IMG/VR virus record: IMGVR_UViG_3300023174_000039
Span: 1 to 64,000 of that record
DNA: 64,000 nt
Reading direction: 5' to 3' (one strand)
Part shown: positions 1 through 64,000 of the stretch, piece after piece
Numbering within the stretch: position 1 is the stretch's first letter
Layout of the letters: each line of letters begins with the position of its first letter
Notes under the pieces: generated by a model
Database searches by the model: none
What the model was told of the DNA's origin: nothing
Seen by the model: the letters and a program-made list of their open reading frames with translations, nothing else
Made by a program: the position numbers and the translations under genes

Positions 1-619
1 AACAAATACAGCATTATTACTTGATATGACAAATGCCGGTATCATTGACAATGCAATGATGAACAACTTAGAAACAGTTGGTAATGCACAGATTTCTACT
101 ACACAAAGTAAGTTTGGTGGAAGTAGTATGTATTTTGATGGTACTGGCGATTATTTAACAACACCCTCGTCACTTGCAATGGCACTTGGATCAACATTCA
201 CAGTTGAATGTTGGATTTATGTTATTGGCTGGGGGGGAGGTTCCCCAATGATTCTTGATGTGCGTGATTCAAATATTGTTGGGGCAATATATCTTGTAAG
301 TGACGGAACTGCAAGAATGCAAACAACTGGTACTGGTACTATTGCATCACAATCTGGAATTACCCTTAATACATGGATCCATGTTGCTTTTGTAAGTGAT
401 GCAACTTCTTCTAGAGTTTATGTAAACGGTTCAAATACAAGTGCAACAAATCAAGGCCAAGCATTATTTCCCACTACTGCTAAAGTTGGATTTATTGGTG
501 CAGACTTTAGCGGAACCTCTGGTTTTAATGGTTACATAGATGATTTCCGCATTACAAAAGGTTATGCTAGATATACTGCTAACTTTACCCCACCAACCAC
601 GGCGTTCCCGTTATGTTAA
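1..619 (+). CDS. C-terminal part of a tail fibre/virion protein with LamG (concanavalin A-like) domain; probably begins upstream of the window
   Basis: SKFGGSSMYFDGTGDYL, FTVECW, WIHVAFV and FNGYIDDFRITKGYARY are typical LamG-3 motifs; the frame is open from the window edge. Confidence 0.85.
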   Translation, partial: TNTALLLDMTNAGIIDNAMMNNLETVGNAQISTTQSKFGGSSMYFDGTGDYLTTPSSLAMALGSTFTVECWIYVIGWGGGSPMILDVRDSNIVGAIYLVSDGTARMQTTGTGTIASQSGITLNTWIHVAFVSDATSSRVYVNGSNTSATNQGQALFPTTAKVGFIGADFSGTSGFNGYIDDFRITKGYARYTANFTPPTTAFPLC

Positions 620-620
620 A

Positions 621-1043
621 TTAAGATTTTTGAAAAGCATTTTCAATGGACGCAAGTTTGGTCTGAATGCTTTCCAAGTTCACAGTGGACCACAAGCCAG
701 GATGCATGGGGCGAGGCCATGTGCCTTGATCAATCCAGGCATAGCCAAGATGTTCGTCGTTTAGCACAGGCACAAACTCCAGGTCAACAACACACACCCA
801 GGTATGATATTCAAATATGCCATCAGCTGATGTGAACTTTTCCAAGGGCATGAGTCTGGTGTAGGCAGGAAAACTGCCCAGCTCTTCCACACACTCACGT
901 TCCATGCCACCCAGCAGGGTCTCGCCTGTTTCTATTTTGCCGCCAGGCAGTCCCCAGGATCCAGGATGTTTAGAGTCGTTGCGCAACAAGTACAGGTATC
1001 GGCCAGTTGCCTGACTTAGAAACCATACACCTACTGCTTTCAC
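621..1043 (-). CDS. NUDIX hydrolase
   Basis: Nudix box GGKIETGETLLGGMERECVEELG; start reassigned to the GTG at 1043, which overlaps the upstream TGA and has GGAG upstream. Confidence 0.85.
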   Translation of the reverse strand: MKAVGVWFLSQATGRYLYLLRNDSKHPGSWGLPGGKIETGETLLGGMERECVEELGSFPAYTRLMPLEKFTSADGIFEYHTWVCVVDLEFVPVLNDEHLGYAWIDQGTWPRPMHPGLWSTVNLESIQTKLASIENAFQKS

Positions 1044-2455
1044 AGTACTAGACTCCACGTGCCTCCAGGATAGATACCTTGATATGATTTGATCCACATT
1101 TCGCCAGTCCATTCGTACTGTGTGCCTGTGGTGATGTTGGTGACATATTGTACAGCAGTGGAATCTGCTGACACAAACACCACACGCCACCGGGTACCGT
1201 TCCATTCAATGATGTCATTGGCCATGGCAACCAAGGGTTGGCCGCTATCACCTAACCAGGCTTGGGGATTGGCTGCATTGTTGTAGTCACCAGTTGACTC
1301 TGTCAACAAATAACGTTGTCCTGTTATGGGCACAGGTAATCCGTCACCGGGCGCACTGGCCAGAGGATTGATAATTGCTGTGATCGGATCAAGGGTGTTT
1401 TGCGGAGCAGTATCCTGGTCCACATTGAATATCACTAGACGATCATCATTGGGGTCAATCACAATTGTGCCAATGATGGGATTGGCAGGGGTTTCTGTAT
1501 TGGGAGGATTGTTCAGGCGTATTTGACTAATTCCCGGACGCAAGGTCCCATAAGCATTGATTACCGCAGGCCACAACAGCGGCGAGTCGGCAACAATGGC
1601 AGTGGGATCTAGATCTTCGTAGCTGCCATTGGGCACTACCACAGGATTGTACAGCACCTGAATCTTGTTTTCAATCACAACCAATTTATACATCCATGGT
1701 GTGATCATTTGTCGTGTGCCCAGCAACAGGTCGTTGTGCAAAATAGCATCCACAAAGTCGCCCTGAGCATCGTACATGCTGGCAATAACACGTTCAATAA
1801 CACCCAGTTTCTTGACCTTGGCAGGAGGACTGATCCAGATAGGCAAGGTAAATTTTAAGGTAGCAATATCAATGGGATTTTCTGTGCTCATGGGAATGGT
1901 TCTAGAAGTCCATTGCGTTGATTCCAGTTCCACAACACTCAGCGATGTCCAATCCAGGAAGTTGTCTGTGCTTTGTATTTCTAAACTGGGATTGAACAAG
2001 GTTAGAATTTGTTCCAACAACTGCATTTTTTGGTTAGTATTGCTAGTCCAAATGTCCAGAGTAATTGTCAGCTTGTATGGCACAGGCATCAGTCGTTCAA
2101 CTGTGAATGCATTGCCTTGTGTGGTTTCATAGCTCTCGGTAGCACTGTCATAGGTGCGTTGACGAACCACAGTGCGTTGCACGTGATATGGTTCTTGCAT
2201 TCTGGGACGATCATAATCCAGCCCGGTAATGTAAAAAGTCATCATGGGACTGGATGGCAATGAGTTGGCAGAGTTATCCTGCAAGATGGTTTGTGCTTGA
2301 CGGCTTGCATCACCATAGCGAATAGGCACACGTAGCAAGGCCGCCACATTAGGGTTGTCAGATTCACGGCCGTACTCTACCTGGAATCCAGAAAAGATTC
2401 TGGTAAACTGTAATAGAAAGCGACGTATTTGTTCGTCGTAAAAGAATTGTTGCAT
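1040..2455 (-). CDS. gp15: Tail sheath stabilizer/terminator protein (T4 gp15-like) with C-terminal extension
   Basis: FFYDEQIRRFLLQF, VPIRYG, MPVPYKLTITLDIW and EQILTLFNP resemble gp15 family motifs; lies directly downstream of the gp14-like gene. Confidence 0.75.
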   Translation of the reverse strand: MQQFFYDEQIRRFLLQFTRIFSGFQVEYGRESDNPNVAALLRVPIRYGDASRQAQTILQDNSANSLPSSPMMTFYITGLDYDRPRMQEPYHVQRTVVRQRTYDSATESYETTQGNAFTVERLMPVPYKLTITLDIWTSNTNQKMQLLEQILTLFNPSLEIQSTDNFLDWTSLSVVELESTQWTSRTIPMSTENPIDIATLKFTLPIWISPPAKVKKLGVIERVIASMYDAQGDFVDAILHNDLLLGTRQMITPWMYKLVVIENKIQVLYNPVVVPNGSYEDLDPTAIVADSPLLWPAVINAYGTLRPGISQIRLNNPPNTETPANPIIGTIVIDPNDDRLVIFNVDQDTAPQNTLDPITAIINPLASAPGDGLPVPITGQRYLLTESTGDYNNAANPQAWLGDSGQPLVAMANDIIEWNGTRWRVVFVSADSTAVQYVTNITTGTQYEWTGEMWIKSYQGIYPGGTWSLVL

Positions 2456-2457
2456 TG

Positions 2458-3831
2458 TTAACTCGATTTCTGCCCAGGTCGTGTGTCAGGGAACGGCTTG
2501 GGAGCCTTGCCCCCATTTTGATCACCATTGTCTGCACGTGGTTTAAGCAACTCGCTCAAGCTCTGACGACTTGGAATGTTGCCAAGATCTGTTGTTGGCA
2601 CAGTGTATGTATTGTTAACGAAGCTGGACCGTAAAGTATTGTTGTTAGGCCCGTTGTTGAGATCTGTTCGTACATTCTCGGCAATTTTGTGCCAACGCCG
2701 GCCATCATAACGGAACATGCGATTTGGAAAATAATCTAATCTCAAAGTATAATCTCCAGCCACTGCGTCTAGTGGAAAACTCACACCGGCAGTGACAGGC
2801 AAACCATTTGGTGCGTGTGCGTCGCCAGTTAGGTAACCCGAAGTCCAGCCAAATCCATCTGGAGTAACACTCATACCGCCTTGTGTGCCATCCACTGTGT
2901 CGCCATCTATTGTGCTCAGTGATGTGGGATTAGCAGGTTGTCCGTCCAACAGTGTGGGTACAACATACAACGGCTTGTTGTCGTAGCCAGATTTTGGCAC
3001 TTCCACGTCGGCTTGTGCAAGGATAGCATCATTGAGTTGGTAATCTTTTTCTCGTGTGCCCTGTTTGTCACTGATGGTAGGCGGAGTGTACTCACGCCAG
3101 TAATCGGTATTGGTAATCGGTGTACCAGCAGGTGTGTTGACCCGGGCTTGATAATACACGTCACCAGCATTGACAATAGCACCAGCAGGATAAAAATCAC
3201 TTGGATCCCAAATGTATTCAGCCACAAATGGTTTGTTGGTGATCGAGTTGTATTCTTGTGCATCAGTCAGTGGTGTGGCTTTCACACGCCACAAGTGTGG
3301 TAACCAAGTTTGACTGAAACCTTCACTTGCAAATGCCGCATCTTGCACCACATAGTATTTGGGCAATGATCTACTTAGATCCTTGTTCAGGGGATTGTAG
3401 TCTCGTAAGTTTGGGACTTCAAGCACATCGCCACTCATGAGTTTGCGACCAAATGTGTCAATCATGTCATTGTAGTGAAACGTGATAAACAGGGTATCGT
3501 TGTTCAAAAACAATCCAAACTGACTCAAATCAAAGTCGATGTCTTGTGCATTATAAACACCACGCATGACATACACATCATCGTCATACACGCGATCTCT
3601 GTTTTCCAGCAACAGCAAATCTTGTATGTTCATAGGGTTGAGCTCGTCGTAAACAGGTTGTGTGGCATCACCGTTGCCGCTGAGTACAGAATCTTCGCCG
3701 CCAGTTTGCGGTCCCAGGTACTTGTGGACAAAGAGGTCAAGGCCACCAACAGTGTATTGCTCACTGATTGTGCGGTCTAGAAATTGGTAATCTCTAGTGC
3801 GATTGGGGCGGTATAGGCTTAAACGTGGCAT
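2458..3831 (-). CDS. gp14: Neck/head-closure protein (T4 gp14-like)
   Basis: DLSQFGL and GDVLEVP motifs plus position before the gp15-like gene; start set at MPRLSLY (3831), 5 nt after TATAAATA. Confidence 0.65.
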   Translation of the reverse strand: MPRLSLYRPNRTRDYQFLDRTISEQYTVGGLDLFVHKYLGPQTGGEDSVLSGNGDATQPVYDELNPMNIQDLLLLENRDRVYDDDVYVMRGVYNAQDIDFDLSQFGLFLNNDTLFITFHYNDMIDTFGRKLMSGDVLEVPNLRDYNPLNKDLSRSLPKYYVVQDAAFASEGFSQTWLPHLWRVKATPLTDAQEYNSITNKPFVAEYIWDPSDFYPAGAIVNAGDVYYQARVNTPAGTPITNTDYWREYTPPTISDKQGTREKDYQLNDAILAQADVEVPKSGYDNKPLYVVPTLLDGQPANPTSLSTIDGDTVDGTQGGMSVTPDGFGWTSGYLTGDAHAPNGLPVTAGVSFPLDAVAGDYTLRLDYFPNRMFRYDGRRWHKIAENVRTDLNNGPNNNTLRSSFVNNTYTVPTTDLGNIPSRQSLSELLKPRADNGDQNGGKAPKPFPDTRPGQKSS

Positions 3832-3836
3832 AATGT

Positions 3837-3844
3837 TATTTATA
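3837..3844 (-). promoter_or_regulatory. T4-type late promoter TATAAATA
   Basis: Exact TATAAATA on the minus strand, 5 nt before the ATG at 3831. Confidence 0.85.
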
Positions 3845-3852
3845 GCATTCGG

Positions 3853-3881
3853 TTGACTGAATATTCCCAAACTGCTATAAT
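3853..3881 (+). promoter_or_regulatory. Sigma70-type early promoter
   Basis: TTGACT-N17-TATAAT with extended -10 TG. Confidence 0.85.
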
Positions 3882-3909
3882 TAGCACTTAACAACAACGG
3901 GAGCCACCT

Positions 3910-4167
3910 ATGCTTACAGATGCACAAAGCGCACAAATTAATAATACTGAAGTATACACTTTAGATTATGAGGCAGAAGCCCTGCAAAGCTACGAGGACA
4001 CAGGCGAGGACTTAATGGACGAGCTGGAAGTTCGTGCCACTAATGTTATTTTGGAACAAACAGCCTGGGACGCTCGCGAGGACTTGGGCGGCATTACAGT
4101 TTACTTCCGAGATAGTACTTTAGTAGCATTTTACGATTACGAGCAGTTTCGCGGCACTGTGTTCTAA
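3910..4167 (+). CDS. Small highly acidic early protein
   Basis: 85-aa ORF with GGAG RBS directly after the early promoter; 19 D/E, 4 R, no K. Confidence 0.7.
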   Translation: MLTDAQSAQINNTEVYTLDYEAEALQSYEDTGEDLMDELEVRATNVILEQTAWDAREDLGGITVYFRDSTLVAFYDYEQFRGTVF

Positions 4168-4185
4168 AAACAACACCAGCAAAGA

Positions 4186-4214
4186 TTGACATCAAAATCA
4201 ATCTTTGCTATAAT
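4186..4214 (+). promoter_or_regulatory. Sigma70-type early promoter
   Basis: TTGACA-N17-TATAAT with extended -10 TG. Confidence 0.9.
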
Positions 4215-4242
4215 ACATACTTAACCACTCTAGGAGTATGTT

Positions 4243-4530
4243 ATGAAAGCCGCTAACTTTTTAACAAAGTACACAGGCCCAAAAGGCAAGGGGTTTATAC
4301 AGCCCTACGACAAAGTAAAAGCCACAGAAAAATGGGTGGAGTATGCTCTTGACATTGTGGACATGAGCCGTATAATAATGACAGTGGACTTCAACACTAA
4401 ATGGAAACTGGCAGAGGCACTGGAAGTGGCAGAGCGCAAAAAAGCCTGGATGTACAAGCACAAAAATTTTGATGTTAAACGTGCCGCAAAACTTTTTGAC
4501 GCTGTTAAACACTTGCCCAAAACTAAGTAA
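4243..4530 (+). CDS. Hypothetical basic early protein
   Basis: AGGAG RBS; 95-aa ORF after the promoter. Confidence 0.75.
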   Translation: MKAANFLTKYTGPKGKGFIQPYDKVKATEKWVEYALDIVDMSRIIMTVDFNTKWKLAEALEVAERKKAWMYKHKNFDVKRAAKLFDAVKHLPKTK

Positions 4531-4538
4531 GGAATATT

Positions 4539-5675
4539 ATGATTGCAACCAAACCCGTTAAACCCCTAAACCCTCGTAGTGCAGATACCAATGCCATGGG
4601 CATGGAGCCCACCTGGCGGGTGCAACCTACAGAAGGCCGTATCAGTGCCTTTAGTCATGCGTTCTCTTGGTACAACTACTTTTATGGTAAAAAAGATGCC
4701 CGTGAGATGATTGTAAATTACCTGGAAGCACACGGCCGCAAAGCAGATGTTCGCACACTCAAACGCATTCCAGACAGCTCAATCCGGTTGACCACAGGTT
4801 GGTTGTGCCGCATGAGCATGGTGGGTCTGGAGCTCACAGAACACGAACAGATCAAATTGGATAACTTGCTTAACGAAATTTTGGAATCCAAGCAAGATGA
4901 AGAAGCAGTGGTAGCACCTGTAGATGATTCAGTGCCAAAAATTACAATTCAGGACAGACTCCGGGAAAAGGTATCAGAGTGTGCAGGTGAACTGGACGGC
5001 TTGTTTGATGACTTTATTGCATCGGGTGCCAAACTCACGGCAGACTACAAACCCGTGGTACTCATGCGCAGTCTAAACATTGCTCCACAAATGGTCAATG
5101 ACATCAAACAAATCTGGACCCGTAAACTCACAGAGTTTGATGAAGCAGTAGCCGGCAAAGATGCAGACTTGTCACAGGGCTACAATTACTTGACCAAAAT
5201 ACAGTTAAAGAATTGCGTAAAGTTCTGTGAGCTTGTGATTTCGGACTGTGGTGCCTATGTGCAGATTAAAAAGGTTGAGCGCAAGCCGCGGGCAGTCAAG
5301 GCAGTGCCACCAGAGAAACGTGCCGCAAAGTTCAAGTGCATTACGGAATTTGCAGAGCTCAAACTCAAAGGTCTTCCTGCCGCAAGCCTAGTAGACAAAG
5401 CAGAAGCCTGGTTGTATGACACCAAAAAGCGCAAGCTGATCCACATTGTTGCTGACAGTCATGCACAGGCATTTACTGTAAAGAGCAACGCTATCATTGG
5501 ATTTAGCACAATAGAGAGCCAGCAAAAAACTGTGCGTAAGCCAGCAGAGATACTCAAAGCCATGGGCGCCGCAGGCAAGCCGGCTGCCAGGAAGATCTAC
5601 AAGGACTTGACCACTACAGAAACACCGTTTAACGGACGTGGCACAGAGAACTTGATCATTCTAAAAAGCTGGTAA
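4539..5675 (+). CDS. Hypothetical phage protein
   Basis: 378-aa ORF with AAGGA RBS; no recognisable motif. Confidence 0.8.
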   Translation: MIATKPVKPLNPRSADTNAMGMEPTWRVQPTEGRISAFSHAFSWYNYFYGKKDAREMIVNYLEAHGRKADVRTLKRIPDSSIRLTTGWLCRMSMVGLELTEHEQIKLDNLLNEILESKQDEEAVVAPVDDSVPKITIQDRLREKVSECAGELDGLFDDFIASGAKLTADYKPVVLMRSLNIAPQMVNDIKQIWTRKLTEFDEAVAGKDADLSQGYNYLTKIQLKNCVKFCELVISDCGAYVQIKKVERKPRAVKAVPPEKRAAKFKCITEFAELKLKGLPAASLVDKAEAWLYDTKKRKLIHIVADSHAQAFTVKSNAIIGFSTIESQQKTVRKPAEILKAMGAAGKPAARKIYKDLTTTETPFNGRGTENLIILKSW

Positions 5676-5695
5676 ATAAAGGGGACGGAGTCCCC
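5673..5695 (+). promoter_or_regulatory. Late promoter TAAATA followed by an RBS-occluding hairpin
   Basis: TAAATA 5673-5678; GGGGAC-GGA-GTCCCC stem 5681-5695 contains the GGAG SD. Confidence 0.7.
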
Positions 5696-5697
5696 CA

Positions 5698-6465
5698 ATG
5701 GCAGAACAGCAACAAAACACACTTGAGTCGCTCAAGCAAAACTTGATAGAATATGTAAAGCTTCAACTCGGTGATCAGATCATTGATCTCGAGTTGGACC
5801 CTGCACACTATGAAGCCGCCTATCAAAAAACACTAGGCACTTACCGCCAACGGGCCAGCAATGCCTATGAAGAAAGCTACAGCTTTATGGAACTGGTTAA
5901 AGATGTCAACATCTATCAGTTGCCACAAGAGGTTGTGAGTGTACGCCAGATATTCCGCAGACAGTTTGGTGATGCTACTGGACAAGCCAGTAACTTTGAT
6001 CCGTTCTCTCAGGCCAGCATGAATGTTTACCTAATGAACTTTAACGTAGCAGGCGGCCTTGCCACATACGACTTCTACAGCCAATACGTTGAACTGGCCG
6101 CACGTATGTTTGGCGGCTACATGAACTACACTTGGAATCCAGTTACCAAGAAAATTCAGCTGATTCGTGACCCAAGAGGCACAGGAGAGAATGTGTTGCT
6201 TTGGACATACAACCTAAAACCCGAAGTTAACTTGTTGCAAGACTTCCAAATTCAGCAATGGATCAAGGACTACATGGTTGCCAACTGTAAAATGATCATT
6301 GGTGAAGCACGTGAGAAGTTTGGTTCAATTGCCGGACCACAGGGCGGCGGTACACTAAACGGTGCCGCAATGAAAGCCGAAGCCAAAGAAGCTATCACAG
6401 CCCTAGAAGAACAGCTCAAGAACTACGTGGATGCCAGCCAACCACTTACTTGGGTAATTGGCTAA
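5698..6465 (+). CDS. gp13: Neck protein (T4 gp13-like)
   Basis: LQLGDQIIDLEL, WIKDYMVANCKMIIG and KF..GPQGGGTLNG match the gp13 pattern. Confidence 0.85.
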   Translation: MAEQQQNTLESLKQNLIEYVKLQLGDQIIDLELDPAHYEAAYQKTLGTYRQRASNAYEESYSFMELVKDVNIYQLPQEVVSVRQIFRRQFGDATGQASNFDPFSQASMNVYLMNFNVAGGLATYDFYSQYVELAARMFGGYMNYTWNPVTKKIQLIRDPRGTGENVLLWTYNLKPEVNLLQDFQIQQWIKDYMVANCKMIIGEAREKFGSIAGPQGGGTLNGAAMKAEAKEAITALEEQLKNYVDASQPLTWVIG

Positions 6466-6472
6466 CATACAG

Positions 6473-6501
6473 TAGACTTGCGATAAAAATTCTGTTATAC
6501 T
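6473..6501 (+). promoter_or_regulatory. Sigma70-type promoter, probably leaderless
   Basis: TAGACT-N17-TATACT, 6 nt before the ATG at 6508. Confidence 0.6.
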
Positions 6502-6507
6502 TGCAGT

Positions 6508-7032
6508 ATGGCAGACTTAATGATCGACTTAGAAGGGCTTGCTACAGGCCCAGACACTACAATACTAACTATTGCGGCCCAGAGCTTTGACCCTTTTGGG
6601 CAAGGCCACTCTGGCCAGAGTTACTATGCCAGAGTCACACTAGAAAGCCAAGAAGATCGCGCTATTGATCAAGGCACAATTGATTGGTGGGCTACACAAC
6701 CTGCTGTGGTTCGAGACGAAGCATTCAATGAACAAGACCGCATCCCATTGGATCAAGCTCTAGATGGGTTAGGTCGGCTGATTTGGCACTCCAACAGAAT
6801 CTGGGCCCAAGGACCCACGTATGACATGAACATTCTGGAGCATGCCTACAAGAGCTATCGCAAGCCCTTGCCTTGGAAATACTACATGGTGCGTGATAGC
6901 CGTACGGTGTTTAGCTTGTGGCCTGATCAGCCTATCCCGCCCACCAGCCACCATGCCCTAGAAGACTGCCGCAGACAAATTGGCATGCTACAACACACAC
7001 TAAAACATCTTGGGGTTACTGCGCTGAAGTAG
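6508..7032 (+). CDS. DEDDh 3'-5' exonuclease (DexA/RNase AS-like)
   Basis: MIDLEGL, GPTYDM, RDSRT and HHALEDC motifs. Confidence 0.85.
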   Translation: MADLMIDLEGLATGPDTTILTIAAQSFDPFGQGHSGQSYYARVTLESQEDRAIDQGTIDWWATQPAVVRDEAFNEQDRIPLDQALDGLGRLIWHSNRIWAQGPTYDMNILEHAYKSYRKPLPWKYYMVRDSRTVFSLWPDQPIPPTSHHALEDCRRQIGMLQHTLKHLGVTALK

Positions 7033-8986
7033 GTTTAGGTCTTGACCAAGTACCACTGCCTGTCCACGGTAGCCTAAACGTAAATTCCTTACCAAATTCA
7101 ATTGGTGGATGGTCCTGACCGTCTATAAAAATCTCATGGTCAAAATCTGCAGTCCACTCACCACTGCTGTTGATGTTGAACTGATATCTGGCTCGATAGT
7201 AACTGTTTATTCTTGGCAAATTAAAAGCACCCAGTTCTTGTGTGTCATGTGCAGGGTCAAATTTTAAATCAAGTTCATACGGGCCCAACGCCAACCACAA
7301 CACACGAAGCAGCGGCCAGATTTCGTTGACCACAGTGACATTCAATGGATGGTCATCAATTTTAATAATGTTAAAATCAAACTGTTCATATGGTATATCT
7401 GTAATGATATTTTCAGGATCGTAACTGAGCGTGTAGTGTTCAGGCTTTTCCAGTCCTGGGCGCTCGTTCAGTGTTTCGTATGTTACACTGCGATTCTTAA
7501 TAAGATGATTGAGAATAACGTTGACAGACTTGTAGCGTATGAGACGTTGAAAAATAGTGTTGGTATAGTCGTCAGTTTTCCATTGATGTGTTAGATTGTG
7601 GTTGGAAATGCCAAATTTTGATCTTTCATAGTTCAGAGGAGTGTCCATGCCAATTTGGCAAGTGCCAAAACTACGCCCAAAAATATTACAATTACGTGTG
7701 CGCCACAACAAGGTCATGGTGTCAGCAACATCATTATATCCCTCGCCAGGAAATCCCACAAACCAATTTGTGTGTGACCGAATTCCTACAGTGGTAAAGT
7801 CTTTGAGATTTTGTTCTATATCATTGCGTTTGACATTCTTTTTCATGACGTCCAACACATGCTGGCTTCCTGACTCTACACCAAAACTCAGCATGTTGCA
7901 GCCACCGTTTTTGAGATCATTAATGTAGTCGAGATCCATGCGCCCGTCACATCTGGCGTACCCCATCCAACTCAGATGAATGTTTCGTTCAACCAATCCT
8001 TTTGCAAATGCACTTAGTTCTTTTAAATTGCCATTGATCAAACTGTCAATAAACCACACGCTGTCAATGCCCAAGGTTTTGTATTGGTGTTCTAATTCAT
8101 CCAGTATGTTGTTTGCTTGTCGGCCGCGGTATCTCCAAAATGTTGTTTCACTGCAAAACTGACATTTGGCCACACACCCGCGACTCAGTTCAGCACTTAC
8201 TCCATTTTGTTGATACAATGATAAATCTAAATCAGAGTAGTCTGGGTACGGCAAGCTGTCAAGATCAATACGTATGCTCTTGTCATGCACAAGGAATTTT
8301 TCAGTAACAGGAATGTTATTCTCAATCTTCTCCATCAAGTCCAAGAAAATTGCTTCGCCCTCTCCTACCACAATGTGGTCAATGATATCGGTGTTTTCTA
8401 TTTTTTCTTGAATAGCAGTTGGGCCGCCTGCTATAATAATAGTGTCGGGCAGCCTGCTACGAATTTGATTGATCATCCAGGTCGTGGCTTTGTTGCTGGT
8501 GGTAAAAATACTGAAGCCCATGACATCTGGTTTGAACGCCACAATCTTGTCAAGGTATTCATTCAGTATAGGTTCAATAAGAGGATGTACATCGGTGTAA
8601 TAACTGTCAGTGGTCCACACCCAGTCCTTGTATCCACTCCAGTACGCTTGATCTATTTTTGAATAACACACAGCATTGATATCGTATGCAACTGTTTCAA
8701 ATCCGCTATCTCGGCTGAGTGCAGTTATTCTAGCCAAATTGTAAGGAGGGATGTACGGAGCCCATTCAGGTAAAATAGCCAATGCCACACGAGTTTTTCG
8801 TGTCACTTGCCGATTGACCACTACCTGGGTTAGATTTTTTTGGGGCTTTGATCGGCCTGCACTGTCTAATTGCAATGCTTTGAGCATGGCCAAATCTCGA
8901 GCACCACCGTCGCTGTTGTTTACTATCTTGGTTAAATCAGGCTCAACTTTATCTGAAGTGGTCAATATATCAAATATTTTATTCAT
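7016..8986 (-). CDS. B12-binding domain radical SAM enzyme (class B methyltransferase-like)
   Basis: PDVMGFS and IIAGGP (B12-binding), SRGCVAKCQFC (CxxxCxxC), FGVESGSQHVL, VGFPGE. Confidence 0.9.
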   Translation of the reverse strand: MNKIFDILTTSDKVEPDLTKIVNNSDGGARDLAMLKALQLDSAGRSKPQKNLTQVVVNRQVTRKTRVALAILPEWAPYIPPYNLARITALSRDSGFETVAYDINAVCYSKIDQAYWSGYKDWVWTTDSYYTDVHPLIEPILNEYLDKIVAFKPDVMGFSIFTTSNKATTWMINQIRSRLPDTIIIAGGPTAIQEKIENTDIIDHIVVGEGEAIFLDLMEKIENNIPVTEKFLVHDKSIRIDLDSLPYPDYSDLDLSLYQQNGVSAELSRGCVAKCQFCSETTFWRYRGRQANNILDELEHQYKTLGIDSVWFIDSLINGNLKELSAFAKGLVERNIHLSWMGYARCDGRMDLDYINDLKNGGCNMLSFGVESGSQHVLDVMKKNVKRNDIEQNLKDFTTVGIRSHTNWFVGFPGEGYNDVADTMTLLWRTRNCNIFGRSFGTCQIGMDTPLNYERSKFGISNHNLTHQWKTDDYTNTIFQRLIRYKSVNVILNHLIKNRSVTYETLNERPGLEKPEHYTLSYDPENIITDIPYEQFDFNIIKIDDHPLNVTVVNEIWPLLRVLWLALGPYELDLKFDPAHDTQELGAFNLPRINSYYRARYQFNINSSGEWTADFDHEIFIDGQDHPPIEFGKEFTFRLPWTGSGTWSRPKPTSAQ

Positions 8987-8990
8987 AGTG

Positions 8991-8996
8991 TATTTA
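8991..8996 (-). promoter_or_regulatory. Late promoter TAAATA
   Basis: TAAATA 4 nt before the ATG at 8986. Confidence 0.65.
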
Positions 8997-9074
8997 CATC
9001 GTTGTCTCTAGACCATCAAATCAAACGGCTAATTGCCAGTTGATTTGTATTTTTGTTTGTGCTAATATACAACT

Positions 9075-9605
9075 ATGTCAACAACTCATACATCACATCT
9101 TCCAAAACTGCTAATCATCGGCAATGCTCGTCACGGCAAAGACACTGTGTGCGATATTCTGCGTAAAGAATTTGGTTACTCATTCCGTTCAAGCTCGGAC
9201 TTTTGTGCCGAAAAGTTTATCTACAACGAGCTCAAACTCAAGTACGGTTATACCTCCTATGCCCAGTGTTTTGAAGATCGACACAATCACAGAGCTGAGT
9301 GGTACAACATGATTCATGAATACTGTCGAGATGACTATGCTAGATTGGGTAGAGAAATTTTTGCTGAAAATTCTATCTATTGCGGTCTTCGCAACAAGTC
9401 AGAATTCCATGCTATGAAGAATACACAGGTATTTGATTATGCTGTTTGGGTGGATCGTAGCGACCACTTGCCTGTAGAAGATCGTTCAAGTATGAGCTTG
9501 GAAATTTGGATGGCCGACTACGTGATTGACAACAATGGTGGATTACAAGATCTGCGTCGCAATACCTGTGAATTAATGACCGCACTGTTAAAGATCCACA
9601 GATAG
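9075..9605 (+). CDS. Deoxynucleoside monophosphate kinase-like P-loop protein (T4 gp1-like)
   Basis: IIGNARHGKDT Walker A, GLRNKSEF, ADYVIDNNG. Confidence 0.7.
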   Translation: MSTTHTSHLPKLLIIGNARHGKDTVCDILRKEFGYSFRSSSDFCAEKFIYNELKLKYGYTSYAQCFEDRHNHRAEWYNMIHEYCRDDYARLGREIFAENSIYCGLRNKSEFHAMKNTQVFDYAVWVDRSDHLPVEDRSSMSLEIWMADYVIDNNGGLQDLRRNTCELMTALLKIHR

Positions 9606-9932
9606 ATCACCAGGTTTCCAGGGTAACGTGCTCTTAGACACTTCTTCTACGCAATTACGACAAATGCACTTTAGATTTTTGACACTAGTGTTGTTTAAGT
9701 TACCATCAACATGATATACTAGAATCTGACTAGAGTATCGGGCCTTAAACCCGCACTTGTCACACACGAGCTTTTTTTTAAATCCTGCGGCTTCCCATCG
9801 TGGGATTCTTTTTTTCAGCCCACGATGCTTCCTTGCACAACTCTCGCATCTGGTACGATAGTGTGCAACATCGTTACGATAATAGTTAACAGCACAAGGC
9901 AGTTGATTGCATGCTTGACAAATGGGTCTCAT
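9588..9932 (-). CDS. Zn-binding HNH-like endonuclease domain protein
   Basis: Several CxxC pairs and VYHVDGNLNNTSVKNLKCICRNC (degenerate HNH); TAAATA at 9937-9942. Confidence 0.7.
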   Translation of the reverse strand: MRPICQACNQLPCAVNYYRNDVAHYRTRCESCARKHRGLKKRIPRWEAAGFKKKLVCDKCGFKARYSSQILVYHVDGNLNNTSVKNLKCICRNCVEEVSKSTLPWKPGDLSVDL

Positions 9933-9995
9933 ACGGTATTTAGCACCAGGGCCTTTAATAAAGGGTACCGTAACGGCACCTTTTTAGCAGTTATC

Positions 9996-10003
9996 TATAA
10001 ATA
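9996..10003 (+). promoter_or_regulatory. T4-type late promoter TATAAATA
   Basis: Exact consensus upstream of the tail sheath gene. Confidence 0.85.
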
Positions 10004-10027
10004 TTGTATCTTGAAAAGGAATTGACC

Positions 10028-13000
10028 ATGGCTCTAGTATCACCAGGCGTAGAAGTAACAGTAATTGACGAAAGTCAGTATATCCCTTCTGCAGTAAACA
10101 CAGTACCGTATTTTTTAATCGCTACTGCTCAGAACAAAGTAAGCTCTAACGGTGTTACCGTTGCAGCTGGCACATTGGCAGCCAATGCCAATAAGACTTA
10201 TTTAATCACAAGTCAACGAGATTTGGCAGCCACATTTGGCGTGCCATTCTTCTATAAAACAACCACAGGTACCCCAATCAACGGTTACGAACTCAACGAG
10301 TACGGATTGTTGGCTGCATATTCAGCGTTGGGTATCACAAATCGTTGTTATGTGCAACGGGTTGACATTGACCTAACAGAGCTAACTGCTAGTTTGGTTC
10401 GTCCAACAGGCTCTCCTGCCAATGGCGACTACTGGTTAGACACAGGTACTAGTGTATGGGGTATACAAGAATACAACCAAGAAACCAACACGTTCATGGT
10501 TGAAACTCCAATGATTATTACTGATACTGCTGATGTAGTAGATCCAGACACTGATCCTGCCCCGTTGGCCACAATAGGCAGCATTGGTGACTACGCAGTG
10601 GTCACCTGTTCAGGAACTGCTCACAACACAATTTTTTACAAAAACTCCAACAACACTTGGGTTGAACTAGGTAGTGACGCCTGGAAAACATCTTGGCCCA
10701 CTATTGAAGGAACAGCAACTCCTACCAGTCTGACTGCTGCCTCAAGTATGTTTATCAATGACAGTGAAATATTTGTTCCGGCTTCTCCAAATAACACAGT
10801 GGCTGGCTTTGCAGGTGCAATCAATACTGCCTCCATTACCGGTGTTACTGCTGCCGCAGTAAGTGGTAAACTTTACATGTATGCTGATTCAACTGCTACC
10901 AATGATACTTCAACCCTGAATGGTGGTGTAATTTCCATTCAAACAGGGGCTTCAGCAGGCGCCGCATTGTTGACTGCTTTGGGAATTGACACAGGTGAAT
11001 TTAGAGCTCCTAACTATTTGCCATCATACAGTTATCAAGCACCACGTTGGGCAGTTGGGCAAACAGCACCAGCACCAACTGGGTCAGTTTGGAACAACCT
11101 TAGCCCAGCCAACAATGGACTGAGTTTACGAGTCAAGAAATACAGCACATCACTTGGTTCATTTATTACACAAGCATGTCCGGCATACTACTCAGATACT
11201 CAGGCAATTTATGCATTAGACCCAACAGGCGGTGGTAAAAACATTCCAGTTGGCACAACATATGTGTTATATGATGCTGGTTCGTACGGTAACCCGATCC
11301 CAACAGCTGAGTTTGAGATACTAGAAAGATATGCACTGGGTGCCACAATCATCACTGGAAATGTAACTAATCCAGTATTTGCGTCAGGAAACAGTTTTGA
11401 AATCTACGCAACAGAACCTGGCCAACCTGGTAACACATTTGGAACAGCTACCTTAACAGGAACTACACCAAGTGCATTTATCACAGCATTGAGTGCCGCT
11501 GCCATTCCTAATGTAAGTGCAAGCGTCAATAGCTCGGGCGCCCTGGTGATCACACATGCCACTGGTGGATCAGTCACATTGAAAAATATTTCAGGAACTC
11601 CTGTAACAGTAGCTGGATTCACGCCGGCTGTGGAAGGTGTTAGACCTACGCCAAAGCTGGCTGATGCAGTTACTTTGAGCAACTGGGTTGGTGCTCCAAC
11701 ATTCACATATACTGCCAGTAGCACAACACCTGACCAGGATCCAGTGAATGGTCGTTTATGGTATTATAGCACAGTTAGCGATGCTGATATCATGATTCAA
11801 AACAACGGACAATGGATTGGTTATCAAAATTGTACCAACGATGTTCGTGGATTTTCTCTAAATCTTACCAATGCCAGCGGCCCAATTATTGCAGCCACTG
11901 CACCAAAAACACAAAATAACACAGCTTTGTCTCCATTGGTACTGGGTGATTTGTGGATTGACACTAGCGATTTAGAAAATTATCCTAAATTGTATCGCTG
12001 GCAACCAGTTGACGGTGTTAATCAGTGGGTAGAGATTGACACAACTGACCAGGTTACACAAAGTGGTATCTTGTTTGCAGATGCACGTTGGGCACCAAAC
12101 GGCACAACTGATCCTGTAATGGATGCTATTCCCACTATCAACAGTTTGTTGACCAGTAATTATTTAGACCTAGATGCTCCAAATCCAGCACTATATCCAC
12201 AAGGCATGCTGTTGTTTAACACACGTCGCTCAGGATACAATGTCAAGAGTTTCCAGAGCAACTATTTCAATGCAACCAAATACCCAGCAGATCCTTGGGT
12301 AAATGTCACAAGCTACAGCATTGGAAGTTATGTCAGCTATTCAGGAACAAATTACATTTCGTTGCAGAACTTTAATCGTAACAATGTTCCGGGCACAACT
12401 GCATTCTGGACGCCAGTTACACAAACCAGCACATGGTTAACAGCCAGTGGCAACAGAGACACAGGTGCAATGTGGTCAGGTCGTCAAGCACAACGTCAGT
12501 TGGTTGTTCAAGCAATGAAAGCCGGTCTTGATGGTAGCTCAGCGGCACGTGAAGAACAAGCACAATTCAGTTTGATTGCCGCTACTGCTTACCCTGAGTT
12601 GATTCCCAACATGGTTGCACTCAGCAATGAACGCAACAACACATTGTTTGTGGTTGGTGACACACCAATGCGCCTTGAAGGCAACGGCACTGCACTAGCA
12701 GCCTGGGCGACCAACAATGGTGGATTAGGATTCCCAAGTGAGGACGGCTTGTTGACTGCTAGCCAGTACCTGGGTACATTCTGGCCAAGTTGCCAGACCA
12801 CAGACACAACTGGTAACCCAGTGGTGACAGCACCAAGTCACATGATGATGCGTACTATTATCCGCAGTGATGCAGTGAGCTATCCTTGGTTAGCACCTGC
12901 TGGCACACGTCGTGGTGTAGTTGACAATGCTGTTGCAATTGGTTATATTGATGCCATGTCAGGTGAATTCCAGCAGATCAATGTTGGCCAAGGACTACGT

Positions 13001-13426
13001 GATGTGCTGTATGAAAACGATATCAACCCAATCACCTTTATCCCAGGTGTGGGCATTACCAACTTTGGTAACAAGACCACAACCAGTGTTACTAGTGCGC
13101 TGGATCGTATCAACGTATCACGACTGGTTGCGTTCTTGCGTGGCAGACTTGAAGAAATTGGTAAACTGTATCTGTTTGAACCCAATGACGACATCACCCG
13201 CGCTGAAATTACTAACACAGTCAACTCATTGATGATTGACTTGATAGCAAAACGCGGTATCTATGACTACTTGGTGGTTTGTGACTTGAGCAACAATACT
13301 CCAGCACGTATTGATCGCAACGAGTTGTGGGTTGACATTGCTATTGAGCCAGTGAAAGCAGTGGAATTTATCTATATTCCTTTGCGTATCAAGAACACTG
13401 GTGAAATATCAGGACAAGCAGCCTAA
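10028..13426 (+). CDS. gp18: Tail sheath protein with large internal insertion
   Basis: MALVSPGVEVTVIDES, PWLAPAGTRRG, ALDRINVSRL and IEPVKAVEFIYI; start reassigned to the ATG at 10028. Confidence 0.95.
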   Translation: MALVSPGVEVTVIDESQYIPSAVNTVPYFLIATAQNKVSSNGVTVAAGTLAANANKTYLITSQRDLAATFGVPFFYKTTTGTPINGYELNEYGLLAAYSALGITNRCYVQRVDIDLTELTASLVRPTGSPANGDYWLDTGTSVWGIQEYNQETNTFMVETPMIITDTADVVDPDTDPAPLATIGSIGDYAVVTCSGTAHNTIFYKNSNNTWVELGSDAWKTSWPTIEGTATPTSLTAASSMFINDSEIFVPASPNNTVAGFAGAINTASITGVTAAAVSGKLYMYADSTATNDTSTLNGGVISIQTGASAGAALLTALGIDTGEFRAPNYLPSYSYQAPRWAVGQTAPAPTGSVWNNLSPANNGLSLRVKKYSTSLGSFITQACPAYYSDTQAIYALDPTGGGKNIPVGTTYVLYDAGSYGNPIPTAEFEILERYALGATIITGNVTNPVFASGNSFEIYATEPGQPGNTFGTATLTGTTPSAFITALSAAAIPNVSASVNSSGALVITHATGGSVTLKNISGTPVTVAGFTPAVEGVRPTPKLADAVTLSNWVGAPTFTYTASSTTPDQDPVNGRLWYYSTVSDADIMIQNNGQWIGYQNCTNDVRGFSLNLTNASGPIIAATAPKTQNNTALSPLVLGDLWIDTSDLENYPKLYRWQPVDGVNQWVEIDTTDQVTQSGILFADARWAPNGTTDPVMDAIPTINSLLTSNYLDLDAPNPALYPQGMLLFNTRRSGYNVKSFQSNYFNATKYPADPWVNVTSYSIGSYVSYSGTNYISLQNFNRNNVPGTTAFWTPVTQTSTWLTASGNRDTGAMWSGRQAQRQLVVQAMKAGLDGSSAAREEQAQFSLIAATAYPELIPNMVALSNERNNTLFVVGDTPMRLEGNGTALAAWATNNGGLGFPSEDGLLTASQYLGTFWPSCQTTDTTGNPVVTAPSHMMMRTIIRSDAVSYPWLAPAGTRRGVVDNAVAIGYIDAMSGEFQQINVGQGLRDVLYENDINPITFIPGVGITNFGNKTTTSVTSALDRINVSRLVAFLRGRLEEIGKLYLFEPNDDITRAEITNTVNSLMIDLIAKRGIYDYLVVCDLSNNTPARIDRNELWVDIAIEPVKAVEFIYIPLRIKNTGEISGQAA

Positions 13427-13429
13427 TGA

Positions 13430-13459
13430 AATTGGCGGGTGATTTTTCACTCGCCAATT
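13430..13459 (+). terminator. Stem-loop between sheath and tube genes (terminator or processing site), followed by late promoter TAAATA at 13464-13469
   Basis: AATTGGCGGGTGA/TCACTCGCCAATT inverted repeat. Confidence 0.65.
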
Positions 13460-13493
13460 CAACTAAATAAACGTAACAGGAGATACCTACAAA

Positions 13494-14129
13494 ATGTCTA
13501 GTTCATCACTATCAAGAATGTCAGTCCCACTGGGAGGCCAGGCTGATCAGGGCTTGTTGATGCCCAAGCTCAAATATCGCTTCCGCGTATTTTTTGAGAA
13601 CTTTGGCGTGGCAAAACCCACAACAGAATTAACCAAACAAGTAATGACCTTTGCAAGACCTAATTTGAGTTTTGAAGAAGTCACTATTCCAATTTATAAC
13701 TCAACACTGAAGTTGGCCGGTAAACCTACCTGGCAAGACGTTGCCTGCGAAATTCGTGACGACGCCGCTGGTTCAGTTAGCAAGTTAGTTGGCGAGCAAA
13801 TGCAAAAGCAAATGGACTTCTTGGAAATGGCATCAGCCAGTTCTGGTATTGACTACAAGTTCTTGACACGTATTGAAATCCTTGACGGCGGCAACGGTGC
13901 TGCTGATCCAGTGGTTCTTGAGACATGGGAACTGTATGGTTGCTACCTGAAGTCAGCAGACTACGGTCAATTGAGTTATGCCGAAAGTGCAGTTGTTACA
14001 ATTAACTTGGGTATTGCGTATGATAACGCCAACCAAATTCCATCTGGCTCTAACGGTGCTGGTATTGGTGGTGCTATTGGCCGAACATTAGGCGACATTG
14101 TTACAGGTGCCGGCACAACAAACGGCTAA
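13494..14129 (+). CDS. gp19: Tail tube protein
   Basis: PKLKYRFRV, KLAGKPTWQ and WELYGCY; follows the sheath gene. Confidence 0.85.
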   Translation: MSSSSLSRMSVPLGGQADQGLLMPKLKYRFRVFFENFGVAKPTTELTKQVMTFARPNLSFEEVTIPIYNSTLKLAGKPTWQDVACEIRDDAAGSVSKLVGEQMQKQMDFLEMASASSGIDYKFLTRIEILDGGNGAADPVVLETWELYGCYLKSADYGQLSYAESAVVTINLGIAYDNANQIPSGSNGAGIGGAIGRTLGDIVTGAGTTNG

Positions 14130-14135
14130 TAACTA

Positions 14136-15314
14136 ATGTCATTAGCCACATTTGGTCAACAGATTTTTCAAGGATTCACCGCAGTCAATGGACTGCGTGG
14201 ATACAATCATGCCAACAGAGTTTTTACTCCCAATGGATACGAACTAAAGCCACGCTTTAAGTTCCTGTTCCATGTGGCGTTTACAATCAACACTGCACAA
14301 ATTCCTGCCTTGCGCGGTGCACTTGGACTAACTGATATTTCTAACATTAGTCTCCTGGTCAAAACAGTTGATTTGCCCAAGTATACTATCAACACAGAAA
14401 CTCTAAATCAATACAATCGTAAACGTATTATTCAAACCAAGATCAATTATGATCCGGTGAATATCACATTTCACGATGACGGATCAGATTTAATTCGTAA
14501 CATGTGGTACAACTACTACAGTTACTACTACAAAGATGCCAGCCAGAACTATGGCGCCACCAACAGCACCAATGGTAGCATGGGTGCCGAAGGTAACGGA
14601 ACAAACGGATTTGGGTACAGTGGTCGTGACATTTACAATCAAGACCGTATGGGTGGTGTAAACGATTGGGGTTACATAGGCGAAGCAATCAACGACGGCA
14701 CAACCAGTTCCTCGGGCAAGCCTCCATTCTTTACAGACATAAGAATTTTTGGTTTTGATTATCAACACAAATATGCCGAGTATGTGTTGATTAATCCACT
14801 GATTTCAAATTGGAGTCATGACACATACGATTACAGTCAAGGCAATGGCCTTATGCAACACTCAATGACCATTGCATATGAAACTGTGAAGTACAAACAA
14901 GGTGCCCCTAACACACAGGCACCCGGTTTTGCCAATGCCGCACATTATGACACAACACCAAGTCCATTGGCTCGAGTGGGCGGTACATCTACTATTCTTG
15001 GACAAGGCGGATTGATTCAAGCCGCTGGCGGTATTGCTGAAGACCTGCAGTCTGGTTCAGTACTGGGATTGATTGGTGCGGCACAAAAAGCTGGTACACT
15101 GTATAATACATTCAAAGGCAAAAATCTCAAGAGTATTGCAGTGGCAGAAGCTACAGCAATTGGTACACAAGTTATTCAAGGCAGCTTGCCCGGAGCAGTA
15201 AGAAGTGTGGCCAGCAAAGCTGATGGATTTTTCTTTCCAACAGCTACCACGGCTCGCAACCAAGCCACAGTAAATCAAATCAATAAAAATCAACCAGTGG
15301 GCGGTGGTGTATGA
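14136..15314 (+). CDS. Tube-fold baseplate/tail-tube initiator protein (gp48/gp54-like)
   Basis: VKTVDLPK and YDPVNITFHDD tube-like motifs; follows gp19. Confidence 0.6.
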   Translation: MSLATFGQQIFQGFTAVNGLRGYNHANRVFTPNGYELKPRFKFLFHVAFTINTAQIPALRGALGLTDISNISLLVKTVDLPKYTINTETLNQYNRKRIIQTKINYDPVNITFHDDGSDLIRNMWYNYYSYYYKDASQNYGATNSTNGSMGAEGNGTNGFGYSGRDIYNQDRMGGVNDWGYIGEAINDGTTSSSGKPPFFTDIRIFGFDYQHKYAEYVLINPLISNWSHDTYDYSQGNGLMQHSMTIAYETVKYKQGAPNTQAPGFANAAHYDTTPSPLARVGGTSTILGQGGLIQAAGGIAEDLQSGSVLGLIGAAQKAGTLYNTFKGKNLKSIAVAEATAIGTQVIQGSLPGAVRSVASKADGFFFPTATTARNQATVNQINKNQPVGGGV

Positions 15315-15667
15315 GCACGGTAAATTACGCAAATTACAAAAAAGATCTCACAGTACGTGTGTTTGACAGTTTTTACAACTATGACACCAATGTTCCTGCA
15401 GAAGAATATGATATTGTGTATTCATACTTTTCCAGTGTCATGCCCAAAAAAGCCGCAGGAAATTTTACTGTGAGTTTGTTTAGAGTAGCAGAAGACACCA
15501 ATATCCCTGCACTGACACTATTGCAGGTCATGCAGGGTCAAACTGGGTTGAATCTAAATGCCAGTCTAGCTTACTACCTGAATATGATTCGTAGCAGAGC
15601 TACACTTCTTGGTATCAATGCCAGTTCAACACCCAATCAATACGCCGCACGTTTGGTAATACAATGA
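15311..15667 (+). CDS. Hypothetical protein (tail/head operon)
   Basis: ATGA-coupled to neighbours on both sides. Confidence 0.75.
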   Translation: MSTVNYANYKKDLTVRVFDSFYNYDTNVPAEEYDIVYSYFSSVMPKKAAGNFTVSLFRVAEDTNIPALTLLQVMQGQTGLNLNASLAYYLNMIRSRATLLGINASSTPNQYAARLVIQ

Positions 15668-16095
15668 GTCGTTGGGCACAAGGTCAATACATAGTGCAAA
15701 ACCCTTCTAAATATGTGGGTCGAGGCACACCTCGTTATAGATCTGGATGGGAACACAGCTTCATGCGTTTTTGCGACACCAACGACAATGTGTTGCAATG
15801 GGCCAGCGAAAGCATTGCCATACCTTACATGAATCCAGTAACAGGCAAAAAAAGCAACTATGTGCCTGACTTCTTGATCACTTATCGTCAAAAGGATAAC
15901 ACTGTCAAGGCCGAGCTGATTGAGATCAAACCAAAAAAGCAAAGTGTTATTGAAAGCAAAATGAGCAGCCGTGACCGTGCTGTGGTAGCAGTTAACTATG
16001 CCAAATGGGGCGCCGCCCAGAAGTGGTGCGCCCGCCAAGGACTTACCTTTAGAGTGATCACCGAAAACGATATGTTTTCCAATGGTCGTAATTGA
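15664..16095 (+). CDS. gp4: Head completion nuclease (T4 gp4, TnsA-like)
   Basis: NPSKYVG, YRSGWE, WASE, YVPDF, IEIKP, NYAKW and FRVITE. Confidence 0.9.
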   Translation: MSRWAQGQYIVQNPSKYVGRGTPRYRSGWEHSFMRFCDTNDNVLQWASESIAIPYMNPVTGKKSNYVPDFLITYRQKDNTVKAELIEIKPKKQSVIESKMSSRDRAVVAVNYAKWGAAQKWCARQGLTFRVITENDMFSNGRN

Positions 16096-16110
16096 TCCAT
16101 AAATATCCGC

Positions 16111-16599
16111 ATGACGCGGAAATTAGAAGACCTTTTTGACTTACCCTCTTCGGTTGAAATTGAAACCAAAGACGACGCCCCCACCATTGAAGAAGCACAA
16201 ACACAACTGGCTGCAATAGACATAGCCATTGACAAGATTGACACAGCATTGCCTGCTGTTAAAGATCTAAGTGCCAGTGACACTGAGATGGACGAACTAG
16301 CAAACTTGGCAAAAGACAGCTATAAAGATCTCATGGATCTTGGCATGCAAGTAGATTCACGCTTTGCCAGCGAGATATTCAATGTAGCAGGCACTATGTT
16401 AGGCCATGCTATCACTGCTAAAACAGCCAAAATGAACAAGAAACTCAAGGTTATTGATCTACAGTTGAAGAAAATGCGACTGGATCAACAAACGCCAGCC
16501 GACGAACAAATAGCCACAGCACAAGGTCAAGTGTTGAATCGCAACGATTTATTGGAACGTTTACTTAAAGGTAAAGACCAAAATAACGGAAAAGTATAA
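16111..16599 (+). CDS. Putative terminase small subunit
   Basis: Helical 162-aa protein with central two-helix and coiled-coil pattern, late promoter 16100-16105, upstream of terL; weak motif evidence. Confidence 0.45.
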   Translation: MTRKLEDLFDLPSSVEIETKDDAPTIEEAQTQLAAIDIAIDKIDTALPAVKDLSASDTEMDELANLAKDSYKDLMDLGMQVDSRFASEIFNVAGTMLGHAITAKTAKMNKKLKVIDLQLKKMRLDQQTPADEQIATAQGQVLNRNDLLERLLKGKDQNNGKV

Positions 16600-16619
16600 A
16601 TATACAATAGGATACTGAC

Positions 16620-17228
16620 ATGAAACCATTTGCAAAATATCTATTAGAAAGTGACCGCACTTATGCGTATCGCATCAAAGTAGTGGGCGATATACCCAAG
16701 GACTTCTTCAAACAGTTTGAAGAAAAACTCAGCCAATTTGACATTGCTAAAATGTCAACTCCAAAGAGTACTCCGGTACGTGCTGTGATCCCTGACTTCC
16801 CTGCTTTCCCCAATCAATCTGTAACACGAGTTGATGTAGAGTTCAAGTATCCTGCTATTGAACCACAGATCAAACAGATTGCTAGATTACTGGGACTAGA
16901 TGAAAATCGTATTGTGATGATGACCACACCATACGAAGAAAGTCTAGACACTGAGTCAGTCAAGATTACTGACCAAAACAAAGACCTGTTGGATGATCCT
17001 GATTATCCTGCAGATGACAAATTGCAAAAGAATCTCAAGAAAGACTATTCAGCAGAGCCACACAACCATGTGGTCTTAAAGAATGCCTATCGTTCAAACT
17101 TTTCAGTGGCTGGTGGAAAAACACCTGCTGCTAAGACCTCTAATGATTTGCCAATGGGAACCAAAAGCCCAATGACCAACGTAAAGAGACCACCCAAGCC
17201 TGCTACCGGCGCACAACCAAGAGGATAA
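16620..17228 (+). CDS. Probable internal head protein
   Basis: TATAAATA 16595-16602; N-terminus MKPFAKYLLE resembles a T4 capsid-targeting/cleavage sequence. Confidence 0.6.
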   Translation: MKPFAKYLLESDRTYAYRIKVVGDIPKDFFKQFEEKLSQFDIAKMSTPKSTPVRAVIPDFPAFPNQSVTRVDVEFKYPAIEPQIKQIARLLGLDENRIVMMTTPYEESLDTESVKITDQNKDLLDDPDYPADDKLQKNLKKDYSAEPHNHVVLKNAYRSNFSVAGGKTPAAKTSNDLPMGTKSPMTNVKRPPKPATGAQPRG

Positions 17229-17232
17229 TCCA

Positions 17233-19263
17233 ATGACATTTTTCTATGACTTAAACAAACGCCTGGCTGCTGTTAATGACGCACCAGAATCCAAACAACT
17301 CAACGAGCGCGACATGAGCCGTGCTGCCAAGGGTTACGAAAAATACGGCAAAGAAGGCATGGAAGCATTGGCCAAAGCTGGCCGCGAAGGCAAATCTTTG
17401 GATCCTGTTCGTAAAAAATACGACAAGTATGACAACAAAGAAGTTGATGAAGGTGCATATCAAGGCGGTCCAGACAAGAGTCAGATTCCTGCAGTGAATC
17501 GCCCTGGTAACAGAATGACCCTACAAGATCTTGACAAGGAACGCACACAGAGTCCTACAAGTCCTGAAGGATTAAAACGTGCTCAACAACGTCTGGGTCA
17601 ACAACATCCTATCAAAGAAAAAATGAATCCTGCCAAGCAAAAATCTTTTGCTGCCTTGGCACCCCCAAAAGACAAAATTACATTTGCTGATAAAATTGCT
17701 GGTGCCAAAAAAGAAGTTGACGAAATGCTAGGCGATGTTGCCGCAGAAGCAATGAAATCTGCACTGAGTGGCGGTCAAAAGAAACTTGACAAGAACGACA
17801 ATGGCAAACTAGATGCCAATGACTTTGCTATGCTACGCAAAGGTGGTAAGAAACCCACAGCTGAGGACGATGATAAAAATCCGTTTACAAACTTCAAAAA
17901 ATCACGTGCTGACAAACCACGTGTGGGAGATGTAGAGCATGGATCCAAACACGATATCACTCACACTGCTACAGGTCGGAAGGTAATACGTCGTGCAGAT
18001 GACCAAGGTATTTCGGTTGGGTCAGACACTGACGATGAAGGCAATCAACACGAAAAACGCAGCCGTGGTCGTCCAAAGGGTCCTGCCAAGGGCACAGAAC
18101 GTGTGACCGGTAAAGCTACCAAACACAAAGGTGAGCGCGAGAAAAAAGGATCCGCTGGGTCAGTGTCTGATTCTGGCAAGGCTTTGCAAGGATTTATGAT
18201 TGGTAACAAACCTAACAAGCCTGTGGGTAAAGTAAGTGTTAGCCACAAGATGAAAGAAGGCGATGCCGACCCAACCAACAATGATTCAGGGGAACTAAAA
18301 GCAGCCATGGCTCTGTTGAAGAAAGCCGGCTACAAAGTCAGCAAAGGTGAACAAGAGCTGGACGAAAAAGCAGTAAGCAAAAAGCAACAAAAGTTCATGG
18401 GCATGGTTCATGCAACACAAAAGGGAGAAAAAGCTCCTAGCAAAGAAGTTGCCAAAGTTGCCAAGTCAATGAAAAAGGGCGATGCAGAAGATTTTGCAAG
18501 TACCAAGCACAAAGGTCTGCCAGAAAAGGCTTCCAAGAAAAAAGAAAAAACTGAAGAAGCAGGCGGAACAGGAACTCCTACAGCAAGCAGTGGCTTTGGC
18601 TACGGCAAAGGCATTTACGACAGTTTAAATCGTGACGTTGAAAACGCTATTAACGAATCAATGCAACAACTGAGTGAGTCAATGAGTGTTAACATGAGTG
18701 ACTCGTCTGAAGGCGGCAAGAGCCTGACTATCACTGCCACTGACGAAGATGCATTAAAGTTGGCAACATTGTTGAAGTCAGCAGGACTGGGTGGCGGAGA
18801 CGCACATGATGCATATAGTCATGATGAAGGTTGTTCATCATGTGGTCAATCACCATGTGGTTGTGAAGAAGTAGAAATTGACGAAGTTTCTATGAACGAA
18901 CCTGACTATCCTACCAACACAGAAACTGGCAGCTCAATGCAGTACAGTGGTGGACTAGATGGTCCTAAGTCAACTGGACAATCAACCCTAACAGGCGGCG
19001 GCATACCAAACTTAGATCCAGACCGTCAAGACAGTTATGCTGACGTTGAAGAAGATGCCATCAAGCGCATGATGGAAATGGCTGGTATTAAAAAAGTTGA
19101 TGAAGACGATGTGGAAGAAGGCAACAAGTTCACTGCAGGTCTAGCCGACGATGATATCAAAGTTGGAGAAAAAATTCCTGGAACCAATGCTGTAAAGAAA
19201 AAAGACATTGACGAAGGCATTTTGGCCAGCACTCGTGCTTTGTGGAAAAAATACCAGGAGTAA
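17233..19263 (+). CDS. Low-complexity modular prohead core/internal protein
   Basis: K/E/D/G-rich with many [LIV]xE sites; EF-hand-like DKNDNGKLDANDF, AT-hook RGRP, DUF3008-like KAVSKKQQKFMG...DFASTKHKGLPEK. Confidence 0.7.
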   Translation: MTFFYDLNKRLAAVNDAPESKQLNERDMSRAAKGYEKYGKEGMEALAKAGREGKSLDPVRKKYDKYDNKEVDEGAYQGGPDKSQIPAVNRPGNRMTLQDLDKERTQSPTSPEGLKRAQQRLGQQHPIKEKMNPAKQKSFAALAPPKDKITFADKIAGAKKEVDEMLGDVAAEAMKSALSGGQKKLDKNDNGKLDANDFAMLRKGGKKPTAEDDDKNPFTNFKKSRADKPRVGDVEHGSKHDITHTATGRKVIRRADDQGISVGSDTDDEGNQHEKRSRGRPKGPAKGTERVTGKATKHKGEREKKGSAGSVSDSGKALQGFMIGNKPNKPVGKVSVSHKMKEGDADPTNNDSGELKAAMALLKKAGYKVSKGEQELDEKAVSKKQQKFMGMVHATQKGEKAPSKEVAKVAKSMKKGDAEDFASTKHKGLPEKASKKKEKTEEAGGTGTPTASSGFGYGKGIYDSLNRDVENAINESMQQLSESMSVNMSDSSEGGKSLTITATDEDALKLATLLKSAGLGGGDAHDAYSHDEGCSSCGQSPCGCEEVEIDEVSMNEPDYPTNTETGSSMQYSGGLDGPKSTGQSTLTGGGIPNLDPDRQDSYADVEEDAIKRMMEMAGIKKVDEDDVEEGNKFTAGLADDDIKVGEKIPGTNAVKKKDIDEGILASTRALWKKYQE

Positions 19264-19267
19264 CATC

Positions 19268-19441
19268 ATGAAACTTTATACAGAAGTAGCAACTGAATTG
19301 GCCAATCGCCAGGCAAATGCGTACACGCCACCTAGTATCCCACAAGTCAAACAGACTGCTGTGGAAATTCCTGGAGTGATGTATCAAGCCCGTGAGTTGT
19401 TTCAGCCCGTGGTCAGTCAACCCAACCAGGACAAGAAATAA
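19268..19441 (+). CDS. Small hypothetical protein
   Basis: AGGAG RBS before MKLYTEV; TAATG coupling to the next gene. Confidence 0.6.
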   Translation: MKLYTEVATELANRQANAYTPPSIPQVKQTAVEIPGVMYQARELFQPVVSQPNQDKK

Positions 19442-19734
19442 TGGCTATTCAAGTAATTAAGGACACAGCAGGTAATGTATTGTGGACCACAGACAAGGCT
19501 GAAATCAATTCAGAAAGTAGTAATGTTACCTATCAAGTATTTGCTACTGCCTTGGGCACAGCCAATGCTGTAGGCAATTTATATGCCGCCGCAGTATCTG
19601 TGCCCAACGGAACCACAAAAGAAATTTACGTAGGCGCAGGTAACTATTTGATTCTGACTGGTACAAATTTTACTGCTGTTGCATTGGGCACAGCAAGTTC
19701 TGCACAAAGTGGTGTAATTGGCGGCGGCAGCTGA
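19441..19734 (+). CDS. Small beta-rich virion protein (hypothetical)
   Basis: A/G/T/V-rich 97-aa ORF coupled within the late operon. Confidence 0.65.
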   Translation: MAIQVIKDTAGNVLWTTDKAEINSESSNVTYQVFATALGTANAVGNLYAAAVSVPNGTTKEIYVGAGNYLILTGTNFTAVALGTASSAQSGVIGGGS

Positions 19735-20117
19735 TGAGAGCAAATGAATTTATTGTTGAAGACCGCAAGGGAAAGATTCCAGGTGGTCACGACAATGCCA
19801 TGCCAGGTGCTCACATCATGCGAGACAATGGCGGATATGATCGTATCAATCACATGAATCGTATGATGATGGCAGCAGCCATGCATGACGGCAAAAGCAA
19901 AAAAGCAATTCCTAGAGACCAAATGGATCCTGCAAGTTGGATTGAAAAATATAACTCGGCACACCCATACACCAAAGAAGAAGACAACATGATTCACGGT
20001 GCAATGAAAACCATTGGTGCAGAAAACATTCACACAGTTGGCGACCATCGTAGTTTAGAAAAACCTGATACACACAAAACCAGTCCAGTAACAGCATTCA
20101 AGGGCTACCCTAGATGA
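19734..20117 (+). CDS. Probable internal head protein, paralog A
   Basis: Starts MRANEFIVE; ends SPVTAFKGYPR. Confidence 0.65.
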   Translation: MRANEFIVEDRKGKIPGGHDNAMPGAHIMRDNGGYDRINHMNRMMMAAAMHDGKSKKAIPRDQMDPASWIEKYNSAHPYTKEEDNMIHGAMKTIGAENIHTVGDHRSLEKPDTHKTSPVTAFKGYPR

Positions 20118-20500
20118 GAGCCCGTGAGTTCTTAACTGAACAATCAACTTTGCCTCCCGAGCAGGCAGACCCCATGCGTTACACTTATGTAATTCCAGGA
20201 CTCAGTGCCGCTGATCCTTATCGCAATTATAGATTTGGAGTGGCACTTGCACGAGCACGTAGCAATGCAGGCACAGATGGTCTCACTGATAAGTTGCCTG
20301 AATGGTCACCAGAAACAGCATTTGGCGAACACGGTGTAGTAGAAGGTATGGCTGCTAACATTGCTGAAATTATTGACCAAGCATTGGCCATGACCAATAC
20401 CCCAGGCGGAAAGCAACTGGTTTCGACCCCCACAAGCACAGAACCTACATTTGTGGACACCCAAAGTCCAGTAAAGCCATTTAAAGGCTATCCACGCTGA
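20114..20500 (+). CDS. Probable internal head protein, paralog B
   Basis: Starts MRAREFLTE; ends SPVKPFKGYPR. Confidence 0.65.
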   Translation: MRAREFLTEQSTLPPEQADPMRYTYVIPGLSAADPYRNYRFGVALARARSNAGTDGLTDKLPEWSPETAFGEHGVVEGMAANIAEIIDQALAMTNTPGGKQLVSTPTSTEPTFVDTQSPVKPFKGYPR

Positions 20501-20521
20501 CCCAGGGCAACTAAATACCCA

Positions 20522-21337
20522 ATGAAAAAACTTTTAATTGTGCTGTTGCTAGCAGCCTCTAGTCTAGCACAAGCGTGGGAACAACGTGCCCCATTACCCC
20601 CTCAAGCCTGTGCTGTACACAGCCCGTATGGATTTGCACAAACACAACGAGCCGCACAACCCATCTGCCGTGAAGCATATTTTGTGGCCTACGATGCTCC
20701 TGTAAAGATTCCTGTGTATGTTGCTTACACACTAACACCCCCTAATGCACTAGGTTGTTTCCCTCGCACTAACGCATTTGTTGCTGACCGTTCAGTGCCT
20801 AATGGTGCCAGGCCAGATGACTATGCTGGCACAGGTTATGACAAAGGCCATGCCGCTCCAGATGGCGACCTGAGTTGGAGTGAACAAGTTGAATATGAAT
20901 CATTCCTAATGACCAACATGTATCCACAACATGGCAGTTTGAATCGTGGTGTTTGGAAACTGTTAGAAACATCAGTACGTGGATGGGCAGTACAACGCAA
21001 CCAACCTTACACAATTTATGTAGGTGCAATGTATGCTCCTAATGATCCTACTATTGGTGCAGGAGTAATTGTTCCACATGGTTACTATAAAATTGTAATC
21101 AATAACACCACTCACGAAATTGCTGGTTGGAGTTTTCCGCATACAAAACCCTACGTTAACCTGGGCAACGACTTGACCAAGTTTAGATTACCTGTTAGTC
21201 AAATTCAAACAATGGCCAGTGTAGCACACAAGTTTCCTGTTAACGCAAAGGAATTGCCACCAGGTGCTGAATGGCCAGTAGACTACGGTGCATTGACCAA
21301 CGCTAAACGTGCCAAGTGCGGCAAGAACGCAGAATAA
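20522..21337 (+). CDS. DNA/RNA non-specific endonuclease (NucA/EndoG family) with Sec signal peptide
   Basis: YDKGHAAP, TNMYPQ..SLNRGVWK..E and VPHGYYK; MKKLLIVLLLAASSLAQA signal peptide; TAAATA 20512-20517. Confidence 0.92.
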   Translation: MKKLLIVLLLAASSLAQAWEQRAPLPPQACAVHSPYGFAQTQRAAQPICREAYFVAYDAPVKIPVYVAYTLTPPNALGCFPRTNAFVADRSVPNGARPDDYAGTGYDKGHAAPDGDLSWSEQVEYESFLMTNMYPQHGSLNRGVWKLLETSVRGWAVQRNQPYTIYVGAMYAPNDPTIGAGVIVPHGYYKIVINNTTHEIAGWSFPHTKPYVNLGNDLTKFRLPVSQIQTMASVAHKFPVNAKELPPGAEWPVDYGALTNAKRAKCGKNAE

Positions 21338-21370
21338 TTGACCCCTGGTATCAGGCATGTAAATAACTGC

Positions 21371-22516
21371 ATGTCTGATACTTTCTATTGTGCCGCACCT
21401 TGGCGTGGCCTACACATAAATCCCCGTGGTGATGTTAAAACTTGTTGTGCAGGCGATCCCAACATGCTGGGCAACTTGAACACCAACAACATTATTGAAA
21501 TACTCAACGGAGATCTACTGCAAGAAATTCGCGGTAGCATTGCACAAGGCAAGCCACACAAGTATTGCTCTAACTGCGTACAAGCCGAACGCTTTGGTGC
21601 CGACTCAGAACGCAAATGGCACAACGATCAGAACCAAGATTTAGATTATACGACTGCCGGATCACTGTACCACTATCCTGTTATAGTGGACGTGAGATGG
21701 AATACCACCTGTAACCTTTCATGTAACTACTGTAGTGAATGGGCCAGTTCAAAATGGTCCGCACTCAAAGGTATTCCATTCAAGTCCGGCAGTCGTCCCT
21801 ATTATGATGATGTGTGTGACTTCATTGCGGCGCATCACGAGCACATTCGAGATGTAGCACTTGTGGGCGGTGAGCCCTTGCTGTTACCAGAAAACGAACG
21901 ACTACTAGATGTCATTCCAGAAGATTGTACAGTAACCATCATTACCAACATGAATGTGGATCTTGACCGAAACAAGATCTTCAAGAAACTAGCACAACGT
22001 AAGAAAGTTGGCTGGAGCATGAGCTTTGACAACATTGACGACCGCTTTGAATATGTGCGATATGGCGGCGAGTGGTTACAAGTTGAAAACAACATTGCTA
22101 TAGTCAAAGATTTGTTTTCAAAAGGACACTGGGGCGGCATACATGCAGTGTACAACATCTACAATGCCACACGCATTACAGAATTCCGTGAATGGGCTGT
22201 GGCACGAGGTGTAACTGTACTCTGGCAAAACCTGTTTCAACCTGACTACCTTGATCCATTCTTGCATGGACCTGAAGTTGCTGAACTGGCAGCCGCCGAA
22301 ATTGAGCGATTCTATGCAACAGGACTTGCAACAGATGCAGAGCGCATGTTCTTTGACAATGCATTAAACACTTATCGTAATGTTAAACAAGAACGCCCAG
22401 GCATCACCGCCAAATTTAAACAACACATTGCAGAAATTGAAACAAAATATCATCCAGACAAGTCAGGTGAGTTTGTGAGATGCTGGCCTGAACTTGCGGC
22501 ATTATTAGATAATTAA
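21371..22516 (+). CDS. Radical SAM protein with N-terminal twitch-type Cys domain
   Basis: CAAPW..TCC..CSNC, CNLSCNYC and GGEPL; start at MSDTFYC, 5 nt after TAAATA. Confidence 0.9.
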   Translation: MSDTFYCAAPWRGLHINPRGDVKTCCAGDPNMLGNLNTNNIIEILNGDLLQEIRGSIAQGKPHKYCSNCVQAERFGADSERKWHNDQNQDLDYTTAGSLYHYPVIVDVRWNTTCNLSCNYCSEWASSKWSALKGIPFKSGSRPYYDDVCDFIAAHHEHIRDVALVGGEPLLLPENERLLDVIPEDCTVTIITNMNVDLDRNKIFKKLAQRKKVGWSMSFDNIDDRFEYVRYGGEWLQVENNIAIVKDLFSKGHWGGIHAVYNIYNATRITEFREWAVARGVTVLWQNLFQPDYLDPFLHGPEVAELAAAEIERFYATGLATDAERMFFDNALNTYRNVKQERPGITAKFKQHIAEIETKYHPDKSGEFVRCWPELAALLDN

Positions 22517-22520
22517 TAGC

Positions 22521-24101
22521 ATGGCTATCAGTCCAGAAACAGTACTAGTCAAAGCACCACACCGCAGAGAAACATTCACTGAAGACCAGTTAATGGAGTT
22601 CATGCAGTGTGCTGATTCTGTGGATGGCCCGTTGTTCTTCATGGACAACTTCTTTTATATCCAGCACCCCACACGCGGTAAGATGTTGTACCATCCGTTT
22701 GATTATCAGAAAAAGTTAATTTACACCTACCACAACTATCGCTATTCAATTTCGTTAATGCCTCGACAAACTGGCAAGTCAACTTCGGCAGCTGGTTACT
22801 TGTTATGGTATGCAATGTTTGTACCAGACTCAACTATTCTAATCGCCGCTCACAAGTATACAGGTGCACAGGAAATTATGCAACGTATTCGCTATGCCTA
22901 TGAGCTGTGCCCTAACCATATACGAGCAGGTGTAACCAGTTACAACAAAGGATCTATAGACTTTGACAACGGGTCACGTATTGTATCGCAAACAACAACA
23001 GAAACAACAGGCCGAGGTATGTCTATCTCGCTACTATACTCGGATGAGTTTGCATTCGTACGCCCTACCATTGCCAAAGAGTTTTGGACTTCCATCAGCC
23101 CCACATTAGCAACTGGTGGTAAAGCCATTATTACAAGTACCCCCAACTCAGACGAAGATCAGTTTGCTTACCTGTGGAAAGGTGCCAACAAGACCGAAGA
23201 TGAATTTGGCAACCAACGACCAAATGGCCTGGGCATAAACGGTTTCAAAGCATATCGTAGTTACTGGCGTGATCATCCTGATCGTGACGAGTCCTGGGGA
23301 GATCAGCAACGAGCACAGCTAGGTGAAGAACGTTTCCGTCGAGAGATGGATTGTGAATTTGTTATCAATGACGAAACATTGATATCTCCTATCAAACTGT
23401 TGGATATTGAAGGAGTTGAGCCCACGAGGAAAACTGGCCAAGTACGCTGGTATGCACCCATACACGCAGACAAAATATACATTGTGGCACTGGATCCCAG
23501 TTTGGGCACAGGCAGCGACCCTGCAGCCATACAAGTGTTTGAAGCAGACACCACAACACAGGTAGCTGAGTGGAGACACAATCGCACTGATGTGCCAACA
23601 CAGGTTAAAATTCTAGCAGATATTGTAAAAGAAATCAATGCAGTGGTCAAAGATGAAAGAAAAGTCTACTATTCTGTGGAGAATAACACCCTTGGCGAAG
23701 CCGCACTAATTTCCATTGCAGAGTATGGAGAAGAAAACATTCCAGGATACTTCCTTAGCGACAACTCTGTGCAGGGCACAGCAGGACGTAGAATACGCAA
23801 AGGATTCACAACCACAAACAAAAGCAAAATTGTGGCCTGCAACAAGTTCAAGATACTTGTGGAATCAGATCGCATGAAACTACACTCAAAGCCCTTGATT
23901 TCTGAACTCAAAACATTTGTAGCCATGGGCTCAAGCTACGCCGCCAAACCAGGAGAGACAGATGATCTTGTAATGAGCAGTTTGCTAGCAGTACGCATGC
24001 TCATGCTGTTGCAAACATATCACGCAGACCTAAACACACACCTTAAAGATCACGCAGACAATCAAATTGAACCTATGCCTTTTGTGGCTCTTCTTAGATA
24101 A
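22521..24101 (+). CDS. terL: Terminase large subunit (T4 gp17-like)
   Basis: PRQTGKST Walker A, LLYSDEFAF Walker B, ITSTPN, ALDPSLG and DDLVM. Confidence 0.97.
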   Translation: MAISPETVLVKAPHRRETFTEDQLMEFMQCADSVDGPLFFMDNFFYIQHPTRGKMLYHPFDYQKKLIYTYHNYRYSISLMPRQTGKSTSAAGYLLWYAMFVPDSTILIAAHKYTGAQEIMQRIRYAYELCPNHIRAGVTSYNKGSIDFDNGSRIVSQTTTETTGRGMSISLLYSDEFAFVRPTIAKEFWTSISPTLATGGKAIITSTPNSDEDQFAYLWKGANKTEDEFGNQRPNGLGINGFKAYRSYWRDHPDRDESWGDQQRAQLGEERFRREMDCEFVINDETLISPIKLLDIEGVEPTRKTGQVRWYAPIHADKIYIVALDPSLGTGSDPAAIQVFEADTTTQVAEWRHNRTDVPTQVKILADIVKEINAVVKDERKVYYSVENNTLGEAALISIAEYGEENIPGYFLSDNSVQGTAGRRIRKGFTTTNKSKIVACNKFKILVESDRMKLHSKPLISELKTFVAMGSSYAAKPGETDDLVMSSLLAVRMLMLLQTYHADLNTHLKDHADNQIEPMPFVALLR

Positions 24102-24140
24102 TATACTATTTATTGCTATACTATACTATTTATTGCTATG
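24102..24140 (+). repeat. Imperfect tandem duplication TATACTATTT(T)ATTGCTAT x2
   Basis: Copies at 24102-24119 and 24122-24140, at the left edge of the HNH gene. Confidence 0.8.
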
Positions 24141-24156
24141 TCTGATAAATACTAGT

Positions 24157-24792
24157 ATGTTCATAGAAAACAAATATACATTGTGGTACTACAATATTAT
24201 TAACAACGCCCGTGCAAGAAAGGCTACAGGTTATGTTGAGAAGCATCATATTGTTCCTAAGAGTCTTGGTGGAACTAATAGCAATGAAAACCTTGTAGAA
24301 TTAACAGCAAGAGAACATTTTATATGTCATTATCTTCTGACAAAAATGACAATTGGATTAGAAAAACGGAGTATGTGGCATGCAACATGGGCTATGGCAA
24401 ATTTACATAATACAACTACACAGCAACGATATAAAATAACATCAAGAATATACGAAGTGATTAAAAAGAATAATGCAACTGCATTGTCTGAATCTAATAG
24501 AGGCAAACCGAGCAAGCACAAAGGTAGAAGGCTCACACCCGAATGGAGGGAAAAAATTAGTAAAACTCTTAGTGGCACCAAACCTAGCGCCGAACGCAAT
24601 CTTAAAGTAAGTCAAGCACTAACTGGAAAGAAAAGGCCACAAAGATCTGCAGAATGGATGAATAATCTAAAGTCATCTATTAATGATAGTAAAACAACTT
24701 GTGAGCATTGTGGAAAAACAATTATTAAGGCTGCCTATACACGATGGCACGGAGATAAATGTCATACTAGGCAGACTACAACATTAGACTAA
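24157..24792 (+). mobile_element. Free-standing HNH homing endonuclease with NUMOD3-like repeats
   Basis: EKHHIVPKSLGG..NLVELTAREHFICH, basic repeats (EWREKISKTLSG) and C-terminal CEHC; AT-rich relative to its flanks. Confidence 0.85.
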
Positions 24793-24802
24793 ATATACAA
24801 CT

Positions 24803-26770
24803 ATGGCACAAGAACTCAATTTTGAACAAAAACTAGCCGATTTGCTGGACACCCGCGATTTTCAAGCTGAAACCACAGGAAAAGATGGCCGCCCGTGCGA
24901 TACCGATAAGGCCAAAGTGTTTACTTTTGACTATGTATCGCAGTCAGGTAAAAATTACGGTACCATGGTTATAGTAGCAGGATCCAAAGACAATCCTACT
25001 GAAATGCTGATCATGTATGGTGACAATCTTGGCAAGACCATGGAGAGCCCCGAAGACCGCAACGACTTTTTTGAGTTCCAACAACAGTTAATGGCACTGT
25101 GCCACCGAAACAGATGGACCGGCACCATGATGGACATTAGCAAACTACACCAGGTGCGGGCATCCTTAAAGGCCTTGACTGAAGGCTTGTTTGAAGGCTA
25201 TTACGGAAACAAGCGTACCAGCTACAGTGGTGAGCCCACAGAAGCACGACTGGTAATTAACCATAATCGTGTGCTAGGTGAAAACGACAAACGCTATCGC
25301 TATGTGGAAAGTTTGTTTATTGAAACTGCTGATCGTGAACGTTTTAAATTACAATTTACAAATCTAGCAGGCGGCCGTGCCATGCTAGAACATGTGCGAC
25401 AAGGCGGCAAGCCCTACGATATTCGTGGCAGCCATATTAATAATATGGTAACCGAAATGAAAGTGTTAAACCGTTTCAATCGTGCCAGTCAAGGACGTGT
25501 GATGGAAGGTGTCACACAAGAGATTACAGAACAAGCTCAATCATACTATCAAAGTCTACGTGAAAGTGTCAAACGCATGGGCACACCACGTGGGTATGCC
25601 CACTACTTTGAGTCTTGGCATCCTGCTGAAATTGGTGCGCAAGAAGAACTGGTAGAAAACATCAAAACAATGTTTATTGAACAAACATTGGACTCACGAA
25701 TCGAAGAGGCTCTGCCACTATTGGCTCGTATACAACAACAAGGAAATGCTATGAGAGAAGCAGATATATTTGAATCGTGGATCAACAACTTGGCCGAAGG
25801 CACGTGGGAATTACCCGAAACGTCCAAACAAGTAAACAAGCTCAAAGAGTTGCTGAGCAAAGACTTGATTGTAGGTCCAGATGCAACCAATGCCAGAGAA
25901 CTGTTAGGCGGCATAGTTGGCGATGACATCTTGTTTGATCGTTTAGATGCATTAGCCAAGCAAGATGCTGATGCTAATGCCTGGAATGATACCGAAGTTA
26001 TGGCTCGTTTGGAAGAACTAGGCATTGACACAAGCCCACAAGAGCCAGCTGGTGTATTACCAGATGATGGCACAGAACCAGGTATCCAGCCTGAACAACC
26101 AGTGGCACCCACACAGGACATGCCTGAAGAACCTGAAATGGCTCCTGTAAGCGAAGCAGTTGAAAGTCTCAATGCCATGCGCAAGGCAGCCGGATTGCCT
26201 GTTGCAGAAAGTCGTGACCACGCAGGCAGTGAATACATTGACGAACTAGTGGGCAAGATTCTGGCACTAGAAAAGCCAGGTATGAGCACCAACAGCGACA
26301 ACGATGATTTCTACAAAGCTGTGTACGACGAATTAATTGAAATAGGTATGACTCCAAAAGCAGCTCGTTACAAAATCAACTATGACGAAGACTTTATAAG
26401 CGATGTAGCGTCAGCTTACCACCATTTCAGTAGTCATCCCGAAGTTGACGAAGGTGCGGCAGTTGATGCGTTCATGGTAGGTAAAAGCCCAGCGGTTGCA
26501 CATTTTGCCGACCAATTGGACAAGAGTGCAGAAAAATCAGTAGCTGAATGCAATTACACCATGGAAGGTGAATACTGTCCAGAACATGGACTTGCCGAAT
26601 GCGGTGGCATGTATGAAATGGGCACTGTGGCAGGCAGCATGGCTCCTGTCATGGGCGAAGGAAATGACGATCCCATGAACAGCAACAGTGCTATTACTGG
26701 TGCCTACTATGAAAGCAAGGACGGCGACGCATTGCTAGCCAGAATCAAATCTCTAGCCTTGGTGAAATAA
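24803..26770 (+). CDS. Large acidic virion/prohead core-like protein
   Basis: TAAATA 24790-24795; multiple LTE/LFE/LAE/VAE sites; acidic low-complexity C-terminal half. Confidence 0.6.
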   Translation: MAQELNFEQKLADLLDTRDFQAETTGKDGRPCDTDKAKVFTFDYVSQSGKNYGTMVIVAGSKDNPTEMLIMYGDNLGKTMESPEDRNDFFEFQQQLMALCHRNRWTGTMMDISKLHQVRASLKALTEGLFEGYYGNKRTSYSGEPTEARLVINHNRVLGENDKRYRYVESLFIETADRERFKLQFTNLAGGRAMLEHVRQGGKPYDIRGSHINNMVTEMKVLNRFNRASQGRVMEGVTQEITEQAQSYYQSLRESVKRMGTPRGYAHYFESWHPAEIGAQEELVENIKTMFIEQTLDSRIEEALPLLARIQQQGNAMREADIFESWINNLAEGTWELPETSKQVNKLKELLSKDLIVGPDATNARELLGGIVGDDILFDRLDALAKQDADANAWNDTEVMARLEELGIDTSPQEPAGVLPDDGTEPGIQPEQPVAPTQDMPEEPEMAPVSEAVESLNAMRKAAGLPVAESRDHAGSEYIDELVGKILALEKPGMSTNSDNDDFYKAVYDELIEIGMTPKAARYKINYDEDFISDVASAYHHFSSHPEVDEGAAVDAFMVGKSPAVAHFADQLDKSAEKSVAECNYTMEGEYCPEHGLAECGGMYEMGTVAGSMAPVMGEGNDDPMNSNSAITGAYYESKDGDALLARIKSLALVK

Positions 26771-26787
26771 TTTACCATTCTCTAAAG

Positions 26788-26812
26788 AGCCCGGCCTAGT
26801 CGGGCTTTTTTA
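26788..26812 (+). terminator. Rho-independent terminator
   Basis: AGCCCGG-CCTAG-TCGGGCT followed by a T run. Confidence 0.85.
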
Positions 26813-26849
26813 TGGCTGACAAGAAAGGCAAAAGTCTTGCCATTTGCTA

Positions 26850-26878
26850 TTGCGATGCTAAATACATTCGTATACAAT
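26850..26878 (+). promoter_or_regulatory. Nested sigma70-type and late promoters for the SSB gene
   Basis: TTGCGA-N17-TACAAT with TAAATA (26859-26864) inside the spacer. Confidence 0.6.
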
Positions 26879-26958
26879 ACAACTTGTATGCACAGGCAAC
26901 ACACATCTAAGTTTTTAGATAGGCATATTACATAGGCAACTTAACAAGGAGAAACACT

Positions 26959-27963
26959 ATGGCATCATTAGCAGAAATCAGAGCACGACTACAGGCAGCA
27001 GAAGGCAACAAAGGCGGACAAGGTTCGCAAGGTGGCGGAGACAAATCGATCTATCCACACTGGAACATGGAAGAAGGCCAATCGGCTACACTACGCTTCC
27101 TCCCTGATAGTAACACAAAAAACACATTCTTCTGGCAAGAACGAGCAATGATTCGTTTGCCTTTCAACGGTATCAAGGGAGAAATGGAATCTAAACAGGT
27201 CATGGTACAAGTACCCTGTGTTGAGATGTGGGGCGACGCTTGCCCAATCTTGGCAGAAGTACGTACATGGTTCAAGGACAAGAGTCTTGAAGACATGGGT
27301 CGTAAGTACTGGAAAAAACGCAGTTACATTTTCCAAGGCTTTGTTCGCGAGAACCCAATTGCTGACGACAAGACTCCGGACAATCCTATTCGCCGATTCA
27401 TCATTGGTCCTCAATTGTTCACGCTTATCAAAGGTGCGTTGATGGATCCTGAATTGGAAGAATTGCCAACAGACGCCATGCGTGGTCTGGACTTCCGTAT
27501 CACAAAAACACAAAAAGGTGGATACGCTGACTATAATACTTCAAAGTGGGCCCGTAAGGAATCTGCATTGACAGAAACTGAGCAAGCCGCAGTCGAAGCA
27601 CACGGCTTGTTTGACTTGAGCACATTCTTGCCCAAGCGTCCAACAGACGTGGAGTTGAAGGTTATCAAAGAGATGTTCGAAGCATCGGTAGATGGCCAAC
27701 CGTACGACACAGAGCGTTGGGGTCAGTACTTCCGTCCAGCAGGTGTTAACGCACCAGCAGGTGGCAACAGTGGAGTAACTGAAGACGATATTGTGGCCGC
27801 AAGTGCTCCTGTAGCCAAGGCAGCACCTGCCCCGGTAGCCGCATCACCATTTGATGATGAAGAAGAAGCGCCAGTTGCTACAGCACCAGTTGCCAAACCC
27901 GCTGCCGCCAGCGGTAATGCCCAAGATATTTTGGCCATGATTCGTGCTCGTCAGCAAAAATAA
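26959..27963 (+). CDS. gp32: Single-stranded DNA-binding protein (T4 gp32-like)
   Basis: LRFLP, CVEMWGDACPI, YWKKRSY, GLDFRI and GYADY; acidic Ala/Pro tail. Confidence 0.92.
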   Translation: MASLAEIRARLQAAEGNKGGQGSQGGGDKSIYPHWNMEEGQSATLRFLPDSNTKNTFFWQERAMIRLPFNGIKGEMESKQVMVQVPCVEMWGDACPILAEVRTWFKDKSLEDMGRKYWKKRSYIFQGFVRENPIADDKTPDNPIRRFIIGPQLFTLIKGALMDPELEELPTDAMRGLDFRITKTQKGGYADYNTSKWARKESALTETEQAAVEAHGLFDLSTFLPKRPTDVELKVIKEMFEASVDGQPYDTERWGQYFRPAGVNAPAGGNSGVTEDDIVAASAPVAKAAPAPVAASPFDDEEEAPVATAPVAKPAAASGNAQDILAMIRARQQK

Positions 27964-27976
27964 TTGACACCACATC

Positions 27977-28008
27977 ACGCAAGGGGATAACACCTCTTGC
28001 GTTTCTTT
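27977..28008 (+). terminator. Rho-independent terminator
   Basis: ACGCAAGGGG/CCTCTTGCGT stem followed by TTCTTT. Confidence 0.75.
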
Positions 28009-28025
28009 CTATACATAGGTGAATT

Positions 28026-29081
28026 ATGGGAAAACCATTTGACGTTTCAAAGTTCCGCAAGGAAATTACAAAAAGCATTGACGGCCTGAGTATTGGCTTC
28101 AATGATCCTACAGATTGGATCAGCACAGGCAATTATGCCCTAAACTATTTGATCTCTGGTGACTTCAACCGCGGCATTCCGTTGGGCAAAGTCACTGTGT
28201 TTGCTGGTGACTCGGGTGCTGGTAAATCTTACATCTGTAGTGGCAACATTGTTAAACACGCACAAGAGCAAGGCATCTTTGTGGTGTTGATTGACAGTGA
28301 GAACGCACTAGATGAAGACTGGCTCAAAGCACTAGGCGTTGACACAGGCCAGGACAAACTGCTTAAATTAAGCATGGCCATGATTGATGATGTTGCCAAA
28401 ACAATTTCCACATTCATGAGTGATTACAAAGCCTTGCCCGATGGTGAGCGTCCCAAAGTCATGTTTGTTATTGACTCCTTGGGCATGTTGTTAACACCCA
28501 CAGACGTTAATCAGTTTGATGCAGGTGAAATGAAAGGTGACTTGGGTCGCAAGCCCAAAGCACTCACAGCACTTGTTCGTAACTGTGTTAATATGTTTGG
28601 TAGCTACAATGTTGGATTGGTATGTACCAACCACACATACGCATCACAAGACATGTTTGATCCGGATGACAAGATTAGTGGCGGGCAAGGCTTTATCTAT
28701 GCCAGCTCTATTGTGGTTGCCATGAAGAAGATGAAGCTCAAAGAAGATGAAGATGGCAACAAAGTTTCAGAAGTAAACGGTATCCGTGCTGGTTGCAAAG
28801 TTATGAAAACACGTTATGCTAAACCGTTTGAAGGAGTACAAGTCAAGATCCCTTACACAACAGGTATGAGTCCTTACTCAGGGCTAGTTGACTTGATTGA
28901 AAAGAAAAACTTACTCAAACGTGAAGGCAACAGCCTTGTGTTCACTACCAGTGCAGGCGAGATTATCAAGAAGTTCCGCAAAGCATGGGAAAAGAACGAC
29001 GACGGGTGTCTTGATACTGTGATGAAAGACTTTGCAAATCAGAAGGCAGAGGTAACTACAGTCGAGGAGGAAACAGAATGA
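28026..29081 (+). CDS. uvsX: RecA-like recombinase UvsX
   Basis: ISTGNYALN, GDSGAGKS, IDSENAL, VIDSLG, TNHTY and SGGQG. Confidence 0.95.
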   Translation: MGKPFDVSKFRKEITKSIDGLSIGFNDPTDWISTGNYALNYLISGDFNRGIPLGKVTVFAGDSGAGKSYICSGNIVKHAQEQGIFVVLIDSENALDEDWLKALGVDTGQDKLLKLSMAMIDDVAKTISTFMSDYKALPDGERPKVMFVIDSLGMLLTPTDVNQFDAGEMKGDLGRKPKALTALVRNCVNMFGSYNVGLVCTNHTYASQDMFDPDDKISGGQGFIYASSIVVAMKKMKLKEDEDGNKVSEVNGIRAGCKVMKTRYAKPFEGVQVKIPYTTGMSPYSGLVDLIEKKNLLKREGNSLVFTTSAGEIIKKFRKAWEKNDDGCLDTVMKDFANQKAEVTTVEEETE

Positions 29082-29347
29082 GCGAAGTAGTAGCAAGCGA
29101 AATTTGGGGTGAACTCAAACGTTTTGTAAACACCGTGGATCGTGCAGAAGCCGCAGAAACTGTGGTACAGATCTTGATGGACAATGATTCAGATGTTGAT
29201 GATATTCGTAGTGCTTTCAAAGGTGATTCAGATATCAAACGTGCGTTGACTGCATACCTTGACAATGACAAAGACTACATCGAAGAAGAAGATGCAGAAG
29301 AAGATGAAGACTTTGACGACTTTGACAAGGACGACTGGGAAAATTAA
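29078..29347 (+). CDS. Small protein with acidic C-terminal tail
   Basis: ATGA-coupled to uvsX; ends in a D/E run. Confidence 0.8.
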   Translation: MSEVVASEIWGELKRFVNTVDRAEAAETVVQILMDNDSDVDDIRSAFKGDSDIKRALTAYLDNDKDYIEEEDAEEDEDFDDFDKDDWEN

Positions 29348-30591
29348 TGTCCTTGACATATTTTCCAATCCGAACTGCAACAAGTTGTCAATTAAAATGG
29401 AATTGGACGGCATTGTACCTCAATGGCGGGTTCTCTCGAACTTGCCATCGTACTGCTGAAACACAATTAACTCCAGAAAATTTTAGTGATTTTCACAATA
29501 CTGAAGTTGTGTTAAGCGATCGTACAAGAATGTTGCAAGGCCTATGGCCAGAGAAAAGTTGTTCGTATTGTAAAAATATTGAAGAAGCAGGCGGAACAAG
29601 TGATCGATTGCGACAAATTGACAATCCAAATTTATCTCCGCCTGAACTTGTTGATGATCCTTCTGCAATTGTAGTAAGTCCCACGGTACTAGAAGTATTT
29701 TTTAATAATACATGCAACCTAGGATGCTTGTACTGCACACCCTCATTGAGTTCTGTGATAAACACTGAAAATCACAAGTTTGGTAACTTTGATCAAAACG
29801 GTGTTTCGTTGACTCCTGTAGACATACACTATAAGGATCTATCTCCACATTTTTGGCAATGGTTTCCTGACGGCTTTCCCAAGCTCAAACGATTTGGAGT
29901 GCTAGGTGGTGAACCGTTCTATCAAAAAGAGTTTGAAAAACTTTTAGACATGATAGAGCAACATCCCAATCCCAATTGCGAACTCAACATCATAACCAAT
30001 CTTATGGTATCTCCGGACAGGTTAAGTATGTTTGTTGAACGTTTTAAAAAACTGTTGCTGACAAAAAAAATAAAACGAGTTGATATAACGTGCAGTATAG
30101 ATTGCTGGGGACCACAACAAGAGTATGTGAGATGGGGAATTGATCTTGAGCAATGGCAACAGAATTTTGAATCTCTAATCAAGCACAAATGGTTGTACAT
30201 TAGTATAAATCAAACTATAACAGCGTTGACTATCAAGACCATGCCTGATTTGTTGCTAAAGTTAAAAGAATGGAACGCTATACGCCCAGTACATCATCAC
30301 TTTAGTGGCCCGTCGCCGACTCCGAGCTACTTTGATGCTGGCATATTAGGCGGCGACGAGTTTAAACATGACTTTGATCAAATATTATCCTTGATGCCAC
30401 AATCTACTGATGAAGATAAAATAACATACAACTACATGTTGGGTATAGCAAATGGCATCGTACAGTCCCGGATTAATCCTGATGAGATTAACAAATTGTT
30501 AACTTATCTTGACGAGAAGGATCGCCGACGTGGCACAGATTGGAAAATATTATTTCCGTGGTTAGTGGAGTATAAAAAATATGTGGTATAG
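29347..30591 (+). CDS. Radical SAM protein, twitch-type
   Basis: CQLKW..TCH..CSYC, CNLGCLYC and GGEPF. Confidence 0.9.
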   Translation: MSLTYFPIRTATSCQLKWNWTALYLNGGFSRTCHRTAETQLTPENFSDFHNTEVVLSDRTRMLQGLWPEKSCSYCKNIEEAGGTSDRLRQIDNPNLSPPELVDDPSAIVVSPTVLEVFFNNTCNLGCLYCTPSLSSVINTENHKFGNFDQNGVSLTPVDIHYKDLSPHFWQWFPDGFPKLKRFGVLGGEPFYQKEFEKLLDMIEQHPNPNCELNIITNLMVSPDRLSMFVERFKKLLLTKKIKRVDITCSIDCWGPQQEYVRWGIDLEQWQQNFESLIKHKWLYISINQTITALTIKTMPDLLLKLKEWNAIRPVHHHFSGPSPTPSYFDAGILGGDEFKHDFDQILSLMPQSTDEDKITYNYMLGIANGIVQSRINPDEINKLLTYLDEKDRRRGTDWKILFPWLVEYKKYVV

Positions 30592-31033
30592 TAAAGTTAC
30601 GTCTAATCTTGGACTCATTCCTGATTTTATATCGCATTACGAAAACGAATTAGATCTGGCCAAACGAGACTGCAAAATTGGTGGTATAGTAGAAAAAAAT
30701 ATCACTGCATTACCGGGTATTACTGAGCACAGGTTTAATCAACTGCAAGAGATTGAAGCAGTATTGAATTTTCTCAACATCCAGTTGCGCAAGATTAGAC
30801 GCAAGCACTTCCAGAAATATTTAGAAGGCTATGCCAGAGCCTTAACTAGTAGGGATGCGGAGAAATATGTTGATGGTGAGGACGAAGTAATTGATTACGA
30901 AACCATCATCAACGAAGTAGCATATTTGCGAAATCGTTGGCTAGGGATCATGAAAGGTCTTGATACCAAACAGTGGCAAATGGGCCACGTGGTACGATTA
31001 CGTACTGCTGGCATGGAAGATATACAAGTTTAA
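30581..31033 (+). CDS. uvsY: Recombination mediator UvsY
   Basis: 150-aa helical protein with AEKYVDG...WQMGHVVRLR; near uvsX. Confidence 0.8.
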   Translation: MWYSKVTSNLGLIPDFISHYENELDLAKRDCKIGGIVEKNITALPGITEHRFNQLQEIEAVLNFLNIQLRKIRRKHFQKYLEGYARALTSRDAEKYVDGEDEVIDYETIINEVAYLRNRWLGIMKGLDTKQWQMGHVVRLRTAGMEDIQV

Positions 31034-31041
31034 AGGAATCA

Positions 31042-32142
31042 ATGAGTTATCTATTTACAAGTGAAAGTGTGTCTGAAGGACACCCAGATAAAATAGCAGA
31101 CGCCATTAGCGATGCTGTATTAGATCTAGTTATGACCAAACAAGACACAGCATTGCGATGCGCATGCGAGACATTGGTTACTACCAATCGTGTCATAGTT
31201 GCAGGAGAATACAAAGGCATTTTACACGCCGAGGAAGTTGATTCTGCAGTTCGCAAAGTTATCAAAGATGTTGGGTACAAACAAGCAGGATTTAATTGGC
31301 AAACAGTAGAGATTACAAATTTATTGCATGGGCAAAGTGCTGACATTGCATTAGGAACTGACACCTTTGGCGCCGGAGATCAAGGATTGATGTTTGGATA
31401 TGCTTGCAATGAAACTGATGCACATATGCCTAGTGCAATTTATTGGAGCCACAAGATTGTAGAACAGCTTGCCAAGCTACGCAAAAACAATGACTTGCCT
31501 TGGTTAGGTCCAGATGCTAAGAGTCAGGTCACATTTGAATACAATGACGATGGCTCTCCTAAACGTATTGCTAAAGTGGTATGCTCTACGCAACATCACG
31601 AGTCAGTGGATATTGAGCAAGTTCAAATGTCTGTTGAAAGTGTGATTCGCAGTGTCTTACCGGAGAAATATGTTGACAATGCTACTGAGTTTTTTATTAA
31701 TCCTACTGGCCGTTTTGTTATTGGTGGCCCTGATGGTGATACAGGTCTCACCGGTCGTAAGATTATTGTTGATACTTATGGTGGGTATAGCCCTCATGGG
31801 GGCGGGGCTTTCTCAGGGAAAGATCCCACAAAGGTGGACCGTAGTGCCGCTTACATGATGCGCTATCTTGCCAAGAACATTGTAGCAAGTGGTCGAGCAG
31901 ATTGGGCTACAGTACAGATTAGTTATGCTATTGGTCTAGCACAGCCCATGAGCTTCTATGTAGAAACCGCAGACTTACAACAGAGTCGCGATCTAACCAA
32001 ATGGTTACAAGACAATGTTGATTTAACACCTCGTGGTATTATTGAACGTTTTAATTTGTTTAGGCCAATCTATAGTACAACAACCAATTACGGACACTTT
32101 GGCAAAGATTATTTGCCCTGGGAAAAAACAGACCTGTTCTAA
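31042..32142 (+). CDS. metK: S-adenosylmethionine synthetase
   Basis: FTSESVSEGHPDK, GAGDQG and GGGAFSGKD signatures. Confidence 0.98.
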   Translation: MSYLFTSESVSEGHPDKIADAISDAVLDLVMTKQDTALRCACETLVTTNRVIVAGEYKGILHAEEVDSAVRKVIKDVGYKQAGFNWQTVEITNLLHGQSADIALGTDTFGAGDQGLMFGYACNETDAHMPSAIYWSHKIVEQLAKLRKNNDLPWLGPDAKSQVTFEYNDDGSPKRIAKVVCSTQHHESVDIEQVQMSVESVIRSVLPEKYVDNATEFFINPTGRFVIGGPDGDTGLTGRKIIVDTYGGYSPHGGGAFSGKDPTKVDRSAAYMMRYLAKNIVASGRADWATVQISYAIGLAQPMSFYVETADLQQSRDLTKWLQDNVDLTPRGIIERFNLFRPIYSTTTNYGHFGKDYLPWEKTDLF

Positions 32143-32162
32143 TACTGTGTTTAAATAGCAGT

Positions 32163-32918
32163 ATGAAAATTGTACTTGTAACAGGTGGGTTCGATCCCAT
32201 ACACTCCGGACACCTTGCCTACTTTCAGGCAGCAAAACAACTAGGTGATAAACTCATAGTTGGACTTAACTCAGATGAATGGCTTACTCGTAAAAAGGGC
32301 AAGCCATTCATGCCCATGAGTGAACGCTTTGCACTAGTTAGTGCATTGAGCATTGTGGATCAAGTGATTGTTTACAATGACAACGATAACTCCAGTTGTG
32401 ATGCAATTCAACTGATAAAAACACGTTACCCTAACGATACTATTGTGTTTGCCAACGGGGGCGATCGCACCAAGGATAACATTCCAGAAATGGTATTTGA
32501 CGATGTGGAGTTTGTGTTTGGTGTTGGTGGCGAAAACAAGATGAACTCTAGTTCCTGGATATTGGAAGATTGGAAGAAACCCAAGACCTCACGTGCCTGG
32601 GGGTATTATCGTGTGTTACACGAAGTTGGGCCAAACACCAAACTCAAAGAACTTACTGTGGCACCCAAGACCTGCTTGAGTATGCAACGACACGATCGAC
32701 GTGCTGAGTTTTGGTTTGTGGCAGAAGGTGAAGCCGCAGTGTATACCCTGGACAATTCCAGCGATCACGATCTTGTTGGTCATTTCAATGTGCATGACTA
32801 TATCTGGATCAAGAAAAATCAATGGCACATGCTGTGCAATGAAACTGACCAACCTCTTAAACTGATTGAAATTCAGTATGGTGAAGATTGTGTGGAAGAG
32901 GATATTGAGCGTCGATGA
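32163..32918 (+). CDS. Cytidylyltransferase (HIGH family) fused to a mannose-6-phosphate-isomerase-type cupin
   Basis: TGGFDPIHSGH and FANGGDR; C-terminal RAWGYY, LSMQRH..RAEFW, H and IEIQYG; TAAATA 32152-32157. Confidence 0.9.
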   Translation: MKIVLVTGGFDPIHSGHLAYFQAAKQLGDKLIVGLNSDEWLTRKKGKPFMPMSERFALVSALSIVDQVIVYNDNDNSSCDAIQLIKTRYPNDTIVFANGGDRTKDNIPEMVFDDVEFVFGVGGENKMNSSSWILEDWKKPKTSRAWGYYRVLHEVGPNTKLKELTVAPKTCLSMQRHDRRAEFWFVAEGEAAVYTLDNSSDHDLVGHFNVHDYIWIKKNQWHMLCNETDQPLKLIEIQYGEDCVEEDIERR

Positions 32919-33604
32919 AAGCCATACCAGTTTACGTTGGGTATGATCCTAGAGAAGCAATTGCTTTTCATACCTGTGCTAACTCAATCATACGACATGC
33001 ATCAAAGCCTGTGGCTATTATTCCTGTGGCGCTGAACCTGTTTCGTGACTACGAAGAAACACATACAGATGGCAGCAATCACTTTATCTACACACGATTT
33101 CTTGTGCCACACCTGCAAGAATACACAGGATGGGCAATATTCATTGACGGCGACATGATTGTGCGTGATGACATTGTTAAACTATGGGAGTTGAAAAATC
33201 CCTACAATGACGTGATGGTAGTCAAGCACGATTACAAAACACGCATGCCTGTAAAATATTTAGGAGCACGAAATGAAGACTATCCTCGAAAAAATTGGTC
33301 TAGTGTTATTCTGTGGAATTGTAATAGCTTTCCTAACAGACAGCTTACTCCTGAGTTTGTCCAGCGAGCCACGGGCAGTGAGCTCCACCGCTTCTCGTGG
33401 CTAGATGATGCCCGCATAGGTGAACTGCCACCAGAGTGGAATTGGCTGCCAGATGAATATGGTGTCAACAAGGACGCTAAACTATTGCACTACACTCTGG
33501 GCACACCGTGCTTTCAAGAGTTTGCTGACACACCACAAGGTGATGAATGGCACAGAGAACGCATACTTACTGAATATTGTTTACAGAGGTCAATAGATGA
33601 ATGA
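32915..33604 (+). CDS. Glycosyltransferase (GT-A, GT8-like)
   Basis: VGYDPRE, FIYTRFLVP, FIDGDM (DxD), YPRKNWSS and LHYTLGTP. Confidence 0.85.
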   Translation: MKAIPVYVGYDPREAIAFHTCANSIIRHASKPVAIIPVALNLFRDYEETHTDGSNHFIYTRFLVPHLQEYTGWAIFIDGDMIVRDDIVKLWELKNPYNDVMVVKHDYKTRMPVKYLGARNEDYPRKNWSSVILWNCNSFPNRQLTPEFVQRATGSELHRFSWLDDARIGELPPEWNWLPDEYGVNKDAKLLHYTLGTPCFQEFADTPQGDEWHRERILTEYCLQRSIDE

Positions 33605-34592
33605 CTGGGAACTCGAAGACGAAACCAATTACGTTCCACCCCTGCCGCCACCGCCGCCGCCGCCGCATGTGCTTGATCAAACTGTACCAGAAATAAGATA
33701 TTTGTTTGATAATATATTAAAATATCGTGTGGACCCTGCAGGATTGTACTATGGAATTACGTTAGAAGTATTACACCAGCAGTTGGCTGCTATACCAGTC
33801 AATCAAGTTGTGGCACTAGATAGTGAATATAGATACGAAAGAAAAGGTCATATGTACGACCCACTACTACAAAGTTTTGTTCAAGGTGCAGGTGGACAAC
33901 TCAGCACCTGGGAAAAAGAAGAACACTCAATGACCCCGGCTGTGTTGCGCGGCATTACCAAACGCAAGCAAATGGAAGGCTGTCGAGCAGTTGGTAGAGA
34001 TTTTTACTACATGGACACTGGTTACTTTGGCAATAGCAAGCGAAAGTTATATCATCGCATTACAAAGAACGATGTACAGTATTTTGGTCCAGTTATAGAA
34101 CGTCCTAGAGATAGACTAGATGCAACAGGTGTAAAGTTTAAAAAGTTTACGTCAGGCACAAACATACTGTTGGCACCACCTAGCCAAAAATTATTAAACC
34201 TATATGATATCAATTTAGAAGAGTGGCTTGAAACCACACAAGAAACTTTAAGAAAACACACAAACCGTCCAATTGTAGTACGCACTAAACAAGGGCGTAG
34301 TACCAGAGTCAATACCGATACCATGGAAATGGCACTGGATCAAGATGTACATTGCTTGGTAACATATTCAAGTATTGCTGCCACAGAAGCACTATTGTTG
34401 GGTAAACCAGCAATCACACTAGGGCCAAACGCTGCCTCACCGTTATGCAGAAAAAATATTGCCGATATTGAAAATCCTTACATACCGAGCCTCGACGAAG
34501 TTGATGCATGGGCACGTAGCCTAGCCTATTGCCAATTTACCGAAGTAGAAATGCGAAACGGTACTGCTTGGCGTATTCTAAATGAGCGTTGA
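33597..34592 (+). CDS. Capsule-biosynthesis (KpsS/KpsC-like GT-B) protein, paralog 1
   Basis: YYMDTGY, RPIVVRTK, LVTYSSIAATEALLLGKP and LAYCQFT..E. Confidence 0.6.
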   Translation: MNDWELEDETNYVPPLPPPPPPPHVLDQTVPEIRYLFDNILKYRVDPAGLYYGITLEVLHQQLAAIPVNQVVALDSEYRYERKGHMYDPLLQSFVQGAGGQLSTWEKEEHSMTPAVLRGITKRKQMEGCRAVGRDFYYMDTGYFGNSKRKLYHRITKNDVQYFGPVIERPRDRLDATGVKFKKFTSGTNILLAPPSQKLLNLYDINLEEWLETTQETLRKHTNRPIVVRTKQGRSTRVNTDTMEMALDQDVHCLVTYSSIAATEALLLGKPAITLGPNAASPLCRKNIADIENPYIPSLDEVDAWARSLAYCQFTEVEMRNGTAWRILNER

Positions 34593-35511
34593 TGTTGTTG
34601 TTTATGTCAGTAGTGTAGCAAATCCTCGAAAACACGCAAGGAAAATTGCCTGCCTAGAAAGTTTTGCCGAAGGTGTTAAAAATACCGGGCATCGAGTTCA
34701 TGTGGAATGGGATTTTAAGTATCGTCCCAGCAGACTGGCAGTGATGTTGGGTTGGGCAACAACCAACACAGGCGGTCGTAATATCACTTTGCGAAAAGAA
34801 ATAATTGCCGAACAGCAACGTCGTGGATTTAACACCATGTGCATTGATGCCAGTTGTTGGAAGTATCTTGATGACTCAGGTACCTATTTGCGTTATAGCC
34901 TGGGCGGTCCGTTTTACGATCGTGCTGAGTATGCAAATAAAAATAGTAGCCCAGAGAAGTGGACAGAAATTAGTCAACGACTAAACATACATCTGCAACC
35001 TGTAAAAAATAACAATAATGGGTATATTTTGATTTGTATGCAACGTGATGGCGGCTTTGCTATGAAGACATTGAGTCCCGTGGCCTGGCTAGAAGATAAA
35101 ATTAAAACTATTCGTCAATATACAAAAAGACAAATTGTTGTGAGACCACATCCTGGTGCATACCTAATGAAAGATTTTTCACACATACGTCAATTGAATA
35201 CTAGTGTAATTGATCCTGCGCATAGTAAACTGCTAGATAATTTAATCGATGCGCATTCAGTAGTATTGTTCAACAGTTCAGCCAGTGTGGCTGCTGTGTG
35301 CGCAGGCGTTCCAGTGTTTGCAGATGATGCCAGTTGTGTTAGTTGGGCAGTAGCCAACCGAGATATATCACGTATTGAATCTCCGGAAATATTTGATCGG
35401 CAGCAATGGATTCAAGATTTATCAGCGGCCCATTGGAGTGATGCCGATGCTTGCCAAGGCCTTGTGTACCAAAAGTTTTTGCCTTATTTGACTTCAACTA
35501 CCACATCGTAA
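34582..35511 (+). CDS. Capsule-biosynthesis (KpsS/KpsC-like GT-B) protein, paralog 2
   Basis: ILICMQ, IVVRPHP and FNSSASVAAVCAGVP. Confidence 0.6.
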   Translation: MSVDVVVYVSSVANPRKHARKIACLESFAEGVKNTGHRVHVEWDFKYRPSRLAVMLGWATTNTGGRNITLRKEIIAEQQRRGFNTMCIDASCWKYLDDSGTYLRYSLGGPFYDRAEYANKNSSPEKWTEISQRLNIHLQPVKNNNNGYILICMQRDGGFAMKTLSPVAWLEDKIKTIRQYTKRQIVVRPHPGAYLMKDFSHIRQLNTSVIDPAHSKLLDNLIDAHSVVLFNSSASVAAVCAGVPVFADDASCVSWAVANRDISRIESPEIFDRQQWIQDLSAAHWSDADACQGLVYQKFLPYLTSTTTS

Positions 35512-36041
35512 TTGTGTCCTACAATGTCGGACCACTTGTGACTTTTGTCAACCACACTTATATCTTCTTTGACTATAGTAAGTTGCATAACCTTTAGTAT
35601 GCGATCTCTCCACCATTCGGGAGTCTCTACAATTAGATGAGCATTACGTCCATCGGGCAAGTGCTTTTTAGCTGGATAACAGGCAATTCTAAACCAACCA
35701 GCTTTTTGTATTTTACCACGTATCAAGGTCAACGTTTGGTCAAGGTATGCTGGCTCAATATGCTCAAACACATCCGCACTCACAACAACATCAAAATTGC
35801 GTTTGGGCATTTGATTATGATCAGTATTGCCGGGGTCGTACCCTTCCACACGCATAGCAGGATATAGTTCTTGTATACTTGCTATTAATGCCCCGTGGCC
35901 ACAGCCGTAGTCTAATAAACTTGCAGGCCGGTATTGGTCAATAAATGGTTTTACATTTTTTAAAATCTTACTGCCTCTAACAAATTGACCACGCCCATGC
36001 ATGGTTGCCAACTGTTTTTGATAATTTGGATCTATAATCAT
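35484..36041 (-). CDS. Class I SAM-dependent methyltransferase
   Basis: LLDYGCGHG, GYDPG and DVFEHIEP; start at MIIDPNY. Confidence 0.88.
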   Translation of the reverse strand: MIIDPNYQKQLATMHGRGQFVRGSKILKNVKPFIDQYRPASLLDYGCGHGALIASIQELYPAMRVEGYDPGNTDHNQMPKRNFDVVVSADVFEHIEPAYLDQTLTLIRGKIQKAGWFRIACYPAKKHLPDGRNAHLIVETPEWWRDRILKVMQLTIVKEDISVVDKSHKWSDIVGHNYDVVVEVK

Positions 36042-36712
36042 CTGTGATTTACCTCTACATATTTGTACTTGCCAGTCCATGTTGCAGGAACATCGGACCA
36101 CTTGCCTGTGAGTTGATCATCTAACCATCCAGGATAGTACTCGCGATCTTTAAACCACCAAAACAAATCACCACCTGTCCAGTCTTGGTAGTAACTACGA
36201 AAGAATTCTCTAGTGCGTGGTTTACAAAAATATGCAGGATCATACATGGTCTTTTTACTCTTGGCTTCACGTTGAAAATTCAATCCAATAAAGCAAAACT
36301 TACTGGCATAACTTTCCATCAACTCTCTCACCCAAGTCATGTCATCATCTGGTATGCTGTTTAATACCTGAGTACAAATTACTCCGTCAAACTTGGTTCC
36401 TCTCGGAGGCAACTGATCAAATTCAGCAACGCAAGGATCGTAGCAGTATACCTTGACTCCTAGATACTCGTCAAACGTTCTCCAGTCGCTTTCGGGTATG
36501 CCCACACTGCCTGTTTGGCTGTAGGGAAGTTTTTCTTTGTATTGTAATCCCTTACCACACCCGTAATCAAGTATGGTCTTTGCACCATAATGATCCACTA
36601 GGTCTTTGATCTTCTTTTGATATTTTACAACATCGTACCCGGCCCAGTTTTTATTGCTTTCTTGAAAATTGGTGCCTAGCCGAACTGATTGCGTATAATA
36701 AGAACTCACCAT
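36038..36712 (-). CDS. Class I SAM-dependent methyltransferase
   Basis: ILDYGCGKG, CYDP and FDGVICTQVL. Confidence 0.85.
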   Translation of the reverse strand: MVSSYYTQSVRLGTNFQESNKNWAGYDVVKYQKKIKDLVDHYGAKTILDYGCGKGLQYKEKLPYSQTGSVGIPESDWRTFDEYLGVKVYCYDPCVAEFDQLPPRGTKFDGVICTQVLNSIPDDDMTWVRELMESYASKFCFIGLNFQREAKSKKTMYDPAYFCKPRTREFFRSYYQDWTGGDLFWWFKDREYYPGWLDDQLTGKWSDVPATWTGKYKYVEVNHR

Positions 36713-37353
36713 CCCATAATCCAGTCATCTTTAACTTGATCTAGTTTGCGCATGCCAAAGGATTCTAGTAATCCAATGGCTGCAAACTGTCCATAGTCTT
36801 TTGAATACATATCGTGTGGCTTTTGCTCCACTACCACAACTGGGCGCCATTGTCGAATTGTTTGCTCAGCACCTTGTATCACACGATATTCAAATCCTTC
36901 GCAGTCCATTTTGATATAGTCTACATTGTCAATGTACAAGTTATCTAGTTTGACCACAGTGGTATCACCAGATCCAATGCTGGTAGGATCAATATGCGTG
37001 TGTCCTGTATTACCAGCAGTTATGTTCATACGTGCTGTGGTATCCTGATCACCTAAGGCCATGGGGCTGATAAAAAAGTTTTTGCCTGTGACATTTTTAT
37101 GCAAGCATTCTCTAAACATTGGTACAGGCTCAAACGCAATCACACGTTCAAACTTTGACACAAGTGAACGACTCCATAAGCCTACATTGGCACCAATGTC
37201 TATGCCAGTTCTAAACTGTTTGACATAGGTCAAACTCTTGTTGCGTACCTGATACTGATATTCAGCAGGTCCACCTTTACTGATACTCTTGTTGAGCATT
37301 TGTGGGAAGTGTGTTTCCGTATCTGGAAACCACCATCCGTGGCTTTCATACAT
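36706..37353 (-). CDS. FkbM-family methyltransferase
   Basis: IDIGANVG, AFEP and IKMDCEGFE. Confidence 0.92.
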   Translation of the reverse strand: MYESHGWWFPDTETHFPQMLNKSISKGGPAEYQYQVRNKSLTYVKQFRTGIDIGANVGLWSRSLVSKFERVIAFEPVPMFRECLHKNVTGKNFFISPMALGDQDTTARMNITAGNTGHTHIDPTSIGSGDTTVVKLDNLYIDNVDYIKMDCEGFEYRVIQGAEQTIRQWRPVVVVEQKPHDMYSKDYGQFAAIGLLESFGMRKLDQVKDDWIMGW

Positions 37354-38149
37354 TGTAGGTCTCCTTGAGTATGCGTGTGGCAACTCCGTTTTTTAACTCG
37401 TCGTTATGGAACTGTCCATACGCAAGATGATGTGCCCAAGCATGTACTTGATCTTGGTCAGCATAAGTGGGGGTGTCTATTTTGGCTAAGTCTGTGTCGG
37501 CTACAGGCATGGCCGCGTTACAAGGTGCTAGAACAAACGCTGGCACGCCTGATAAAATACTTTCTGTGGCAGCAATTGAGTTAAAGGTAACCACAGCATG
37601 TACATCATCTAGTGCAGATTCAATGTTGTGTTTGACCCTGGCCCGCCTATCAGGATTGCGTTGCCGTATTTCCACCGGACGATCAGTGTGTCGTTTTATA
37701 GTAGTCATAGTTTGTGCAATCCATTGCTCAAGATCAATGCCGTAAAATATACAAGGCTTTTCATCTGGCGCCGCAATTAAAATTTTACTGCCTGTGCGCC
37801 TCCAAGGCTGTATGTTGATTCTTAATCGCTCCCAGCGATCAGCAGGGCGTGACACAATTTTATCATGCTGTAAGTTGTTGAATACAATACGATGATAGTA
37901 CTTCCATCCATTGGGATTGGCACTACTGGCACGATTGCCTACATAGCCAGAATCCATGTACAAAAATGGTCTTTGATCCTGCCAACATTGTTTGATAATC
38001 TTGTGCTTCATTATGCCACGTACTACAATTGTATTTTGACTGGATTCGTATTGCCAAGTTTCAAGTGGGGTAGACGTTGACCCTGACCCATGAGCCAACA
38101 TTTCCATGTACTCATCCTGATTGTTCTTGCTTAAAAATATCCAGTTCAT
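37346..38149 (-). CDS. Capsule-biosynthesis (KpsS/KpsC-like GT-B) protein, paralog 3
   Basis: YMDSGY, RPVEIRQR, VVTFNSIAATESILSGVP and LAYGQF; clearly similar to 33597-34592. Confidence 0.6.
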   Translation of the reverse strand: MNWIFLSKNNQDEYMEMLAHGSGSTSTPLETWQYESSQNTIVVRGIMKHKIIKQCWQDQRPFLYMDSGYVGNRASSANPNGWKYYHRIVFNNLQHDKIVSRPADRWERLRINIQPWRRTGSKILIAAPDEKPCIFYGIDLEQWIAQTMTTIKRHTDRPVEIRQRNPDRRARVKHNIESALDDVHAVVTFNSIAATESILSGVPAFVLAPCNAAMPVADTDLAKIDTPTYADQDQVHAWAHHLAYGQFHNDELKNGVATRILKETYNV

Positions 38150-38949
38150 TGCCAGTATGCTTCTGTTCTTGTGACTTTAAGGTCCACACGCTTGCTACGT
38201 CCAAGGTCTTTTCTTGCACCCTTAAGATGATCTAACCATGCTCCCCACTCACAGTTGATTAAGGGATGTCCTTCGCCGGTGATCAAATGACTTGACCAGT
38301 CAAGTTCTATCAACGTACTATTACGACGTACGGCATCAAACACAAATGAGTCGTGCCACTCGTCCAGTTTAAAAATACCATTCTCGGCATCATCGTAGGC
38401 CTGCTGAAACTTGCTTAAAAACAAACAAGTAGCAGGGCTTGTTAAATTCATAGCATACAATCCGCATTCGGTATACTTTTGTCTACGTCCCAGGAAGCAA
38501 AGGTCCATTCTTGGGGGACACATTTTTTGTAAATCAGCAAGCCTGATCGGGCTATGGCATATGGTATCAGCATCCATCCACAACAACCAATCAGTTGATG
38601 TAGTTTTTGCACAGTGAAATACGGCATAAACTTTGTGAGCAAATCGAATTGCATCCCACTTGAAGCCTTTACCGGCATCCTTGCGTTGAGACCGTGCTGG
38701 ATCAGCACTTACATCACCATTTGCTTTGGGCACACCGCGCCACTTGTGTTTGAATGCAACCAGTTCTGGACTAGCAACCGCAAGGTCATGCACAATCAAG
38801 TTAGGTGCCGATTCACTTACCGCACAAGCTTCGGCATACACAACCAATTGAACCTCTTGCGGCCAATTCTGCAAAAAGGTTTGTATCATGCGTCGGCCAT
38901 ACTTCTCATAACCGCCGGCGTTAAAAGTGGTACATACAGTATATTTCAT
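38146..38949 (-). CDS. Glycosyltransferase (GT-A, nucleotide-diphospho-sugar transferase)
   Basis: RFAHKVYA, WMDADT (DxD), WHDSFVFD and DHLKG. Confidence 0.75.
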   Translation of the reverse strand: MKYTVCTTFNAGGYEKYGRRMIQTFLQNWPQEVQLVVYAEACAVSESAPNLIVHDLAVASPELVAFKHKWRGVPKANGDVSADPARSQRKDAGKGFKWDAIRFAHKVYAVFHCAKTTSTDWLLWMDADTICHSPIRLADLQKMCPPRMDLCFLGRRQKYTECGLYAMNLTSPATCLFLSKFQQAYDDAENGIFKLDEWHDSFVFDAVRRNSTLIELDWSSHLITGEGHPLINCEWGAWLDHLKGARKDLGRSKRVDLKVTRTEAYWQ

Positions 38950-38960
38950 CAAGAATACTT

Positions 38961-39803
38961 ATGATTAAAAACATAGCATATTATCCTTTACAACGTGCTC
39001 TAAATGGCGGCCCTCCTATGAATGCCATGCTTACTGCTCTGCACAACGCTGGCATAGAAACACACGATCGTGGACTAGATTCTGACGCTGTGCTCATATG
39101 GTCAGCACTATGGTCTGGTAGAATGGCAGCCAACCAAGCAGTATATAGACATTATAGGGCACAAGGCAAGCCAGTAATCATCATTGACATTGGGGCACTA
39201 AATCGTGGCACAACATGGAAGGTTGCAGTGAACAACATCAATGCCAATGGTTATTATGGGCACTTAGACAACCTAGATTGGGATCGTCCCCGGAAGATGA
39301 ATCTAGTACTTGGCACTCCCACAAATACCAAATCTCACATTGTGATTGCGGCACAGCACACGCAAAGCGAACAATTGGCAGGAGTTGATCTTACTATGTG
39401 GATACATGCTCAAATACAATTGATAAAAAACAACACGGATAGACCCATACACATTAGACCACATCCCAGATGCAGTCTTAACACTACCAGTTTTGCTGGA
39501 GTCAAAATTGAGTCGCCCAGTAGAGTATCCAACACATACGACAGTTTTGATTTGGGATTGAATTGTCATGCCATTGTAAATTACAACTCGGGACCGGGCA
39601 TACAAGCAGCCATAGCAGGTGTTCGTCCCATAGTTGAAATGAGTAGTTTGGCATATCCTGTTGGGGTTGGCATTGCTGATATAGAAAAACCTTACACAAC
39701 TGACCGTGAATTGTGGCTCGCACAAATTAGTCATACTGAATACACAGTACCTGAATTAGAACAAGGCTTATGGCTAAAAAGAATAGAATCGGCACTGGCA
39801 TAA
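38961..39803 (+). CDS. Capsule-biosynthesis (KpsS/KpsC-like GT-B) protein, paralog 4
   Basis: IVIAAQ, IHIRPHP and VNYNSGPGIQAAIAG. Confidence 0.6.
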   Translation: MIKNIAYYPLQRALNGGPPMNAMLTALHNAGIETHDRGLDSDAVLIWSALWSGRMAANQAVYRHYRAQGKPVIIIDIGALNRGTTWKVAVNNINANGYYGHLDNLDWDRPRKMNLVLGTPTNTKSHIVIAAQHTQSEQLAGVDLTMWIHAQIQLIKNNTDRPIHIRPHPRCSLNTTSFAGVKIESPSRVSNTYDSFDLGLNCHAIVNYNSGPGIQAAIAGVRPIVEMSSLAYPVGVGIADIEKPYTTDRELWLAQISHTEYTVPELEQGLWLKRIESALA

Positions 39804-40507
39804 CTGATTGTGCCTGTGTGATACACAGCACCGGCTATGACTGGACCTATGTTGAACGACTGTACAACATGCTGGATCGTAACTTGCCCGGTGACATACG
39901 CTTTCATGTTTATACCGAACATGATCGTAGTGTGCCTCCTTACATGATCAAACACATACTAGAAGACTGGCCAGGCATTGCTGGTCCAAAGAAGTCATGG
40001 TGGCACAAGCTACAGGTGTTTAATCCTGAACATTATGAAGGCAATTTGCTTTACTTTGATCTTGACACAGTGATTGTTCGTGACGTAGGTTGGATTACTC
40101 AACTGGATCCCAATTACCTCTGGGGCATTAGAGATTTTAGGCACTTACAAAATCCCAGACTTAACACATTGAACTCCAGTGTAATGTGGTGGAATGTCAA
40201 ACAGTTTGGATGGGTATGGGACAAGTTTAAAACAGATGACATTGACAAAGTGTCAAGACAGTATCCTGGAGACCAAGATTACCTGTATGCAACACTTGGT
40301 CACAACAAAGTTCGGTATTTTGATGATGCACAATTAAAAAGTTGGCGTTGGCAGTGTTTTGATGGCGGATATGACTTTCAGTACAGAAAGCACAGAGCAC
40401 CGGGACAAGGTACCTTTATTGATGGTAATACTTCTGTTTTAGTATTTCATGGCAACCCTAAACCCCATAAAATTAACGATAAAGTAGTACAAGACCTTTG
40501 GAAGTAA
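39770..40507 (+). CDS. Glycosyltransferase (GT-A)
   Basis: YVERLYNM, WWHKLQVF, YFDLD, NSSVM, GDQ and VFHGNPKP. Confidence 0.85.
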   Translation: MAKKNRIGTGITDCACVIHSTGYDWTYVERLYNMLDRNLPGDIRFHVYTEHDRSVPPYMIKHILEDWPGIAGPKKSWWHKLQVFNPEHYEGNLLYFDLDTVIVRDVGWITQLDPNYLWGIRDFRHLQNPRLNTLNSSVMWWNVKQFGWVWDKFKTDDIDKVSRQYPGDQDYLYATLGHNKVRYFDDAQLKSWRWQCFDGGYDFQYRKHRAPGQGTFIDGNTSVLVFHGNPKPHKINDKVVQDLWK

Positions 40508-40511
40508 ACGG

Positions 40512-40540
40512 TTGACCAATAATTCCCCATTTGCTACAAT
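40512..40540 (+). promoter_or_regulatory. Sigma70-type early promoter
   Basis: TTGACC-N17-TACAAT with extended -10 TG. Confidence 0.8.
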
Positions 40541-40570
40541 AGAAGTATTGTAAGAAATAAGGAGTCCAAA

Positions 40571-40780
40571 ATGGGTTACAAGGTTGTTGACACTACAGAC
40601 ATGATGCGTACCAAGTACGAGCCTCGTAAGGGACTGGAAGGTCCGTTTAACTTCTCAGGCCAAGTGTTGTATTATGACAACAAAGAGGGTGCCTACTACG
40701 ATCCCACTACAGATTTCTACGTTTCCAAAGAGGAAATGGACATTATCAACCAGCGGTTTTACAAAGTGCTTAAAAAATAA
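40571..40780 (+). CDS. Small early hypothetical protein
   Basis: TAAGGAG RBS; GLEGPF..YYDNKEGAYYDP. Confidence 0.8.
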   Translation: MGYKVVDTTDMMRTKYEPRKGLEGPFNFSGQVLYYDNKEGAYYDPTTDFYVSKEEMDIINQRFYKVLKK

Positions 40781-40814
40781 GCAGTTTTGTTGTAAAAAAG
40801 CCACATTTTACCAT

Positions 40815-40843
40815 TTGACCATTAAATCTCAAACTGCTATAAT
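40815..40843 (+). promoter_or_regulatory. Sigma70-type early promoter
   Basis: TTGACC-N17-TATAAT with extended -10 TG. Confidence 0.85.
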
Positions 40844-40873
40844 ACTTGTATAGTAATTAAAAAGGAGCCAAAG

Positions 40874-41269
40874 ATGCAAAACTGGACTGACAAGATCATT
40901 CATTGGAATCAACTGCCCGGCACAGAAGTCAAACGTCTGTTAGCTACCTGGGGCAAGTCTCCAGTAGAGATTGCCAAGTATGACCGTAAGCACGGCTTTA
41001 CAAGCTCTGCCCCAAAAGCACAAGTGCCAGTCAAAGCAGAAAAACCAGTACCGGCTGTGACAAAACCCGTTGCTAAAAAAGCAGTGGCCAAACCAGCCGC
41101 TCGCCAAAAGCACACAGGTGCCGACGGTGAAATCAAGTTTGTAGCACACAGAAATCTCTATGTGGGATTCCTGGGCGGCCGGGTTGTAGTAACCAAACGT
41201 ACAGTAGATGCCTGCCGTGCTGTGTTGCTCGAACAGTTTGGAATCGAAGGCGTGCAGGTTGACGCCTAA
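40874..41269 (+). CDS. Basic early hypothetical protein with K/A/P-rich linker
   Basis: AAGGAG RBS; two small domains joined by a histone-like linker. Confidence 0.75.
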   Translation: MQNWTDKIIHWNQLPGTEVKRLLATWGKSPVEIAKYDRKHGFTSSAPKAQVPVKAEKPVPAVTKPVAKKAVAKPAARQKHTGADGEIKFVAHRNLYVGFLGGRVVVTKRTVDACRAVLLEQFGIEGVQVDA

Positions 41270-41287
41270 TTCGATATCTGCTATAAT
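41259..41287 (+). promoter_or_regulatory. Sigma70-type early promoter
   Basis: TTGACG-N17-TATAAT with extended -10 TG. Confidence 0.85.
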
Positions 41288-41317
41288 TTAATTTTAACGC
41301 ACAACAAGGAGCCAACC

Positions 41318-42340
41318 ATGAGTGCCATTCGTATTATTAAGGGCGAGTACCGTAACAAGCCCGTCCGCAATATTGCTTTTACTTTAGTGTCAGGCTATGT
41401 CACAGGCGCCAAAGGCAATTATGTTACTGTCAAGAATGATGGTAACTTTCCCAACTGCCCAGATACCGTACGTATCAAGGTAGATTCCATCCAAAATTTT
41501 GAATATGTCACAGGAGATGCCGTGCAAGACAATACAGTACATTTTGAGAAACCCGCAGTTGTGGAAACAGATGACGAGGCTATGGATCGTATCCGTGAGC
41601 GTTTTGACATCCTACACGAGATGACAAAAGCCACTGTGAGCGGTGACATCCGTGCTATGATTGTGAGCGGCCCTCCAGGAGTGGGCAAGAGCTACGGCGT
41701 TGAGACAGAGATTGAGAAGGCTTGCTTGTTTGACAAACTAGCAGGCAAACGACTCCGTGCTGAGGTAGTTAAAGGCAGTGCCACTCCCATTGGACTGTAC
41801 CAAACCCTGTACAAATACAGTGACGCCAACAGTGTCGTGGTATTTGACGACTGTGACAGCATCTTGTTAGATGACGTTGCTCTTAACTTGCTCAAGGGTG
41901 CCTTGGACTCAGGCAAGAAGCGTGTGATCTCCTGGTTGTCAGAGAGCAGTGCCTTGCGCCGCGAAGGCATCCCAGACCGTTTTGAGTTCAAAGGCAGTGT
42001 CATCTTTATTACAAACTTAAAGTTTGACAAGATGAAGTCGCAAAAATTGCGTGACCACTTGGATGCCTTGCAGTCACGTTGCCACTATTTGGACTTGACA
42101 CTTGATACCATGCGTGACAAGTTGTTGCGTATCAAACAGATTGCCAAAGATGGTGTGTTGTTTGCAGACTACGACTTTAATGAGTATGCACAAGACGACA
42201 TCATTGACTTTATGCATGCCAACAAAGATCGTTTGCGTGAGGTATCCTTGCGCATGGCGCTCAAGATTGCAGACTTGCGCAAGAGCTTCCCCAATAACTG
42301 GAAGCGCATGAGTGAGACAACATGTATGAAGAGTGCCTAA
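41318..42340 (+). CDS. AAA+ P-loop ATPase (early)
   Basis: GPPGVGKS Walker A, VVFDDCD Walker B, FITN sensor 1 and ALQSRC arginine finger. Confidence 0.9.
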   Translation: MSAIRIIKGEYRNKPVRNIAFTLVSGYVTGAKGNYVTVKNDGNFPNCPDTVRIKVDSIQNFEYVTGDAVQDNTVHFEKPAVVETDDEAMDRIRERFDILHEMTKATVSGDIRAMIVSGPPGVGKSYGVETEIEKACLFDKLAGKRLRAEVVKGSATPIGLYQTLYKYSDANSVVVFDDCDSILLDDVALNLLKGALDSGKKRVISWLSESSALRREGIPDRFEFKGSVIFITNLKFDKMKSQKLRDHLDALQSRCHYLDLTLDTMRDKLLRIKQIAKDGVLFADYDFNEYAQDDIIDFMHANKDRLREVSLRMALKIADLRKSFPNNWKRMSETTCMKSA

Positions 42341-42342
42341 TT

Positions 42343-42444
42343 ATGTATAAAATTTATGATGGTGAGTTGTTTCTGTTTGCTGTGGATACCACGTATGAGG
42401 CAGACGAACAACGGCAACAAGGTTTTCGCGTGGTAGTTGATTAG
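42343..42444 (+). CDS. 33-aa small ORF not in the supplied track (MYKIYDGELFLFAVDTTYEADEQRQQGFRVVVD)
   Basis: Starts 2 nt after the ATPase stop and fills the gap before the terminator. Confidence 0.5.
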   Translation: MYKIYDGELFLFAVDTTYEADEQRQQGFRVVVD

Positions 42445-42497
42445 TTCATTTTGTTTCCTTTTTCCCGGGCATTGGTTGGCTCCGGCTCGGGCTTTAT

Positions 42498-42531
42498 GAC
42501 AGGTACCCTTAAAAAAGGTACCTGTCTTTTT
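42498..42531 (+). terminator. Rho-independent terminator
   Basis: GACAGGTACC/GGTACCTGTC perfect stem followed by TTTTT. Confidence 0.88.
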
Positions 42532-42566
42532 GACTTTGTGACTGTGCTACTGTATAATCTTAAATA
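42530..42566 (+). promoter_or_regulatory. Tandem sigma70-type and late promoter
   Basis: TTGACT-N17-TATAAT, then TAAATA 42561-42566, 6 nt before the ATG. Confidence 0.75.
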
Positions 42567-42572
42567 CATAAC

Positions 42573-43700
42573 ATGACTTTTTGCTATTCCCCTTGGTCCA
42601 ACATTGACATTAGTCCTCAAGGTGACCTCACGCCTTGTTGCAAATTTCAAATGTCCAAGTACAATGAGTCGTTTAATGTGCAAACGCAAACCTTGCCTGA
42701 GTATTTTGGCAGTGCCTTTTTGGCAGAAATCAAGCAAGAATTTGCACAAGGACAATGGCCACGTGGATGTGAACGGTGTCGTATTGAGGAAGAGAACAAC
42801 ATTGCCAGCAAGAGACAATTGGATTATGAACGCTGGCAACAACATTACCAACTGTATGATCTTGCCAGCAGTAAGTGTATCACCGCCAGCATTGCATTTG
42901 GAAACACCTGTAATCTAAAATGCATAACCTGCAGTCCTTACAGTAGCAGTAAATGGCATCAAGAACATCTAAAAATACACAATGTTGATATTGGACCTGT
43001 TAAATTTTACAGGAGTGATTTTGTAGAAAAGTTTATAGACCAGTCACCAGATGTTGTTCATTTGGACATACCCGGAGGCGAACCTTTCCTATCTGGTGTG
43101 CAAGAACAAAAACGCTTGTTGAATCATTATATAACAACAGGACAGGCCAAACATATTAGTTTACATTACACTACCAACGTAACGCTATTTCCTGATCAAG
43201 AGTGGTGGGATATTTGGCAGCATTTTGAGAACGTCGACATCCAACTCAGCATAGACGGAGTGGGCAACAGATATGAGTACATTAGATATCCGGCCAAATG
43301 GGCAGAAGTTGTTGATAACACTGCTCGGTACTTAGAACGGCACCAAGGCAATATCCAGCTTAGTGTAAGTCATACCGTGAGTGCCTACAACATTTATTAT
43401 CTTGATGAATTTTTTACATGGTGCAAACACATGGGATTGCCTGATCCGTGGCTGGGCCGAGTTCATAATCCCATGCACATGCGACCCACAGTATGGCCTA
43501 CTGCTGTCAGAAATCACATTGCTGAACATTTACAATCCAGCAGTTACACACATGTGCGCACCTGGGCACAACTGTTACAAAGCCAAGATGACAGCGAGAA
43601 GTTTGATAAATTTAAGACTTATCTGCTACAGCATGATCAATATAGAGGATTAAACTTTGCAGAAACGTTTCAGGAACTATCGGAGTTTTTAAATGTCTAG
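42573..43700 (+). CDS. Radical SAM protein, twitch-type
   Basis: CYSPW..PCC..CERC, CNLKCITC and GGEPF. Confidence 0.9.
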   Translation: MTFCYSPWSNIDISPQGDLTPCCKFQMSKYNESFNVQTQTLPEYFGSAFLAEIKQEFAQGQWPRGCERCRIEEENNIASKRQLDYERWQQHYQLYDLASSKCITASIAFGNTCNLKCITCSPYSSSKWHQEHLKIHNVDIGPVKFYRSDFVEKFIDQSPDVVHLDIPGGEPFLSGVQEQKRLLNHYITTGQAKHISLHYTTNVTLFPDQEWWDIWQHFENVDIQLSIDGVGNRYEYIRYPAKWAEVVDNTARYLERHQGNIQLSVSHTVSAYNIYYLDEFFTWCKHMGLPDPWLGRVHNPMHMRPTVWPTAVRNHIAEHLQSSSYTHVRTWAQLLQSQDDSEKFDKFKTYLLQHDQYRGLNFAETFQELSEFLNV

Positions 43701-45012
43701 TAGAAAAGACTATCCAATATATCAGGTGCTTGAAGAAAAGAGCAAGTTTTTTTGTCCTGCCAAGTGGACAGAGTTGTTCTTGTATCTCAATCATGGAACC
43801 AGTAATAGTTGTCATCATCCTATTCCACACAACATACCACAAGAGTTGCTGAGCAATCCGGCAGTGTTACACAACACCCCGCACAAGTTAAAAATGCAAC
43901 AGCTCATGATAGACGGAGTCAGGCCAGACGAATGTCACATGTGTTGGCATATAGAAGATGCAGATCCTGACGCTGTGAGTGACCGCATTACCAAAAGTCA
44001 GCACTGGCAAGATAGAATTGCAGGACTTGCAGTTGATCCAGAATATGTGCCGCCATTCATTGAAGTGGTATTTGACAACTATTGTAACCTAACCTGTAGC
44101 TATTGCGACTCCGGGCAAAGCTCATCCTGGGCTGCCAAAGTACACAAACAACCGTTGCACTTGCTCACCGACTATCGTGAGTTGTATTCCAAAATTCATA
44201 TTGCACCCGGAACAACCAAGCAACAGTATCTTGATGCCTGGCTAACCTGGTGGCCAACCATACGTGATCAAGTACAGGTACTCAAAATCAGTGGCGGCGA
44301 GCCATTGATGAGCAAAAACTTTTGGCGCTTTGTTGATGAACTTGGAACAGCACCCAACTTGTCTATTGCCATCAACAGTAATTTTTCTGTGGACCACGAG
44401 TTGGTAAAACGCTTTGCAGCCTATGCACCAAACTTTCGTAAAGTAACAATATCTGCTAGCATTGATGCAACTGAAAGCATTGCAGAATACGCCAGGCAAG
44501 GGCTAAACTACCAGCAATTTTTACACAATGTGCATTATTGGTGCTCAAGTACTCCGGACAATTGTTTCCTCAAACTACAAAGCACAGTCAACGTATTAAA
44601 TGTATGGGGGCTAACTGATAAGTTTGAATTAAACGCACACCTGCGACAACTATATCCTGCTCGTGTGTTGGATTTTTATAGCACAATTGTGCGAGCACCA
44701 GAGTTTCAGTCAATCTTGATACTGCCCAATAATGTCAGACACCAACTTGGTATCCAGATTCAAACTTGGATTAAGCACAATAGTCAGCTGTTGTCATCTG
44801 CGGAAAAGGTACTGGCAAACAAAACTGCAAGCTACCTGGTAAACAACCCGGAACCCATGCACAAGTTTGAGCAACGCCAATTAGAGCTTGACTTTGTGAC
44901 ATTTTTACTGTATTATAATCAAACAAGCAAACTACAATATCAACATGTATACCCTAAAGAATTCTTAGAATGGATAGAAACAATTGAAACAATGCACAAT
45001 ACAAATACGTGA
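43693..45012 (+). CDS. Radical SAM protein, twitch-type
   Basis: CPAKW..SCHH..CHMC, CNLTCSYC and GGEPL. Confidence 0.9.
   Translation: MSSRKDYPIYQVLEEKSKFFCPAKWTELFLYLNHGTSNSCHHPIPHNIPQELLSNPAVLHNTPHKLKMQQLMIDGVRPDECHMCWHIEDADPDAVSDRITKSQHWQDRIAGLAVDPEYVPPFIEVVFDNYCNLTCSYCDSGQSSSWAAKVHKQPLHLLTDYRELYSKIHIAPGTTKQQYLDAWLTWWPTIRDQVQVLKISGGEPLMSKNFWRFVDELGTAPNLSIAINSNFSVDHELVKRFAAYAPNFRKVTISASIDATESIAEYARQGLNYQQFLHNVHYWCSSTPDNCFLKLQSTVNVLNVWGLTDKFELNAHLRQLYPARVLDFYSTIVRAPEFQSILILPNNVRHQLGIQIQTWIKHNSQLLSSAEKVLANKTASYLVNNPEPMHKFEQRQLELDFVTFLLYYNQTSKLQYQHVYPKEFLEWIETIETMHNTNT
44888..44920 (+). repeat. Second copy of the 42530 promoter sequence, embedded in the radical SAM coding region
   Basis: TTGACTTTGTGAC-N5-TACTGTAT is shared with 42530-42555. 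Confidence 0.7.
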
Positions 45013-46453
45013 CGAAGTCAACATCAAGTTAGAAGGACTTGATTTGGATGTGCGTAAAAAACTAGTCAACACATTCAAGTATGAAAATCCGGCAGCTAGA
45101 TATTTGCCTGCGGTTAGGCTTGGCCGCTGGGATGGCAAGATTGCCTACTTCCAACTTGGTGGTAGCACCTACACCAATCTGTTGCCTGAGATCATTCCCA
45201 TTTTAGAGCAGTACAACTACGACATTGAACTAGATGACCAGCGTGAATACTCAACCACATTTGAGTTTGCATTGATGCAGGAAGATACCTTTGCTGGCAC
45301 ATTATGGCCCAAAGGACATCCACAAGAAGGACAGCCTATTGTGTTGCGTGACTATCAAGTGGAAATCATCAACAACTACTTGCAAAATCCGCAATGCATA
45401 CAAGAAGTGGCCACAGGTGCAGGCAAGACTATTATGACAGCGGCCTTGAGTTGGAACGTACAGCCGTATGGTAGATCAATTGTGATTGTGCCCAACAAGA
45501 GCTTGGTAACACAAACAGAAAAGGACTATGCAAACCTGGGTCTGGATGTGGGTGTGTACTTTGGTGATCGTAAAGACTACGGCAAGACACATACTATCTG
45601 TACTTGGCAGAGTCTAAATAACTTGCTTAAAGATAGCAAGGACGGTACAGCAAAATTCACCATACAAGACTTTATGGAAGATGTAGTATGTGTTATTGTA
45701 GATGAAGTACACATGGCCAAAGCAGATGCACTCAAAACTCTGCTGACCGGCATCATGGCTAGAGTGCCAATTCGATGGGGGCTGACAGGTACAATCCCCA
45801 AAGAGAAGTTTGAAAGTCAAGCATTATTGGTGGGACTAGGTCCTGTTGTTAGCAAACTATCAGCAAGTGAACTACAGGACCGTGGTGTGCTGGCTCAGTG
45901 TCACGTTAACATTGTGCAGTTGGTAGACCATGTGGAATATTCTAACTATCAAAGTGAGCTCAAATACTTGCTGGAAGAATCCGGACGCCTCGATACCATG
46001 GCAGACCTTGTGCGCAGAGTCAACGAAACAGGCAACACACTTGTGTTGGTAGACAGAACCGAATGTGGCAGACAACTAGTAGAACGACTAGGTGACGGAG
46101 CAGTATTTGTATCCGGAGCCACAAAAGCAAAGGCTAGACAAGATGAATATGATGAAGTGGCTGATGCAACAGGCAAAATTATTGTGGCCACATATGGAGT
46201 GGCTGCTGTTGGCATTAACATTCCCCGCATTTTTAATCTGGTGCTTATTGAACCTGGCAAGAGTTTTGTGCGTGTTATACAGTCAATTGGTCGTGGCATA
46301 CGTAAAGCAGAAGACAAAGATCATGTTCAGATCTGGGACATAACGTCAACATGCAAGTTTGCAAAACGCCACTTGACCAAACGCAAACAGTTTTACCGCG
46401 AAGCCAACTATCCGTTCTCTGCAGAGAAATTAGAGTGGATGAAGATCAAATAA
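44984..46453 (+). CDS. uvsW: SF2 DNA helicase UvsW
   Basis: ATGAGKT, DEVH, GLTGT and QSIGRGIR; TTG start. Confidence 0.93.
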   Translation: MKQCTIQIRDEVNIKLEGLDLDVRKKLVNTFKYENPAARYLPAVRLGRWDGKIAYFQLGGSTYTNLLPEIIPILEQYNYDIELDDQREYSTTFEFALMQEDTFAGTLWPKGHPQEGQPIVLRDYQVEIINNYLQNPQCIQEVATGAGKTIMTAALSWNVQPYGRSIVIVPNKSLVTQTEKDYANLGLDVGVYFGDRKDYGKTHTICTWQSLNNLLKDSKDGTAKFTIQDFMEDVVCVIVDEVHMAKADALKTLLTGIMARVPIRWGLTGTIPKEKFESQALLVGLGPVVSKLSASELQDRGVLAQCHVNIVQLVDHVEYSNYQSELKYLLEESGRLDTMADLVRRVNETGNTLVLVDRTECGRQLVERLGDGAVFVSGATKAKARQDEYDEVADATGKIIVATYGVAAVGINIPRIFNLVLIEPGKSFVRVIQSIGRGIRKAEDKDHVQIWDITSTCKFAKRHLTKRKQFYREANYPFSAEKLEWMKIK

Positions 46454-46455
46454 AT

Positions 46456-46484
46456 TTGACTTTTACTACAAAATACTGTAATAT
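46456..46484 (+). promoter_or_regulatory. Sigma70-type promoter, probably leaderless
   Basis: TTGACT-N17-TAATAT, 6 nt before the ATG at 46491. Confidence 0.65.
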
Positions 46485-46490
46485 ACAATT

Positions 46491-46991
46491 ATGCGAATAC
46501 TAACACTAGATAACCAACACTATGACCTTGATCACTTGCCTGAAGAGGTGGATGACATGAGGTTTGCCATACTAGATAACTCTAATCCAGCAGATCCTGA
46601 CTATCACTTTATTCCTTTGATCTTCTTGGAAAGTTTTAACTCACCGGCCTTGGTGTTGCGCATAGGCGATAACACAATCAAGATGCCCATGGACTGGCAA
46701 GTGTTAATTGGAGAACCCGAGATTGGCGACCTAGAAGTACTGCCCTTGACCAGCATCAATGATCGTGGATTCAAGGTATTCCAGTTTAACCCTTTAACTA
46801 GTTTCCGTCCCAGTTTTCCTGACATTGAGATCCTGGATGTGTATCATGAAGTATCTTGGTATGCCCCCAAACTCAAGAATGGACAAATGCTTGCGGTGCC
46901 AATCACAGATGGTGACGAACCAGAATGTGTGTACTTTGTCAAAGACATCAGTCGCAACTGCGAGATTGTGGATTATAACAAGGCTTGGTAA
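46491..46991 (+). CDS. Hypothetical beta-rich protein (possible degenerate Hint fold)
   Basis: 166-aa ORF with its own promoter; the fold assignment is speculative. Confidence 0.7.
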   Translation: MRILTLDNQHYDLDHLPEEVDDMRFAILDNSNPADPDYHFIPLIFLESFNSPALVLRIGDNTIKMPMDWQVLIGEPEIGDLEVLPLTSINDRGFKVFQFNPLTSFRPSFPDIEILDVYHEVSWYAPKLKNGQMLAVPITDGDEPECVYFVKDISRNCEIVDYNKAW

Positions 46992-46997
46992 GACATT

Positions 46998-47255
46998 ATG
47001 GGCAGCCTCAAACCCAACGCAACTTACATATATGAGCGTGTCGGAGACACAGTGTTTAGACGCGAAAGTGGCCAAACAGAACGAGAAGTAGTGGGTTACG
47101 ATTACCGCACGTCAGATGGTCGCCCACTAGTTGACCACATGAAAGAAGACCAGCTGTGGGGCAATATCAGGAGAGAGGCTCAAACCAATCCTGCTTTACA
47201 AGATGCCCTGGATCGTGCTATAATAATCTACAATTTGAGCAAAACAAATGACTGA
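46998..47255 (+). CDS. Hypothetical protein
   Basis: 85-aa ORF in operon, overlapping the next gene. Confidence 0.75.
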   Translation: MGSLKPNATYIYERVGDTVFRRESGQTEREVVGYDYRTSDGRPLVDHMKEDQLWGNIRREAQTNPALQDALDRAIIIYNLSKTND

Positions 47256-47700
47256 TAAACTAAGCATTGCCAACGAAATGAAAATGTTTGACCACAAGGT
47301 TAGAGATTTCTACGACGAGTTAACAGACGAAGAGCGCAAAAAGTTTGCCCCATTCCTAATGATACGCTGGGGTAGTGCAGTAGAAGGCTCTAGAGACCTT
47401 CAAGAGTTTTATGTAATTTCCACAAACGAACGACTGAACAAAAACTTCTTTAACATCAGTTCATCTAAACATCGTAAACTGCAATGGCTAATGGCCACAA
47501 CTGTGAGTCCAGGCATGGGCTCGCTACGACACAACTGGATTGCACCCAAGAAAAAAGAAGCAGGGGCAGGTTCAATGAAAAAGCAATTGACCGAACTGTT
47601 CCCGCACTACAAGCCAGACGAAATAGATGTCATGGCAGCAATCACAACCAAAAAAGAACTTGACCAATACATTAGACAGCATGGACGAGACACCAAGTAA
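47248..47700 (+). CDS. Clamp loader small subunit-like protein (T4 gp62-like)
   Basis: KFAPFLMIRW, NERLN, LQWL and WIAPKKK resemble gp62. Confidence 0.55.
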   Translation: MTDKLSIANEMKMFDHKVRDFYDELTDEERKKFAPFLMIRWGSAVEGSRDLQEFYVISTNERLNKNFFNISSSKHRKLQWLMATTVSPGMGSLRHNWIAPKKKEAGAGSMKKQLTELFPHYKPDEIDVMAAITTKKELDQYIRQHGRDTK

Positions 47701-48370
47701 GTTTACCTGTGAGTTTTGTAAAAAAGAGTTTGCACGTGAAAGCTCCATTGCAGTACACATGTGCGAGCCCAAGCGCAGGCGCATGGAACAAAGTGAACGT
47801 GGGGTACAACTGGGCTTTCAAGCCTACATCAAGTTTTACGAACTGGCACAAGGTAGTGCCAAACTAAAAACATTTGAGGACTTTTGTGACTCACCTTACT
47901 ACCGAGCATTTGTCAAGTTTGGCCGCTATTGTGTAAACACACGAGTCATTAATCCTGCACAGTTTATGTCATGGTTATTGAAAAACAACAAGAAAATTGA
48001 CCACTGGTGCAGTGACAAAATCTACACTGAGTACTTGTTGTTTTATCTACGAGTAGAAGCTGTAGCAGATGCCCTGGCTCGTGCAATAGAGTACAGTATT
48101 GACTGGAGTGAAAAGACCACGCACCCTGCATATGATTGCATGCGTTATGGTAATATCAATTTGCTATGTCATGCTGTGACAACAGGACGTATATCGCCCT
48201 GGGTGATTTATAATTCAGCATCTGGACAAGAGTTCTTGAACAACCTGGACTCTTCTCAGATTGCAATGATCTGGCCCTACATTGATAGTGATGCGTGGCA
48301 AAAGAAATTCCATGACTACTCAGCGGATCAAGAGTATGCCAAAGAGATTTTGAGGCAAGCAGGATGGTGA
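47681..48370 (+). CDS. C2H2-like zinc finger-containing hypothetical protein
   Basis: FTCEFCKKEF....HMC at the N-terminus. Confidence 0.7.
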   Translation: MDETPSKFTCEFCKKEFARESSIAVHMCEPKRRRMEQSERGVQLGFQAYIKFYELAQGSAKLKTFEDFCDSPYYRAFVKFGRYCVNTRVINPAQFMSWLLKNNKKIDHWCSDKIYTEYLLFYLRVEAVADALARAIEYSIDWSEKTTHPAYDCMRYGNINLLCHAVTTGRISPWVIYNSASGQEFLNNLDSSQIAMIWPYIDSDAWQKKFHDYSADQEYAKEILRQAGW

Positions 48371-49866
48371 CTAGAAAACTTTGCCTTGGCAACAATACCG
48401 AACTTACTGATCAACAGACAAGAAAACTAGCAGCCGAGCAAGGCACAATTTGTCACGGGCTGTTGAGCGAGCTAGACGGTGAAATCGCAAACTACTCAGT
48501 TGACGGGTTTTATCATAGTAGCGTGTATGATATAATGCCAGGAAGATTGCGAGAAATTTGTTTAGATATTGGGCATGTAATAGTATTGCCGCAAACAAAG
48601 TCAGATTATCAAGATCCAGAATCATTTTATCAAACAGTTCAATTGTGTAAACAGCTAGAGACAACCATCACTGTGGAATGGTTAGATCCAGAAATTAAAA
48701 ATACAAATCAATTTTTTGAACAGCTGGTCAATACCAATAGCAGTTTTTGCATCTATCCCTTTATTGAGTTATTGGTACAGAATGGTTCTACTACTGTATG
48801 TTGTAGATCATCTAATCCGGTAACAGAACTAAGTCAACTGAAAGACTACGGAACTGATCCAGGGTACACTGCTATTAGAGATAAAATGTTACAAGGTGTA
48901 CGTGTTCCAGAACATTGTTCTGCATGCTATAAACTAGAAAATGTTGGGATCACGAGTCCCAGGAAACAAGAAACAATTGAATGGGCAAACAGATTAGGAC
49001 TCAATGGCCTAGAAGATTTGCAACAAATTACACAACCTGTGTATTACGAAATTAGACCAAGCAACATATGCAATTTGCAATGCAGGATGTGCTCTCCGAC
49101 TTACAGTCATCTTATTGATCAAGAATACCAACAGTTGGGATTATCGGCACCTATAAAGATCGACCACACTGGATTTGATATTGTGGATATCAACAATGTT
49201 AACAAACTCTATGTGGCTGGAGGAGAACCAATGGCCATGCCTGATTTTTATGAATTTGTAGACCAATGTATTGATACTCATAACACTGATTTTGAATTTG
49301 TTATAAACACAAATGGTACCAAGTTAAGCGATCGGTTTAAACGTCAACTACAGCACTTCTCTCGAATGCAGTTTATTGTAAGCATTGACGGGGCTGATCG
49401 ACTAAATCACTATATTAGATGGCCCAGTAACTGGAGCACAATAGTAGACAATGTCACTTACTTGGTCACAAACAATTACTATGTGACATTCAACGTTACT
49501 GTGAGCATGTACAATGTACTGGATTTAAATAATCTGTTTAGATTTTTTGAACAACATTGGCCGAGGCAGGCAGTGCATTTACAATTGGCGGGATCTCGAG
49601 ATGATTATCTGTCAGCATTTAACCACCCGTCAAGCGACTTGGTAGTACATATGTTGACACAATCTCAACAGACTGCCACCTATCGTGACAATGCATTGGT
49701 AGCAAACTTTGTTGACACAATGCTAGCCCATTACAAAAATAACCATCAATGTGATTTGGTAAAACTTAAAAAATTCTTTGAGATAAATGACAAGTTAGAT
49801 CAATCAAGGAACATATATCTTGAGGACTACTTGCCCGATCTGTCTAACGCCAGGAGCATGATATGA
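48364..49866 (+). CDS. Radical SAM protein, twitch-type, with extra N-terminal domain
   Basis: CIYPF..VCC..CSAC, CNLQCRMC and GGEPM. Confidence 0.9.
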   Translation: MVTRKLCLGNNTELTDQQTRKLAAEQGTICHGLLSELDGEIANYSVDGFYHSSVYDIMPGRLREICLDIGHVIVLPQTKSDYQDPESFYQTVQLCKQLETTITVEWLDPEIKNTNQFFEQLVNTNSSFCIYPFIELLVQNGSTTVCCRSSNPVTELSQLKDYGTDPGYTAIRDKMLQGVRVPEHCSACYKLENVGITSPRKQETIEWANRLGLNGLEDLQQITQPVYYEIRPSNICNLQCRMCSPTYSHLIDQEYQQLGLSAPIKIDHTGFDIVDINNVNKLYVAGGEPMAMPDFYEFVDQCIDTHNTDFEFVINTNGTKLSDRFKRQLQHFSRMQFIVSIDGADRLNHYIRWPSNWSTIVDNVTYLVTNNYYVTFNVTVSMYNVLDLNNLFRFFEQHWPRQAVHLQLAGSRDDYLSAFNHPSSDLVVHMLTQSQQTATYRDNALVANFVDTMLAHYKNNHQCDLVKLKKFFEINDKLDQSRNIYLEDYLPDLSNARSMI

Positions 49867-49877
49867 CTTCAAATAAG

Positions 49878-49907
49878 TTGACTAATAGTCATGGCCAAAT
49901 GTACAAT
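49878..49907 (+). promoter_or_regulatory. Sigma70-type promoter
   Basis: TTGACT-N18-TACAAT. Confidence 0.55.
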
Positions 49908-49929
49908 CTATGCTAAAGGACATAAAATT

Positions 49930-50280
49930 ATGATTAAAACAATCAACGCTGGAGCAGGAATTAGAATTCAGAATGGGTATACTTCTACAACTTATGTTAG
50001 TATGAGCAATTCCAGTGCTGGCATGGTTAGGTACAATGGAAATTCAAACAACATGGAAGTGTATGACGGATCATCGTGGTTGACACTAAACGCCGCATAC
50101 CCCATTGTAGAACTTGATGGTGATGTACTGGCTGTGGTAAACTGGGCCAAAGAAAAAATGAACAAAGAAGCCCGGATTCAAGAGTTAGCACAGCAAAATA
50201 AAACTGTAGCAGATGCATTAGAGGCTGTGGAAAAAGCACAACAGCAATTGGACATTGTTGCAAAGTTGGTCACTGTATGA
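49930..50280 (+). CDS. Hypothetical protein
   Basis: AAGGA RBS; [15 protein letters not shown] followed by a coiled coil. Confidence 0.7.
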
Positions 50281-50693
50281 GTACTTTTCACCAGTTCTTT
50301 GACGGTGTTGAGGAAAAAACAAAAGTATGTGGGATATGCTCAATAAAAAAACCACTTGGAAGTTTTGGCAACGATGGCGGAGCAAACTACAAAAGATACG
50401 AGTGCAAAGAATGTGCCCGAAAACAAGCCAAGATAATTGCTAAGATAAAAAAATCAGTGCAGAAGCCATCACATGATTATCGATGTCCAATATGCAATCG
50501 AACAGCTGATGAAGCACAAGGTCATAGCATAAAAAAGAAACAAGTTTGGTGCGCCGATCACGATCACGAAACAGGACAATTTAGAGGATGGTTGTGTCAT
50601 AAGTGCAATTTAGGGTTAGGAAACTTTGGGGATGATCGAAAGAGATTACAGGCTGCTGACAAATATTTGGAAAAACATGAGCGCGGACATTGA
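50277..50693 (+). CDS. Endonuclease VII-family nuclease (possible homing endonuclease)
   Basis: CPIC...[22 protein letters not shown] with additional N-terminal CxxC pairs. Confidence 0.9.
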
Positions 50694-51255
50694 CATTGAC
50701 TTTGCTGACAGAGATCTTGTGTTGAAGTTGATTCAGCATACTCCGGCACGACAATGGCACCAAGGACAAGTGCGCCGACACAATTCAGGAGTGTATGTTA
50801 CAGACATTCCGTACGATCCCATACACAACTGTGCGGCATTGGATTACGAAGAAGCTGAACAGCGTGGGTATTTTAAAATAGACTTTTTGAACATGGGTGT
50901 GTATCAGTTGGTCAAGAGCCCCGAACACTATGAACAGATGTTATCAGCTACTCCGCCTTGGGATAGACTTTGGCAAGATACAGAATGGGCTCGACAGTTG
51001 GTTCACGTGGGCAACTACACAGACCTGCTAAAGAACATGCGTCCTGCAACCATACCACAGATGGCAGCATTTATTTCAATTATTAGGCCTGGCAAAGCAC
51101 ACTTACAGAACCAGTCTTGGGCAGATGTGTTTGCAAGTGTATGGGACGGTGATGACTCACAGGGATACACGTTTAAAAAGTCACACAGTTTGTCTTATGC
51201 AATGTTGGTTGTGTTGCACATGAACTTGCTCAATCAAGACGCCGAACCAGTGTAA
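50677..51255 (+). CDS. Miniature DNA polymerase III alpha (DnaE)-like catalytic-core protein
   Basis: ADIDIDF, HNSGV, YFKIDFL, IIRPG and [12 protein letters not shown] correspond in order to DnaE PDIDIDF, HAAGV, KFDFL, RPG and YGFNKSHA. Confidence 0.8.
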
Positions 51256-51607
51256 TTGACTTGCGTTTGCTTTTCTTGCGAGATATATCCAGTAGACTGC
51301 AAGCAGGGCCATGTAATATTTCTAAATCTTTGTTGACAAAAGTGCGTAGTGTGTAGCGGAAAGGTTCCCACTCTGTGCGCAAAAATATGTTGATAGGAAT
51401 AGATCTGTTGCTCTCCCACCACCAGGTTGTGGCCAGCTCTAAGAATTTCATCTTGTTTTCCGGCAATAGTATGCTACCAAAGTCGTAGATAGTTGTGACT
51501 GTGTCGTCCCTGTTCTGTACAATGCCCACATACTCAGCGTTTGCATACACGCACAGCGTGATAAACGGATACTTTTCCGTCAGTTTGTCAAAGATATTGT
51601 TGCCCAT
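51230..51607 (-). CDS. Hypothetical protein
   Basis: 125-aa ORF filling the gap; basic C-terminus. Confidence 0.75.
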   Translation of the reverse strand: MGNNIFDKLTEKYPFITLCVYANAEYVGIVQNRDDTVTTIYDFGSILLPENKMKFLELATTWWWESNRSIPINIFLRTEWEPFRYTLRTFVNKDLEILHGPACSLLDISRKKSKRKSITLVRRLD

Positions 51608-51619
51608 AAATATTGTTCT

Positions 51620-52690
51620 ATGTATTCCACTACAGCATACTTATATCAGCAAATCACCAGAGTGTTATTGATTGACACCAGCGGTGGCTATTTCACAGCG
51701 AGGTACGATCCAGTGTACGCAAAACAACTAACAGTAAACAAAGGTGTTGACAACGTTCTACTCTTTGAATTTATCAATCAGGAACAAAAACCTGTAAACA
51801 TCACCGGCAGCACTTTTGTGTTCCGTATGATCAGCCAAAACGGCGATGTACTACTACTCAGCAAACGGATGGAAACACTCAGTGCCGCACTTGGCAGAGT
51901 CAAGGTAGTGCTAACAACTGAAGACACTATTGATTTAACAGCACAACCTGCCAGTTACAGTATCCAACGCACATCGGGTGATTATGTTCAAGCTGTGTAC
52001 ACAGATGCCAATTCGCAAGCTCGAGCAGACTGCAACATTGTGGATTCAATACTGCCCGAATTTCAAGACAGTGCCAATTTAACTATTCCCACAATTTATG
52101 GACCAAATGCATGGCCACAAAGTCCACCAAGTAGTTGGCCTGATTGGGCACTTACACCGCAGCCATTGAACGCCGCACATGCAACAGAATTTTATTCAAG
52201 CCAAATTCCCACACATGGTGCCAGCTTGACCACAATCAAAATGGATCTAACACATTACACAGGCACAATCAAAGCACAAGCCGCACAGGACTATGAAGCA
52301 CCATGGTATGATGTAACAGATTCAACACAGTACATGGATGCAACAGAAAGCATTTATCTTAATGTGGTTGGGTTCCATCCCTTGATACGTGTGGCATTTA
52401 ACCAAAGTCAAGGATGGGGCGCCACTGCCACTGCCACTGTGGTCAATGGAGTGGTCACAGGTATCACGGTCAACAACACCGGACAACGCTATATTGCCGC
52501 ACCAAATGTAATGATTATTGGCAACGGTGCAGGAGCCCGAGCAATAGGCAGCGTGGGGGCAGATGGCGGAATTGGTCCAATCACCGTGACTGATGGCGGC
52601 AACGGTTATCTACCTGTGACGTTTGGCAATCCGGTCTACGCTAGTGTTGTCATAAACAACGGCACTGTTACCAATTTGATGTATCGTTGA
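51620..52690 (+). CDS. Virion structural protein (baseplate/tail-associated)
   Basis: TAAATA 51607-51612; C-terminal VTGITVNNTGQRYIAAP and ITVTDGGNGY repeats typical of T4-like structural proteins. Confidence 0.65.
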   Translation: MYSTTAYLYQQITRVLLIDTSGGYFTARYDPVYAKQLTVNKGVDNVLLFEFINQEQKPVNITGSTFVFRMISQNGDVLLLSKRMETLSAALGRVKVVLTTEDTIDLTAQPASYSIQRTSGDYVQAVYTDANSQARADCNIVDSILPEFQDSANLTIPTIYGPNAWPQSPPSSWPDWALTPQPLNAAHATEFYSSQIPTHGASLTTIKMDLTHYTGTIKAQAAQDYEAPWYDVTDSTQYMDATESIYLNVVGFHPLIRVAFNQSQGWGATATATVVNGVVTGITVNNTGQRYIAAPNVMIIGNGAGARAIGSVGADGGIGPITVTDGGNGYLPVTFGNPVYASVVINNGTVTNLMYR

Positions 52691-52719
52691 TTGATCTTTG
52701 TTGAGCAATCTGTTATACT
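52691..52719 (+). promoter_or_regulatory. Sigma70-type promoter, probably leaderless
   Basis: TTGATC-N17-TATACT, 6 nt before the primase ATG. Confidence 0.65.
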
Positions 52720-52725
52720 ATACAG

Positions 52726-53709
52726 ATGCTAGACATTGTTTCCTACTTACCCGGCAAACGCAAACACACTCCATCTGGGTGGATCAGCTTCAATGCAGTT
52801 TGTTGCAGTCACAATGGGAATAGTCCAGACAAACGACAGCGTGGCGGACTCAAAGCAACAGAACAGGGTTGGAGTTATCACTGCTTTAACTGCGGATACA
52901 CCGCCAGCTTTATCCTTGGCCGCACTGTAAGCTTCAAAGCCCGCAGGCTCTTGAGTTGGATGGGTGTACCAGATGCTGAAATTGATCATCTCAATTTGGA
53001 AAGTTTGCGACACAGATCAATCAACGGCATATTAGAAGATCGACAAAAGATAGTCAATGTATTAAGTTCAATTGAGTTTGATGAACGAGACTTGCCGCCA
53101 TATGCTGAATTGTTGACTGATGAAGGCAATTACAGAGATTATGTGCGACGTCGTTGTGTGCCAGAAGACTTTCCTGTAATGGTACAGTTACATAACGATG
53201 GTATTCATTGGACACGCCCACATGTGATAATTCCATTTACCCATAATGATCAAGTTGTGGGTTATACATGTAGATTTCTCGACAACAAAACGCCTAAGTA
53301 CATATCCGACAGCCAACCTAACTATGTGTTTGGCACAGATCTACAAAACAAAGCCTGGGACCATGCGTTAGTAATGGAAGGTATCTTTGATGCACTCAGC
53401 ATCGGAGGTCTTGCCGTGATGCACAACACCATCAGCGATGGACAGGCTAGACTCATACGCAGTCTAGGAAAACAAATAACAGTAGTGCCAGACCAAGATG
53501 TGCCTGGCCTAGAACTAATTGATCGTGCTGTAGAACTAGGATGGGCTGTGAGCATACCCAACTGGCCCGCACACATTAAAGATGTAAATGATGCTGTGAT
53601 AGAGTTGGGTCGACTTGGCACCTTGCTGACTATTATGCAGGCTAGAGAAACAAGTCGAATCAAGATAGAAATAAGGAAGAAACAACTTGCTAAAAGAATA
53701 CGGACTTGA
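52726..53709 (+). CDS. gp61: DNA primase (T4 gp61-like)
   Basis: Zn finger CC..HCFNC and TOPRIM motifs EGIFDA, PDQD and KDVND. Confidence 0.92.
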   Translation: MLDIVSYLPGKRKHTPSGWISFNAVCCSHNGNSPDKRQRGGLKATEQGWSYHCFNCGYTASFILGRTVSFKARRLLSWMGVPDAEIDHLNLESLRHRSINGILEDRQKIVNVLSSIEFDERDLPPYAELLTDEGNYRDYVRRRCVPEDFPVMVQLHNDGIHWTRPHVIIPFTHNDQVVGYTCRFLDNKTPKYISDSQPNYVFGTDLQNKAWDHALVMEGIFDALSIGGLAVMHNTISDGQARLIRSLGKQITVVPDQDVPGLELIDRAVELGWAVSIPNWPAHIKDVNDAVIELGRLGTLLTIMQARETSRIKIEIRKKQLAKRIRT

Positions 53710-55159
53710 CGTCCAAAGACTATTTTTAGAGATGATGTTGGAAGATGCGTCTAGCTATGTGCGCATTCAAAATATCTACAACCCAGAGAACTTTGACAAG
53801 AGCTTGCGCAAAGCCGCAGAGTTTATTAAAGAACACTCAGACAAACACAAAACCATGCCTGACAGGTTGCAGATTAGTGCCACCACAGGAGTTAAACTGC
53901 AACCGGTGCCAGACTTAAACGAAGGTCACTATGACTGGTTCATGCAGGAGTTTGAATCATTTACCAAGCGTCAAGAACTTGAACGTGCTATCTTAAAGGC
54001 AGCAGACTTGCTGGAAAAGGGCGACTTTGATCCTGTGGAAAAACTCATCAAAGATGCTGTACAAATCTCACTTACCAAAGACATGGGCACAGACTACTTT
54101 GCTGATCCGGCTGCCAGGATCAACAAATATTTCAACTCAGGTGGGCAAGTATCAACAGGCTGGCCACAGATGGATCGATTGTTGTATGGTGGATTCTCAA
54201 GAGGAGAACTAAACATCTTTGCAGGTGGATCGGGTTCGGGCAAGAGCTTGGTCATGATGAACATTGCGTTAAACTGGTTACAGCAAGGACTAAGTGGTGT
54301 TTATATCTCACTAGAACTTTCAGAAGAACTCACAAGTTTGCGCACAGATGCCATGTTAACACAAACCAGTACCAAAGACATTCGAAAAGATATTGACACA
54401 ACCACAATGAAAGTCATACTGGTGGGCAAGAAGTCGGGAAATTATCAAGTTAAAGGATTACCGGCACAGAGCAATATCAATGATATTCGCGCTTATTTAA
54501 AAGAGTATCAAATTCAAACAGGCAAGAAAGTGGACTTTGTGATGATTGACTACTTGGATTTGTTGATGCCAGTAAGTGCTAAGGTCAGTCCCAACGACTT
54601 GTTTGTGAAAGACAAGTATGTGAGTGAGGAATTGCGCAACTTGTCCAAAGAACTGGGAGTGTTAATGGTCACCGCATCACAGTTGAATCGATCAGCTGTG
54701 GAAGAAGTTGTGTTTGATCACTCACACATTTCAGGTGGTATTTCCAAGATCAACACAGCAGACAATGTGTTTGGTATCTTTACCAGTCGGTCAATGAAAG
54801 AGCGTGGCAAGTATCAAATACAATGTATGAAATCACGTAGTTCAACAGGTGTGGGACAAAATATCGATCTGGAATACAACATTGAAACCATGCGTATTAC
54901 TGATGAGGGCGGTGACGAAGGAACTGGTTACAACAAACCACAGAGCAGTATCATGGACACAATCAAAGCACGTAGCCAAATAACCACTGTTGATAGTGAA
55001 AGTACCAAGTCTACCAAGTGGGAGAAGCCAACCGGTAAACACGCATGGGAATATCAAACTGGCAGTACAGATCAGAAATCAGACGATACAGAAAAAGTCA
55101 CAGCAGATGTGCAAAGTGCAAAACTTAAACAAATGCTTGCAGGTATTAAAAAGGGTTAG
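53687..55159 (+). CDS. gp41: Replicative DnaB-like helicase (T4 gp41-like)
   Basis: GGSGSGKS, SLELSE, IDYLDL, TASQLNR and KSR. Confidence 0.95.
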   Translation: MLKEYGLDVQRLFLEMMLEDASSYVRIQNIYNPENFDKSLRKAAEFIKEHSDKHKTMPDRLQISATTGVKLQPVPDLNEGHYDWFMQEFESFTKRQELERAILKAADLLEKGDFDPVEKLIKDAVQISLTKDMGTDYFADPAARINKYFNSGGQVSTGWPQMDRLLYGGFSRGELNIFAGGSGSGKSLVMMNIALNWLQQGLSGVYISLELSEELTSLRTDAMLTQTSTKDIRKDIDTTTMKVILVGKKSGNYQVKGLPAQSNINDIRAYLKEYQIQTGKKVDFVMIDYLDLLMPVSAKVSPNDLFVKDKYVSEELRNLSKELGVLMVTASQLNRSAVEEVVFDHSHISGGISKINTADNVFGIFTSRSMKERGKYQIQCMKSRSSTGVGQNIDLEYNIETMRITDEGGDEGTGYNKPQSSIMDTIKARSQITTVDSESTKSTKWEKPTGKHAWEYQTGSTDQKSDDTEKVTADVQSAKLKQMLAGIKKG

Positions 55160-56052
55160 GCAAACACGCAACCGTTGTTGCCTATGCAATACCATTTGTT
55201 GTTGATGTACTGTAGTGTGCAACCGTCACCAATGTCGTTGAGAGTGATAGTACCGGTGCCGGATGATTTCCATCCTGCATTGGTCACTGTGATAACCATG
55301 TCGCCAAGATCTGCAACCATCATAAAGGTTTTGATTTGACCATTGGTACCAGCAGCCAATGTAGCAGTTTCTGCTGAGGAAGTAGAAATATAGCTGGCAG
55401 TTGTTGCTAGGCTTACCGCTGCCGATGCGGCTAGATCTTCACTGCTGGCCAACAACAATGGATTTGTGTACAACCTCAAAGGACGATTTAAATCAAACAT
55501 GGTAACAGTTGTACCACCATTCTTGGTTTGGAATGCAAACTCGTATGTGCCCGCGGCAGCAAAGGTAATGGTATTGCCTGAAATGCCCTGTACGCCAGTT
55601 GTGCCGTACAGTGTGGTCATGCCCGAGAATGTGACAGTTCTACCTGCAATGTCTATGACAAGTTGTAATTTAATATAGCCAAAAGTAGGAGCAATTGGCC
55701 AATTATTAATGCTGACATTGATATTGCCCGTAGTTGTGATACTTTGATAATGACCGGCTGCGTAATCCACTGCAATTGATCCTGCTGTGGCAGTGATGTT
55801 GACTGCTGTGGCTGAAAAATCTTGAATTTTGGCCGCATAAATTAGCGCATCATTCATGTTGTTGTCCAAGGTGGTGCCATTCAGTGCAGCCTTTAATACA
55901 GCTTTGTTTTCTAGATCGTTTATTTCGTTTTCTGCGTATTGAAAATTTGTTTGAATTGCTGTAAAATTATCACGAAATCCCTGTGTATTGTTAGGTTGTC
56001 CGGCCACAGGATATGCGGTATCTATATTGTTTGGGTTGATCTGACTGGTCAT
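55156..56052 (-). CDS. Virion structural/fibre-like protein
   Basis: YPVAGQPNNTQGFRDNF N-terminus and T/A/G-rich beta body; AAGGA RBS; minus-strand TAAATA 56084-56089. Confidence 0.7.
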   Translation of the reverse strand: MTSQINPNNIDTAYPVAGQPNNTQGFRDNFTAIQTNFQYAENEINDLENKAVLKAALNGTTLDNNMNDALIYAAKIQDFSATAVNITATAGSIAVDYAAGHYQSITTTGNINVSINNWPIAPTFGYIKLQLVIDIAGRTVTFSGMTTLYGTTGVQGISGNTITFAAAGTYEFAFQTKNGGTTVTMFDLNRPLRLYTNPLLLASSEDLAASAAVSLATTASYISTSSAETATLAAGTNGQIKTFMMVADLGDMVITVTNAGWKSSGTGTITLNDIGDGCTLQYINNKWYCIGNNGCVFA

Positions 56053-56083
56053 TATTATTCCTTTGCTTTGCAAGCAGTATAGA

Positions 56084-56113
56084 TATTTATTAGAATTCAA
56101 AAAGCACTAAATA
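56084..56113. promoter_or_regulatory. Divergent pair of late promoters
   Basis: TATTTA 56084-56089 (minus-strand TAAATA) and TAAATA 56108-56113. Confidence 0.7.
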
Positions 56114-56132
56114 ATCCAAAGGTTCTTGAGTA

Positions 56133-56381
56133 ATGCAAAAAAAGACACGTAGTTTGTTGGAAGAATTAGACTCAATGTATGTTGAGCGAGATCGTCGCCT
56201 CATCATTGAATCACGTGCAGATAATATAATTGCCAGTGCAATCAGGCTGGTTGAACAAATTGAACACGAGTTTGGCACTGAGCAAGCAGAGAATCTCACA
56301 AGAAAATTGCTCAATGCCATACGAACAAAGGATGCTGGAAAGTTTTCTAGATCCGTTAGGAAAACCAATGCAGATTCATGA
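56133..56381 (+). CDS. Hypothetical late protein
   Basis: 82-aa helical ORF after a late promoter; RSLLEE. Confidence 0.75.
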   Translation: MQKKTRSLLEELDSMYVERDRRLIIESRADNIIASAIRLVEQIEHEFGTEQAENLTRKLLNAIRTKDAGKFSRSVRKTNADS

Positions 56382-57069
56382 AATAACACGCAAACAAATA
56401 GCCGAAGCTGTTGGCGATAAAATATTAGGTGGCTTGACCAACATGCTGTACAAATCAGCAGGTGCTACCAATCCACATGATCAAAATGGTCTTCAAGGCC
56501 CTGCCACAGCTGGCAATCTAAGACAAGGTGCCGCTGGTGAAATGAATAAGACATTGCTAGCACCACTTGCAAAAGAAATGCAAAAACGTTGGGCACAAAC
56601 AGTGCAACAACTGTTGATAAAATCAGTTGATAAAACCACAGGTGCCCCTGCCACCAGTGCGGCGGGAATTGATAGCACGGCATTAGAAAAAGAAATGTAT
56701 ACGTTTATAAATACATTGGTTGGGTTTGACGTGGGCACATTGCCCAGCATGGATGATGGTTCAGGGCAGGCCAAGCAACTGGATTCAGAACTAAAGCCAC
56801 AGATCACAGCGGCCATTGCCAACACACAAAAGCCCACAACTGGAGCAGATGTTTGGCTGCCATTGGCCACTAGTATACAACGTGCAAAAAGCATAAAGAA
56901 TTTTGCTAGTGGCGGTAAAGCTGCCGGAGGCCCCAGCAAGTTCTTACCTATTACACCAACAGGAGTAGCAGGCAAAGTACTAGTAGATGGCCAGCCATAC
57001 AACCGAACTAATCCAATTCATATAGCATCAGTCAAGGCGGCGGGAATTGACCCTGCCACACTCAAATAA
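56368..57069 (+). CDS. Probable internal head protein
   Basis: MQIHEITRKQIAE N-terminus; A/G/K-rich. Confidence 0.6.
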   Translation: MQIHEITRKQIAEAVGDKILGGLTNMLYKSAGATNPHDQNGLQGPATAGNLRQGAAGEMNKTLLAPLAKEMQKRWAQTVQQLLIKSVDKTTGAPATSAAGIDSTALEKEMYTFINTLVGFDVGTLPSMDDGSGQAKQLDSELKPQITAAIANTQKPTTGADVWLPLATSIQRAKSIKNFASGGKAAGGPSKFLPITPTGVAGKVLVDGQPYNRTNPIHIASVKAAGIDPATLK

Positions 57070-58961
57070 TGAAATATCTAACAAAACTACTAGAAGGCGG
57101 CAATGTGTTCAAGGACAAACAAGGCCAGCCACTCACACAACGCATCAATCAAGCTGATGTGCCTGCCACCATCAAATACATTGAAAATATTTTGGGAATT
57201 GAATTCCCGCCCGAACGCTGGTTGGGATCTACGGGCCGCAAGCCCACATCAGGCGACTTGGATCTTGGTGTGGACCTAAATGAAATTGACAAAGATCAAT
57301 TGGCTGCTGCACTACAGCAAATTGTAACTGGCCAGGGACTGGATCCACGTGAATGGGTTGTTAAAAAGGGCGAAGTACACTTTAGAACCCCCATTGCTGG
57401 AGATCCCAACAAAGGTTATGTACAAACAGACTTTATGTTTTTCCCCAATTTGGACTGGGGCACATTCTATTATGGTGGCGCAGAAGGGTCTGCATACAAA
57501 GGCATGAACCGCAATGTGCTAATGTCAAGTATGGCCAAGGCCTTGGGCTTTAAAGTGGGTGCAAATGGCATGTTCAGCAGATCAACTGAGCAACTGGTTC
57601 CTGGCGGAATGGATCCCAATCATGTGGCTCAAGTGTTATTGGGCCCAGCATTCACAAAAGAAAATCTAAAGAATGTGGAAAGCATCTACGCCGCATTGAG
57701 TAATGATCCCAATAAAGATGCCAAGCTAAAAGATTTCCGTGAATATCTAGCACGTGAAGGATTCAAAGAGCCACAACTGTCGGTGTCTGAAGATGATGTG
57801 GGCTTTTTGGGACGCCTGCGTGATCGTATTGTTAACAAGGGCTATGTGGCACTGGTAGAAGCCGAGGAACCTGGAGTAGGCGGCCGAGCCAAGGGCATTG
57901 AACACCTGGAAGATCTAGTGTTCCGTCGTGGCACACAAGGTATTCAAGACGCCTTGGACATTGTGCAACATGCTACAGAGAATCCCCGAACAACCACTGC
58001 CAAGTGGGACGGTAAGCCAGCTGTGATTTGGGGTCGCAAACCCAGCACAGGCGAGTTTGTGTTGACTGATGGATCCGGCTTTGAAGCCAAGGGCTACGAC
58101 GGTCTTGCTACCAGTCCACAAATGATGGCTGCTATCCAACGCACACGGTCAGGCAATCGCGATGAATTGATCAACTTGTATGCACAGCTATTCCCTGTGC
58201 TAGAAGCCACACTGCCAGCCAACTTCCGCGGCTACGTCAAAGGTGATCTGTTGTACATGTCAACCCCGCCAGAAATTGCCGGTAACTATGTGTTCCGCCC
58301 CAACACTATTGAGTATAAAATTCCAGCTCGAAGTAAATTGGGACAACGCATCGGAAACAGTGACATTGGTATTGCTGTACACTCAATGTATTCGGATGTG
58401 GGCGATGCACGTCAACCACTTAAAGGTGTGACATTTAATGAAGTACCTGGCCTAATGCTAGAGCGTCCAGCAACACCATCAGCATTGGTAACAGAACCTG
58501 CCAAAGTCAAACAACTCAAGCAATTGATACGCACAGATGGTGCAGACATTGCCACATTGTTTAATCCTGCCGAACTGCGAGCACACAAGATCACAGACCT
58601 TGCCAAACTATGCGTGGACTATATCAACACCAAGGTTGGTGCACCACTGAACCCGCAAACACTATTGCCCGAGTTTGGCCACTGGTTGCAAAGCCGAGTA
58701 ACACCCAGCAAGTTCCGTAATATTGTGGAGTATCTGGAAAGCCCCAGTAGCAATACCCCTGCGCTGGCCGCTGCCTTTACTGCGTTTATACTGTTGCATG
58801 ATTTGAAGATGGACATTCTAAAACAAGCAGATCTAGAGCATCCAGGACAAGAAGGCTGGGTCATGGCCACCCCTGCAGGTTATGCCAAGGCTGTAAATCG
58901 CTTTGATCCCAATGCTTTTGCTGCTCAAAATCGGCAGAGAAATAACCCTCAACCCACGTGA
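57069..58961 (+). CDS. Fusion of Pol-beta-type nucleotidyltransferase and RNA-ligase-like (KxDG) domain
   Basis: GSTG..SGDLD..VQTD in the N-terminal half; KWDG, KGDLL, EGWV and YAK ligase motifs in the C-terminal half. Confidence 0.7.
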   Translation: MKYLTKLLEGGNVFKDKQGQPLTQRINQADVPATIKYIENILGIEFPPERWLGSTGRKPTSGDLDLGVDLNEIDKDQLAAALQQIVTGQGLDPREWVVKKGEVHFRTPIAGDPNKGYVQTDFMFFPNLDWGTFYYGGAEGSAYKGMNRNVLMSSMAKALGFKVGANGMFSRSTEQLVPGGMDPNHVAQVLLGPAFTKENLKNVESIYAALSNDPNKDAKLKDFREYLAREGFKEPQLSVSEDDVGFLGRLRDRIVNKGYVALVEAEEPGVGGRAKGIEHLEDLVFRRGTQGIQDALDIVQHATENPRTTTAKWDGKPAVIWGRKPSTGEFVLTDGSGFEAKGYDGLATSPQMMAAIQRTRSGNRDELINLYAQLFPVLEATLPANFRGYVKGDLLYMSTPPEIAGNYVFRPNTIEYKIPARSKLGQRIGNSDIGIAVHSMYSDVGDARQPLKGVTFNEVPGLMLERPATPSALVTEPAKVKQLKQLIRTDGADIATLFNPAELRAHKITDLAKLCVDYINTKVGAPLNPQTLLPEFGHWLQSRVTPSKFRNIVEYLESPSSNTPALAAAFTAFILLHDLKMDILKQADLEHPGQEGWVMATPAGYAKAVNRFDPNAFAAQNRQRNNPQPT

Positions 58962-59024
58962 TTTTTGCCAAAAGGCTAAATAAAAGCAGACCCACTGTGG
59001 TCACAAACTTAAAGGAAATTCATC

Positions 59025-59426
59025 ATGGCATATTTAATCCCCGTAAATGGCGATTCACAACCAGTATTCGCAATCGACGTACTGAACGGCCCTGTAAGCG
59101 CATCAGCTTCCACAGCCGCTACACCAGTTAACCTAGCTGGTCCTAAACTAGACTTCTTCCGTGCTGTCGCCAACACCACTGTTGTTTCACAACAAGGTGT
59201 GCAAGAGTATGTTGGAAACGTTATTCAAGCTATCCAACAAACTGCTACAGTTGCAATGTATCAAGTTGACGGCACAGTGTTGAGCTTTGCTACGTACCCA
59301 ACAGGTGCGTTTGCTAATGCTACAACAAACACCAGCGCCGCTACCTTCTTGGCCGCTGCCAACGTAACCTACACAGGTTACCAGTTAGACAGTTGCACCA
59401 GCGTTGGCTTCAAGCTATCGACCTAA
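59025..59426 (+). CDS. Small structural protein, probably abundant (possible capsid decoration)
   Basis: Own late promoter (58977-58982), AAGGA RBS and own terminator; A/T/V-rich. Confidence 0.6.
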   Translation: MAYLIPVNGDSQPVFAIDVLNGPVSASASTAATPVNLAGPKLDFFRAVANTTVVSQQGVQEYVGNVIQAIQQTATVAMYQVDGTVLSFATYPTGAFANATTNTSAATFLAAANVTYTGYQLDSCTSVGFKLST

Positions 59427-59445
59427 TCAATCTTTGATTAACAAC

Positions 59446-59476
59446 AAGCCCGGCTTAGAAATATCCCGGGCTTTTT
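59446..59476 (+). terminator. Rho-independent terminator
   Basis: AAGCCCGG/CCGGGCTT stem followed by a T run. Confidence 0.8.
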
Positions 59477-59499
59477 GTTGGCCGTTAAATACTCCTATA

Positions 59500-59922
59500 A
59501 TGCGAATACTCTGTAGAACTCTTTTTGATTGCTCGGCCACTGGCATCACTGGTCATTATAGACCCAGCCAGATACCATTTACGGATGGTGCTGGCAACAC
59601 AATTAAAAATCAGCACGACTGGACATTTGCCAGGAATCAGCAACGCAATTGGGAAACTCTGAATCAACTGATCAGCTTGCGTACACAACCAGTGGATGTT
59701 GTGCCCTTGGGATGTGATTCGGGCATTTGGCATTTTGAATTTGAAGTTGAACACGGAGAAGTATACAGCACTACTGGATATGTAGGTGACTTGACTGGCT
59801 TGGTAAATGAATGTGCTGGTGTGCCTATGTTGACAGGACTGACAGAAAAGTTAACTGAGCAAGCTGTATTAGTAACCCAAGGCGCAGATCAGAACATTTG
59901 GTTTGAACCCATAAATAAATGA
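59500..59922 (+). CDS. Hypothetical late protein
   Basis: Start at MRILCRTLFD, 8 nt after TAAATA 59486-59491. Confidence 0.7.
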   Translation: MRILCRTLFDCSATGITGHYRPSQIPFTDGAGNTIKNQHDWTFARNQQRNWETLNQLISLRTQPVDVVPLGCDSGIWHFEFEVEHGEVYSTTGYVGDLTGLVNECAGVPMLTGLTEKLTEQAVLVTQGADQNIWFEPINK

Positions 59923-59934
59923 TGGGAACCCATT

Positions 59935-60195
59935 ATGGACACAACTGATATTGAAAAAAAGAGTCTTGAAGCGCACGTGGAATTATGTGCCGAGCGATAT
60001 AAATTGCTAGAACTCAAATTAGAGACTGTGGAGTCCACAGTGGACAGTCTCAGAGACACCATTGACCAAGTACACAATATAGTGCAAGGAATGGCAGCCA
60101 AACGCAATGATCAATTGATCCACTGGGGATCGGGCGTCATTGGTGTGCTGTTAGGCACCATTGGATGGCTGGTTTCGCATTACATACTCAAATGA
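59935..60195 (+). CDS. Coiled-coil protein with C-terminal transmembrane helix (XhlA/holin-like architecture)
   Basis: HVELCAERY coiled coil followed by WGSGVIGVLLGTIGWLV. Confidence 0.6.
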   Translation: MDTTDIEKKSLEAHVELCAERYKLLELKLETVESTVDSLRDTIDQVHNIVQGMAAKRNDQLIHWGSGVIGVLLGTIGWLVSHYILK

Positions 60196-60689
60196 ACAAA
60201 CAACACAAGCTAGAAGCTTTTGCCGCAAAAGAAATACTCAATCTGACTGATAAATTGATTGTGGGTGATGGCCGCGGCGGCATCTTGGCTTTTGGAAAAT
60301 ACAATATAGTTCCTACAGATTACAAGTTTGTGGTCAATATAAAAAATCAAGATTCTGTCACATTTGGCAGCAAACGCAGTGCAATCAGCTGGTGTATTGC
60401 AGATCAACACAATCAACTCACACTGGCACGTATTATACACACGCTAGACACTAAAAAACACACACTGGCAGCGGATATACACTGCCGCAAGACCCTTGCA
60501 GAACGTAGCAAGCACGAAGATTTTTACGAAGGTGTTTCCATCAAACTTCAACGCAAGATTGATCATATGGAAGCAGTTGATGCCGAATTAGAGAAATGTT
60601 TAATTTCGGCTAAATATATGCAAATTAGAGGATTCTCAAATGAAACTGCAAGAACTGGCCGCCCCGTCGCCAACAAAACAAATCGCTAA
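60192..60689 (+). CDS. Hypothetical protein
   Basis: ATGA-coupled; start at MNKQHKL. Confidence 0.7.
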   Translation: MNKQHKLEAFAAKEILNLTDKLIVGDGRGGILAFGKYNIVPTDYKFVVNIKNQDSVTFGSKRSAISWCIADQHNQLTLARIIHTLDTKKHTLAADIHCRKTLAERSKHEDFYEGVSIKLQRKIDHMEAVDAELEKCLISAKYMQIRGFSNETARTGRPVANKTNR

Positions 60690-61530
60690 AGTTTTCGAAA
60701 GTTACTTTGGTTCCAACATTGAATTTGACCGTTTGACTCAGCGTCAGACTCAACACCTGTTGCAACGTGTGCAAGGGTTGTTGCGTGAACATCGTTCAGG
60801 TTCAGACAGATATCAAAGCCAACAAAATCCAGGTTACCTTAAACTGGTAATGATGGAGCAGGCATTGACCACACGCATGGCCGAAGAAGCTATTCCTGTT
60901 GCTCCAGCCGCTGGTGTTGGTGCCGCACCCGGTGCCAAGCCTGCACAACCAAGCACTGTGCAAGTTAAAGATCCTAAATTGGCTGCCGCATTAAAGAAAA
61001 GCACAGCTGGTCAGGCATTGAATCCTGAAGAACAAAAGCTAGTGGCTGGTGCTGCCATGATGCAGGCTGAAAGCCGTTTGCGTCGTGCAATGACTCGATT
61101 GAACGAATCAGAAGTACAACAAGCCCAAGTGGTGTTGGCCGCACAAGACATGGTTGACAAGATGCAAGGCATGTTGGAAGATGTTACTGAGTTGCAGTTC
61201 AAAGAATTGCCAGCTCTGGTTGACTCAATCAAGAATCAAGTGGGTATTGACCAAGCCACACAATTCAACACAGATGCCACAGCCGCTCTTGCTGGCCTGG
61301 TACAGAATCTACAAGGCGCCAAAGCCGCATTGGATCAAGCACTTGGTGTGGTAACCGGTCAAGCACCTCCACCGGATGCTGGCATGGCAGCACCTGCTCC
61401 TGGCGCAGTTGATCCAGCAGCCGGTATGGCGCCACCTGCACCCGAAATGGGCGGCGAAATGCCTCCTGAGATGCCTGCTGATCCAGAAGCAGCCGCAGGC
61501 GGCCCTGCCCTAGGCAGAGCACGTAGATAA
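60640..61530 (+). CDS. Prohead core/scaffold-like protein
   Basis: MKLQEL start, LNESE site, helical core and P/A/G/M-rich tail. Confidence 0.55.
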   Translation: MKLQELAAPSPTKQIAKVFESYFGSNIEFDRLTQRQTQHLLQRVQGLLREHRSGSDRYQSQQNPGYLKLVMMEQALTTRMAEEAIPVAPAAGVGAAPGAKPAQPSTVQVKDPKLAAALKKSTAGQALNPEEQKLVAGAAMMQAESRLRRAMTRLNESEVQQAQVVLAAQDMVDKMQGMLEDVTELQFKELPALVDSIKNQVGIDQATQFNTDATAALAGLVQNLQGAKAALDQALGVVTGQAPPPDAGMAAPAPGAVDPAAGMAPPAPEMGGEMPPEMPADPEAAAGGPALGRARR

Positions 61531-61889
61531 TGCGATTCCGTGAATTCATAACAGAATCCACAACACCCAGCCCCGACGAACTGTTAGGGCTGGTCAACTT
61601 TCTTGCCGGACGTGCCGATGACGAAGGCGCACAAAAACAGATTTCTCGAGGTGCATTTATTAGTCTTGCACAAAGTCTAAACATCAATGTTACCGAAGAC
61701 AACATTGAAGAAATTGTAGGACAACCTCCACTGAGTTCGGTGCTGGAACCCATGACTCCAGAATCACAAGAAATCATATTCAAAGGCGCAGGCGAACCCG
61801 AAGCGCCTGCCACAATGCCTGTGAACAAAGCACAAGACATAGTTGCCAATGCCGCTAAATCGGCAATGAATAAACCACGAGGCGTTTAA
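61530..61889 (+). CDS. Probable internal head protein
   Basis: MRFREFITE N-terminus. Confidence 0.6.
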   Translation: MRFREFITESTTPSPDELLGLVNFLAGRADDEGAQKQISRGAFISLAQSLNINVTEDNIEEIVGQPPLSSVLEPMTPESQEIIFKGAGEPEAPATMPVNKAQDIVANAAKSAMNKPRGV

Positions 61890-61909
61890 TCAAAACTGTC
61901 AACATTTGG

Positions 61910-61938
61910 TTGACGGTAGGCGTTATATATAGTATAAT
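61910..61938 (+). promoter_or_regulatory. Sigma70-type early promoter
   Basis: TTGACG-N17-TATAAT. Confidence 0.85.
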
Positions 61939-61956
61939 AACTCAAAGGAGATCGCG

Positions 61957-62268
61957 ATGAAAAAGATCTTAATCACACTCATTTTAGCGGCAGCTGCCGT
62001 TCCTGCCTTGGCACAGCACTGGCAACATCACGGTTATAGACCCTACAGACCTTATGGACCTCCTGTATACAGTGGCGGTGGTTGGGTGGCACCACTCATA
62101 ATTGGTGGTGTAGTGGGTGCGGCAATTGCCAATCGTCCTGTGCCGGCAGAAACTGTGATTGTGCAGAGACAACCCGTAATTGTGCAACAGCAAGAATCAT
62201 GCACAGCTTGGAAAGAAATACAAACATCGGATGGTAACACCTACCGAGAAAGAACCTGTACACAATAA
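61957..62268 (+). CDS. Exported/membrane protein with signal peptide and glycine-zipper-like segment
   Basis: MKKILITLILAAAAVPALA, WVAPLIIGGVVGAAIA and a C-terminal Cys pair. Confidence 0.75.
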   Translation: MKKILITLILAAAAVPALAQHWQHHGYRPYRPYGPPVYSGGGWVAPLIIGGVVGAAIANRPVPAETVIVQRQPVIVQQQESCTAWKEIQTSDGNTYRERTCTQ

Positions 62269-62269
62269 T

Positions 62270-62662
62270 ATGGCATACTCACAAAAAGTTGTAGACCACT
62301 ACGAAAACCCACGCAACGTGGGTTCCTTCTCCAAGGACGACACTGACATTGGCACAGGCATGGTAGGTGCTCCTGCCTGCGGTGATGTAATGAAATTGCA
62401 GATCAAAGTTGTAGATGGAATAATTACAGATGCACGATTTAAAACATATGGCTGCGGGTCAGCCATTGCATCAAGTTCATTGATCACTGAAATGGTCAAA
62501 GGCATGACACTAGATAATGCTTCACAAATTAAAAACTCAGAAATTGCTGAAGAACTAGCACTACCTCCTGTAAAAATACACTGTAGTATTCTTGCAGAAG
62601 ATGCTATCAAAGCCGCAGTTGAAGACTACAGAAAGAAACATGACACAACGCATCTTAATTGA
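62270..62662 (+). CDS. iscU: Fe-S cluster scaffold IscU
   Basis: MAYSQKVVDHYENPRNVG, GAPACGDVM, TYGCGSA and LPPVKIHCS. Confidence 0.98.
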   Translation: MAYSQKVVDHYENPRNVGSFSKDDTDIGTGMVGAPACGDVMKLQIKVVDGIITDARFKTYGCGSAIASSSLITEMVKGMTLDNASQIKNSEIAEELALPPVKIHCSILAEDAIKAAVEDYRKKHDTTHLN

Positions 62663-63539
62663 CAAACTGGAATTTTATGTTACAAACGTTTGTAACTTGA
62701 CCTGCAACGGGTGTAACCGCTACAATAATTATAAATTTGCCGGATGGCAAAGTTGGGACGAATATGGCCCCATACTAGAACGCTGGGCAGAAAAAATTGA
62801 TATCCGCCATCCTGTTATTCTTGGCGGCGAGCCATTGCTCAATCCAGAAATCAACAAGTGGGTGGAAGGACTAAAACGCTTGTGGCCCGACCATTCCGGC
62901 GTACAAATTCAGAGCAACGGCACACGAATTGACAAGGTCAAGGGTTTGTATGAAGCTCTGGGCAACGGGCAAGGACACTGGATTGGTATCAGCATACACA
63001 ATCCCGACGACAAAGAAGAAATCTTTTCACGCATTAGAAACTTCTTGACAGCACCCATTACAGAAACCAGTGATCCCAATCATCCCATTGGTTCAGACTT
63101 TCAGTTTACTGACGTAAACAAAAACTATGTGCATGCCTGGATGAGCAACAAGTTTGTACAAAGTAATATTTTAGAATTGCCCAATGGAAGATTTGGACTG
63201 TACAACAGCGATCCTGTCAAGGCACATGACAATTGTGCCTTTGCTAGATTTAAAAACTATCACATGATCCGTGGCAAGATCTACAAGTGCGGCCCTGCTG
63301 CCTTGATGCCAGAATTTGATGAGCAGTATCAATTTGATATCTCGGACGAAGATCGATTGTTGATGAAAGGTTACAAGCCCTTGGCCATTGACGAGTTTGA
63401 CACACGTGGTGCTGAGTTCTTGGGCAATATTGACAATGTGATTGATCAATGCAAATTTTGCCCAGAATCATATGACTACAAACCTATTACTTTCACCAAC
63501 TTGAAAAAGAACTGGAAGAAAGATGATGTTGTAGCATGA
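62640..63539 (+). CDS. Radical SAM protein with C-terminal Cys cluster
   Basis: CNLTCNGC and GGEPLL; C..KC..CKFC at the C-terminus. Confidence 0.9.
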   Translation: MTQRILIDKLEFYVTNVCNLTCNGCNRYNNYKFAGWQSWDEYGPILERWAEKIDIRHPVILGGEPLLNPEINKWVEGLKRLWPDHSGVQIQSNGTRIDKVKGLYEALGNGQGHWIGISIHNPDDKEEIFSRIRNFLTAPITETSDPNHPIGSDFQFTDVNKNYVHAWMSNKFVQSNILELPNGRFGLYNSDPVKAHDNCAFARFKNYHMIRGKIYKCGPAALMPEFDEQYQFDISDEDRLLMKGYKPLAIDEFDTRGAEFLGNIDNVIDQCKFCPESYDYKPITFTNLKKNWKKDDVVA

Positions 63540-63859
63540 TCTCTGTAACAGATATTGCAGCCAATAAAATCTTAAAGAGCATTGCCAAACGCGGCCGAGG
63601 GCAAGGCATTCAAGTAGGTGTTAGAACTACAGGTTGCTCAGGCCTGGCCTACGTGCTAGAATATGTAGACAACCCCAACTTACATTGTGTTAGACACTAC
63701 GATAGCAATGGGGTTAGGATATTTGTAGATCCCAAGAACATACCTTATCTTGACGGCATGATTATCGATTTCAAAAGAAATGGCCTCAATGAAGGCTTTG
63801 AATTTATCAACAAAAATGAACGTGACCGCTGTGGTTGCGGAGAATCTTTTCGAGTGTAA
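63536..63859 (+). CDS. iscA: A-type Fe-S carrier IscA
   Basis: TTGCSGLAY and CGCGESF. Confidence 0.97.
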   Translation: MISVTDIAANKILKSIAKRGRGQGIQVGVRTTGCSGLAYVLEYVDNPNLHCVRHYDSNGVRIFVDPKNIPYLDGMIIDFKRNGLNEGFEFINKNERDRCGCGESFRV

Positions 63860-63861
63860 CT

Positions 63862-64000
63862 TTGTACAATCCAAAATTTGACTATAAGCCTATCCCACGA
63901 GTTGTGTTAGAAGGCAAACGTTTCTATGCCACCCCAGATGGACGAAACCTTCCTAGTGTAACTACTATACTTGACAAAACCAAAAGTCCAGACAAAATTG
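63862..64000 (+). CDS. N-terminus of a PD-(D/E)XK/Cas4-like phage exonuclease (truncated by the window end)
   Basis: TTG start; translates as YNPKFDY...GKRFYATPDGRNLPSVTTIL. Confidence 0.7.
   Translation, partial: MYNPKFDYKPIPRVVLEGKRFYATPDGRNLPSVTTILDKTKSPDKI

What the first reader, a model, noticed from the sequence alone, without database searches (positions are those of the whole stretch)
3831..59502. Late genes appear to be systematically leaderless (TAAATA-N4-8-ATG)
At least 11 genes have TAAATA only 4-8 nt before the ATG and no Shine-Dalgarno. The ATGs are at 3831(-), 8986(-), 9932(-), 16111, 20522, 21371, 24803, 32163, 42573, 51620 and 59500. T4 late transcription starts about 6 nt after TATAAATA, so +1 would fall on or beside the start codon. 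By contrast, likely high-copy structural genes (sheath, tube, 59025) keep leaders with an SD. Inference: a two-tier translation strategy, and a promoter-plus-start unit of about 12 nt that lets newly acquired genes join the late programme.
Basis: partly seen in the sequence, partly recalled or inferred. Interest (0 to 1): 0.62.

Follow-up and report, generated by a model that had tools for sequence, protein, structure and literature searches.

The report
Promoters fused to start codons
In this 332-kb uncultured jumbo phage and its relatives, about one gene in eight has a promoter element placed so close to its ATG that the mRNA should start at or within 3 bases of the start codon, with no ribosome-binding site; T4, GAP32 and PA5oct do not do this.

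Summary
Genome-wide (331,654 bp, 361 genes called independently of the motif), TAAATA is the commonest hexamer just upstream of start codons. It occurs at 32 genes, against 1.4 +/- 1.2 in dinucleotide shuffles, with spacing peaking at 4-5 nt. Only 1 of 34 has a Shine-Dalgarno (SD).

A second group has TAAATA 16-30 nt upstream with an SD in between, and no gene falls at 9-15 nt. The phage encodes a T4 gp55-family late sigma factor. In T4 geometry +1 is the 6th base after the box, which for a 5-nt spacer is the A of ATG.

Orthologues in about 60 related metagenomic contigs keep both motif and spacing (33/33, 12/12). Five large relatives show the same enrichment. T4, GAP32, PA5oct, Atu_ph07 and a Vibrio jumbo phage do not.

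Canonical sigma70 promoters (TTGACN-N17-TATAAT) lie exactly 6 nt from the ATG of 11 or more replication genes, so the leaderless layout is not confined to late genes.

No RNA data could be found, so transcript 5' ends are inferred. I rate this a new variant of known things (T4-type late promoters, leaderless mRNAs).

The parts
3829..3842 (-). TAAATA (3837-3842) + 5 nt + ATG (3831); virion structural protein, 457 aa; lies in a 78-nt divergent intergenic region
8984..8996 (-). TAAATA (8991-8996) + 4 nt + ATG (8986); 656-aa protein; divergent intergenic region
9930..9942 (-). TAAATA (9937-9942) + 4 nt + ATG (9932); 114-aa HNH-like protein; back to back with the sheath promoter
16100..16113 (+). 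TAAATA + 5 nt + ATG (16111); 162-aa protein; orthologues keep a 4-5-nt spacing (5/5)
20512..20524 (+). TAAATA + 4 nt + ATG (20522); nuclease, 271 aa
21360..21373 (+). TAAATA + 5 nt + ATG (21371); radical SAM protein, 381 aa; 16/22 relatives keep a 4-5-nt spacing
24790..24805 (+). TAAATA + 7 nt + ATG (24803); virion protein, 655 aa; the TAA doubles as the stop of the upstream ORF; motif and 7-nt spacer kept in 33/33 orthologues (48-83% aa identity)
32152..32165 (+). TAAATA + 5 nt + ATG (32163); nucleotidyltransferase-like protein, 251 aa; 12/12 orthologues keep the 5-nt spacing
42561..42575 (+). TAAATA + 6 nt + ATG (42573); radical SAM protein, 375 aa; the profile match from residue 1 supports this start
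51607..51622 (+). TAAATA + 7 nt + ATG (51620); 356-aa protein with a C-terminal virion/baseplate-like domain
59486..59502 (+). TAAATA + 8 nt + ATG (59500); 140-aa ORF with weak coding score; a terminator-like hairpin and T-run lie just upstream
9996..10030 (+). Late promoter with leader: TATAAATA (9996-10003) + 24 nt containing AAAGGAA + ATG (10028) of the tail sheath
13464..13496 (+). Late promoter with leader: TAAATA + 24 nt containing AGGAG + ATG (13494). The tube gene (14136) follows as the second gene, without its own SD
5673..5700 (+). Late promoter with leader: TAAATA + 19 nt (GGAG) + ATG (5698); head-tail adaptor-like protein
16597..16622 (+). Late promoter with leader: TAAATA + 17 nt (AGGA) + ATG (16620); orthologues keep a 17-18-nt spacing (6/6)
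60611..60642 (+). Late promoter with leader: TAAATA + 23 nt (GAGGA) + ATG (60640); virion structural protein
6473..6510 (+). Sigma70-type leaderless unit: TAGACT-N17-TATACT + 6 nt + ATG (6508); exonuclease
9040..9077 (+). Sigma70-type leaderless unit: TTGATT-N17-TAATAT + 6 nt + ATG (9075); dNMP kinase-like protein
46456..46493 (+). Sigma70-type leaderless unit: TTGACT-N17-TAATAT + 6 nt + ATG (46491); conserved phage protein
52691..52728 (+). Sigma70-type leaderless unit: TTGATC-N17-TATACT + 6 nt + ATG (52726); DNA primase

Best explanation
TAAATA is the core (-11 to -6) of this phage's late promoter. It is read by host RNA polymerase carrying the phage's gp55-family sigma factor and needs no -35 element.

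At about 34 genes the box lies 4-8 nt (mostly 4-5) from the ATG. Transcription should therefore begin on the A of the start codon, or at most 3 nt before it. The mRNA is then leaderless, has no SD, and would be translated through its 5'-terminal AUG.

At about 27 other genes the same box lies 16-30 nt upstream, and the short leader opens almost at once with an SD.

A second promoter class, host sigma70-type TTGACN-N17-TATAAT in front of replication and nucleotide-metabolism genes, is fused to ATGs in the same way, at exactly 6 nt.

What is shown:
- the motif, its spacing and its statistics;
- the lack of an SD at the proximal genes;
- conservation of motif and spacing across the clade;
- the presence of a gp55 homologue.

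What is inferred:
- that the box is a promoter;
- where +1 falls;
- that the ATG-proximal genes are translated as leaderless mRNAs;
- the timing of expression.
For: 1. Enrichment and spacing. 32 genes carry the box at 4-8 nt, against 1.4 +/- 1.2 in shuffles. TAAATA ranks first of 4096 hexamers. The distribution is bimodal, with an empty 9-15-nt zone. That is what a start about 5-6 nt after the box predicts: leaders of 4-10 nt are too short to hold an SD and too long to count as leaderless. In the 17-19-nt cases the SD begins 6-9 nt after the box.

2. SD content. An SD is present in 1/34 proximal genes and 22/27 distal genes.

3. Sigma factor. The gp55-family protein matches phrog_12791 at E=7e-72, at G000:C1:303045-303944. 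T4 pocket residues N13, Y97 and T99 are conserved and H95 is F. In the T4 structure the A bases at -12, -9 and -8 are flipped out, which places the box at -13 to -6 (PMC7892883).

4. Internal calibration. Sigma70 -10 hexamers show a sharp spike at exactly 6 nt: 11 genes, against 2 at 5 nt and 0 at 7 nt. Ten of them have TTGAC-type -35 boxes at 17 bp. This is the canonical geometry that puts +1 on the A of ATG.

5. Position. Seven of 34 proximal sites lie in divergent intergenic regions. One is a 48-nt gap (185573(-)/186326(+)) that holds two opposed TAAATA-N4-ATG units.

6. Conservation. Orthologues keep box and spacer at 33/33, 12/12 and 5/5 genes. Genes without the box stay without it. Raw pattern counts in five large relatives are 36/5, 37/13, 22/6, 14/6 and 16/1 against the reversed control.

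7. Start-site context. The base before the ATG is a pyrimidine in 10/11 sites with a 5-nt spacer and 6/6 with a 7-nt spacer (listing; 32/33 and 25/27 unique contexts when relatives are included). This fits the pyrimidine(-1)/purine(+1) preference of RNA polymerase start sites (my own knowledge).

8. Start codon. 33/34 proximal genes start with ATG.
Against: - There is no transcript evidence. No RNA run could be listed, so +1 is inferred from T4 and sigma70 geometry.
- The A at -12, which T4 gp55 binds in a deep pocket, is not conserved here (A in about 40% of sites).
- The 4-8-nt window is also where an SD would lie, so a role at the mRNA level cannot be formally excluded.
- Most proximal genes lie in same-strand clusters with short gaps (median 30 nt) and could also be read from upstream transcripts. 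Only 4/34 follow a terminator-like hairpin, which is not an enrichment.
- With 7-8-nt spacers, a conserved A at spacer position 5 suggests a 3-nt leader rather than none.
- The first 39 nt of proximal genes are not significantly less structured than those of other genes (p=0.054).
- No T4-type gp45 clamp was found with phrog_223. The host is unknown.
Confidence: 0.7

Rival explanations
1. TAAATA 4-8 nt before the ATG acts on the mRNA, not the DNA. It would be an A/U-rich substitute for an SD, read by the ribosome (for example through S1, or through a ribosome carrying the phage's own bS21) within polycistronic transcripts.
For: - The spacing window equals that of an SD.
- Most proximal genes lie in same-strand clusters with short gaps.
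- The phage encodes bS21, a platform protein near the anti-SD.
- Only 4/34 sites follow a terminator-like hairpin.
Against: - The same hexamer stands 16-30 nt upstream of genes that have their own SD, with nothing at 9-15 nt.
- Seven sites lie in divergent intergenic regions where a new transcript must start.
- Unmistakable sigma70 promoters with -35 boxes show the same fusion to ATG at their own class-specific distance.
- A gp55-family sigma is present.
- bS21 is also encoded by PA5oct, Atu_ph07 and Vibrio phage 2.275.O, which lack the pattern.
Confidence: 0.12
2. TAAATA is a late promoter, but its closeness to the ATG is only a by-product of very short intergenic regions. The first gene would not be translated from that transcript; it would be translated from read-through mRNA, by coupling to the upstream gene.
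For: - The genome is compact (93% coding).
- In 9/34 sites the TAA of the box is the stop codon of the upstream gene.
- The median gap is 30 nt.
Against: - Compaction does not predict a sharp 4-5-nt peak with none at 0-1 nt or 9-15 nt, even where gaps are 50-700 nt.
- It does not predict exact conservation of spacer length gene by gene down to 48% protein identity.
- It does not predict the absence of the pattern in T4, GAP32 and PA5oct, which are equally compact.
- Divergent sites have no upstream gene to couple to.
Confidence: 0.1
3. The pattern is chance, a composition effect, or an artefact of choosing start codons.
For: - A 6-mer made of A and T is expected often in A/T-rich intergenic DNA.
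- My gene calls are home-made and wrong in places (the sheath, 9075 and 42573 starts were mis-called).
Against: - Dinucleotide shuffles give 1.4 against 32 observed.
- The test without gene calls gives the same answer.
- Start choice ignored upstream sequence.
- Profile alignments confirm several N-termini.
- The pattern is conserved in relatives and absent from T4, GAP32 and PA5oct under the same procedure.
Confidence: 0.01

Closest known systems
Bacteriophage T4 late promoters (TATAAATA at -13 to -6, read by gp55 with gp33 and the gp45 clamp)
   Same: - Single A/T-rich -10-like box with no -35 element.
- A gp55-family sigma is encoded, with pocket residues N13, Y97 and T99 kept.
- The box stands before sheath, baseplate, adaptor, portal and fibre genes.
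   Different: - Only the last six bases (TAAATA) are conserved. The full 8-mer is not enriched.
- More than half of the boxes lie 4-8 nt from the ATG. In T4 none does: its boxes lie 12-30 nt upstream.
- The gp55 homologue is 299 aa, with an insert of about 165 aa.
- No T4-type gp45 was found.
Predicted late promoter ATAAATA of the Rak2-like jumbo phages CBB and GAP32 (PMC5259590)
   Same: - Distantly related jumbo myoviruses (sheath 45% identity over part of its length).
- A gp55-like sigma, with no gp33 or gp45 homologues reported.
- An ATAAATA-type box before structural genes.
   Different: In GAP32, run through the same procedure, TAAATA lies 17-45 nt upstream of starts and never at 4-8 nt. 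The raw pattern is below its control.
'-10 region adjacent to ORFs' leaderless expression in Deinococcus-Thermus (PMC12340547), and classical leaderless mRNAs such as lambda cI
   Same: A -10 element a few bp before the start codon, no SD, and a third motif-free class with SD. That paper showed experimentally that the element acts as a promoter, not as a ribosome-binding site. The sigma70-type units here (TTGACN-N17-TATAAT-N6-ATG) have the same architecture.
   Different: - That pattern is in a cellular genome, uses the housekeeping sigma, and belongs to a phylum where leaderless mRNAs are the norm.
- Here it is a phage-encoded gp55-type promoter class as well as a sigma70-type class.
- The genome otherwise uses strong AAGGAG SDs.
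- The host is unknown.
Jumbo phages with mapped transcription starts (phiKZ, AR9)
   Same: Large phage genomes with short promoter motifs specific to each temporal class.
   Different: - phiKZ: no leaderless transcript was detected (PMC8244752).
- AR9: 5' UTRs are 26-491 nt long (PMC5312081).
- Both use their own multisubunit RNA polymerases rather than a gp55-type sigma.

Membership tests
T4-type (gp55-dependent) late promoter | The phage encodes a gp55-family sigma factor | tested here: met
   phrog_12791 'sigma factor for late transcription', E=7e-72, at G000:C1:303066-303887. T4 gp55 matches it at E=7e-7. N13, Y97 and T99 are conserved and H95 is F.
T4-type (gp55-dependent) late promoter | 8-bp TATAAATA box | tested here: not met
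   The 8-mer is not enriched (15 copies against 16 in the control). Only TAAATA is invariant. The positions matching T4 -13 and -12 are unconserved.
T4-type (gp55-dependent) late promoter | No conserved -35 element | tested here: met
   Base counts for the 14 nt upstream of the box are flat in both site classes, and the aligned listing shows nothing conserved further upstream.
T4-type (gp55-dependent) late promoter | Precedes virion and other late genes | tested here: inconclusive
   Sheath, adaptor, gp6-like wedge, fibres, portal, gp25-like wedge and virion proteins carry it. So do radical SAM enzymes, phosphoesterases, a nuclease and thymidylate synthase. Timing is unknown.
T4-type (gp55-dependent) late promoter | Co-activator gp33 and sliding clamp gp45 | tested here: inconclusive
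   phrog_223 (gp45) gave no hit, and the tool's control matched in none of its 14 genomes, so the blank is weak. gp33 was not searched.
T4-type (gp55-dependent) late promoter | Transcription starts about 6 nt after the box | not testable with these tools
   No RNA run was listed.
Leaderless mRNA | Primary 5' end at, or within a few nt of, the start codon | not testable with these tools
   No RNA data. This is inferred from promoter geometry only.
Leaderless mRNA | A -10 element at the class-specific distance from the start codon | tested here: met
   TAAATA peaks at 4-5 nt. Sigma70 -10 hexamers spike at exactly 6 nt.
Leaderless mRNA | No Shine-Dalgarno sequence | tested here: met
   An SD of at least 4 nt is present in 1/34 proximal genes, against 22/27 genes with the distal box.
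Leaderless mRNA | AUG start codon | tested here: met
   33/34 proximal genes start with ATG. The one TTG case (106032, 3-nt spacer) is doubtful.

The most novel reading that the evidence does not exclude
This freshwater jumbo-phage clade has tied its transcription programme to a separate, SD-independent translation channel. Both promoter classes are fused to start codons. The phage's own bS21, itself expressed from a TAAATA promoter with an SD, would remodel host ribosomes late in infection so that 5'-AUG mRNAs are favoured. That would add a layer of temporal control at translation. The 12-15-nt promoter-plus-start cassette would also work as a portable expression unit for mobile and duplicated genes (two homing endonucleases and three radical SAM paralogues carry it).
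Probability: 0.1. Interest if true: 0.8.

Novelty: new variant of a known kind. Interest (0 to 1): 0.6.

Why it matters
- **A new arrangement.** gp55-type late promoters and leaderless mRNAs are each well known. I found no description of them fused, in T4-like or jumbo phages, in the papers searched. T4, GAP32 and PA5oct lack the arrangement under the same test.
- **Scale.** If the 5' ends are confirmed, about 13% of the genes of a widespread clade of uncultured freshwater jumbo phages bypass SD-dependent initiation, in a genome that otherwise uses strong SDs.
- **Annotation.** Start codons in such genomes can be fixed from promoter geometry. Gene finders that expect an SD will mis-call them, as mine did for three genes.
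- **Engineering.** The layout gives a minimal expression cassette of about 12-15 nt.
- **Phage biology.** It raises a testable question: do phage-encoded ribosomal proteins alter the choice between SD-led and leaderless mRNAs?

Tried and rejected
- **RNA evidence.** The look-up of sequencing runs listed no run holding window 16000-25999 as RNA.
- **Near-identical phages.** Megablast of 12 kb against GenBank phages gave no match.
- **Motif avoidance.** TAAATA is depleted in coding sequence on both strands (40 and 35 copies, against about 96 and 105 under synonymous-codon shuffling). Other TA-containing A/T hexamers are equally depleted, with ratios of 0.33-0.5, so this is not specific evidence and I dropped it.
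- **Terminators.** A hairpin plus T-run within 110 nt upstream occurs at 4/34 proximal genes, against 25/299 others. That is no meaningful enrichment.
- **5' structure.** The MFE of +1 to +39 is slightly weaker in proximal genes (-2.6 against -3.5 kcal/mol), which is not significant (p=0.054).
- **bS21 as the explanation.** It is present in all 5 clade relatives but also in PA5oct, Atu_ph07 and Vibrio phage 2.275.O, which lack the pattern. It is therefore not sufficient.
- **IF3.** No IF3 C-terminal domain is encoded.
- **Host.** Terminase relatives lie on short contigs binned with Aquiluna, Lishizhenia, Polynucleobacter, Legionellales, Chitinophaga and Crocinitomicaceae MAGs. These are mutually inconsistent, so I make no host call.
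- **Stop-codon overlap.** The TAA of the box is the upstream stop in only 9/34 sites.
- **phiYS40.** The Thermus phage phiYS40 paper, which I recall as reporting leaderless middle and late mRNAs, is not held. That comparison rests on memory only and is not used as evidence.
Full report
**What the window is.** The window is the first 64 kb of a 331,654-bp IMG/VR phage record (GC 44%, CheckV completeness 95%). No near-identical GenBank phage exists. Its tail sheath is 33-47% identical to those of the jumbo myoviruses PA5oct, Atu_ph07, Vibrio phage 2.275.O, SCTP-2 and the Rak2-like phages. These are the distant T4-related jumbo group. I took the whole genome and called 361 genes (93% coding) with a home-made codon model. 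Starts were chosen from coding score alone, blind to upstream sequence.

**The observation.** Genome-wide, TAAATA is the most frequent of all hexamers 2-10 nt upstream of starts: 34 genes against 0.83 expected, more than any SD hexamer. At 4-8 nt there are 32 genes, against 1.39 +/- 1.19 (maximum 5) in 300 dinucleotide-preserving shuffles of the upstream 60-mers.

A test without gene calls agrees. Of 170 TAAATA copies on both strands, 47 are followed by ATG at 4-8 nt, against 19 for the reversed pattern. Of those 47, 37 open an ORF of at least 60 codons, against a 21% baseline.

The spacing histogram is 4:10, 5:11, 6:3, 7:6, 8:2 and zero from 9 to 15. A second mode of about 27 genes follows at 16-30 nt. 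An SD of at least 4 nt is present in 1/34 proximal genes and in 22/27 distal genes. Nothing outside the six bases is conserved, and the T4 8-mer TATAAATA is not enriched.

**What the box is.** The genome encodes a gp55-family late sigma factor (phrog_12791, E=7e-72, G000:C1:303045-303944). Aligned with T4 gp55, it keeps N13, Y97 and T99, while H95 is F. In the cryo-EM structure these residues form the pockets for the flipped A bases at -12, -9 and -8. Those positions fix the T4 box at -13 to -6, so +1 is the 6th base after the final A.

Transferred here, a 5-nt spacer puts +1 on the A of ATG. A 4-nt spacer puts the A one base nearer. A 7-8-nt spacer leaves 2-3 nt of leader.

The empty 9-15-nt zone then makes sense. 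Leaders of 4-10 nt could neither hold an SD at working distance nor count as leaderless. In the 17-19-nt cases the SD begins 6-9 nt after the box, right at the predicted 5' end. The base before the ATG is a pyrimidine in 10/11 sites with a 5-nt spacer and 6/6 with a 7-nt spacer. The 7-nt spacers also carry a conserved A at position 5, so a 3-nt leader is likely there.

Canonical sigma70 promoters are also fused to start codons. Hexamers of the TATAAT type show a spike at exactly 6 nt before first ATGs of long ORFs: 11 genes, against 2 at 5 nt and 0 at 7 nt. Ten of these have a TTGAC-type -35 box at 17 bp.

Six nt after a -12 to -7 hexamer is +1. Here the elements are unambiguously promoters, and the ATG lies at the start site. 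These genes are an exonuclease, a dNMP kinase-like protein, a primase, an endonuclease, an SbcD-like nuclease and a GIY-YIG endonuclease. They look like the early or replication class. Four lie in the window (ATGs at 6508, 9075, 46491 and 52726). The leaderless layout is therefore a genome-wide habit with two promoter classes, each at its own class-specific distance. It is not a property of late genes only.

**Position and conservation.** Seven of 34 proximal sites lie in divergent intergenic regions. These include 3831(-), 8986(-) and 9932(-) in the window. Another is a 48-nt gap at 185573(-)/186326(+) that holds two opposed TAAATA-N4-ATG units and little else.

A search of IMG/VR with the 655-aa virion protein of 24803 returned 61 related loci. 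In every distinct one, down to 48% protein identity, the orthologue keeps TAAATA and a 7-nt spacer while the flanks diverge. Orthologue tables give:
- 33/33 with a 7-nt spacer for the 24803 gene;
- 12/12 with a 5-nt spacer for 32163;
- 5/5 with a 4-5-nt spacer for 16111;
- 6/6 with a 17-18-nt spacer for the SD-led 16620.

Genes without the box stay without it. In 37 dereplicated loci TAAATA is again the top hexamer, and 86 of its 266 copies lie 4-8 nt before a first ATG. In five large relatives the raw pattern against its reversed control is 36/5, 37/13, 22/6, 14/6 and 16/1.

The same raw count is at or below control in T4, PA5oct, Vibrio phage 2.275.O, GAP32 and Atu_ph07. With the full procedure, T4, GAP32 and PA5oct have 0-1 boxes at 4-8 nt. 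Their TAAATA copies lie 12-45 nt upstream. The fusion is therefore specific to this clade.

**Which genes.**
- Proximal (leaderless) genes: portal, a gp25-like wedge protein, several virion proteins, three radical SAM proteins, two metallophosphoesterases, a nuclease, a nucleotidyltransferase-like protein, two homing or HNH endonucleases and thymidylate synthase.
- Distal (SD-led) genes: sheath, head-tail adaptor, a gp6-like wedge protein, fibre-like and other virion proteins, a 1092-aa tape-measure or hub-like protein, and the phage's bS21.
- The likely scaffold and capsid genes (319750 and 320867) have strong SDs, inside an operon that starts at a distal box.

The 'late' label for the enzymes is unverified. 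The tube gene has no SD of its own.

**Rival explanations.**
- An mRNA-level SD substitute is the main rival, because the window coincides with SD spacing and the phage encodes bS21. It does not explain the distal mode, the divergent sites, the analogous sigma70 spike or the gp55 homologue. bS21 is also present in PA5oct, Atu_ph07 and Vibrio phage 2.275.O, which lack the pattern.
- A pure compaction by-product does not explain the sharp, gene-specific, conserved spacing.
- Chance is excluded.

**Checks that gave nothing.** Motif depletion in coding sequence is not specific. Terminator association and 5' structure are not significant. The host is unresolved. No RNA run was listed.

**Comparison with what is known.** gp55-type late promoters are classical (PMC2988020, PMC7892883). 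An ATAAATA late box and a gp55-like sigma were predicted for CBB and GAP32 (PMC5259590). A '-10 region adjacent to ORFs' that gives leaderless mRNAs was shown experimentally in Deinococcus-Thermus (PMC12340547). Mapped jumbo phages show no leaderless transcripts (phiKZ) or long 5' UTRs (AR9). Searches for leaderless mRNAs together with late promoters, jumbo phages or cyanophages found no description of this fusion.

**Verdict.** I rate it a new variant of known kinds. My confidence in the mechanism is about 0.7, pending 5'-end mapping.

Noticed in passing
G000:C1:85205-85429 (+), outside the window; locus L131: The phage encodes ribosomal protein bS21 (PF01165, 61 bits, above the curated cut-off). 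The gene lies behind TAAATA-N24 with an AAGGAG SD. bS21 is also present in 5/5 clade relatives and in PA5oct, Atu_ph07 and Vibrio phage 2.275.O, but not in T4 or GAP32.
   Followed up: partly
G000:C1 about 216,868-225,113 (loci L124 and L125): There are 24 tRNA genes in two clusters, covering all 20 amino acids except Phe and including three tRNA-Met(cat).
   Followed up: no
whole genome G000: RCGCGY occurs once and AGCGCT never in 331 kb, although CGCG occurs 204 times and GCGC 480 times. This looks like avoidance of specific restriction sites (MluI/BssHII-like and Eco47III-like).
   Followed up: partly
window 9937-10003: Two late boxes stand back to back in one 95-nt intergenic region. TAAATA(-) is 4 nt from the HNH-like gene's ATG (9932). 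TATAAATA(+) is 24 nt from the sheath ATG (10028). A similar but tighter pair lies at G000:C1:186278-186325.
   Followed up: yes
G000:C1:303045-303944 (+): The gp55 homologue is 299 aa, against 185 aa in T4. T4 residues 7-20 align to its residues 10-23, and T4 residues 43-115 align to 188-258. That implies an insert of about 165 aa of unknown function. The next gene (303957, SbcD-like) is a sigma70-type leaderless unit.
   Followed up: partly
window 21371-22516, 42573-43700 and 48364-49866; G000:C1:114057-115184 (-): There are four radical SAM paralogues (phrog_14086). Three of them have TAAATA 4-6 nt from the ATG.
   Followed up: no
window 17233-19263: A 676-aa protein carries a segment of about 60 aa (residues 371-437) that is 70-76% identical to a segment in T4-like cyanophage proteins (S-RIM32, S-PM2). 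The rest of the protein has no match.
   Followed up: no
G000:C1:214089-216000: Near-identical sigma70 promoters (TTGACC-N17-TATAAT, shared spacer ending ...gatttgc) are repeated before several small ORFs. In three cases ATG directly abuts TATAAT, so the true starts there are unclear.
   Followed up: no
loci L137-L142 (genome contigs): Contigs carrying close terminase relatives are binned into MAGs of six unrelated taxa (Actinomycetota, Bacteroidota and Pseudomonadota lineages). This is probably mis-binning of phage contigs and gives no host signal.
   Followed up: no

What the first reader, a model, noticed from the sequence alone, without database searches (positions are those of the whole stretch)
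7016..8996. Cobalamin-dependent radical SAM enzyme as an antisense late cassette
A 656-aa class B-like enzyme lies on the opposite strand between the exonuclease and dNMP kinase genes. It overlaps the exonuclease 3' end by 17 nt and has its own TAAATA 4 nt before the ATG. Class B enzymes methylate unactivated C or P atoms. It would make a phage function depend on host B12, and it has an unexplained C-terminal extension of roughly 200 aa.
Basis: partly seen in the sequence, partly recalled or inferred. Interest (0 to 1): 0.6.

Follow-up and report, generated by a model that had tools for sequence, protein, structure and literature searches.

The report
Phage cobalamin radical SAM gene cassette
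A 331-kb freshwater T4-like jumbo phage carries, as a movable single-gene insert with a late-type promoter, a virus-only version of a vitamin-B12-type radical SAM enzyme with a C-terminal domain that matches no solved structure; it most likely tailors a phage-made sugar or glycan.

Summary
Window 7016-8986 (-) is an intact 656-aa ORF with a B12-binding Rossmann domain, a radical SAM barrel (CxxxCxxC at residues 271-278) and a conserved 190-aa C-terminal domain. It overlaps the exonuclease gene by 17 nt, and TAAATA ends 4 nt before its ATG.

The "cassette" reading is now shown by comparison. In 54 of 80 close relatives the exonuclease and dNMP kinase genes abut. Homology to them stops at window 7010/7011 and resumes at 9099, so about 2,087 bp are an insert.

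TAAATA ending 4-7 nt before a start codon occurs at 25 genes (about 0.4 expected), including tail genes. The flanking genes have sigma70-like -10 boxes instead.

The protein family (348 IMG/VR contigs) looks virus-only, and dN/dS is 0.03-0.04. The C-terminal domain has no match among solved structures.

The gene is accessory: one complete relative lacks it, and another carries it elsewhere. The phage also has 17 other radical SAM genes and two Fe-S carrier genes. A CobS search found nothing.

In distant members the gene sits in operons with nucleotide-sugar enzymes, a carbamoyltransferase and a glycosyltransferase. A late glycan-tailoring C-methylase is therefore the best guess, at moderate confidence. 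Transcription and B12 binding remain untested.

The parts
7012..9098 (.). Inserted segment (cassette), about 2,087 bp. It holds the B12-radical SAM gene, its TAAATA element, a new sigma70-like promoter and the first 8 codons of the dNMP kinase gene.
   Evidence: blastn to empty-site relatives L187, L190 and L209: homology ends at window 7010/7011 and resumes at 9099, and the relatives have 23-24 nt there. 54 of 80 relatives have exonuclease and kinase adjacent. Contigs from the same lakes branch off at 7005-7010 into the empty-site sequence (table 7).
7016..8986 (-). ORF of 656 aa (P0001): a cobalamin-binding-domain radical SAM enzyme (class B type). The stop codon is included.
8807..8986 (-). 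N-terminal leader, residues 1-60. Predicted disordered up to residue 45, with a conserved QKNLT-like motif at residues 49-53.
   Evidence: pLDDT below 50 for residues 1-45; Q49 and K50 nearly invariant
8282..8800 (-). Rossmann-type B12-binding domain, residues about 63-235. G187 and G188 are invariant; no DxHxxG motif.
   Evidence: Pfam PF02310 above cut-off; strand-helix pattern in the model; alignment A1
7577..8203 (-). Radical SAM barrel, residues about 262-470.
   Evidence: Pfam PF04055; fold matches; invariant F312, D314, S315, L316 and E371, S372, G373, S374
8153..8176 (-). CxxxCxxC [4Fe-4S] motif, residues 271-278 (C271, C275 and C278 invariant).
7019..7576 (-). Family-specific C-terminal alpha/beta domain, residues about 471-656.
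   Evidence: Model pLDDT 90.2. No solved-structure match: Foldseek best E 0.05, VIA best Z 4.1. In the ESM Atlas only viral B12-radical SAM clusters match (TM 0.63 and 0.56). No Pfam hit. dN/dS 0.054. Found only inside this family.
8991..8996 (-). TAAATA, a T4-late-promoter-like element 4 nt upstream of the ATG.
   Evidence: Genome-wide, 25 genes have it ending 4-7 nt before the start codon, against about 0.4 expected. It, or an ATAAGTA variant, is kept before orthologues in distant phages.
9040..9068 (+). Sigma70-like promoter for the dNMP kinase gene: TTGATT, 17-nt spacer with TG, TAATAT, ending 6 nt before the ATG at 9075. It lies inside the insert.
   Evidence: read from the sequence. Same layout as the full-consensus TTGACC-N17-TGCTATAAT sites that end 5-6 nt before other ATGs in this genome. 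It scores 8 of 12, below the tool's 9-of-12 threshold.
6508..7032 (+). Left flank: exonuclease-like gene. Its last codons and stop lie inside the insert boundary and overlap the 3' end of the radical SAM gene.
   Evidence: phrog_255; sigma70-like site 6473-6501 with TG
9075..9605 (+). Right flank: dNMP-kinase-like gene. In empty-site relatives it is coupled to the exonuclease gene by an ATGA overlap.

Best explanation
Window 7016-8986 (-) encodes a working enzyme of a virus-only clade of class B (cobalamin-binding-domain) radical SAM proteins. It has a Rossmann B12 domain, a [4Fe-4S]/SAM barrel and a clade-specific C-terminal domain that probably caps the active site and selects the substrate. 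The gene is an accessory, exchangeable single-gene cassette (window about 7012-9098). It was inserted antisense between the exonuclease and dNMP kinase genes of a freshwater T4-like jumbo phage. It is read from its own T4-late-type TAAATA element, which sits so close to the ATG that the mRNA should be leaderless or nearly so. The most likely chemistry is cobalamin-mediated C-methylation, or a related radical tailoring step, on a sugar or nucleotide-sugar of a phage-made glycan. It would act late in infection alongside the phage's many N-twitch radical SAM enzymes, using host cobalamin and phage-supplied Fe-S carriers. Shown: the ORF, its domains, conservation, the virus-only distribution, the insert boundaries, the motif enrichment and the operon contexts. 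Inferred: cobalamin use, late timing, the leaderless mRNA and the sugar substrate.
For: Domains and fold. Selection: dN/dS 0.03-0.04, and 0.054 for the C-terminal domain. Virus-only distribution: 348 IMG/VR contigs. The nearest ESM Atlas clusters are 100% Viruses. Among 185,579 species genomes the best hit is 36% identical over residues 44-461, on a contig of phage-like gene content, and the other hits listed are 33% identical or less and match no further than about residue 565. The C-terminal domain was found only within this family. Cassette. Its identity is discordant with the backbone: L185 has flanks 97-99% identical but the enzyme only 65%, while L235 has flanks 81-88% but the enzyme 92%. 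One complete relative, G006, lacks the gene, and G001 has it at another site. Late-type element; sigma70-like elements on the flanking genes. Sugar context: in at least 15 distant loci the gene, often as two paralogues, lies in co-directional operons with NAD epimerase/dehydratase, UDP-glucose/GDP-mannose dehydrogenase, DegT aminotransferase, carbamoyltransferase and GT4 glycosyltransferase. The nearest MAG copy sits with a cytidylyltransferase, a sulfotransferase and a carbamoyltransferase. Another phage has cupin, cytidylyltransferase, sugar kinase and epimerase genes 4-7 kb away. The window's own genome carries the same gene families at 202-211 kb and 243-269 kb. Cofactor supply: one B12 domain, no CobS, and two A-type Fe-S carrier genes. 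From established knowledge, class B enzymes such as GenK and GenD1 C-methylate sugars.
Against: No NCBIfam subfamily reaches its cut-off, so sequence gives no substrate. In the window's own clade the gene is not next to sugar genes but in the neck/tail module, and the sugar-operon members are only 40-43% identical, so the substrate may differ. The best fold hit, OxsB, acts on a deoxyadenosine nucleotide, and MgmA and TsrM act on protein or an amino acid. In some phages a paralogue lies directly upstream of a QueE/QueD-type 7-deazapurine cluster. Not all class B-type proteins use cobalamin or methylate; AprD4 and OxsB are in the hit list. No RNA data exist. TAAATA could be a translation signal rather than a promoter. 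A complete relative does without the gene, so it is not essential.
Confidence: 0.45

Rival explanations
1. The enzyme C-methylates, or otherwise modifies, a protein or peptide. The target would be a virion protein or one of the giant proteins encoded beside the radical SAM clusters, as Mmp10/MgmA, PoyB/C and TsrM-type enzymes do for proteins, peptides and amino acids.
For: Fold hits include MgmA (9ccb) and TsrM. The NCBIfam RiPP C-methyltransferase model scores as high as any other (100.7 bits). The gene lies in the neck/tail structural module with a late-type element. The companion N-twitch radical SAMs weakly resemble SPASM/twitch peptide maturases. Giant ORFs of 1,000-2,000 aa accompany the clusters.
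Against: No precursor-peptide-like small ORF is conserved next to the gene. No RRE or peptide-binding domain was found. The conserved operon partners are nucleotide-sugar enzymes.
Confidence: 0.2
2. The enzyme acts on a nucleotide or a 7-deazapurine intermediate, for example in phage DNA or nucleoside hypermodification.
For: The top fold hit, OxsB, works on deoxyadenosine phosphates. In L042, L045 and L048 a paralogue sits directly upstream of F7, a QueE-like and an F25 gene, and L073 holds QueE-like and F25 genes in the same cluster. The window's genome has GTP cyclohydrolase I, PTPS/QueD, a QueE-like gene and a SAM methyltransferase at 204-210 kb. In the window the gene lies between nucleotide-metabolism genes.
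Against: The genome has no TGT/DpdA and no QueC. The position next to the kinase is a secondary insertion, not a conserved linkage. The OxsB match is no better than those to TsrM, MgmA or CysS.
Confidence: 0.15
3. It is a host-metabolism gene (AMG) of a known pathway, for example BchE (anaerobic Mg-protoporphyrin cyclase, as JGI's automatic names say), a hopanoid methylase or a P-methyltransferase.
For: JGI names several homologues 'anaerobic magnesium-protoporphyrin IX monomethyl ester cyclase'. Weak NCBIfam hits include BchE, HpnJ/HpnR and PhpK.
Against: All scores are far below the cut-offs: BchE 93.7 against 481, PhpK 104 against 600, HpnR 44.6 against 650. No close cellular homologue exists from which it could have been captured. 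The C-terminal domain is absent from cellular relatives.
Confidence: 0.05
4. The ORF is a silent or decaying passenger.
For: It is accessory and absent from a complete relative. No RNA evidence is available.
Against: dN/dS is 0.03-0.04 over the whole length. All catalytic motifs are invariant in 29 diverse sequences. The upstream element is conserved. The ORF is intact in independent samples.
Confidence: 0.02

Closest known systems
Structurally solved class B (cobalamin-dependent) radical SAM enzymes: OxsB (5ul4), TsrM (6wte), MgmA (9ccb), CysS (9n1b), TokK (7kdy)
   Same: The order is an N-terminal Rossmann B12 domain, a CxxxCxxC radical SAM barrel and a C-terminal cap. Foldseek E-values are 1e-14 to 2.5e-11 over 450-540 columns. 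As usual for the class, there is no DxHxxG His-on motif.
   Different: Sequence identity is only 14-20%. The C-terminal domain has no counterpart in any of them or elsewhere among solved structures. There is an extra 60-residue N-terminal leader. The clade is virus-only.
Sugar C-methylating class B enzymes of aminoglycoside pathways (GenK, GenD1, Fms7), from general knowledge
   Same: They would be the functional analogy: cobalamin-dependent C-methylation of an unactivated sugar carbon within a cluster of nucleotide-sugar and aminotransferase genes.
   Different: Those are bacterial secondary-metabolite enzymes, not phage genes.
B12-binding radical SAM protein of Streptomyces phage SF3 (NC_028952) and two uncultured gut phage contigs
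   Same: These are the only hits in 50,697 deposited phage records, and they are B12 + radical SAM proteins.
   Different: They are 22-27% identical over 28-49% of the query, with no C-terminal domain match. They are not the same family.
T4-like marine environmental phage genome with 12 radical SAM genes plus Fe-S assembly genes (Nishimura et al. 2017, PMC5332604)
   Same: A T4-like uncultured phage carrying many radical SAM genes together with A-type Fe-S carrier genes. The window's genome has 18 radical SAM genes and 2 carrier genes.
   Different: That paper does not describe a cobalamin-type member or any function. It concerns marine phages; this one is from fresh water.
T4 late promoters (TATAAATA at -10) and phage morons (single genes with their own promoter inserted between conserved genes)
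   Same: A TAAATA core precedes sheath, tube and gp13-like genes and this gene. The insert is a single gene with its own signal between two conserved genes, with empty sites in relatives.
   Different: The element sits 4-7 nt from the ATG, so a leaderless mRNA is implied. T4 late genes have leaders with Shine-Dalgarno sites. No transcript mapping exists. The insert also rewired the downstream kinase gene with a new promoter.

Membership tests
Class B (cobalamin-dependent) radical SAM enzymes | Radical SAM core with a CxxxCxxC cluster motif and SAM-binding motifs | tested here: met
   PF04055 at 58.7 bits. C271, C275 and C278 are invariant, and the FxDSL and ESGS motifs are invariant. The barrel is modelled at high confidence.
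Class B (cobalamin-dependent) radical SAM enzymes | N-terminal Rossmann-type cobalamin-binding domain | tested here: met
   PF02310 at 41.5 bits against a cut-off of 32.1. The fold superposes on OxsB, TsrM, TokK and CysS. The GG motif (G187, G188) is invariant.
Class B (cobalamin-dependent) radical SAM enzymes | Actually binds cobalamin and uses it in catalysis | not testable with these tools
   This needs purified protein and spectroscopy. Some proteins with this domain (AprD4) do not use cobalamin.
BchE (anaerobic Mg-protoporphyrin IX monomethyl ester cyclase), the name given by JGI to homologues | Score above the equivalog cut-off of TIGR02026 | tested here: not met
   93.7 bits against a cut-off of 481.35
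PhpK-family P-methyltransferases / RiPP C-methyltransferases / lipid 'ladder' B12-radical SAM | Score above the NCBIfam cut-off | tested here: not met
   104.4 against 600, 100.7 against 281.85 and 101.1 against 360
T4-type late promoter | TATAAATA-like -10 element upstream of late (structural) genes | tested here: inconclusive
   The TAAATA core is 30-fold enriched within 16 nt of start codons. It is present before the sheath (full TATAAATA), tube and gp13-like genes. Here the sequence is TGTAAATA, 6 of 8 matches. No transcript data exist, and no gp55 or gp33 homologue was searched for.
Moron-like accessory cassette | Present or absent between conserved neighbours in close relatives, with its own expression signal | tested here: met
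   54 of 80 relatives have the empty site and 2 of 80 the filled site. The breakpoints are clean at 7010/7011 and 9099. It has its own TAAATA.
Nucleotide-sugar / glycan tailoring pathway enzyme | Conserved operon linkage with nucleotide-sugar enzymes | tested here: inconclusive
   Met for the distant members at 40-43% identity and for the nearest MAG copy. Not met in the window's own clade, where the gene stands alone in the tail module.

The most novel reading that the evidence does not exclude
A virus-only clade of cobalamin radical SAM enzymes, with a C-terminal substrate domain that matches no solved structure, works together with the 6-19 N-twitch radical SAM paralogues of these freshwater and marine jumbo phages. 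Together they would build a hypermodified product (a glycan, or a sugar-linked 7-deazapurine nucleoside) not yet described in any virus. Because the gene is a swappable cassette that needs host B12, its presence or absence would tune the phage to hosts or waters with or without cobalamin.
Probability: 0.3. Interest if true: 0.8.

Novelty: new variant of a known kind. Interest (0 to 1): 0.62.

Why it matters
Cobalamin-dependent radical SAM enzymes carry out some of the hardest alkylations in biology, and few have known substrates. Here a large family (348 viral contigs) is confined to viruses. It has a confidently folded C-terminal domain with no match among solved structures, and natural filled-site and empty-site phage variants coexist in the same lakes. 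That is a ready-made comparison for finding the product.

The finding would also be a rare case of a phage function that depends on a vitamin the phage apparently cannot make. This links phage fitness to B12 availability in fresh water.

Finally, it draws attention to jumbo phages that devote about 18 genes to radical SAM chemistry. That trait was noted in 2017 and remains unexplained.

Tried and rejected
- **Deposited phage genomes.** Near-identity DNA search gave no match. tblastn found only four weak partial hits.
- **Named subfamilies.** All NCBIfam scores are far below their cut-offs. The BchE name given by JGI is rejected.
- **amoC-phages of Qin et al. 2026** (bioRxiv 10.64898/2026.06.18.733297). 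Rejected: no AmoC in the genome, and the window's GC is 39-48% against 36-39% for those phages.
- **'Moraphages'** (PMC12619734). No sign of a link.
- **C-terminal domain fold.** Foldseek on PDB gave a best E of 0.05, to colicin M. VIA-align against 48,161 chains gave a best Z of 4.1. Pfam found nothing. No architecture outside this family was found; only gene fragments on short contigs.
- **Conserved neighbour F7.** It has no Pfam or PDB sequence match. Its SGNH-hydrolase-like motifs are my reading of the consensus only.
- **Neighbours F4, F17 and F39.** These are frequent neighbours in one subclade but absent from the window's genome, so they are not obligatory partners.
- **CobS, TGT/DpdA and QueC.** All absent.
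- **PA5oct literature.** It reports only sigma70-like promoters, so it gives no help on the late motif.
- **Not run.** No alternative genetic code was needed.
Full report
**Observation.** The minus strand of window 7016-8986 carries an uninterrupted 656-codon frame with an ATG start. Its 3' end overlaps by 17 nt (7016-7032) the 3' end of the plus-strand ORF 6508-7032, which is an exonuclease by PHROG (phrog_255, E 2e-40). On the minus strand, TAAATA (8996-8991) is followed by four bases and the ATG. The plus-strand gene on the other side (9075-9605) is dNMP-kinase-like by PHROG; Pfam DNMK is only faint.

**The protein.** Pfam places a B12-binding domain at residues 142-216 and a Radical_SAM domain at residues 267-427, both above their curated cut-offs. 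NCBIfam returns only B12-radical SAM models (PhpK, lipid 'ladder', RiPP C-methyltransferase, BchE, BzaD, ApyD), each at about 100 bits against cut-offs of 280-750. The class is therefore clear but no named subfamily fits.

In an alignment of 29 homologues at 44-80% identity, C271, C275 and C278, the FxDSL and ESGS motifs and G187/G188 are invariant. So are about twenty positions beyond residue 470. An AlphaFold model built on that alignment has pLDDT 84.7 and pTM 0.82, with only residues 1-45 disordered. Foldseek puts it with OxsB, TsrM, MgmA, CysS, TokK and AprD4, at E 1e-14 to 6e-11.

The C-terminal 195 residues were modelled alone and gave pLDDT 90.2, a helical hairpin on an antiparallel sheet. 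They match nothing among solved structures (Foldseek best E 0.05; VIA best Z 4.1) and nothing in Pfam. In the ESM Atlas they superpose only on other viral B12-radical SAM clusters. A profile search with this domain alone found only fragments of the same family. Known class B enzymes carry a substrate-capping domain at this position, so that is the likely role here; this is an inference.

**A virus-only family under strong selection.**
- More than 120 full-length homologues were listed, several on contigs of 145-347 kb.
- 348 IMG/VR contigs encode a relative.
- The nearest ESM Atlas clusters are 100% viral.
- Among one genome for each of 185,579 prokaryote species, the best hit is 36% identical over residues 44-461. 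It lies on a 44-kb MAG contig whose genes look like the phage clusters.
- Plainly cellular relatives, such as a 460-aa Halobacteriovorax protein in a housekeeping context, are about 31% identical and lack the C-terminal domain.
- Deposited phage genomes hold nothing close.
- Against two orthologues 92% identical in protein, dN/dS is 0.03-0.04, and 0.054 for the C-terminal part.

**The cassette.** The window is the first 64 kb of a 331,654-bp IMG/VR record rated 95% complete. Its tail sheath is closest to the PA5oct, Atu_ph07 and Vibrio 2.275.O jumbo phages, and gp13- and gp15-type neck genes flank the locus.

I used the exonuclease as bait and fetched 80 related loci. In 54 of them the exonuclease and kinase genes are directly adjacent, and only two have the radical SAM gene between them. 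In the empty-site phage L187 the two genes share an ATGA stop/start overlap.

Nucleotide homology between the window and the empty-site loci L187, L190 and L209 runs to 7010/7011 and resumes at 9099. The relatives have 23-24 nt in that interval. The window therefore carries a 2,087-bp insert. It holds the enzyme gene, its TAAATA, a new sigma70-like promoter (TTGATT-N17-TAATAT, 9040-9068) and eight new first codons for the kinase.

Contigs from two lake studies reproduce the filled form without a single difference. Other contigs from the same samples branch at 7005-7010 into the empty-site sequence, so both forms coexist.

The cassette's history is discordant with its backbone. L185 has flanks 97-99% identical to the window but an enzyme only 65% identical. 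L235 has flanks 81-88% identical but an enzyme 92% identical. A 320-kb relative (G001) has the empty site here and a 55%-identical copy at 245 kb. A complete 346,856-bp relative with terminal repeats (G006) has no copy at all. Other relatives carry a different radical SAM-like gene inserted between the kinase and the next gene. A further subclade has the B12 enzyme right after gp13. The gene is thus accessory, mobile among related phages, and repeatedly lodged in the neck/tail module in antisense orientation.

**Expression signal.** In a simple gene call of the whole genome (392 ORFs), TAAATA ends 4-7 nt before the start codon of 25 genes, where about 0.4 are expected. Within 16 nt of starts it is 30-fold enriched, on a par with Shine-Dalgarno words. 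The motif also precedes:
- the sheath gene, as a full TATAAATA;
- the tube and gp13-like genes, further upstream and followed by a Shine-Dalgarno site;
- the conserved 114-aa antisense gene at 9588-9932;
- two other radical SAM genes.

The exonuclease and kinase genes, and several genes elsewhere, instead have sigma70-type elements that end 5-6 nt before the ATG. Some of these are full TTGACC-N17-TGCTATAAT sites. TAAATA, or an ATAAGTA variant, at the same distance precedes orthologues in many distant phages. By analogy with T4, where TATAAATA is the late -10 element, the enzyme gene is probably late and its mRNA leaderless or nearly so. That remains an inference: no RNA run contains this DNA.

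**The genomic setting.** The phage encodes 18 radical SAM proteins with intact CxxxCxxC motifs, six of them besides P0001 in the window. Most belong to NCBIfam NF033640, the N-terminal-twitch radical SAM family. All five other large B12-enzyme-bearing phage records tested have 6-19 of these. G006, which lacks the B12 enzyme, still has 19 radical SAM matches, so the big set is a lineage trait and the B12 enzyme an add-on. The genome has two A-type Fe-S carrier genes, one of them (63536-63859) right after a radical SAM gene. It has no CobS and no second B12-binding domain. Nishimura et al. (PMC5332604) noted a T4-like marine genome with 12 radical SAM genes and Fe-S assembly genes, without explaining it.

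**What it probably does.** In the window's clade the neighbours say nothing about function, because the gene is an insert. In members 40-43% identical, often present as 640-aa and 750-aa paralogues in tandem, the gene lies in long co-directional operons. These hold:
- three or four N-twitch radical SAMs;
- an NAD epimerase/dehydratase;
- a UDP-glucose/GDP-mannose dehydrogenase;
- a DegT aminotransferase;
- a carbamoyltransferase;
- a GT4 glycosyltransferase;
- a 1,000-2,000-aa protein of unknown nature;
- a 256-aa protein (F7) that is the gene's most constant neighbour.

The MAG copy sits with a cytidylyltransferase, a sulfotransferase, a 2OG oxygenase and a carbamoyltransferase. Another phage has cupin, cytidylyltransferase, sugar kinase and epimerase genes a few kb away. 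The window's genome has the same families at 202-211 kb and 243-269 kb. Class B enzymes that C-methylate sugars are known (GenK, GenD1; general knowledge). I therefore favour a late-acting tailoring step, most simply C-methylation, on a sugar of a phage-made glycan. My confidence in this is about 0.45.

**Rivals.**
- Protein or peptide methylation. This fits the structural-module location, the giant ORFs and the MgmA/TsrM fold hits. However, no precursor peptide or recognition domain is conserved.
- A nucleotide or 7-deazapurine substrate. This fits the OxsB top hit and the paralogues that sit next to QueE- and QueD-like genes. The genome has GTP cyclohydrolase I, PTPS/QueD and a QueE-like gene, but it lacks TGT/DpdA and QueC.
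- A captured host pathway gene such as BchE. This is rejected by the scores and by the lack of any close cellular source.
- A dead passenger. This is rejected by the selection data.

**Novelty.** The enzyme class is known. The following were not found in the held literature:
- a large virus-only clade;
- a C-terminal domain with no match among solved structures;
- the cassette behaviour, with natural empty sites;
- the pairing with expanded N-twitch radical SAM sets.

I rate it a new variant of a known kind.

**Limits.** Cobalamin binding, activity, timing and substrate are all untested. Structure and family-search quotas were exhausted before F7 and the giant proteins could be examined.

Noticed in passing
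window 21338-22516, 29347-30591, 42573-43700, 43693-45012, 48364-49866, 62592-63539 (all +); 11 more elsewhere in the genome: The phage encodes 18 radical SAM proteins with intact CxxxCxxC motifs. Most are members of NCBIfam NF033640 (N-terminal twitch domain + radical SAM), above its cut-off. Related jumbo phages have 6-19 each.
   Followed up: partly
window 63536-63859 (+); also genome 138508-138828: There are two A-type Fe-S cluster carrier genes (PF01521, 53 bits each). One lies directly downstream of a radical SAM gene. The phage seems to bring Fe-S delivery for its radical SAM load.
   Followed up: partly
window 6473-6501 (exonuclease), 9040-9068 (kinase); the same pattern by eye just upstream of 46491 and 52726; genome 115782, 128620, 214089, 240765: Sigma70-type promoters, some with the full TTGACC-N17-TGCTATAAT consensus, end only 5-6 nt before the ATG. 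Many early genes would therefore be made as leaderless mRNAs. A second, TAAATA-type class sits at the same distance before late-looking genes.
   Followed up: partly
window 9588-9932 (-): A 114-aa antisense gene between the kinase and sheath genes is conserved in nearly all relatives. It also has TAAATA 4 nt before its ATG. It gives only a weak HNH-like PHROG hit (E 4e-4).
   Followed up: no
L195:2428-3920 and the same slot in L191, L194, L196, L198-L201, L207-L215: Relatives without the B12 cassette carry a different insert of about 1.5 kb between the kinase and the 114-aa gene. It encodes another radical SAM-like protein, 22-25% identical to P0001 residues 164-445. The locus is a hot spot for radical SAM gene insertion.
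   Followed up: partly
genome 204462-210385 (outside the window; locus L095:4462-10385): A cluster of GTP cyclohydrolase I, a HIT protein, PTPS/QueD, a weak GT2 hit, a SAM methyltransferase, F7, a QueE-like radical SAM and a cytidylyltransferase-like gene. The genome has no TGT/DpdA and no QueC. This is a 7-deazapurine-type pathway with no known way into DNA.
   Followed up: partly
genome 243088-249231 (-) and 274994-289804 (-) (outside the window): Giant ORFs of 2,047 and 4,936 aa. The 2,047-aa one, which has no Pfam or informative PHROG hit, belongs to a family (F12) that regularly ends the radical SAM/sugar operons of related phages. The 4,936-aa ORF was not scanned against any family library.
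   Followed up: no
L095:7930-8658 (F7) and its homologues next to the B12 enzyme in L073-L088: A 256-aa protein family with no Pfam or PDB sequence match. Its consensus (GCSFT ... GxSGxGN ... DxHPxPxxH) looks to me like the SGNH-hydrolase blocks. It is the most constant neighbour of the B12 enzyme in distant phages.
   Followed up: partly
window 7005-7010 in runs X1, X2, X6: Contigs from the same lake samples leave the window's sequence at 7005-7010 and continue with the empty-site junction. Phage variants with and without the cassette coexist in the same samples.
   Followed up: yes
window 10004 (tail sheath start): The listed TTG start of the 1,140-aa sheath ORF abuts a full TATAAATA with no spacer, so the true start may be elsewhere. 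The sheath is unusually long and aligns with those of PA5oct and Atu_ph07.
   Followed up: no

What the first reader, a model, noticed from the sequence alone, without database searches (positions are those of the whole stretch)
7016..63859. Self-provisioned radical SAM system: seven rSAM enzymes plus phage MetK, IscU and IscA
Seen: seven ORFs with intact CxxxCxxC motifs (7016-, 21371, 29347, 42573, 43693, 48364, 62640), SAM synthetase (31042), and IscU/IscA directly flanking one rSAM gene. Established: rSAM enzymes need SAM and [4Fe-4S] clusters, and twitch/SPASM enzymes often modify peptides, proteins or sugars. Five share an unusual N-terminal twitch arrangement (C-x2-[PK]-[WF]..C[CH]..CxxC) yet are highly diverged, and three rSAM loci sit directly behind late promoters. 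Inference: the phage supplies its own cofactors for a late-stage radical chemistry pathway, perhaps tailoring virion glycans or proteins. None resembles NrdG, QueE or MoaA in context. This is the best candidate for an undescribed system in the window.
Basis: partly seen in the sequence, partly recalled or inferred. Interest (0 to 1): 0.85.

Follow-up and report, generated by a model that had tools for sequence, protein, structure and literature searches.

The report
Phage radical SAM genes with cofactor-supply genes
A 332-kb uncultured jumbo phage carries seven real radical SAM enzyme genes, five from a very large uncharacterised family, plus its own SAM synthetase and iron-sulfur assembly proteins; they are scattered, independently varying cassettes rather than one system, and their clearest neighbours are sugar-chain genes.

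Summary
Exactly seven of 74 genes carry CxxxCxxC, and all seven hit radical SAM (rSAM) models. Five (21371, 29347, 42573, 43693, 48364) pass the curated cut-off of NCBIfam NF033640, the N-terminal-twitch rSAM family. One (7016-8986, minus strand) is a B12-binding class B rSAM. One (62640) is an orphan. MetK, IscU and IscA are canonical.

- The parts are not one unit. They span 57 kb among T4-like core genes, and in related phage contigs the rSAM cassettes come and go while IscU-IscA and MetK stay.
- MetK's conserved partner is a sugar nucleotidyltransferase, not an rSAM.
- A T4-late-like TAAATA motif does precede three rSAM genes, but sigma70-type promoters precede 42573 and the IscU operon, so expression is not purely late.
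- Three twitch rSAMs flank a glycan island: a nucleotidyltransferase, GT8, four WbbB/KpsC-like transferases and three methyltransferases. This favours sugar tailoring, which remains unproven.

The family is huge (over 10,000 clusters at 50% identity). It forms tandem arrays of up to eight genes in phages and seven in Bdellovibrionota, and I found no characterised member and no solved structure beyond the shared rSAM core. Co-occurrence of Fe-S assembly genes with many rSAMs in T4-like phages was already published in 2017.

The parts
7016..8986 (-). Class B (B12-binding) radical SAM enzyme, 656 aa
   Evidence: PF02310 41.5 bits and PF04055 58.7 bits, both above cut-off. The best NCBIfam hits (PhpK, ladderane, RiPP C-methyltransferase) are all far below their cut-offs. 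Homologues sit next to twitch-rSAM arrays in other phage contigs (L078, L053, L050, L061). TAAATA lies 4 nt before the ATG.
21371..22516 (+). N-terminal-twitch rSAM paralog 'rSAM2', between a non-specific endonuclease (20522) and the large terminase (22521)
   Evidence: NF033640 207 bits against 170. Pfam SPASM matches residues 18-80 and Radical_SAM residues 123-270 of the ORF from 21338. TAAATA at 21360 lies 5 nt before the ATG at 21371. Orthologues are present in L178, L181 and L195.
29347..30591 (+). N-terminal-twitch rSAM paralog 'rSAM3', after UvsX
   Evidence: NF033640 230 bits. It is present in some related contigs and absent in others at the identical site.
31042..32142 (+). MetK, S-adenosylmethionine synthetase
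   Evidence: TIGR01034 477 bits against 309; all three Pfam MetK domains hit. At least 509 relatives in viral contigs. It lies next to the 32163 homologue in 40 of 80 loci.
32163..40507 (.). Glycan island: RfaE-II-like nucleotidyltransferase + cupin (32163), GT8 (32915), four paralogous WbbB/KpsC-like transferases (33597, 34582, 37346-, 38961), three SAM methyltransferases (35484-, 36038-, 36706- FkbM), an unknown gene (38146-) and a glycosyltransferase (39770)
   Evidence: Family hits from Pfam, NCBIfam and PHROGs. The four unknowns are one family. AF2 model pLDDT 92.9. Best Foldseek matches are the beta-Kdo transferases WbbB, KpsC and KrkA (E 1e-7, TM about 0.5).
42530..42558 (+). Sigma70-type promoter (TTGACT-N17-TATAAT) in front of rSAM4, preceded by a terminator-like hairpin at about 42497-42530 and overlapped by TAAATA at 42561
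42573..43700 (+). N-terminal-twitch rSAM paralog 'rSAM4', the paralog with positionally conserved orthologues in 38 of the 80 fetched phage loci
   Evidence: NF033640 314 bits. Orthologues at 47-96% identity in 38 loci (L001-L038). dN/dS 0.07-0.11. AF2 pLDDT 94. It is embedded in the glycan cluster in L030-L045.
43693..45012 (+). N-terminal-twitch rSAM paralog 'rSAM5', overlapping rSAM4 and UvsW
   Evidence: NF033640 241 bits. Present in only six of the rSAM4-bearing loci (L001, L002, L012, L018, L019, L024). dN/dS 0.08-0.09.
48364..49866 (+). N-terminal-twitch rSAM paralog 'rSAM6' with a 125-aa N-terminal extension
   Evidence: NF033640 252 bits over residues 126-495. No orthologue at this site in relatives that cover the flanking genes.
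61910..61938 (+). Sigma70-type promoter in front of the 61957-IscU-rSAM7-IscA operon
62270..62662 (+). IscU Fe-S scaffold
   Evidence: TIGR01999 220 bits against 192. The catalytic Cys/Asp/Cys/His-Cys residues and LPPVK are visible. At least 600 relatives in viral contigs.
62640..63539 (+). Orphan rSAM 'rSAM7' between IscU and IscA
   Evidence: PF04055 48.3 bits. No NCBIfam family reaches its cut-off. CNLTCNGC motif plus a C-terminal CxxC. An orthologue lies between IscU and IscA only in L081 and beside IscU in L148 and L158.
63536..63859 (+). IscA-type A-type Fe-S carrier
   Evidence: TIGR00049 89 bits against 59; TIGR02011 127 against 151. Three cysteines conserved. It directly follows IscU in 78 of 80 related loci.

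Best explanation
The window is the first 64 kb of a 331,654-bp uncultured jumbo phage contig whose UvsX is 62-68% identical to those of jumbo isolates such as Atu_ph07, Phosso, CBB and GAP32.

Shown:
- It carries seven rSAM genes as separate accessory cassettes inserted between conserved structural and replication genes. Five are deep paralogs of the NF033640 family, in which the twitch (half-SPASM) auxiliary-cluster domain sits before the rSAM core. One is a class B B12-rSAM and one is an orphan.
- The phage lineage also carries a near-constant IscU-IscA pair and a MetK.

Inferred:
- Each twitch enzyme needs two [4Fe-4S] clusters and consumes SAM. The phage IscU scaffold and IscA carrier, working with the host cysteine desulfurase and chaperones, and MetK raise the supply of clusters and SAM during infection. 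MetK serves the three adjacent class I methyltransferases at least as much as the rSAMs.
- The twitch rSAMs most likely perform radical tailoring of sugars, such as oxidation, epimerisation, deoxygenation or decarboxylation. The sugars would be made and transferred by the neighbouring phage glycan island. The product would decorate either the virion or the infected cell's envelope.
- Different paralogs do different steps or take different substrates, which would explain their ancient divergence and their cassette-like gain and loss.
For: - Identity of the parts.
- Source contig and lineage.
- Dispersed, cassette-like behaviour: rSAM4 is positionally conserved (orthologues in 38 of the 80 fetched loci), while rSAM5, rSAM3, rSAM2 and rSAM6 are variably present and other twitch rSAMs are inserted at other sites.
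- Ancient paralogy: 21-25% identity. The five fall in five deep branches, each nearest to members of other phages' arrays.
- Function retained: invariant or near-invariant cluster cysteines and the GGE motif; dN/dS 0.07-0.11.
- Glycan link in this lineage: rSAM3 and rSAM4/5 flank the 32163-40507 island. In L030-L045 the rSAM4 orthologue sits inside the rearranged island, away from UvsW. Four island genes fold like WbbB/KpsC Kdo transferases.
- Glycan link elsewhere: the one annotated bacterial example examined (a Methylomagnum plasmid) lies in a locus with several GTs, a polyprenyl synthetase and an ABC transporter. Distant phage arrays lie with a carbamoyltransferase, a DegT aminotransferase, a sugar epimerase, proteins with a GDS-motif N-terminus, and B12-rSAMs.
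- Fe-S link: rSAM7 lies between IscU and IscA here and in L081. In 5 of 56 relatives a twitch rSAM starts within 30 nt of the IscA stop.
- Prior proposal of the Fe-S supply idea: PMC5332604.
Against: - No substrate has been tested and no family member is characterised.
- The PDB has no structure beyond the rSAM core (TM about 0.4).
- In distant phage arrays classic sugar-nucleotide genes are rare (DegT in 2 of 35 loci, epimerase in 1 of 35). The commonest partners are unannotated families and an Asp/Asn beta-hydroxylase-like protein (9-22 of 35), which points towards proteins.
- A Paenibacillus member lies in what looks like an ACP/ketosynthase locus, judged by eye.
- IscU/IscA and MetK are not closer to rSAMs than a single-copy gene would be by chance in 20-kb windows. 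They persist irrespective of local rSAM content, so dedicated provisioning is not shown.
- No electron donor (flavodoxin or ferredoxin) and no cysteine desulfurase was found in the window.
Confidence: 0.5

Rival explanations
1. The twitch rSAMs modify proteins or peptides, for example tail fibres or other virion proteins, through crosslinks, epimerisation or Cys/Ser oxidation. Each paralog would handle a different site or target.
For: - The nearest structures and secondary NCBIfam hits are peptide or protein modifiers (anSME, CteB, SkfB, PapB, WgkB), though only over the core.
- An Asp/Asn beta-hydroxylase-like gene co-occurs with distant arrays in 9-22 of 35 loci.
- rSAM cassettes were reported in the tail-fibre-rich host recognition cluster of pelagimyophages (PMC7029224).
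- TAAATA late-type motifs precede three rSAM genes, as they do structural genes.
Against: - No RiPP recognition element was seen: the N-terminus is the twitch domain itself.
- I did not look systematically for short precursor ORFs, and none stood out next to the genes.
- In this lineage the conserved neighbours are glycan genes.
Confidence: 0.2
2. IscU, IscA and MetK are general auxiliary metabolic or takeover genes and are not dedicated to the rSAMs. They might keep host Fe-S and SAM pools up, feed class I methyltransferases and DNA methylation, or counter SAM-linked defences. Their presence with the rSAMs would then be lineage history.
For: - IscU-IscA are adjacent in 78 of 80 loci regardless of rSAM content.
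- MetK pairs with the nucleotidyltransferase/cupin gene even in contigs sharing nothing else with the window, and it sits upstream of three methyltransferases.
- MetK is common in unrelated phages without these rSAMs, for example Streptococcus prophages.
- Cultured phages with twitch rSAM arrays (K566, RsoM2USA) do not appear among the tblastn IscU matches.
Against: - Jumbo isolates with the closest UvsX (Atu_ph07, Phosso, CBB, GAP32) do not appear among the records matching the twitch rSAM or IscU, and none is among the listed MetK matches. At clade level, therefore, the traits travel together.
- An rSAM is inserted exactly between IscU and IscA, and twitch rSAMs abut IscA in 5 of 56 relatives.
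- At least 12 [4Fe-4S] clusters per set of phage enzymes is a real extra demand (inference).
Confidence: 0.35
3. The rSAMs act on nucleotides or DNA, either in hypermodification or in making or destroying a signalling or antiviral nucleotide. This would fit their position among replication genes.
For: - They lie between gp32/UvsX, UvsW and primase/helicase genes, and rSAM4 shares a sigma70-type promoter unit with UvsW.
- There are weak core similarities to viperin-like enzymes.
- rSAM2 follows a non-specific endonuclease.
Against: - Accessory genes are interspersed everywhere in this T4-like window, so position is weak evidence.
- In L030-L045 the rSAM4 orthologue leaves UvsW and stays with glycan genes.
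- Viperin, QueE and NrdG model scores are far below cut-off.
- No base-modification genes were found in the window.
Confidence: 0.1
4. They are ordinary housekeeping rSAMs (NrdG, QueE, MoaA, lipoyl or biotin synthase) picked up from the host.
For: Only generic rSAM-core similarity.
Against: - MoaA scores at most 35 bits against a cut-off of 284, QueE at most 34 against 260, and NrdG at most 21 against 131.
- The N-terminal twitch architecture and the family's phage-wide expansion argue against it.
Confidence: 0.02

Closest known systems
NCBIfam NF033640, 'twitch domain-containing radical SAM protein' (N_Twi_rSAM)
   Same: Five window genes score above its curated cut-off over the full length. 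They share the N-terminal four-cysteine domain followed by CNLxCxxC.
   Different: The family is only a sequence definition. I found no characterised member or paper on it. The window's five copies are 21-25% identical to each other.
SPASM/twitch radical SAM enzymes with solved structures (anSME, CteB, SkfB, BlsE, DesII, viperin)
   Same: A partial-TIM-barrel rSAM core with an auxiliary Fe-S domain. These are the best Foldseek and PDB-sequence matches.
   Different: Only the core aligns (TM about 0.4, about 210-250 columns). In the Pfam matches of the two window copies that hit SPASM, that domain lies before the Radical_SAM domain; in the solved enzymes it lies C-terminal, which I state from memory. 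No close solved structure exists.
T4-like marine viral genomes with Fe-S assembly genes plus many rSAMs (Nishimura et al. 2017, PMC5332604), and rSAM cassettes in pelagimyophage variable regions (Zaragoza-Solas et al. 2020, PMC7029224)
   Same: An A-type carrier and/or IscU co-encoded with up to 12 rSAM genes in one T4-like genome. Cassette-like gain and loss. Neighbouring GT8 and LPS-type genes.
   Different: Here the host phage is a 332-kb jumbo phage whose UvsX is closest to Atu_ph07/CBB-type isolates. It also has MetK. Those papers did not define the twitch family or its arrays.
Cultured phages with the same fold: Vibrio phages KVP40, phi-pp2, K566, K567 and D479, and Ralstonia phage RsoM2USA
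   Same: BFVD models of the KVP40 and phi-pp2 'MoaA/NifB/PqqE family' proteins match the rSAM4 model over its full length (TM 0.59-0.69). K566 has four family members clustered together.
   Different: Sequence identity is about 16-22%. None of these phages appears among the tblastn IscU matches. Their function is also unknown.
Bacterial ISC machinery (IscU, IscA) and MetK
   Same: Canonical sequences with all the functional residues I checked.
   Different: Only the scaffold and carrier are phage-encoded here. No IscS, HscBA, ferredoxin or CyaY was found in the window.

Membership tests
Radical SAM superfamily (PF04055) | CxxxCxxC cluster motif and a significant match to the core model | tested here: met
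   The motif occurs in exactly seven genes. PF04055 E-values run from 1e-15 to 9e-6. Five are above the gathering score. Two are just below it but above the NF033640 cut-off. The GGE motif is conserved.
NF033640 N_Twi_rSAM | Whole-protein score of at least 170 bits | tested here: met
   Scores are 207 (21338), 230 (29347), 314 (42573), 241 (43693) and 252 (48364). Gene 62592 scores 30 and is not a member.
NF033640 N_Twi_rSAM | Twitch (half-SPASM) domain with conserved cysteines placed N-terminal to the rSAM core | tested here: met
   Pfam SPASM matches residues 18-80 and 4-69, ahead of Radical_SAM, in two copies. C4 and C66 are invariant and C23 and C69 at least 90% conserved in 73 sequences. 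Cluster binding itself is not testable here.
Class B (cobalamin-dependent) radical SAM | An N-terminal B12-binding domain plus the rSAM core | tested here: met
   In 7016-8986(-), PF02310 scores 41.5 against 32.1 and PF04055 scores 58.7 against 29.5. No specific subfamily cut-off is reached. Cobalamin use was not tested.
IscU (TIGR01999) | Score at or above the cut-off, plus the three Cys, Asp and His cluster ligands and the LPPVK chaperone site | tested here: met
   220 bits against 192. The residues are visible in the translation.
IscA (TIGR02011 equivalog) and A-type carrier (TIGR00049) | Score at or above the cut-off, plus three conserved cysteines | tested here: inconclusive
   The equivalog scores 127 against 151 (not met). 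The subfamily scores 89 against 59 (met). The cysteines are present. It is best called an A-type carrier of the IscA/SufA kind.
MetK (TIGR01034) | Score at or above the cut-off, with all three domains | tested here: met
   477 bits against 309. The N, M and C domains all hit.
A single co-inherited gene system (operon or cassette) | Components contiguous or co-transcribed, and gained or lost together in relatives | tested here: not met
   The components are spread over 57 kb with several promoters. rSAM cassettes vary while IscU-IscA and MetK persist. Whole-genome covariation could not be tested.
Housekeeping rSAMs NrdG, QueE and MoaA | Score at or above the equivalog cut-off | tested here: not met
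   All scores are below 36 bits, against cut-offs of 131-284.
RiPP maturase rSAMs | A recognition element (RRE) and an adjacent precursor peptide gene | tested here: inconclusive
   No RRE-type domain was reported by Pfam or NCBIfam, and the N-terminus is the twitch domain. No systematic search for short precursor ORFs was made.

The most novel reading that the evidence does not exclude
The N-terminal-twitch rSAMs are a functionally new enzyme class that works as a shuffled, combinatorial radical tailoring kit for cell-surface or virion glycans. Large phages and predatory Bdellovibrionota would exchange it, each paralog would install a different modification, and phage-encoded IscU, IscA and MetK would keep it running in the infected cell.
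Probability: 0.25. Interest if true: 0.8.

Novelty: new member of a known kind. Interest (0 to 1): 0.55.

Why it matters
Radical SAM enzymes carry out chemistry that few other enzymes can. This family has more than 10,000 clusters at 50% identity, is concentrated in phages, forms arrays of up to eight paralogs, and has no known substrate. That makes it one of the larger unexplored blocks of radical enzymology.

If the enzymes tailor glycans on virions or host envelopes, they would bear on host recognition, superinfection exclusion and the diversity of marine and freshwater phages. They would also supply new carbohydrate-modifying catalysts.

The window offers a compact test case: three paralogs sit next to a defined glycan island, with phage Fe-S and SAM supply genes available for co-expression.

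Tried and rejected
- Megablast of 22 kb against isolate phages found no match.
- tblastn of rSAM2 against isolate phages found no match. rSAM4 gave only five weak records.
- Literature searches for 'N-terminal twitch' and for the PGAP product name found nothing about this family.
- PDB sequence searches found only weak core hits. The isolated twitch domain gave nothing meaningful. The similarity in cysteine spacing to BtrN that I recalled therefore could not be checked and is not used.
I repeated it with a subfamily alignment whose pattern CNLKCRMC biases which taxa are found.
- An exact-product look-up of one array gene failed, probably because of the start-codon choice.
- I first concluded there was no late promoter, because strict TATAAATA is absent before the rSAMs. 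I reversed this after finding the enriched TAAATA core.
- I suspected that rSAM7 belongs with the small rSAM family seen beside distant arrays. BLASTP shows no significant similarity.
- I looked for a twitch rSAM after IscA at the window's end, as in L081. The ORF there is something else, possibly a nuclease, judged by eye only.
Several small window ORFs and the commonest array-associated families (312, 309 and 453 aa) stay unannotated.

Full report
**What the window is**

The window equals positions 1-64000 of IMG/VR contig IMGVR_UViG_3300023174_000039 (331,654 bp). The MetK locus fetched from that contig is 100% identical and its contig coordinates match the window coordinates. There is no near-identical isolate. 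The UvsX protein is 62-68% identical to those of jumbo phages Phosso, Vibrio 2.275.O, Atu_ph07, CBB and GAP32.

The gene content is that of a distant T4 relative:
- gp15-like tail sheath stabiliser and a 1140-aa tail sheath;
- T4-type large terminase;
- gp32, UvsX, UvsW and endonuclease VII;
- a Toprim primase and a DnaB-like helicase.

**Checking the observation**

All seven hit Pfam Radical_SAM.

- Five genes (ORFs starting at 21338/21371, 29347, 42573, 43693 and 48364) exceed the curated cut-off of NCBIfam NF033640, 'twitch domain-containing radical SAM protein', with 207-314 bits against 170.
- In two of them Pfam places a SPASM-type domain at the N-terminus, ahead of the core.
- They are 21-25% identical to each other.
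- Across 73 diverse family members, the radical SAM cysteine triad, a GGE motif and two of the four N-terminal cysteines are invariant. The other two N-terminal cysteines are conserved in at least 90% of sequences.
- 7016-8986 (minus strand) is a B12-binding class B rSAM with no subfamily assignment.
- 62592/62640-63539 is a generic rSAM.
- MetK, IscU and an IscA-type carrier are canonical, including the IscU ligands and the LPPVK motif.
- None of the seven approaches the NrdG, QueE or MoaA cut-offs.

**Promoters**

Strict T4 late promoters (TATAAATA) occur four times and never before an rSAM. The core TAAATA is rare, at 36 copies on both strands. Fourteen copies lie within 40 nt upstream of gene starts, against 0.7 expected. 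They include the tail sheath and other structural genes.

TAAATA lies 4-6 nt before the ATGs of the class B rSAM, of rSAM2 (if ATG 21371 is the start) and of rSAM4.

A near-consensus sigma70-type promoter (TTGAC-N16-19-TATAAT) occurs seven times against 0.25 expected. One stands directly before rSAM4 and one before the 61957-IscU-rSAM7-IscA operon. Expression limited to the late phase is therefore not supported. The Fe-S genes look early, and rSAM4/5 probably both early and late. All timing here is inference from motifs.

**Is it one system?**

No. The parts sit in at least five places across 57 kb among core genes.

- In 80 IMG/VR loci fetched with the twitch alignment, rSAM4 has positionally conserved orthologues in 38 (47-96% identity). 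rSAM5 follows it in only six of these loci. rSAM6 has no orthologue at its site. Other twitch rSAMs are inserted after UvsW or before the helicase in other contigs.
- In 80 loci fetched with IscU, IscA directly follows IscU in 78. An rSAM7 orthologue lies between them only in L081.
- In 80 loci fetched with MetK, the gene before or after MetK is the homologue of 32163 in 40, even in contigs that share nothing else with the window. rSAM3 is present in about half of the close relatives at the identical site.

So the rSAM genes behave as mobile cassettes, while IscU-IscA and MetK are lineage-wide.

At clade level the traits do coincide. The jumbo isolates with the closest UvsX do not appear among the records matching the twitch rSAM or IscU, and none is among the listed MetK matches. 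Cultured phages that carry twitch rSAMs (K566, RsoM2USA) do not appear among the IscU matches. In 5 of 56 relatives a twitch rSAM starts within 30 nt of the IscA stop. I could not test whole-genome covariation, because only 20-kb pieces of contigs can be fetched.

**The twitch family at large**

- A profile of 73 phage members finds 10,086 representative clusters (50% identity) at E<1e-30 and 30,220 at E<1e-10. Many are two- or three-fold fusions.
- In the fetched viral loci, 176 members fall into 72 clusters at 50% identity. They form tandem arrays of up to eight genes (L062), seven (L056, L061, L063) or six (L048).
- A high-confidence AlphaFold model of rSAM4 (pLDDT 94) matches PDB entries only over the rSAM core: anSME, CteB, SkfB, viperins, DesII and BlsE, at TM about 0.4.
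- The same model matches predicted structures of many uncultured-phage proteins over the full length, and, more distantly, the 'MoaA/NifB/PqqE family' proteins of Vibrio phages KVP40 and phi-pp2. phi-pp2, a close KVP40 relative, lists three such genes. Vibrio phage K566 has four clustered members.
- In one-genome-per-species bacterial and archaeal contigs, about 28 of 43 strong hits are Bdellovibrionota. One chromosome has arrays of seven and five. The scan pattern biases this sample.
- A quick tree puts the five window paralogs in five deep branches, each nearest to members of other phages' arrays. It needs at least 23 phage/bacterium switches. This is a FastTree with long branches and is indicative only.
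- rSAM4 and rSAM5 are under purifying selection: dN/dS is 0.07-0.11, against 0.02-0.03 for UvsW and 0.07-0.13 for the AAA ATPase encoded just upstream of rSAM4.

**What they probably do**

The strongest contextual signal in this lineage is a glycan island between MetK and rSAM4. It contains:
- an RfaE-domain-II-like nucleotidyltransferase fused to a mannose-6-phosphate-isomerase-type cupin;
- a GT8;
- a PHROG glycosyltransferase;
- three SAM methyltransferases, including an FkbM type;
- four paralogs of an unannotated family.

The model of that unannotated family (pLDDT 92.9) best matches the beta-Kdo transferases WbbB, KpsC and KrkA.

In the more distant relatives L030-L045 the gene order is rearranged. 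The rSAM4 orthologue stays inside this island rather than next to UvsW. A PGAP-annotated bacterial member on a Methylomagnum plasmid lies among several glycosyltransferases, a polyprenyl synthetase, an AsnB-type amidotransferase and an ABC transporter. Distant phage arrays include carbamoyltransferases, a DegT aminotransferase, a sugar epimerase, proteins with a GDS-motif N-terminus, class B rSAMs and 2OG oxygenases.

From general knowledge, solved twitch/SPASM enzymes that act on sugars (BtrN, BlsE) do oxidation or decarboxylation. I therefore favour radical tailoring of sugars or glycans.

The case is not closed:
- In distant arrays the commonest partners are unannotated families and an Asp/Asn beta-hydroxylase-like protein. 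Classic sugar genes are infrequent.
- The nearest structures are protein modifiers.
- A Paenibacillus member sits in what looks, by eye, like an acyl-carrier/ketosynthase locus.

Protein modification and, less likely, nucleotide chemistry remain open.

**Cofactor supply**

Five twitch enzymes with two clusters each, plus two more rSAMs, need at least twelve [4Fe-4S] clusters per enzyme set and stoichiometric SAM (inference). A phage IscU scaffold and an A-type carrier would have to work with the host's IscS and chaperones; the retained LPPVK site fits this. Neither a desulfurase nor an electron donor was found in the window.

MetK stands at the head of the glycan and methyltransferase island, so it is at least as likely to feed ordinary methylation.

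The provisioning idea is reasonable but not new. Nishimura et al. 2017 described T4-like environmental genomes with an A-type carrier and/or IscU plus up to 12 rSAM genes. They suggested that the assembly proteins serve virally encoded Fe-S proteins (PMC5332604). Zaragoza-Solas et al. 2020 saw rSAM cassettes come and go in pelagimyophage variable regions rich in GT8 and LPS-type genes (PMC7029224).

**Verdict**

This is a real, well-observed feature. The 'single self-provisioned late pathway' reading is only partly right. The window is a new, MetK-bearing jumbo-phage example of a published pattern. It is built mainly from a catalogued but functionally unknown rSAM family whose size, arrays and phage/predator distribution make it worth experimental attention.

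Noticed in passing
window 8991, 9937, 9998, 16100, 20512, 21360, 24790, 32152, 42561, 51607: TAAATA sits only 4-7 nt before start codons that lack a Shine-Dalgarno sequence, while other genes in the window have clear AGGAG sites. If TAAATA is the late promoter, these genes would give leaderless or near-leaderless late mRNAs.
   Followed up: partly
window 3853-3881, 4186-4214, 4349-4376, 40815-40843, 41259-41287, 42530-42558, 61910-61938: Seven near-consensus sigma70-type promoters are present, several with a TGCTATAAT extended -10, against 0.25 expected by chance. They probably mark early transcription units.
   Followed up: partly
window 33597-34592, 34582-35511, 37346-38149(-), 38961-39803: Four paralogs of a family with no significant Pfam or PHROG hit (only a sub-threshold DUF6716 match for 37346). 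Their model resembles the retaining beta-Kdo transferases WbbB, KpsC and KrkA. The family is multi-copy in related phage contigs too.
   Followed up: yes
window 31042-32918; loci L188, L189, L197, L200, L201, L203, L205 and others: MetK next to an RfaE-II-like nucleotidyltransferase/cupin fusion is a conserved gene pair in many viral contigs that otherwise share nothing with the window. The reason for this pairing is unexplained.
   Followed up: partly
L273 (7 copies), L261 (5), L251 (7); Bdellovibrionales chromosome OZ220490.1: Tandem arrays of the same twitch rSAM family occur in predatory Bdellovibrionota, which make up about 28 of 43 strong bacterial hits. In L273 some copies look like recent duplicates, and an AsnB-type amidotransferase follows the array. 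The search pattern biases the taxon sample.
   Followed up: partly
proteins P0121-P0151, P0131 (1203 aa), P0159 (1466 aa): Many metagenomic proteins are fusions of two or three complete twitch-rSAM units in one polypeptide.
   Followed up: no
window 24067-24792: An HNH/NUMOD3 endonuclease ORF overlaps the 3' end of the large terminase gene. It looks like a homing-endonuclease insertion. It is absent from related MetK-centred loci such as L171, L178 and L181.
   Followed up: no
window 10004-13426: The tail sheath ORF is 1140 aa, far longer than I recall for T4 gp18 (about 660 aa). Only the C-terminal 100 residues hit the sheath model.
   Followed up: no
window 48364-48738: rSAM6 has a 125-residue N-terminal extension before the twitch domain, with no detected homology.
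   Followed up: no
window 63853-64000: An ORF running off the window's end follows IscA. By eye its N-terminus resembles PD-(D/E)XK or Cas4-like nucleases; this was not tested. In relatives L081, L083, L129, L131 and L148 a twitch rSAM occupies this position instead.
   Followed up: partly
L268 (Paenibacillus sp.) 5935-14076: A bacterial twitch rSAM sits among what look by eye like acyl carrier proteins, ketosynthases, an SDR and an AMP-ligase. If so, the family is not restricted to glycan loci.
   Followed up: no
L062 12425-13213, L048 9287-10810, L063 2366-4255 and 11801-12538: Proteins with an N-terminal GDS(F/L) motif typical of SGNH hydrolases recur next to distant phage rSAM arrays (14-15 of 35 loci after iterative search). 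The one example I scanned (L062 12425-13213) gave no Pfam hit.
   Followed up: partly
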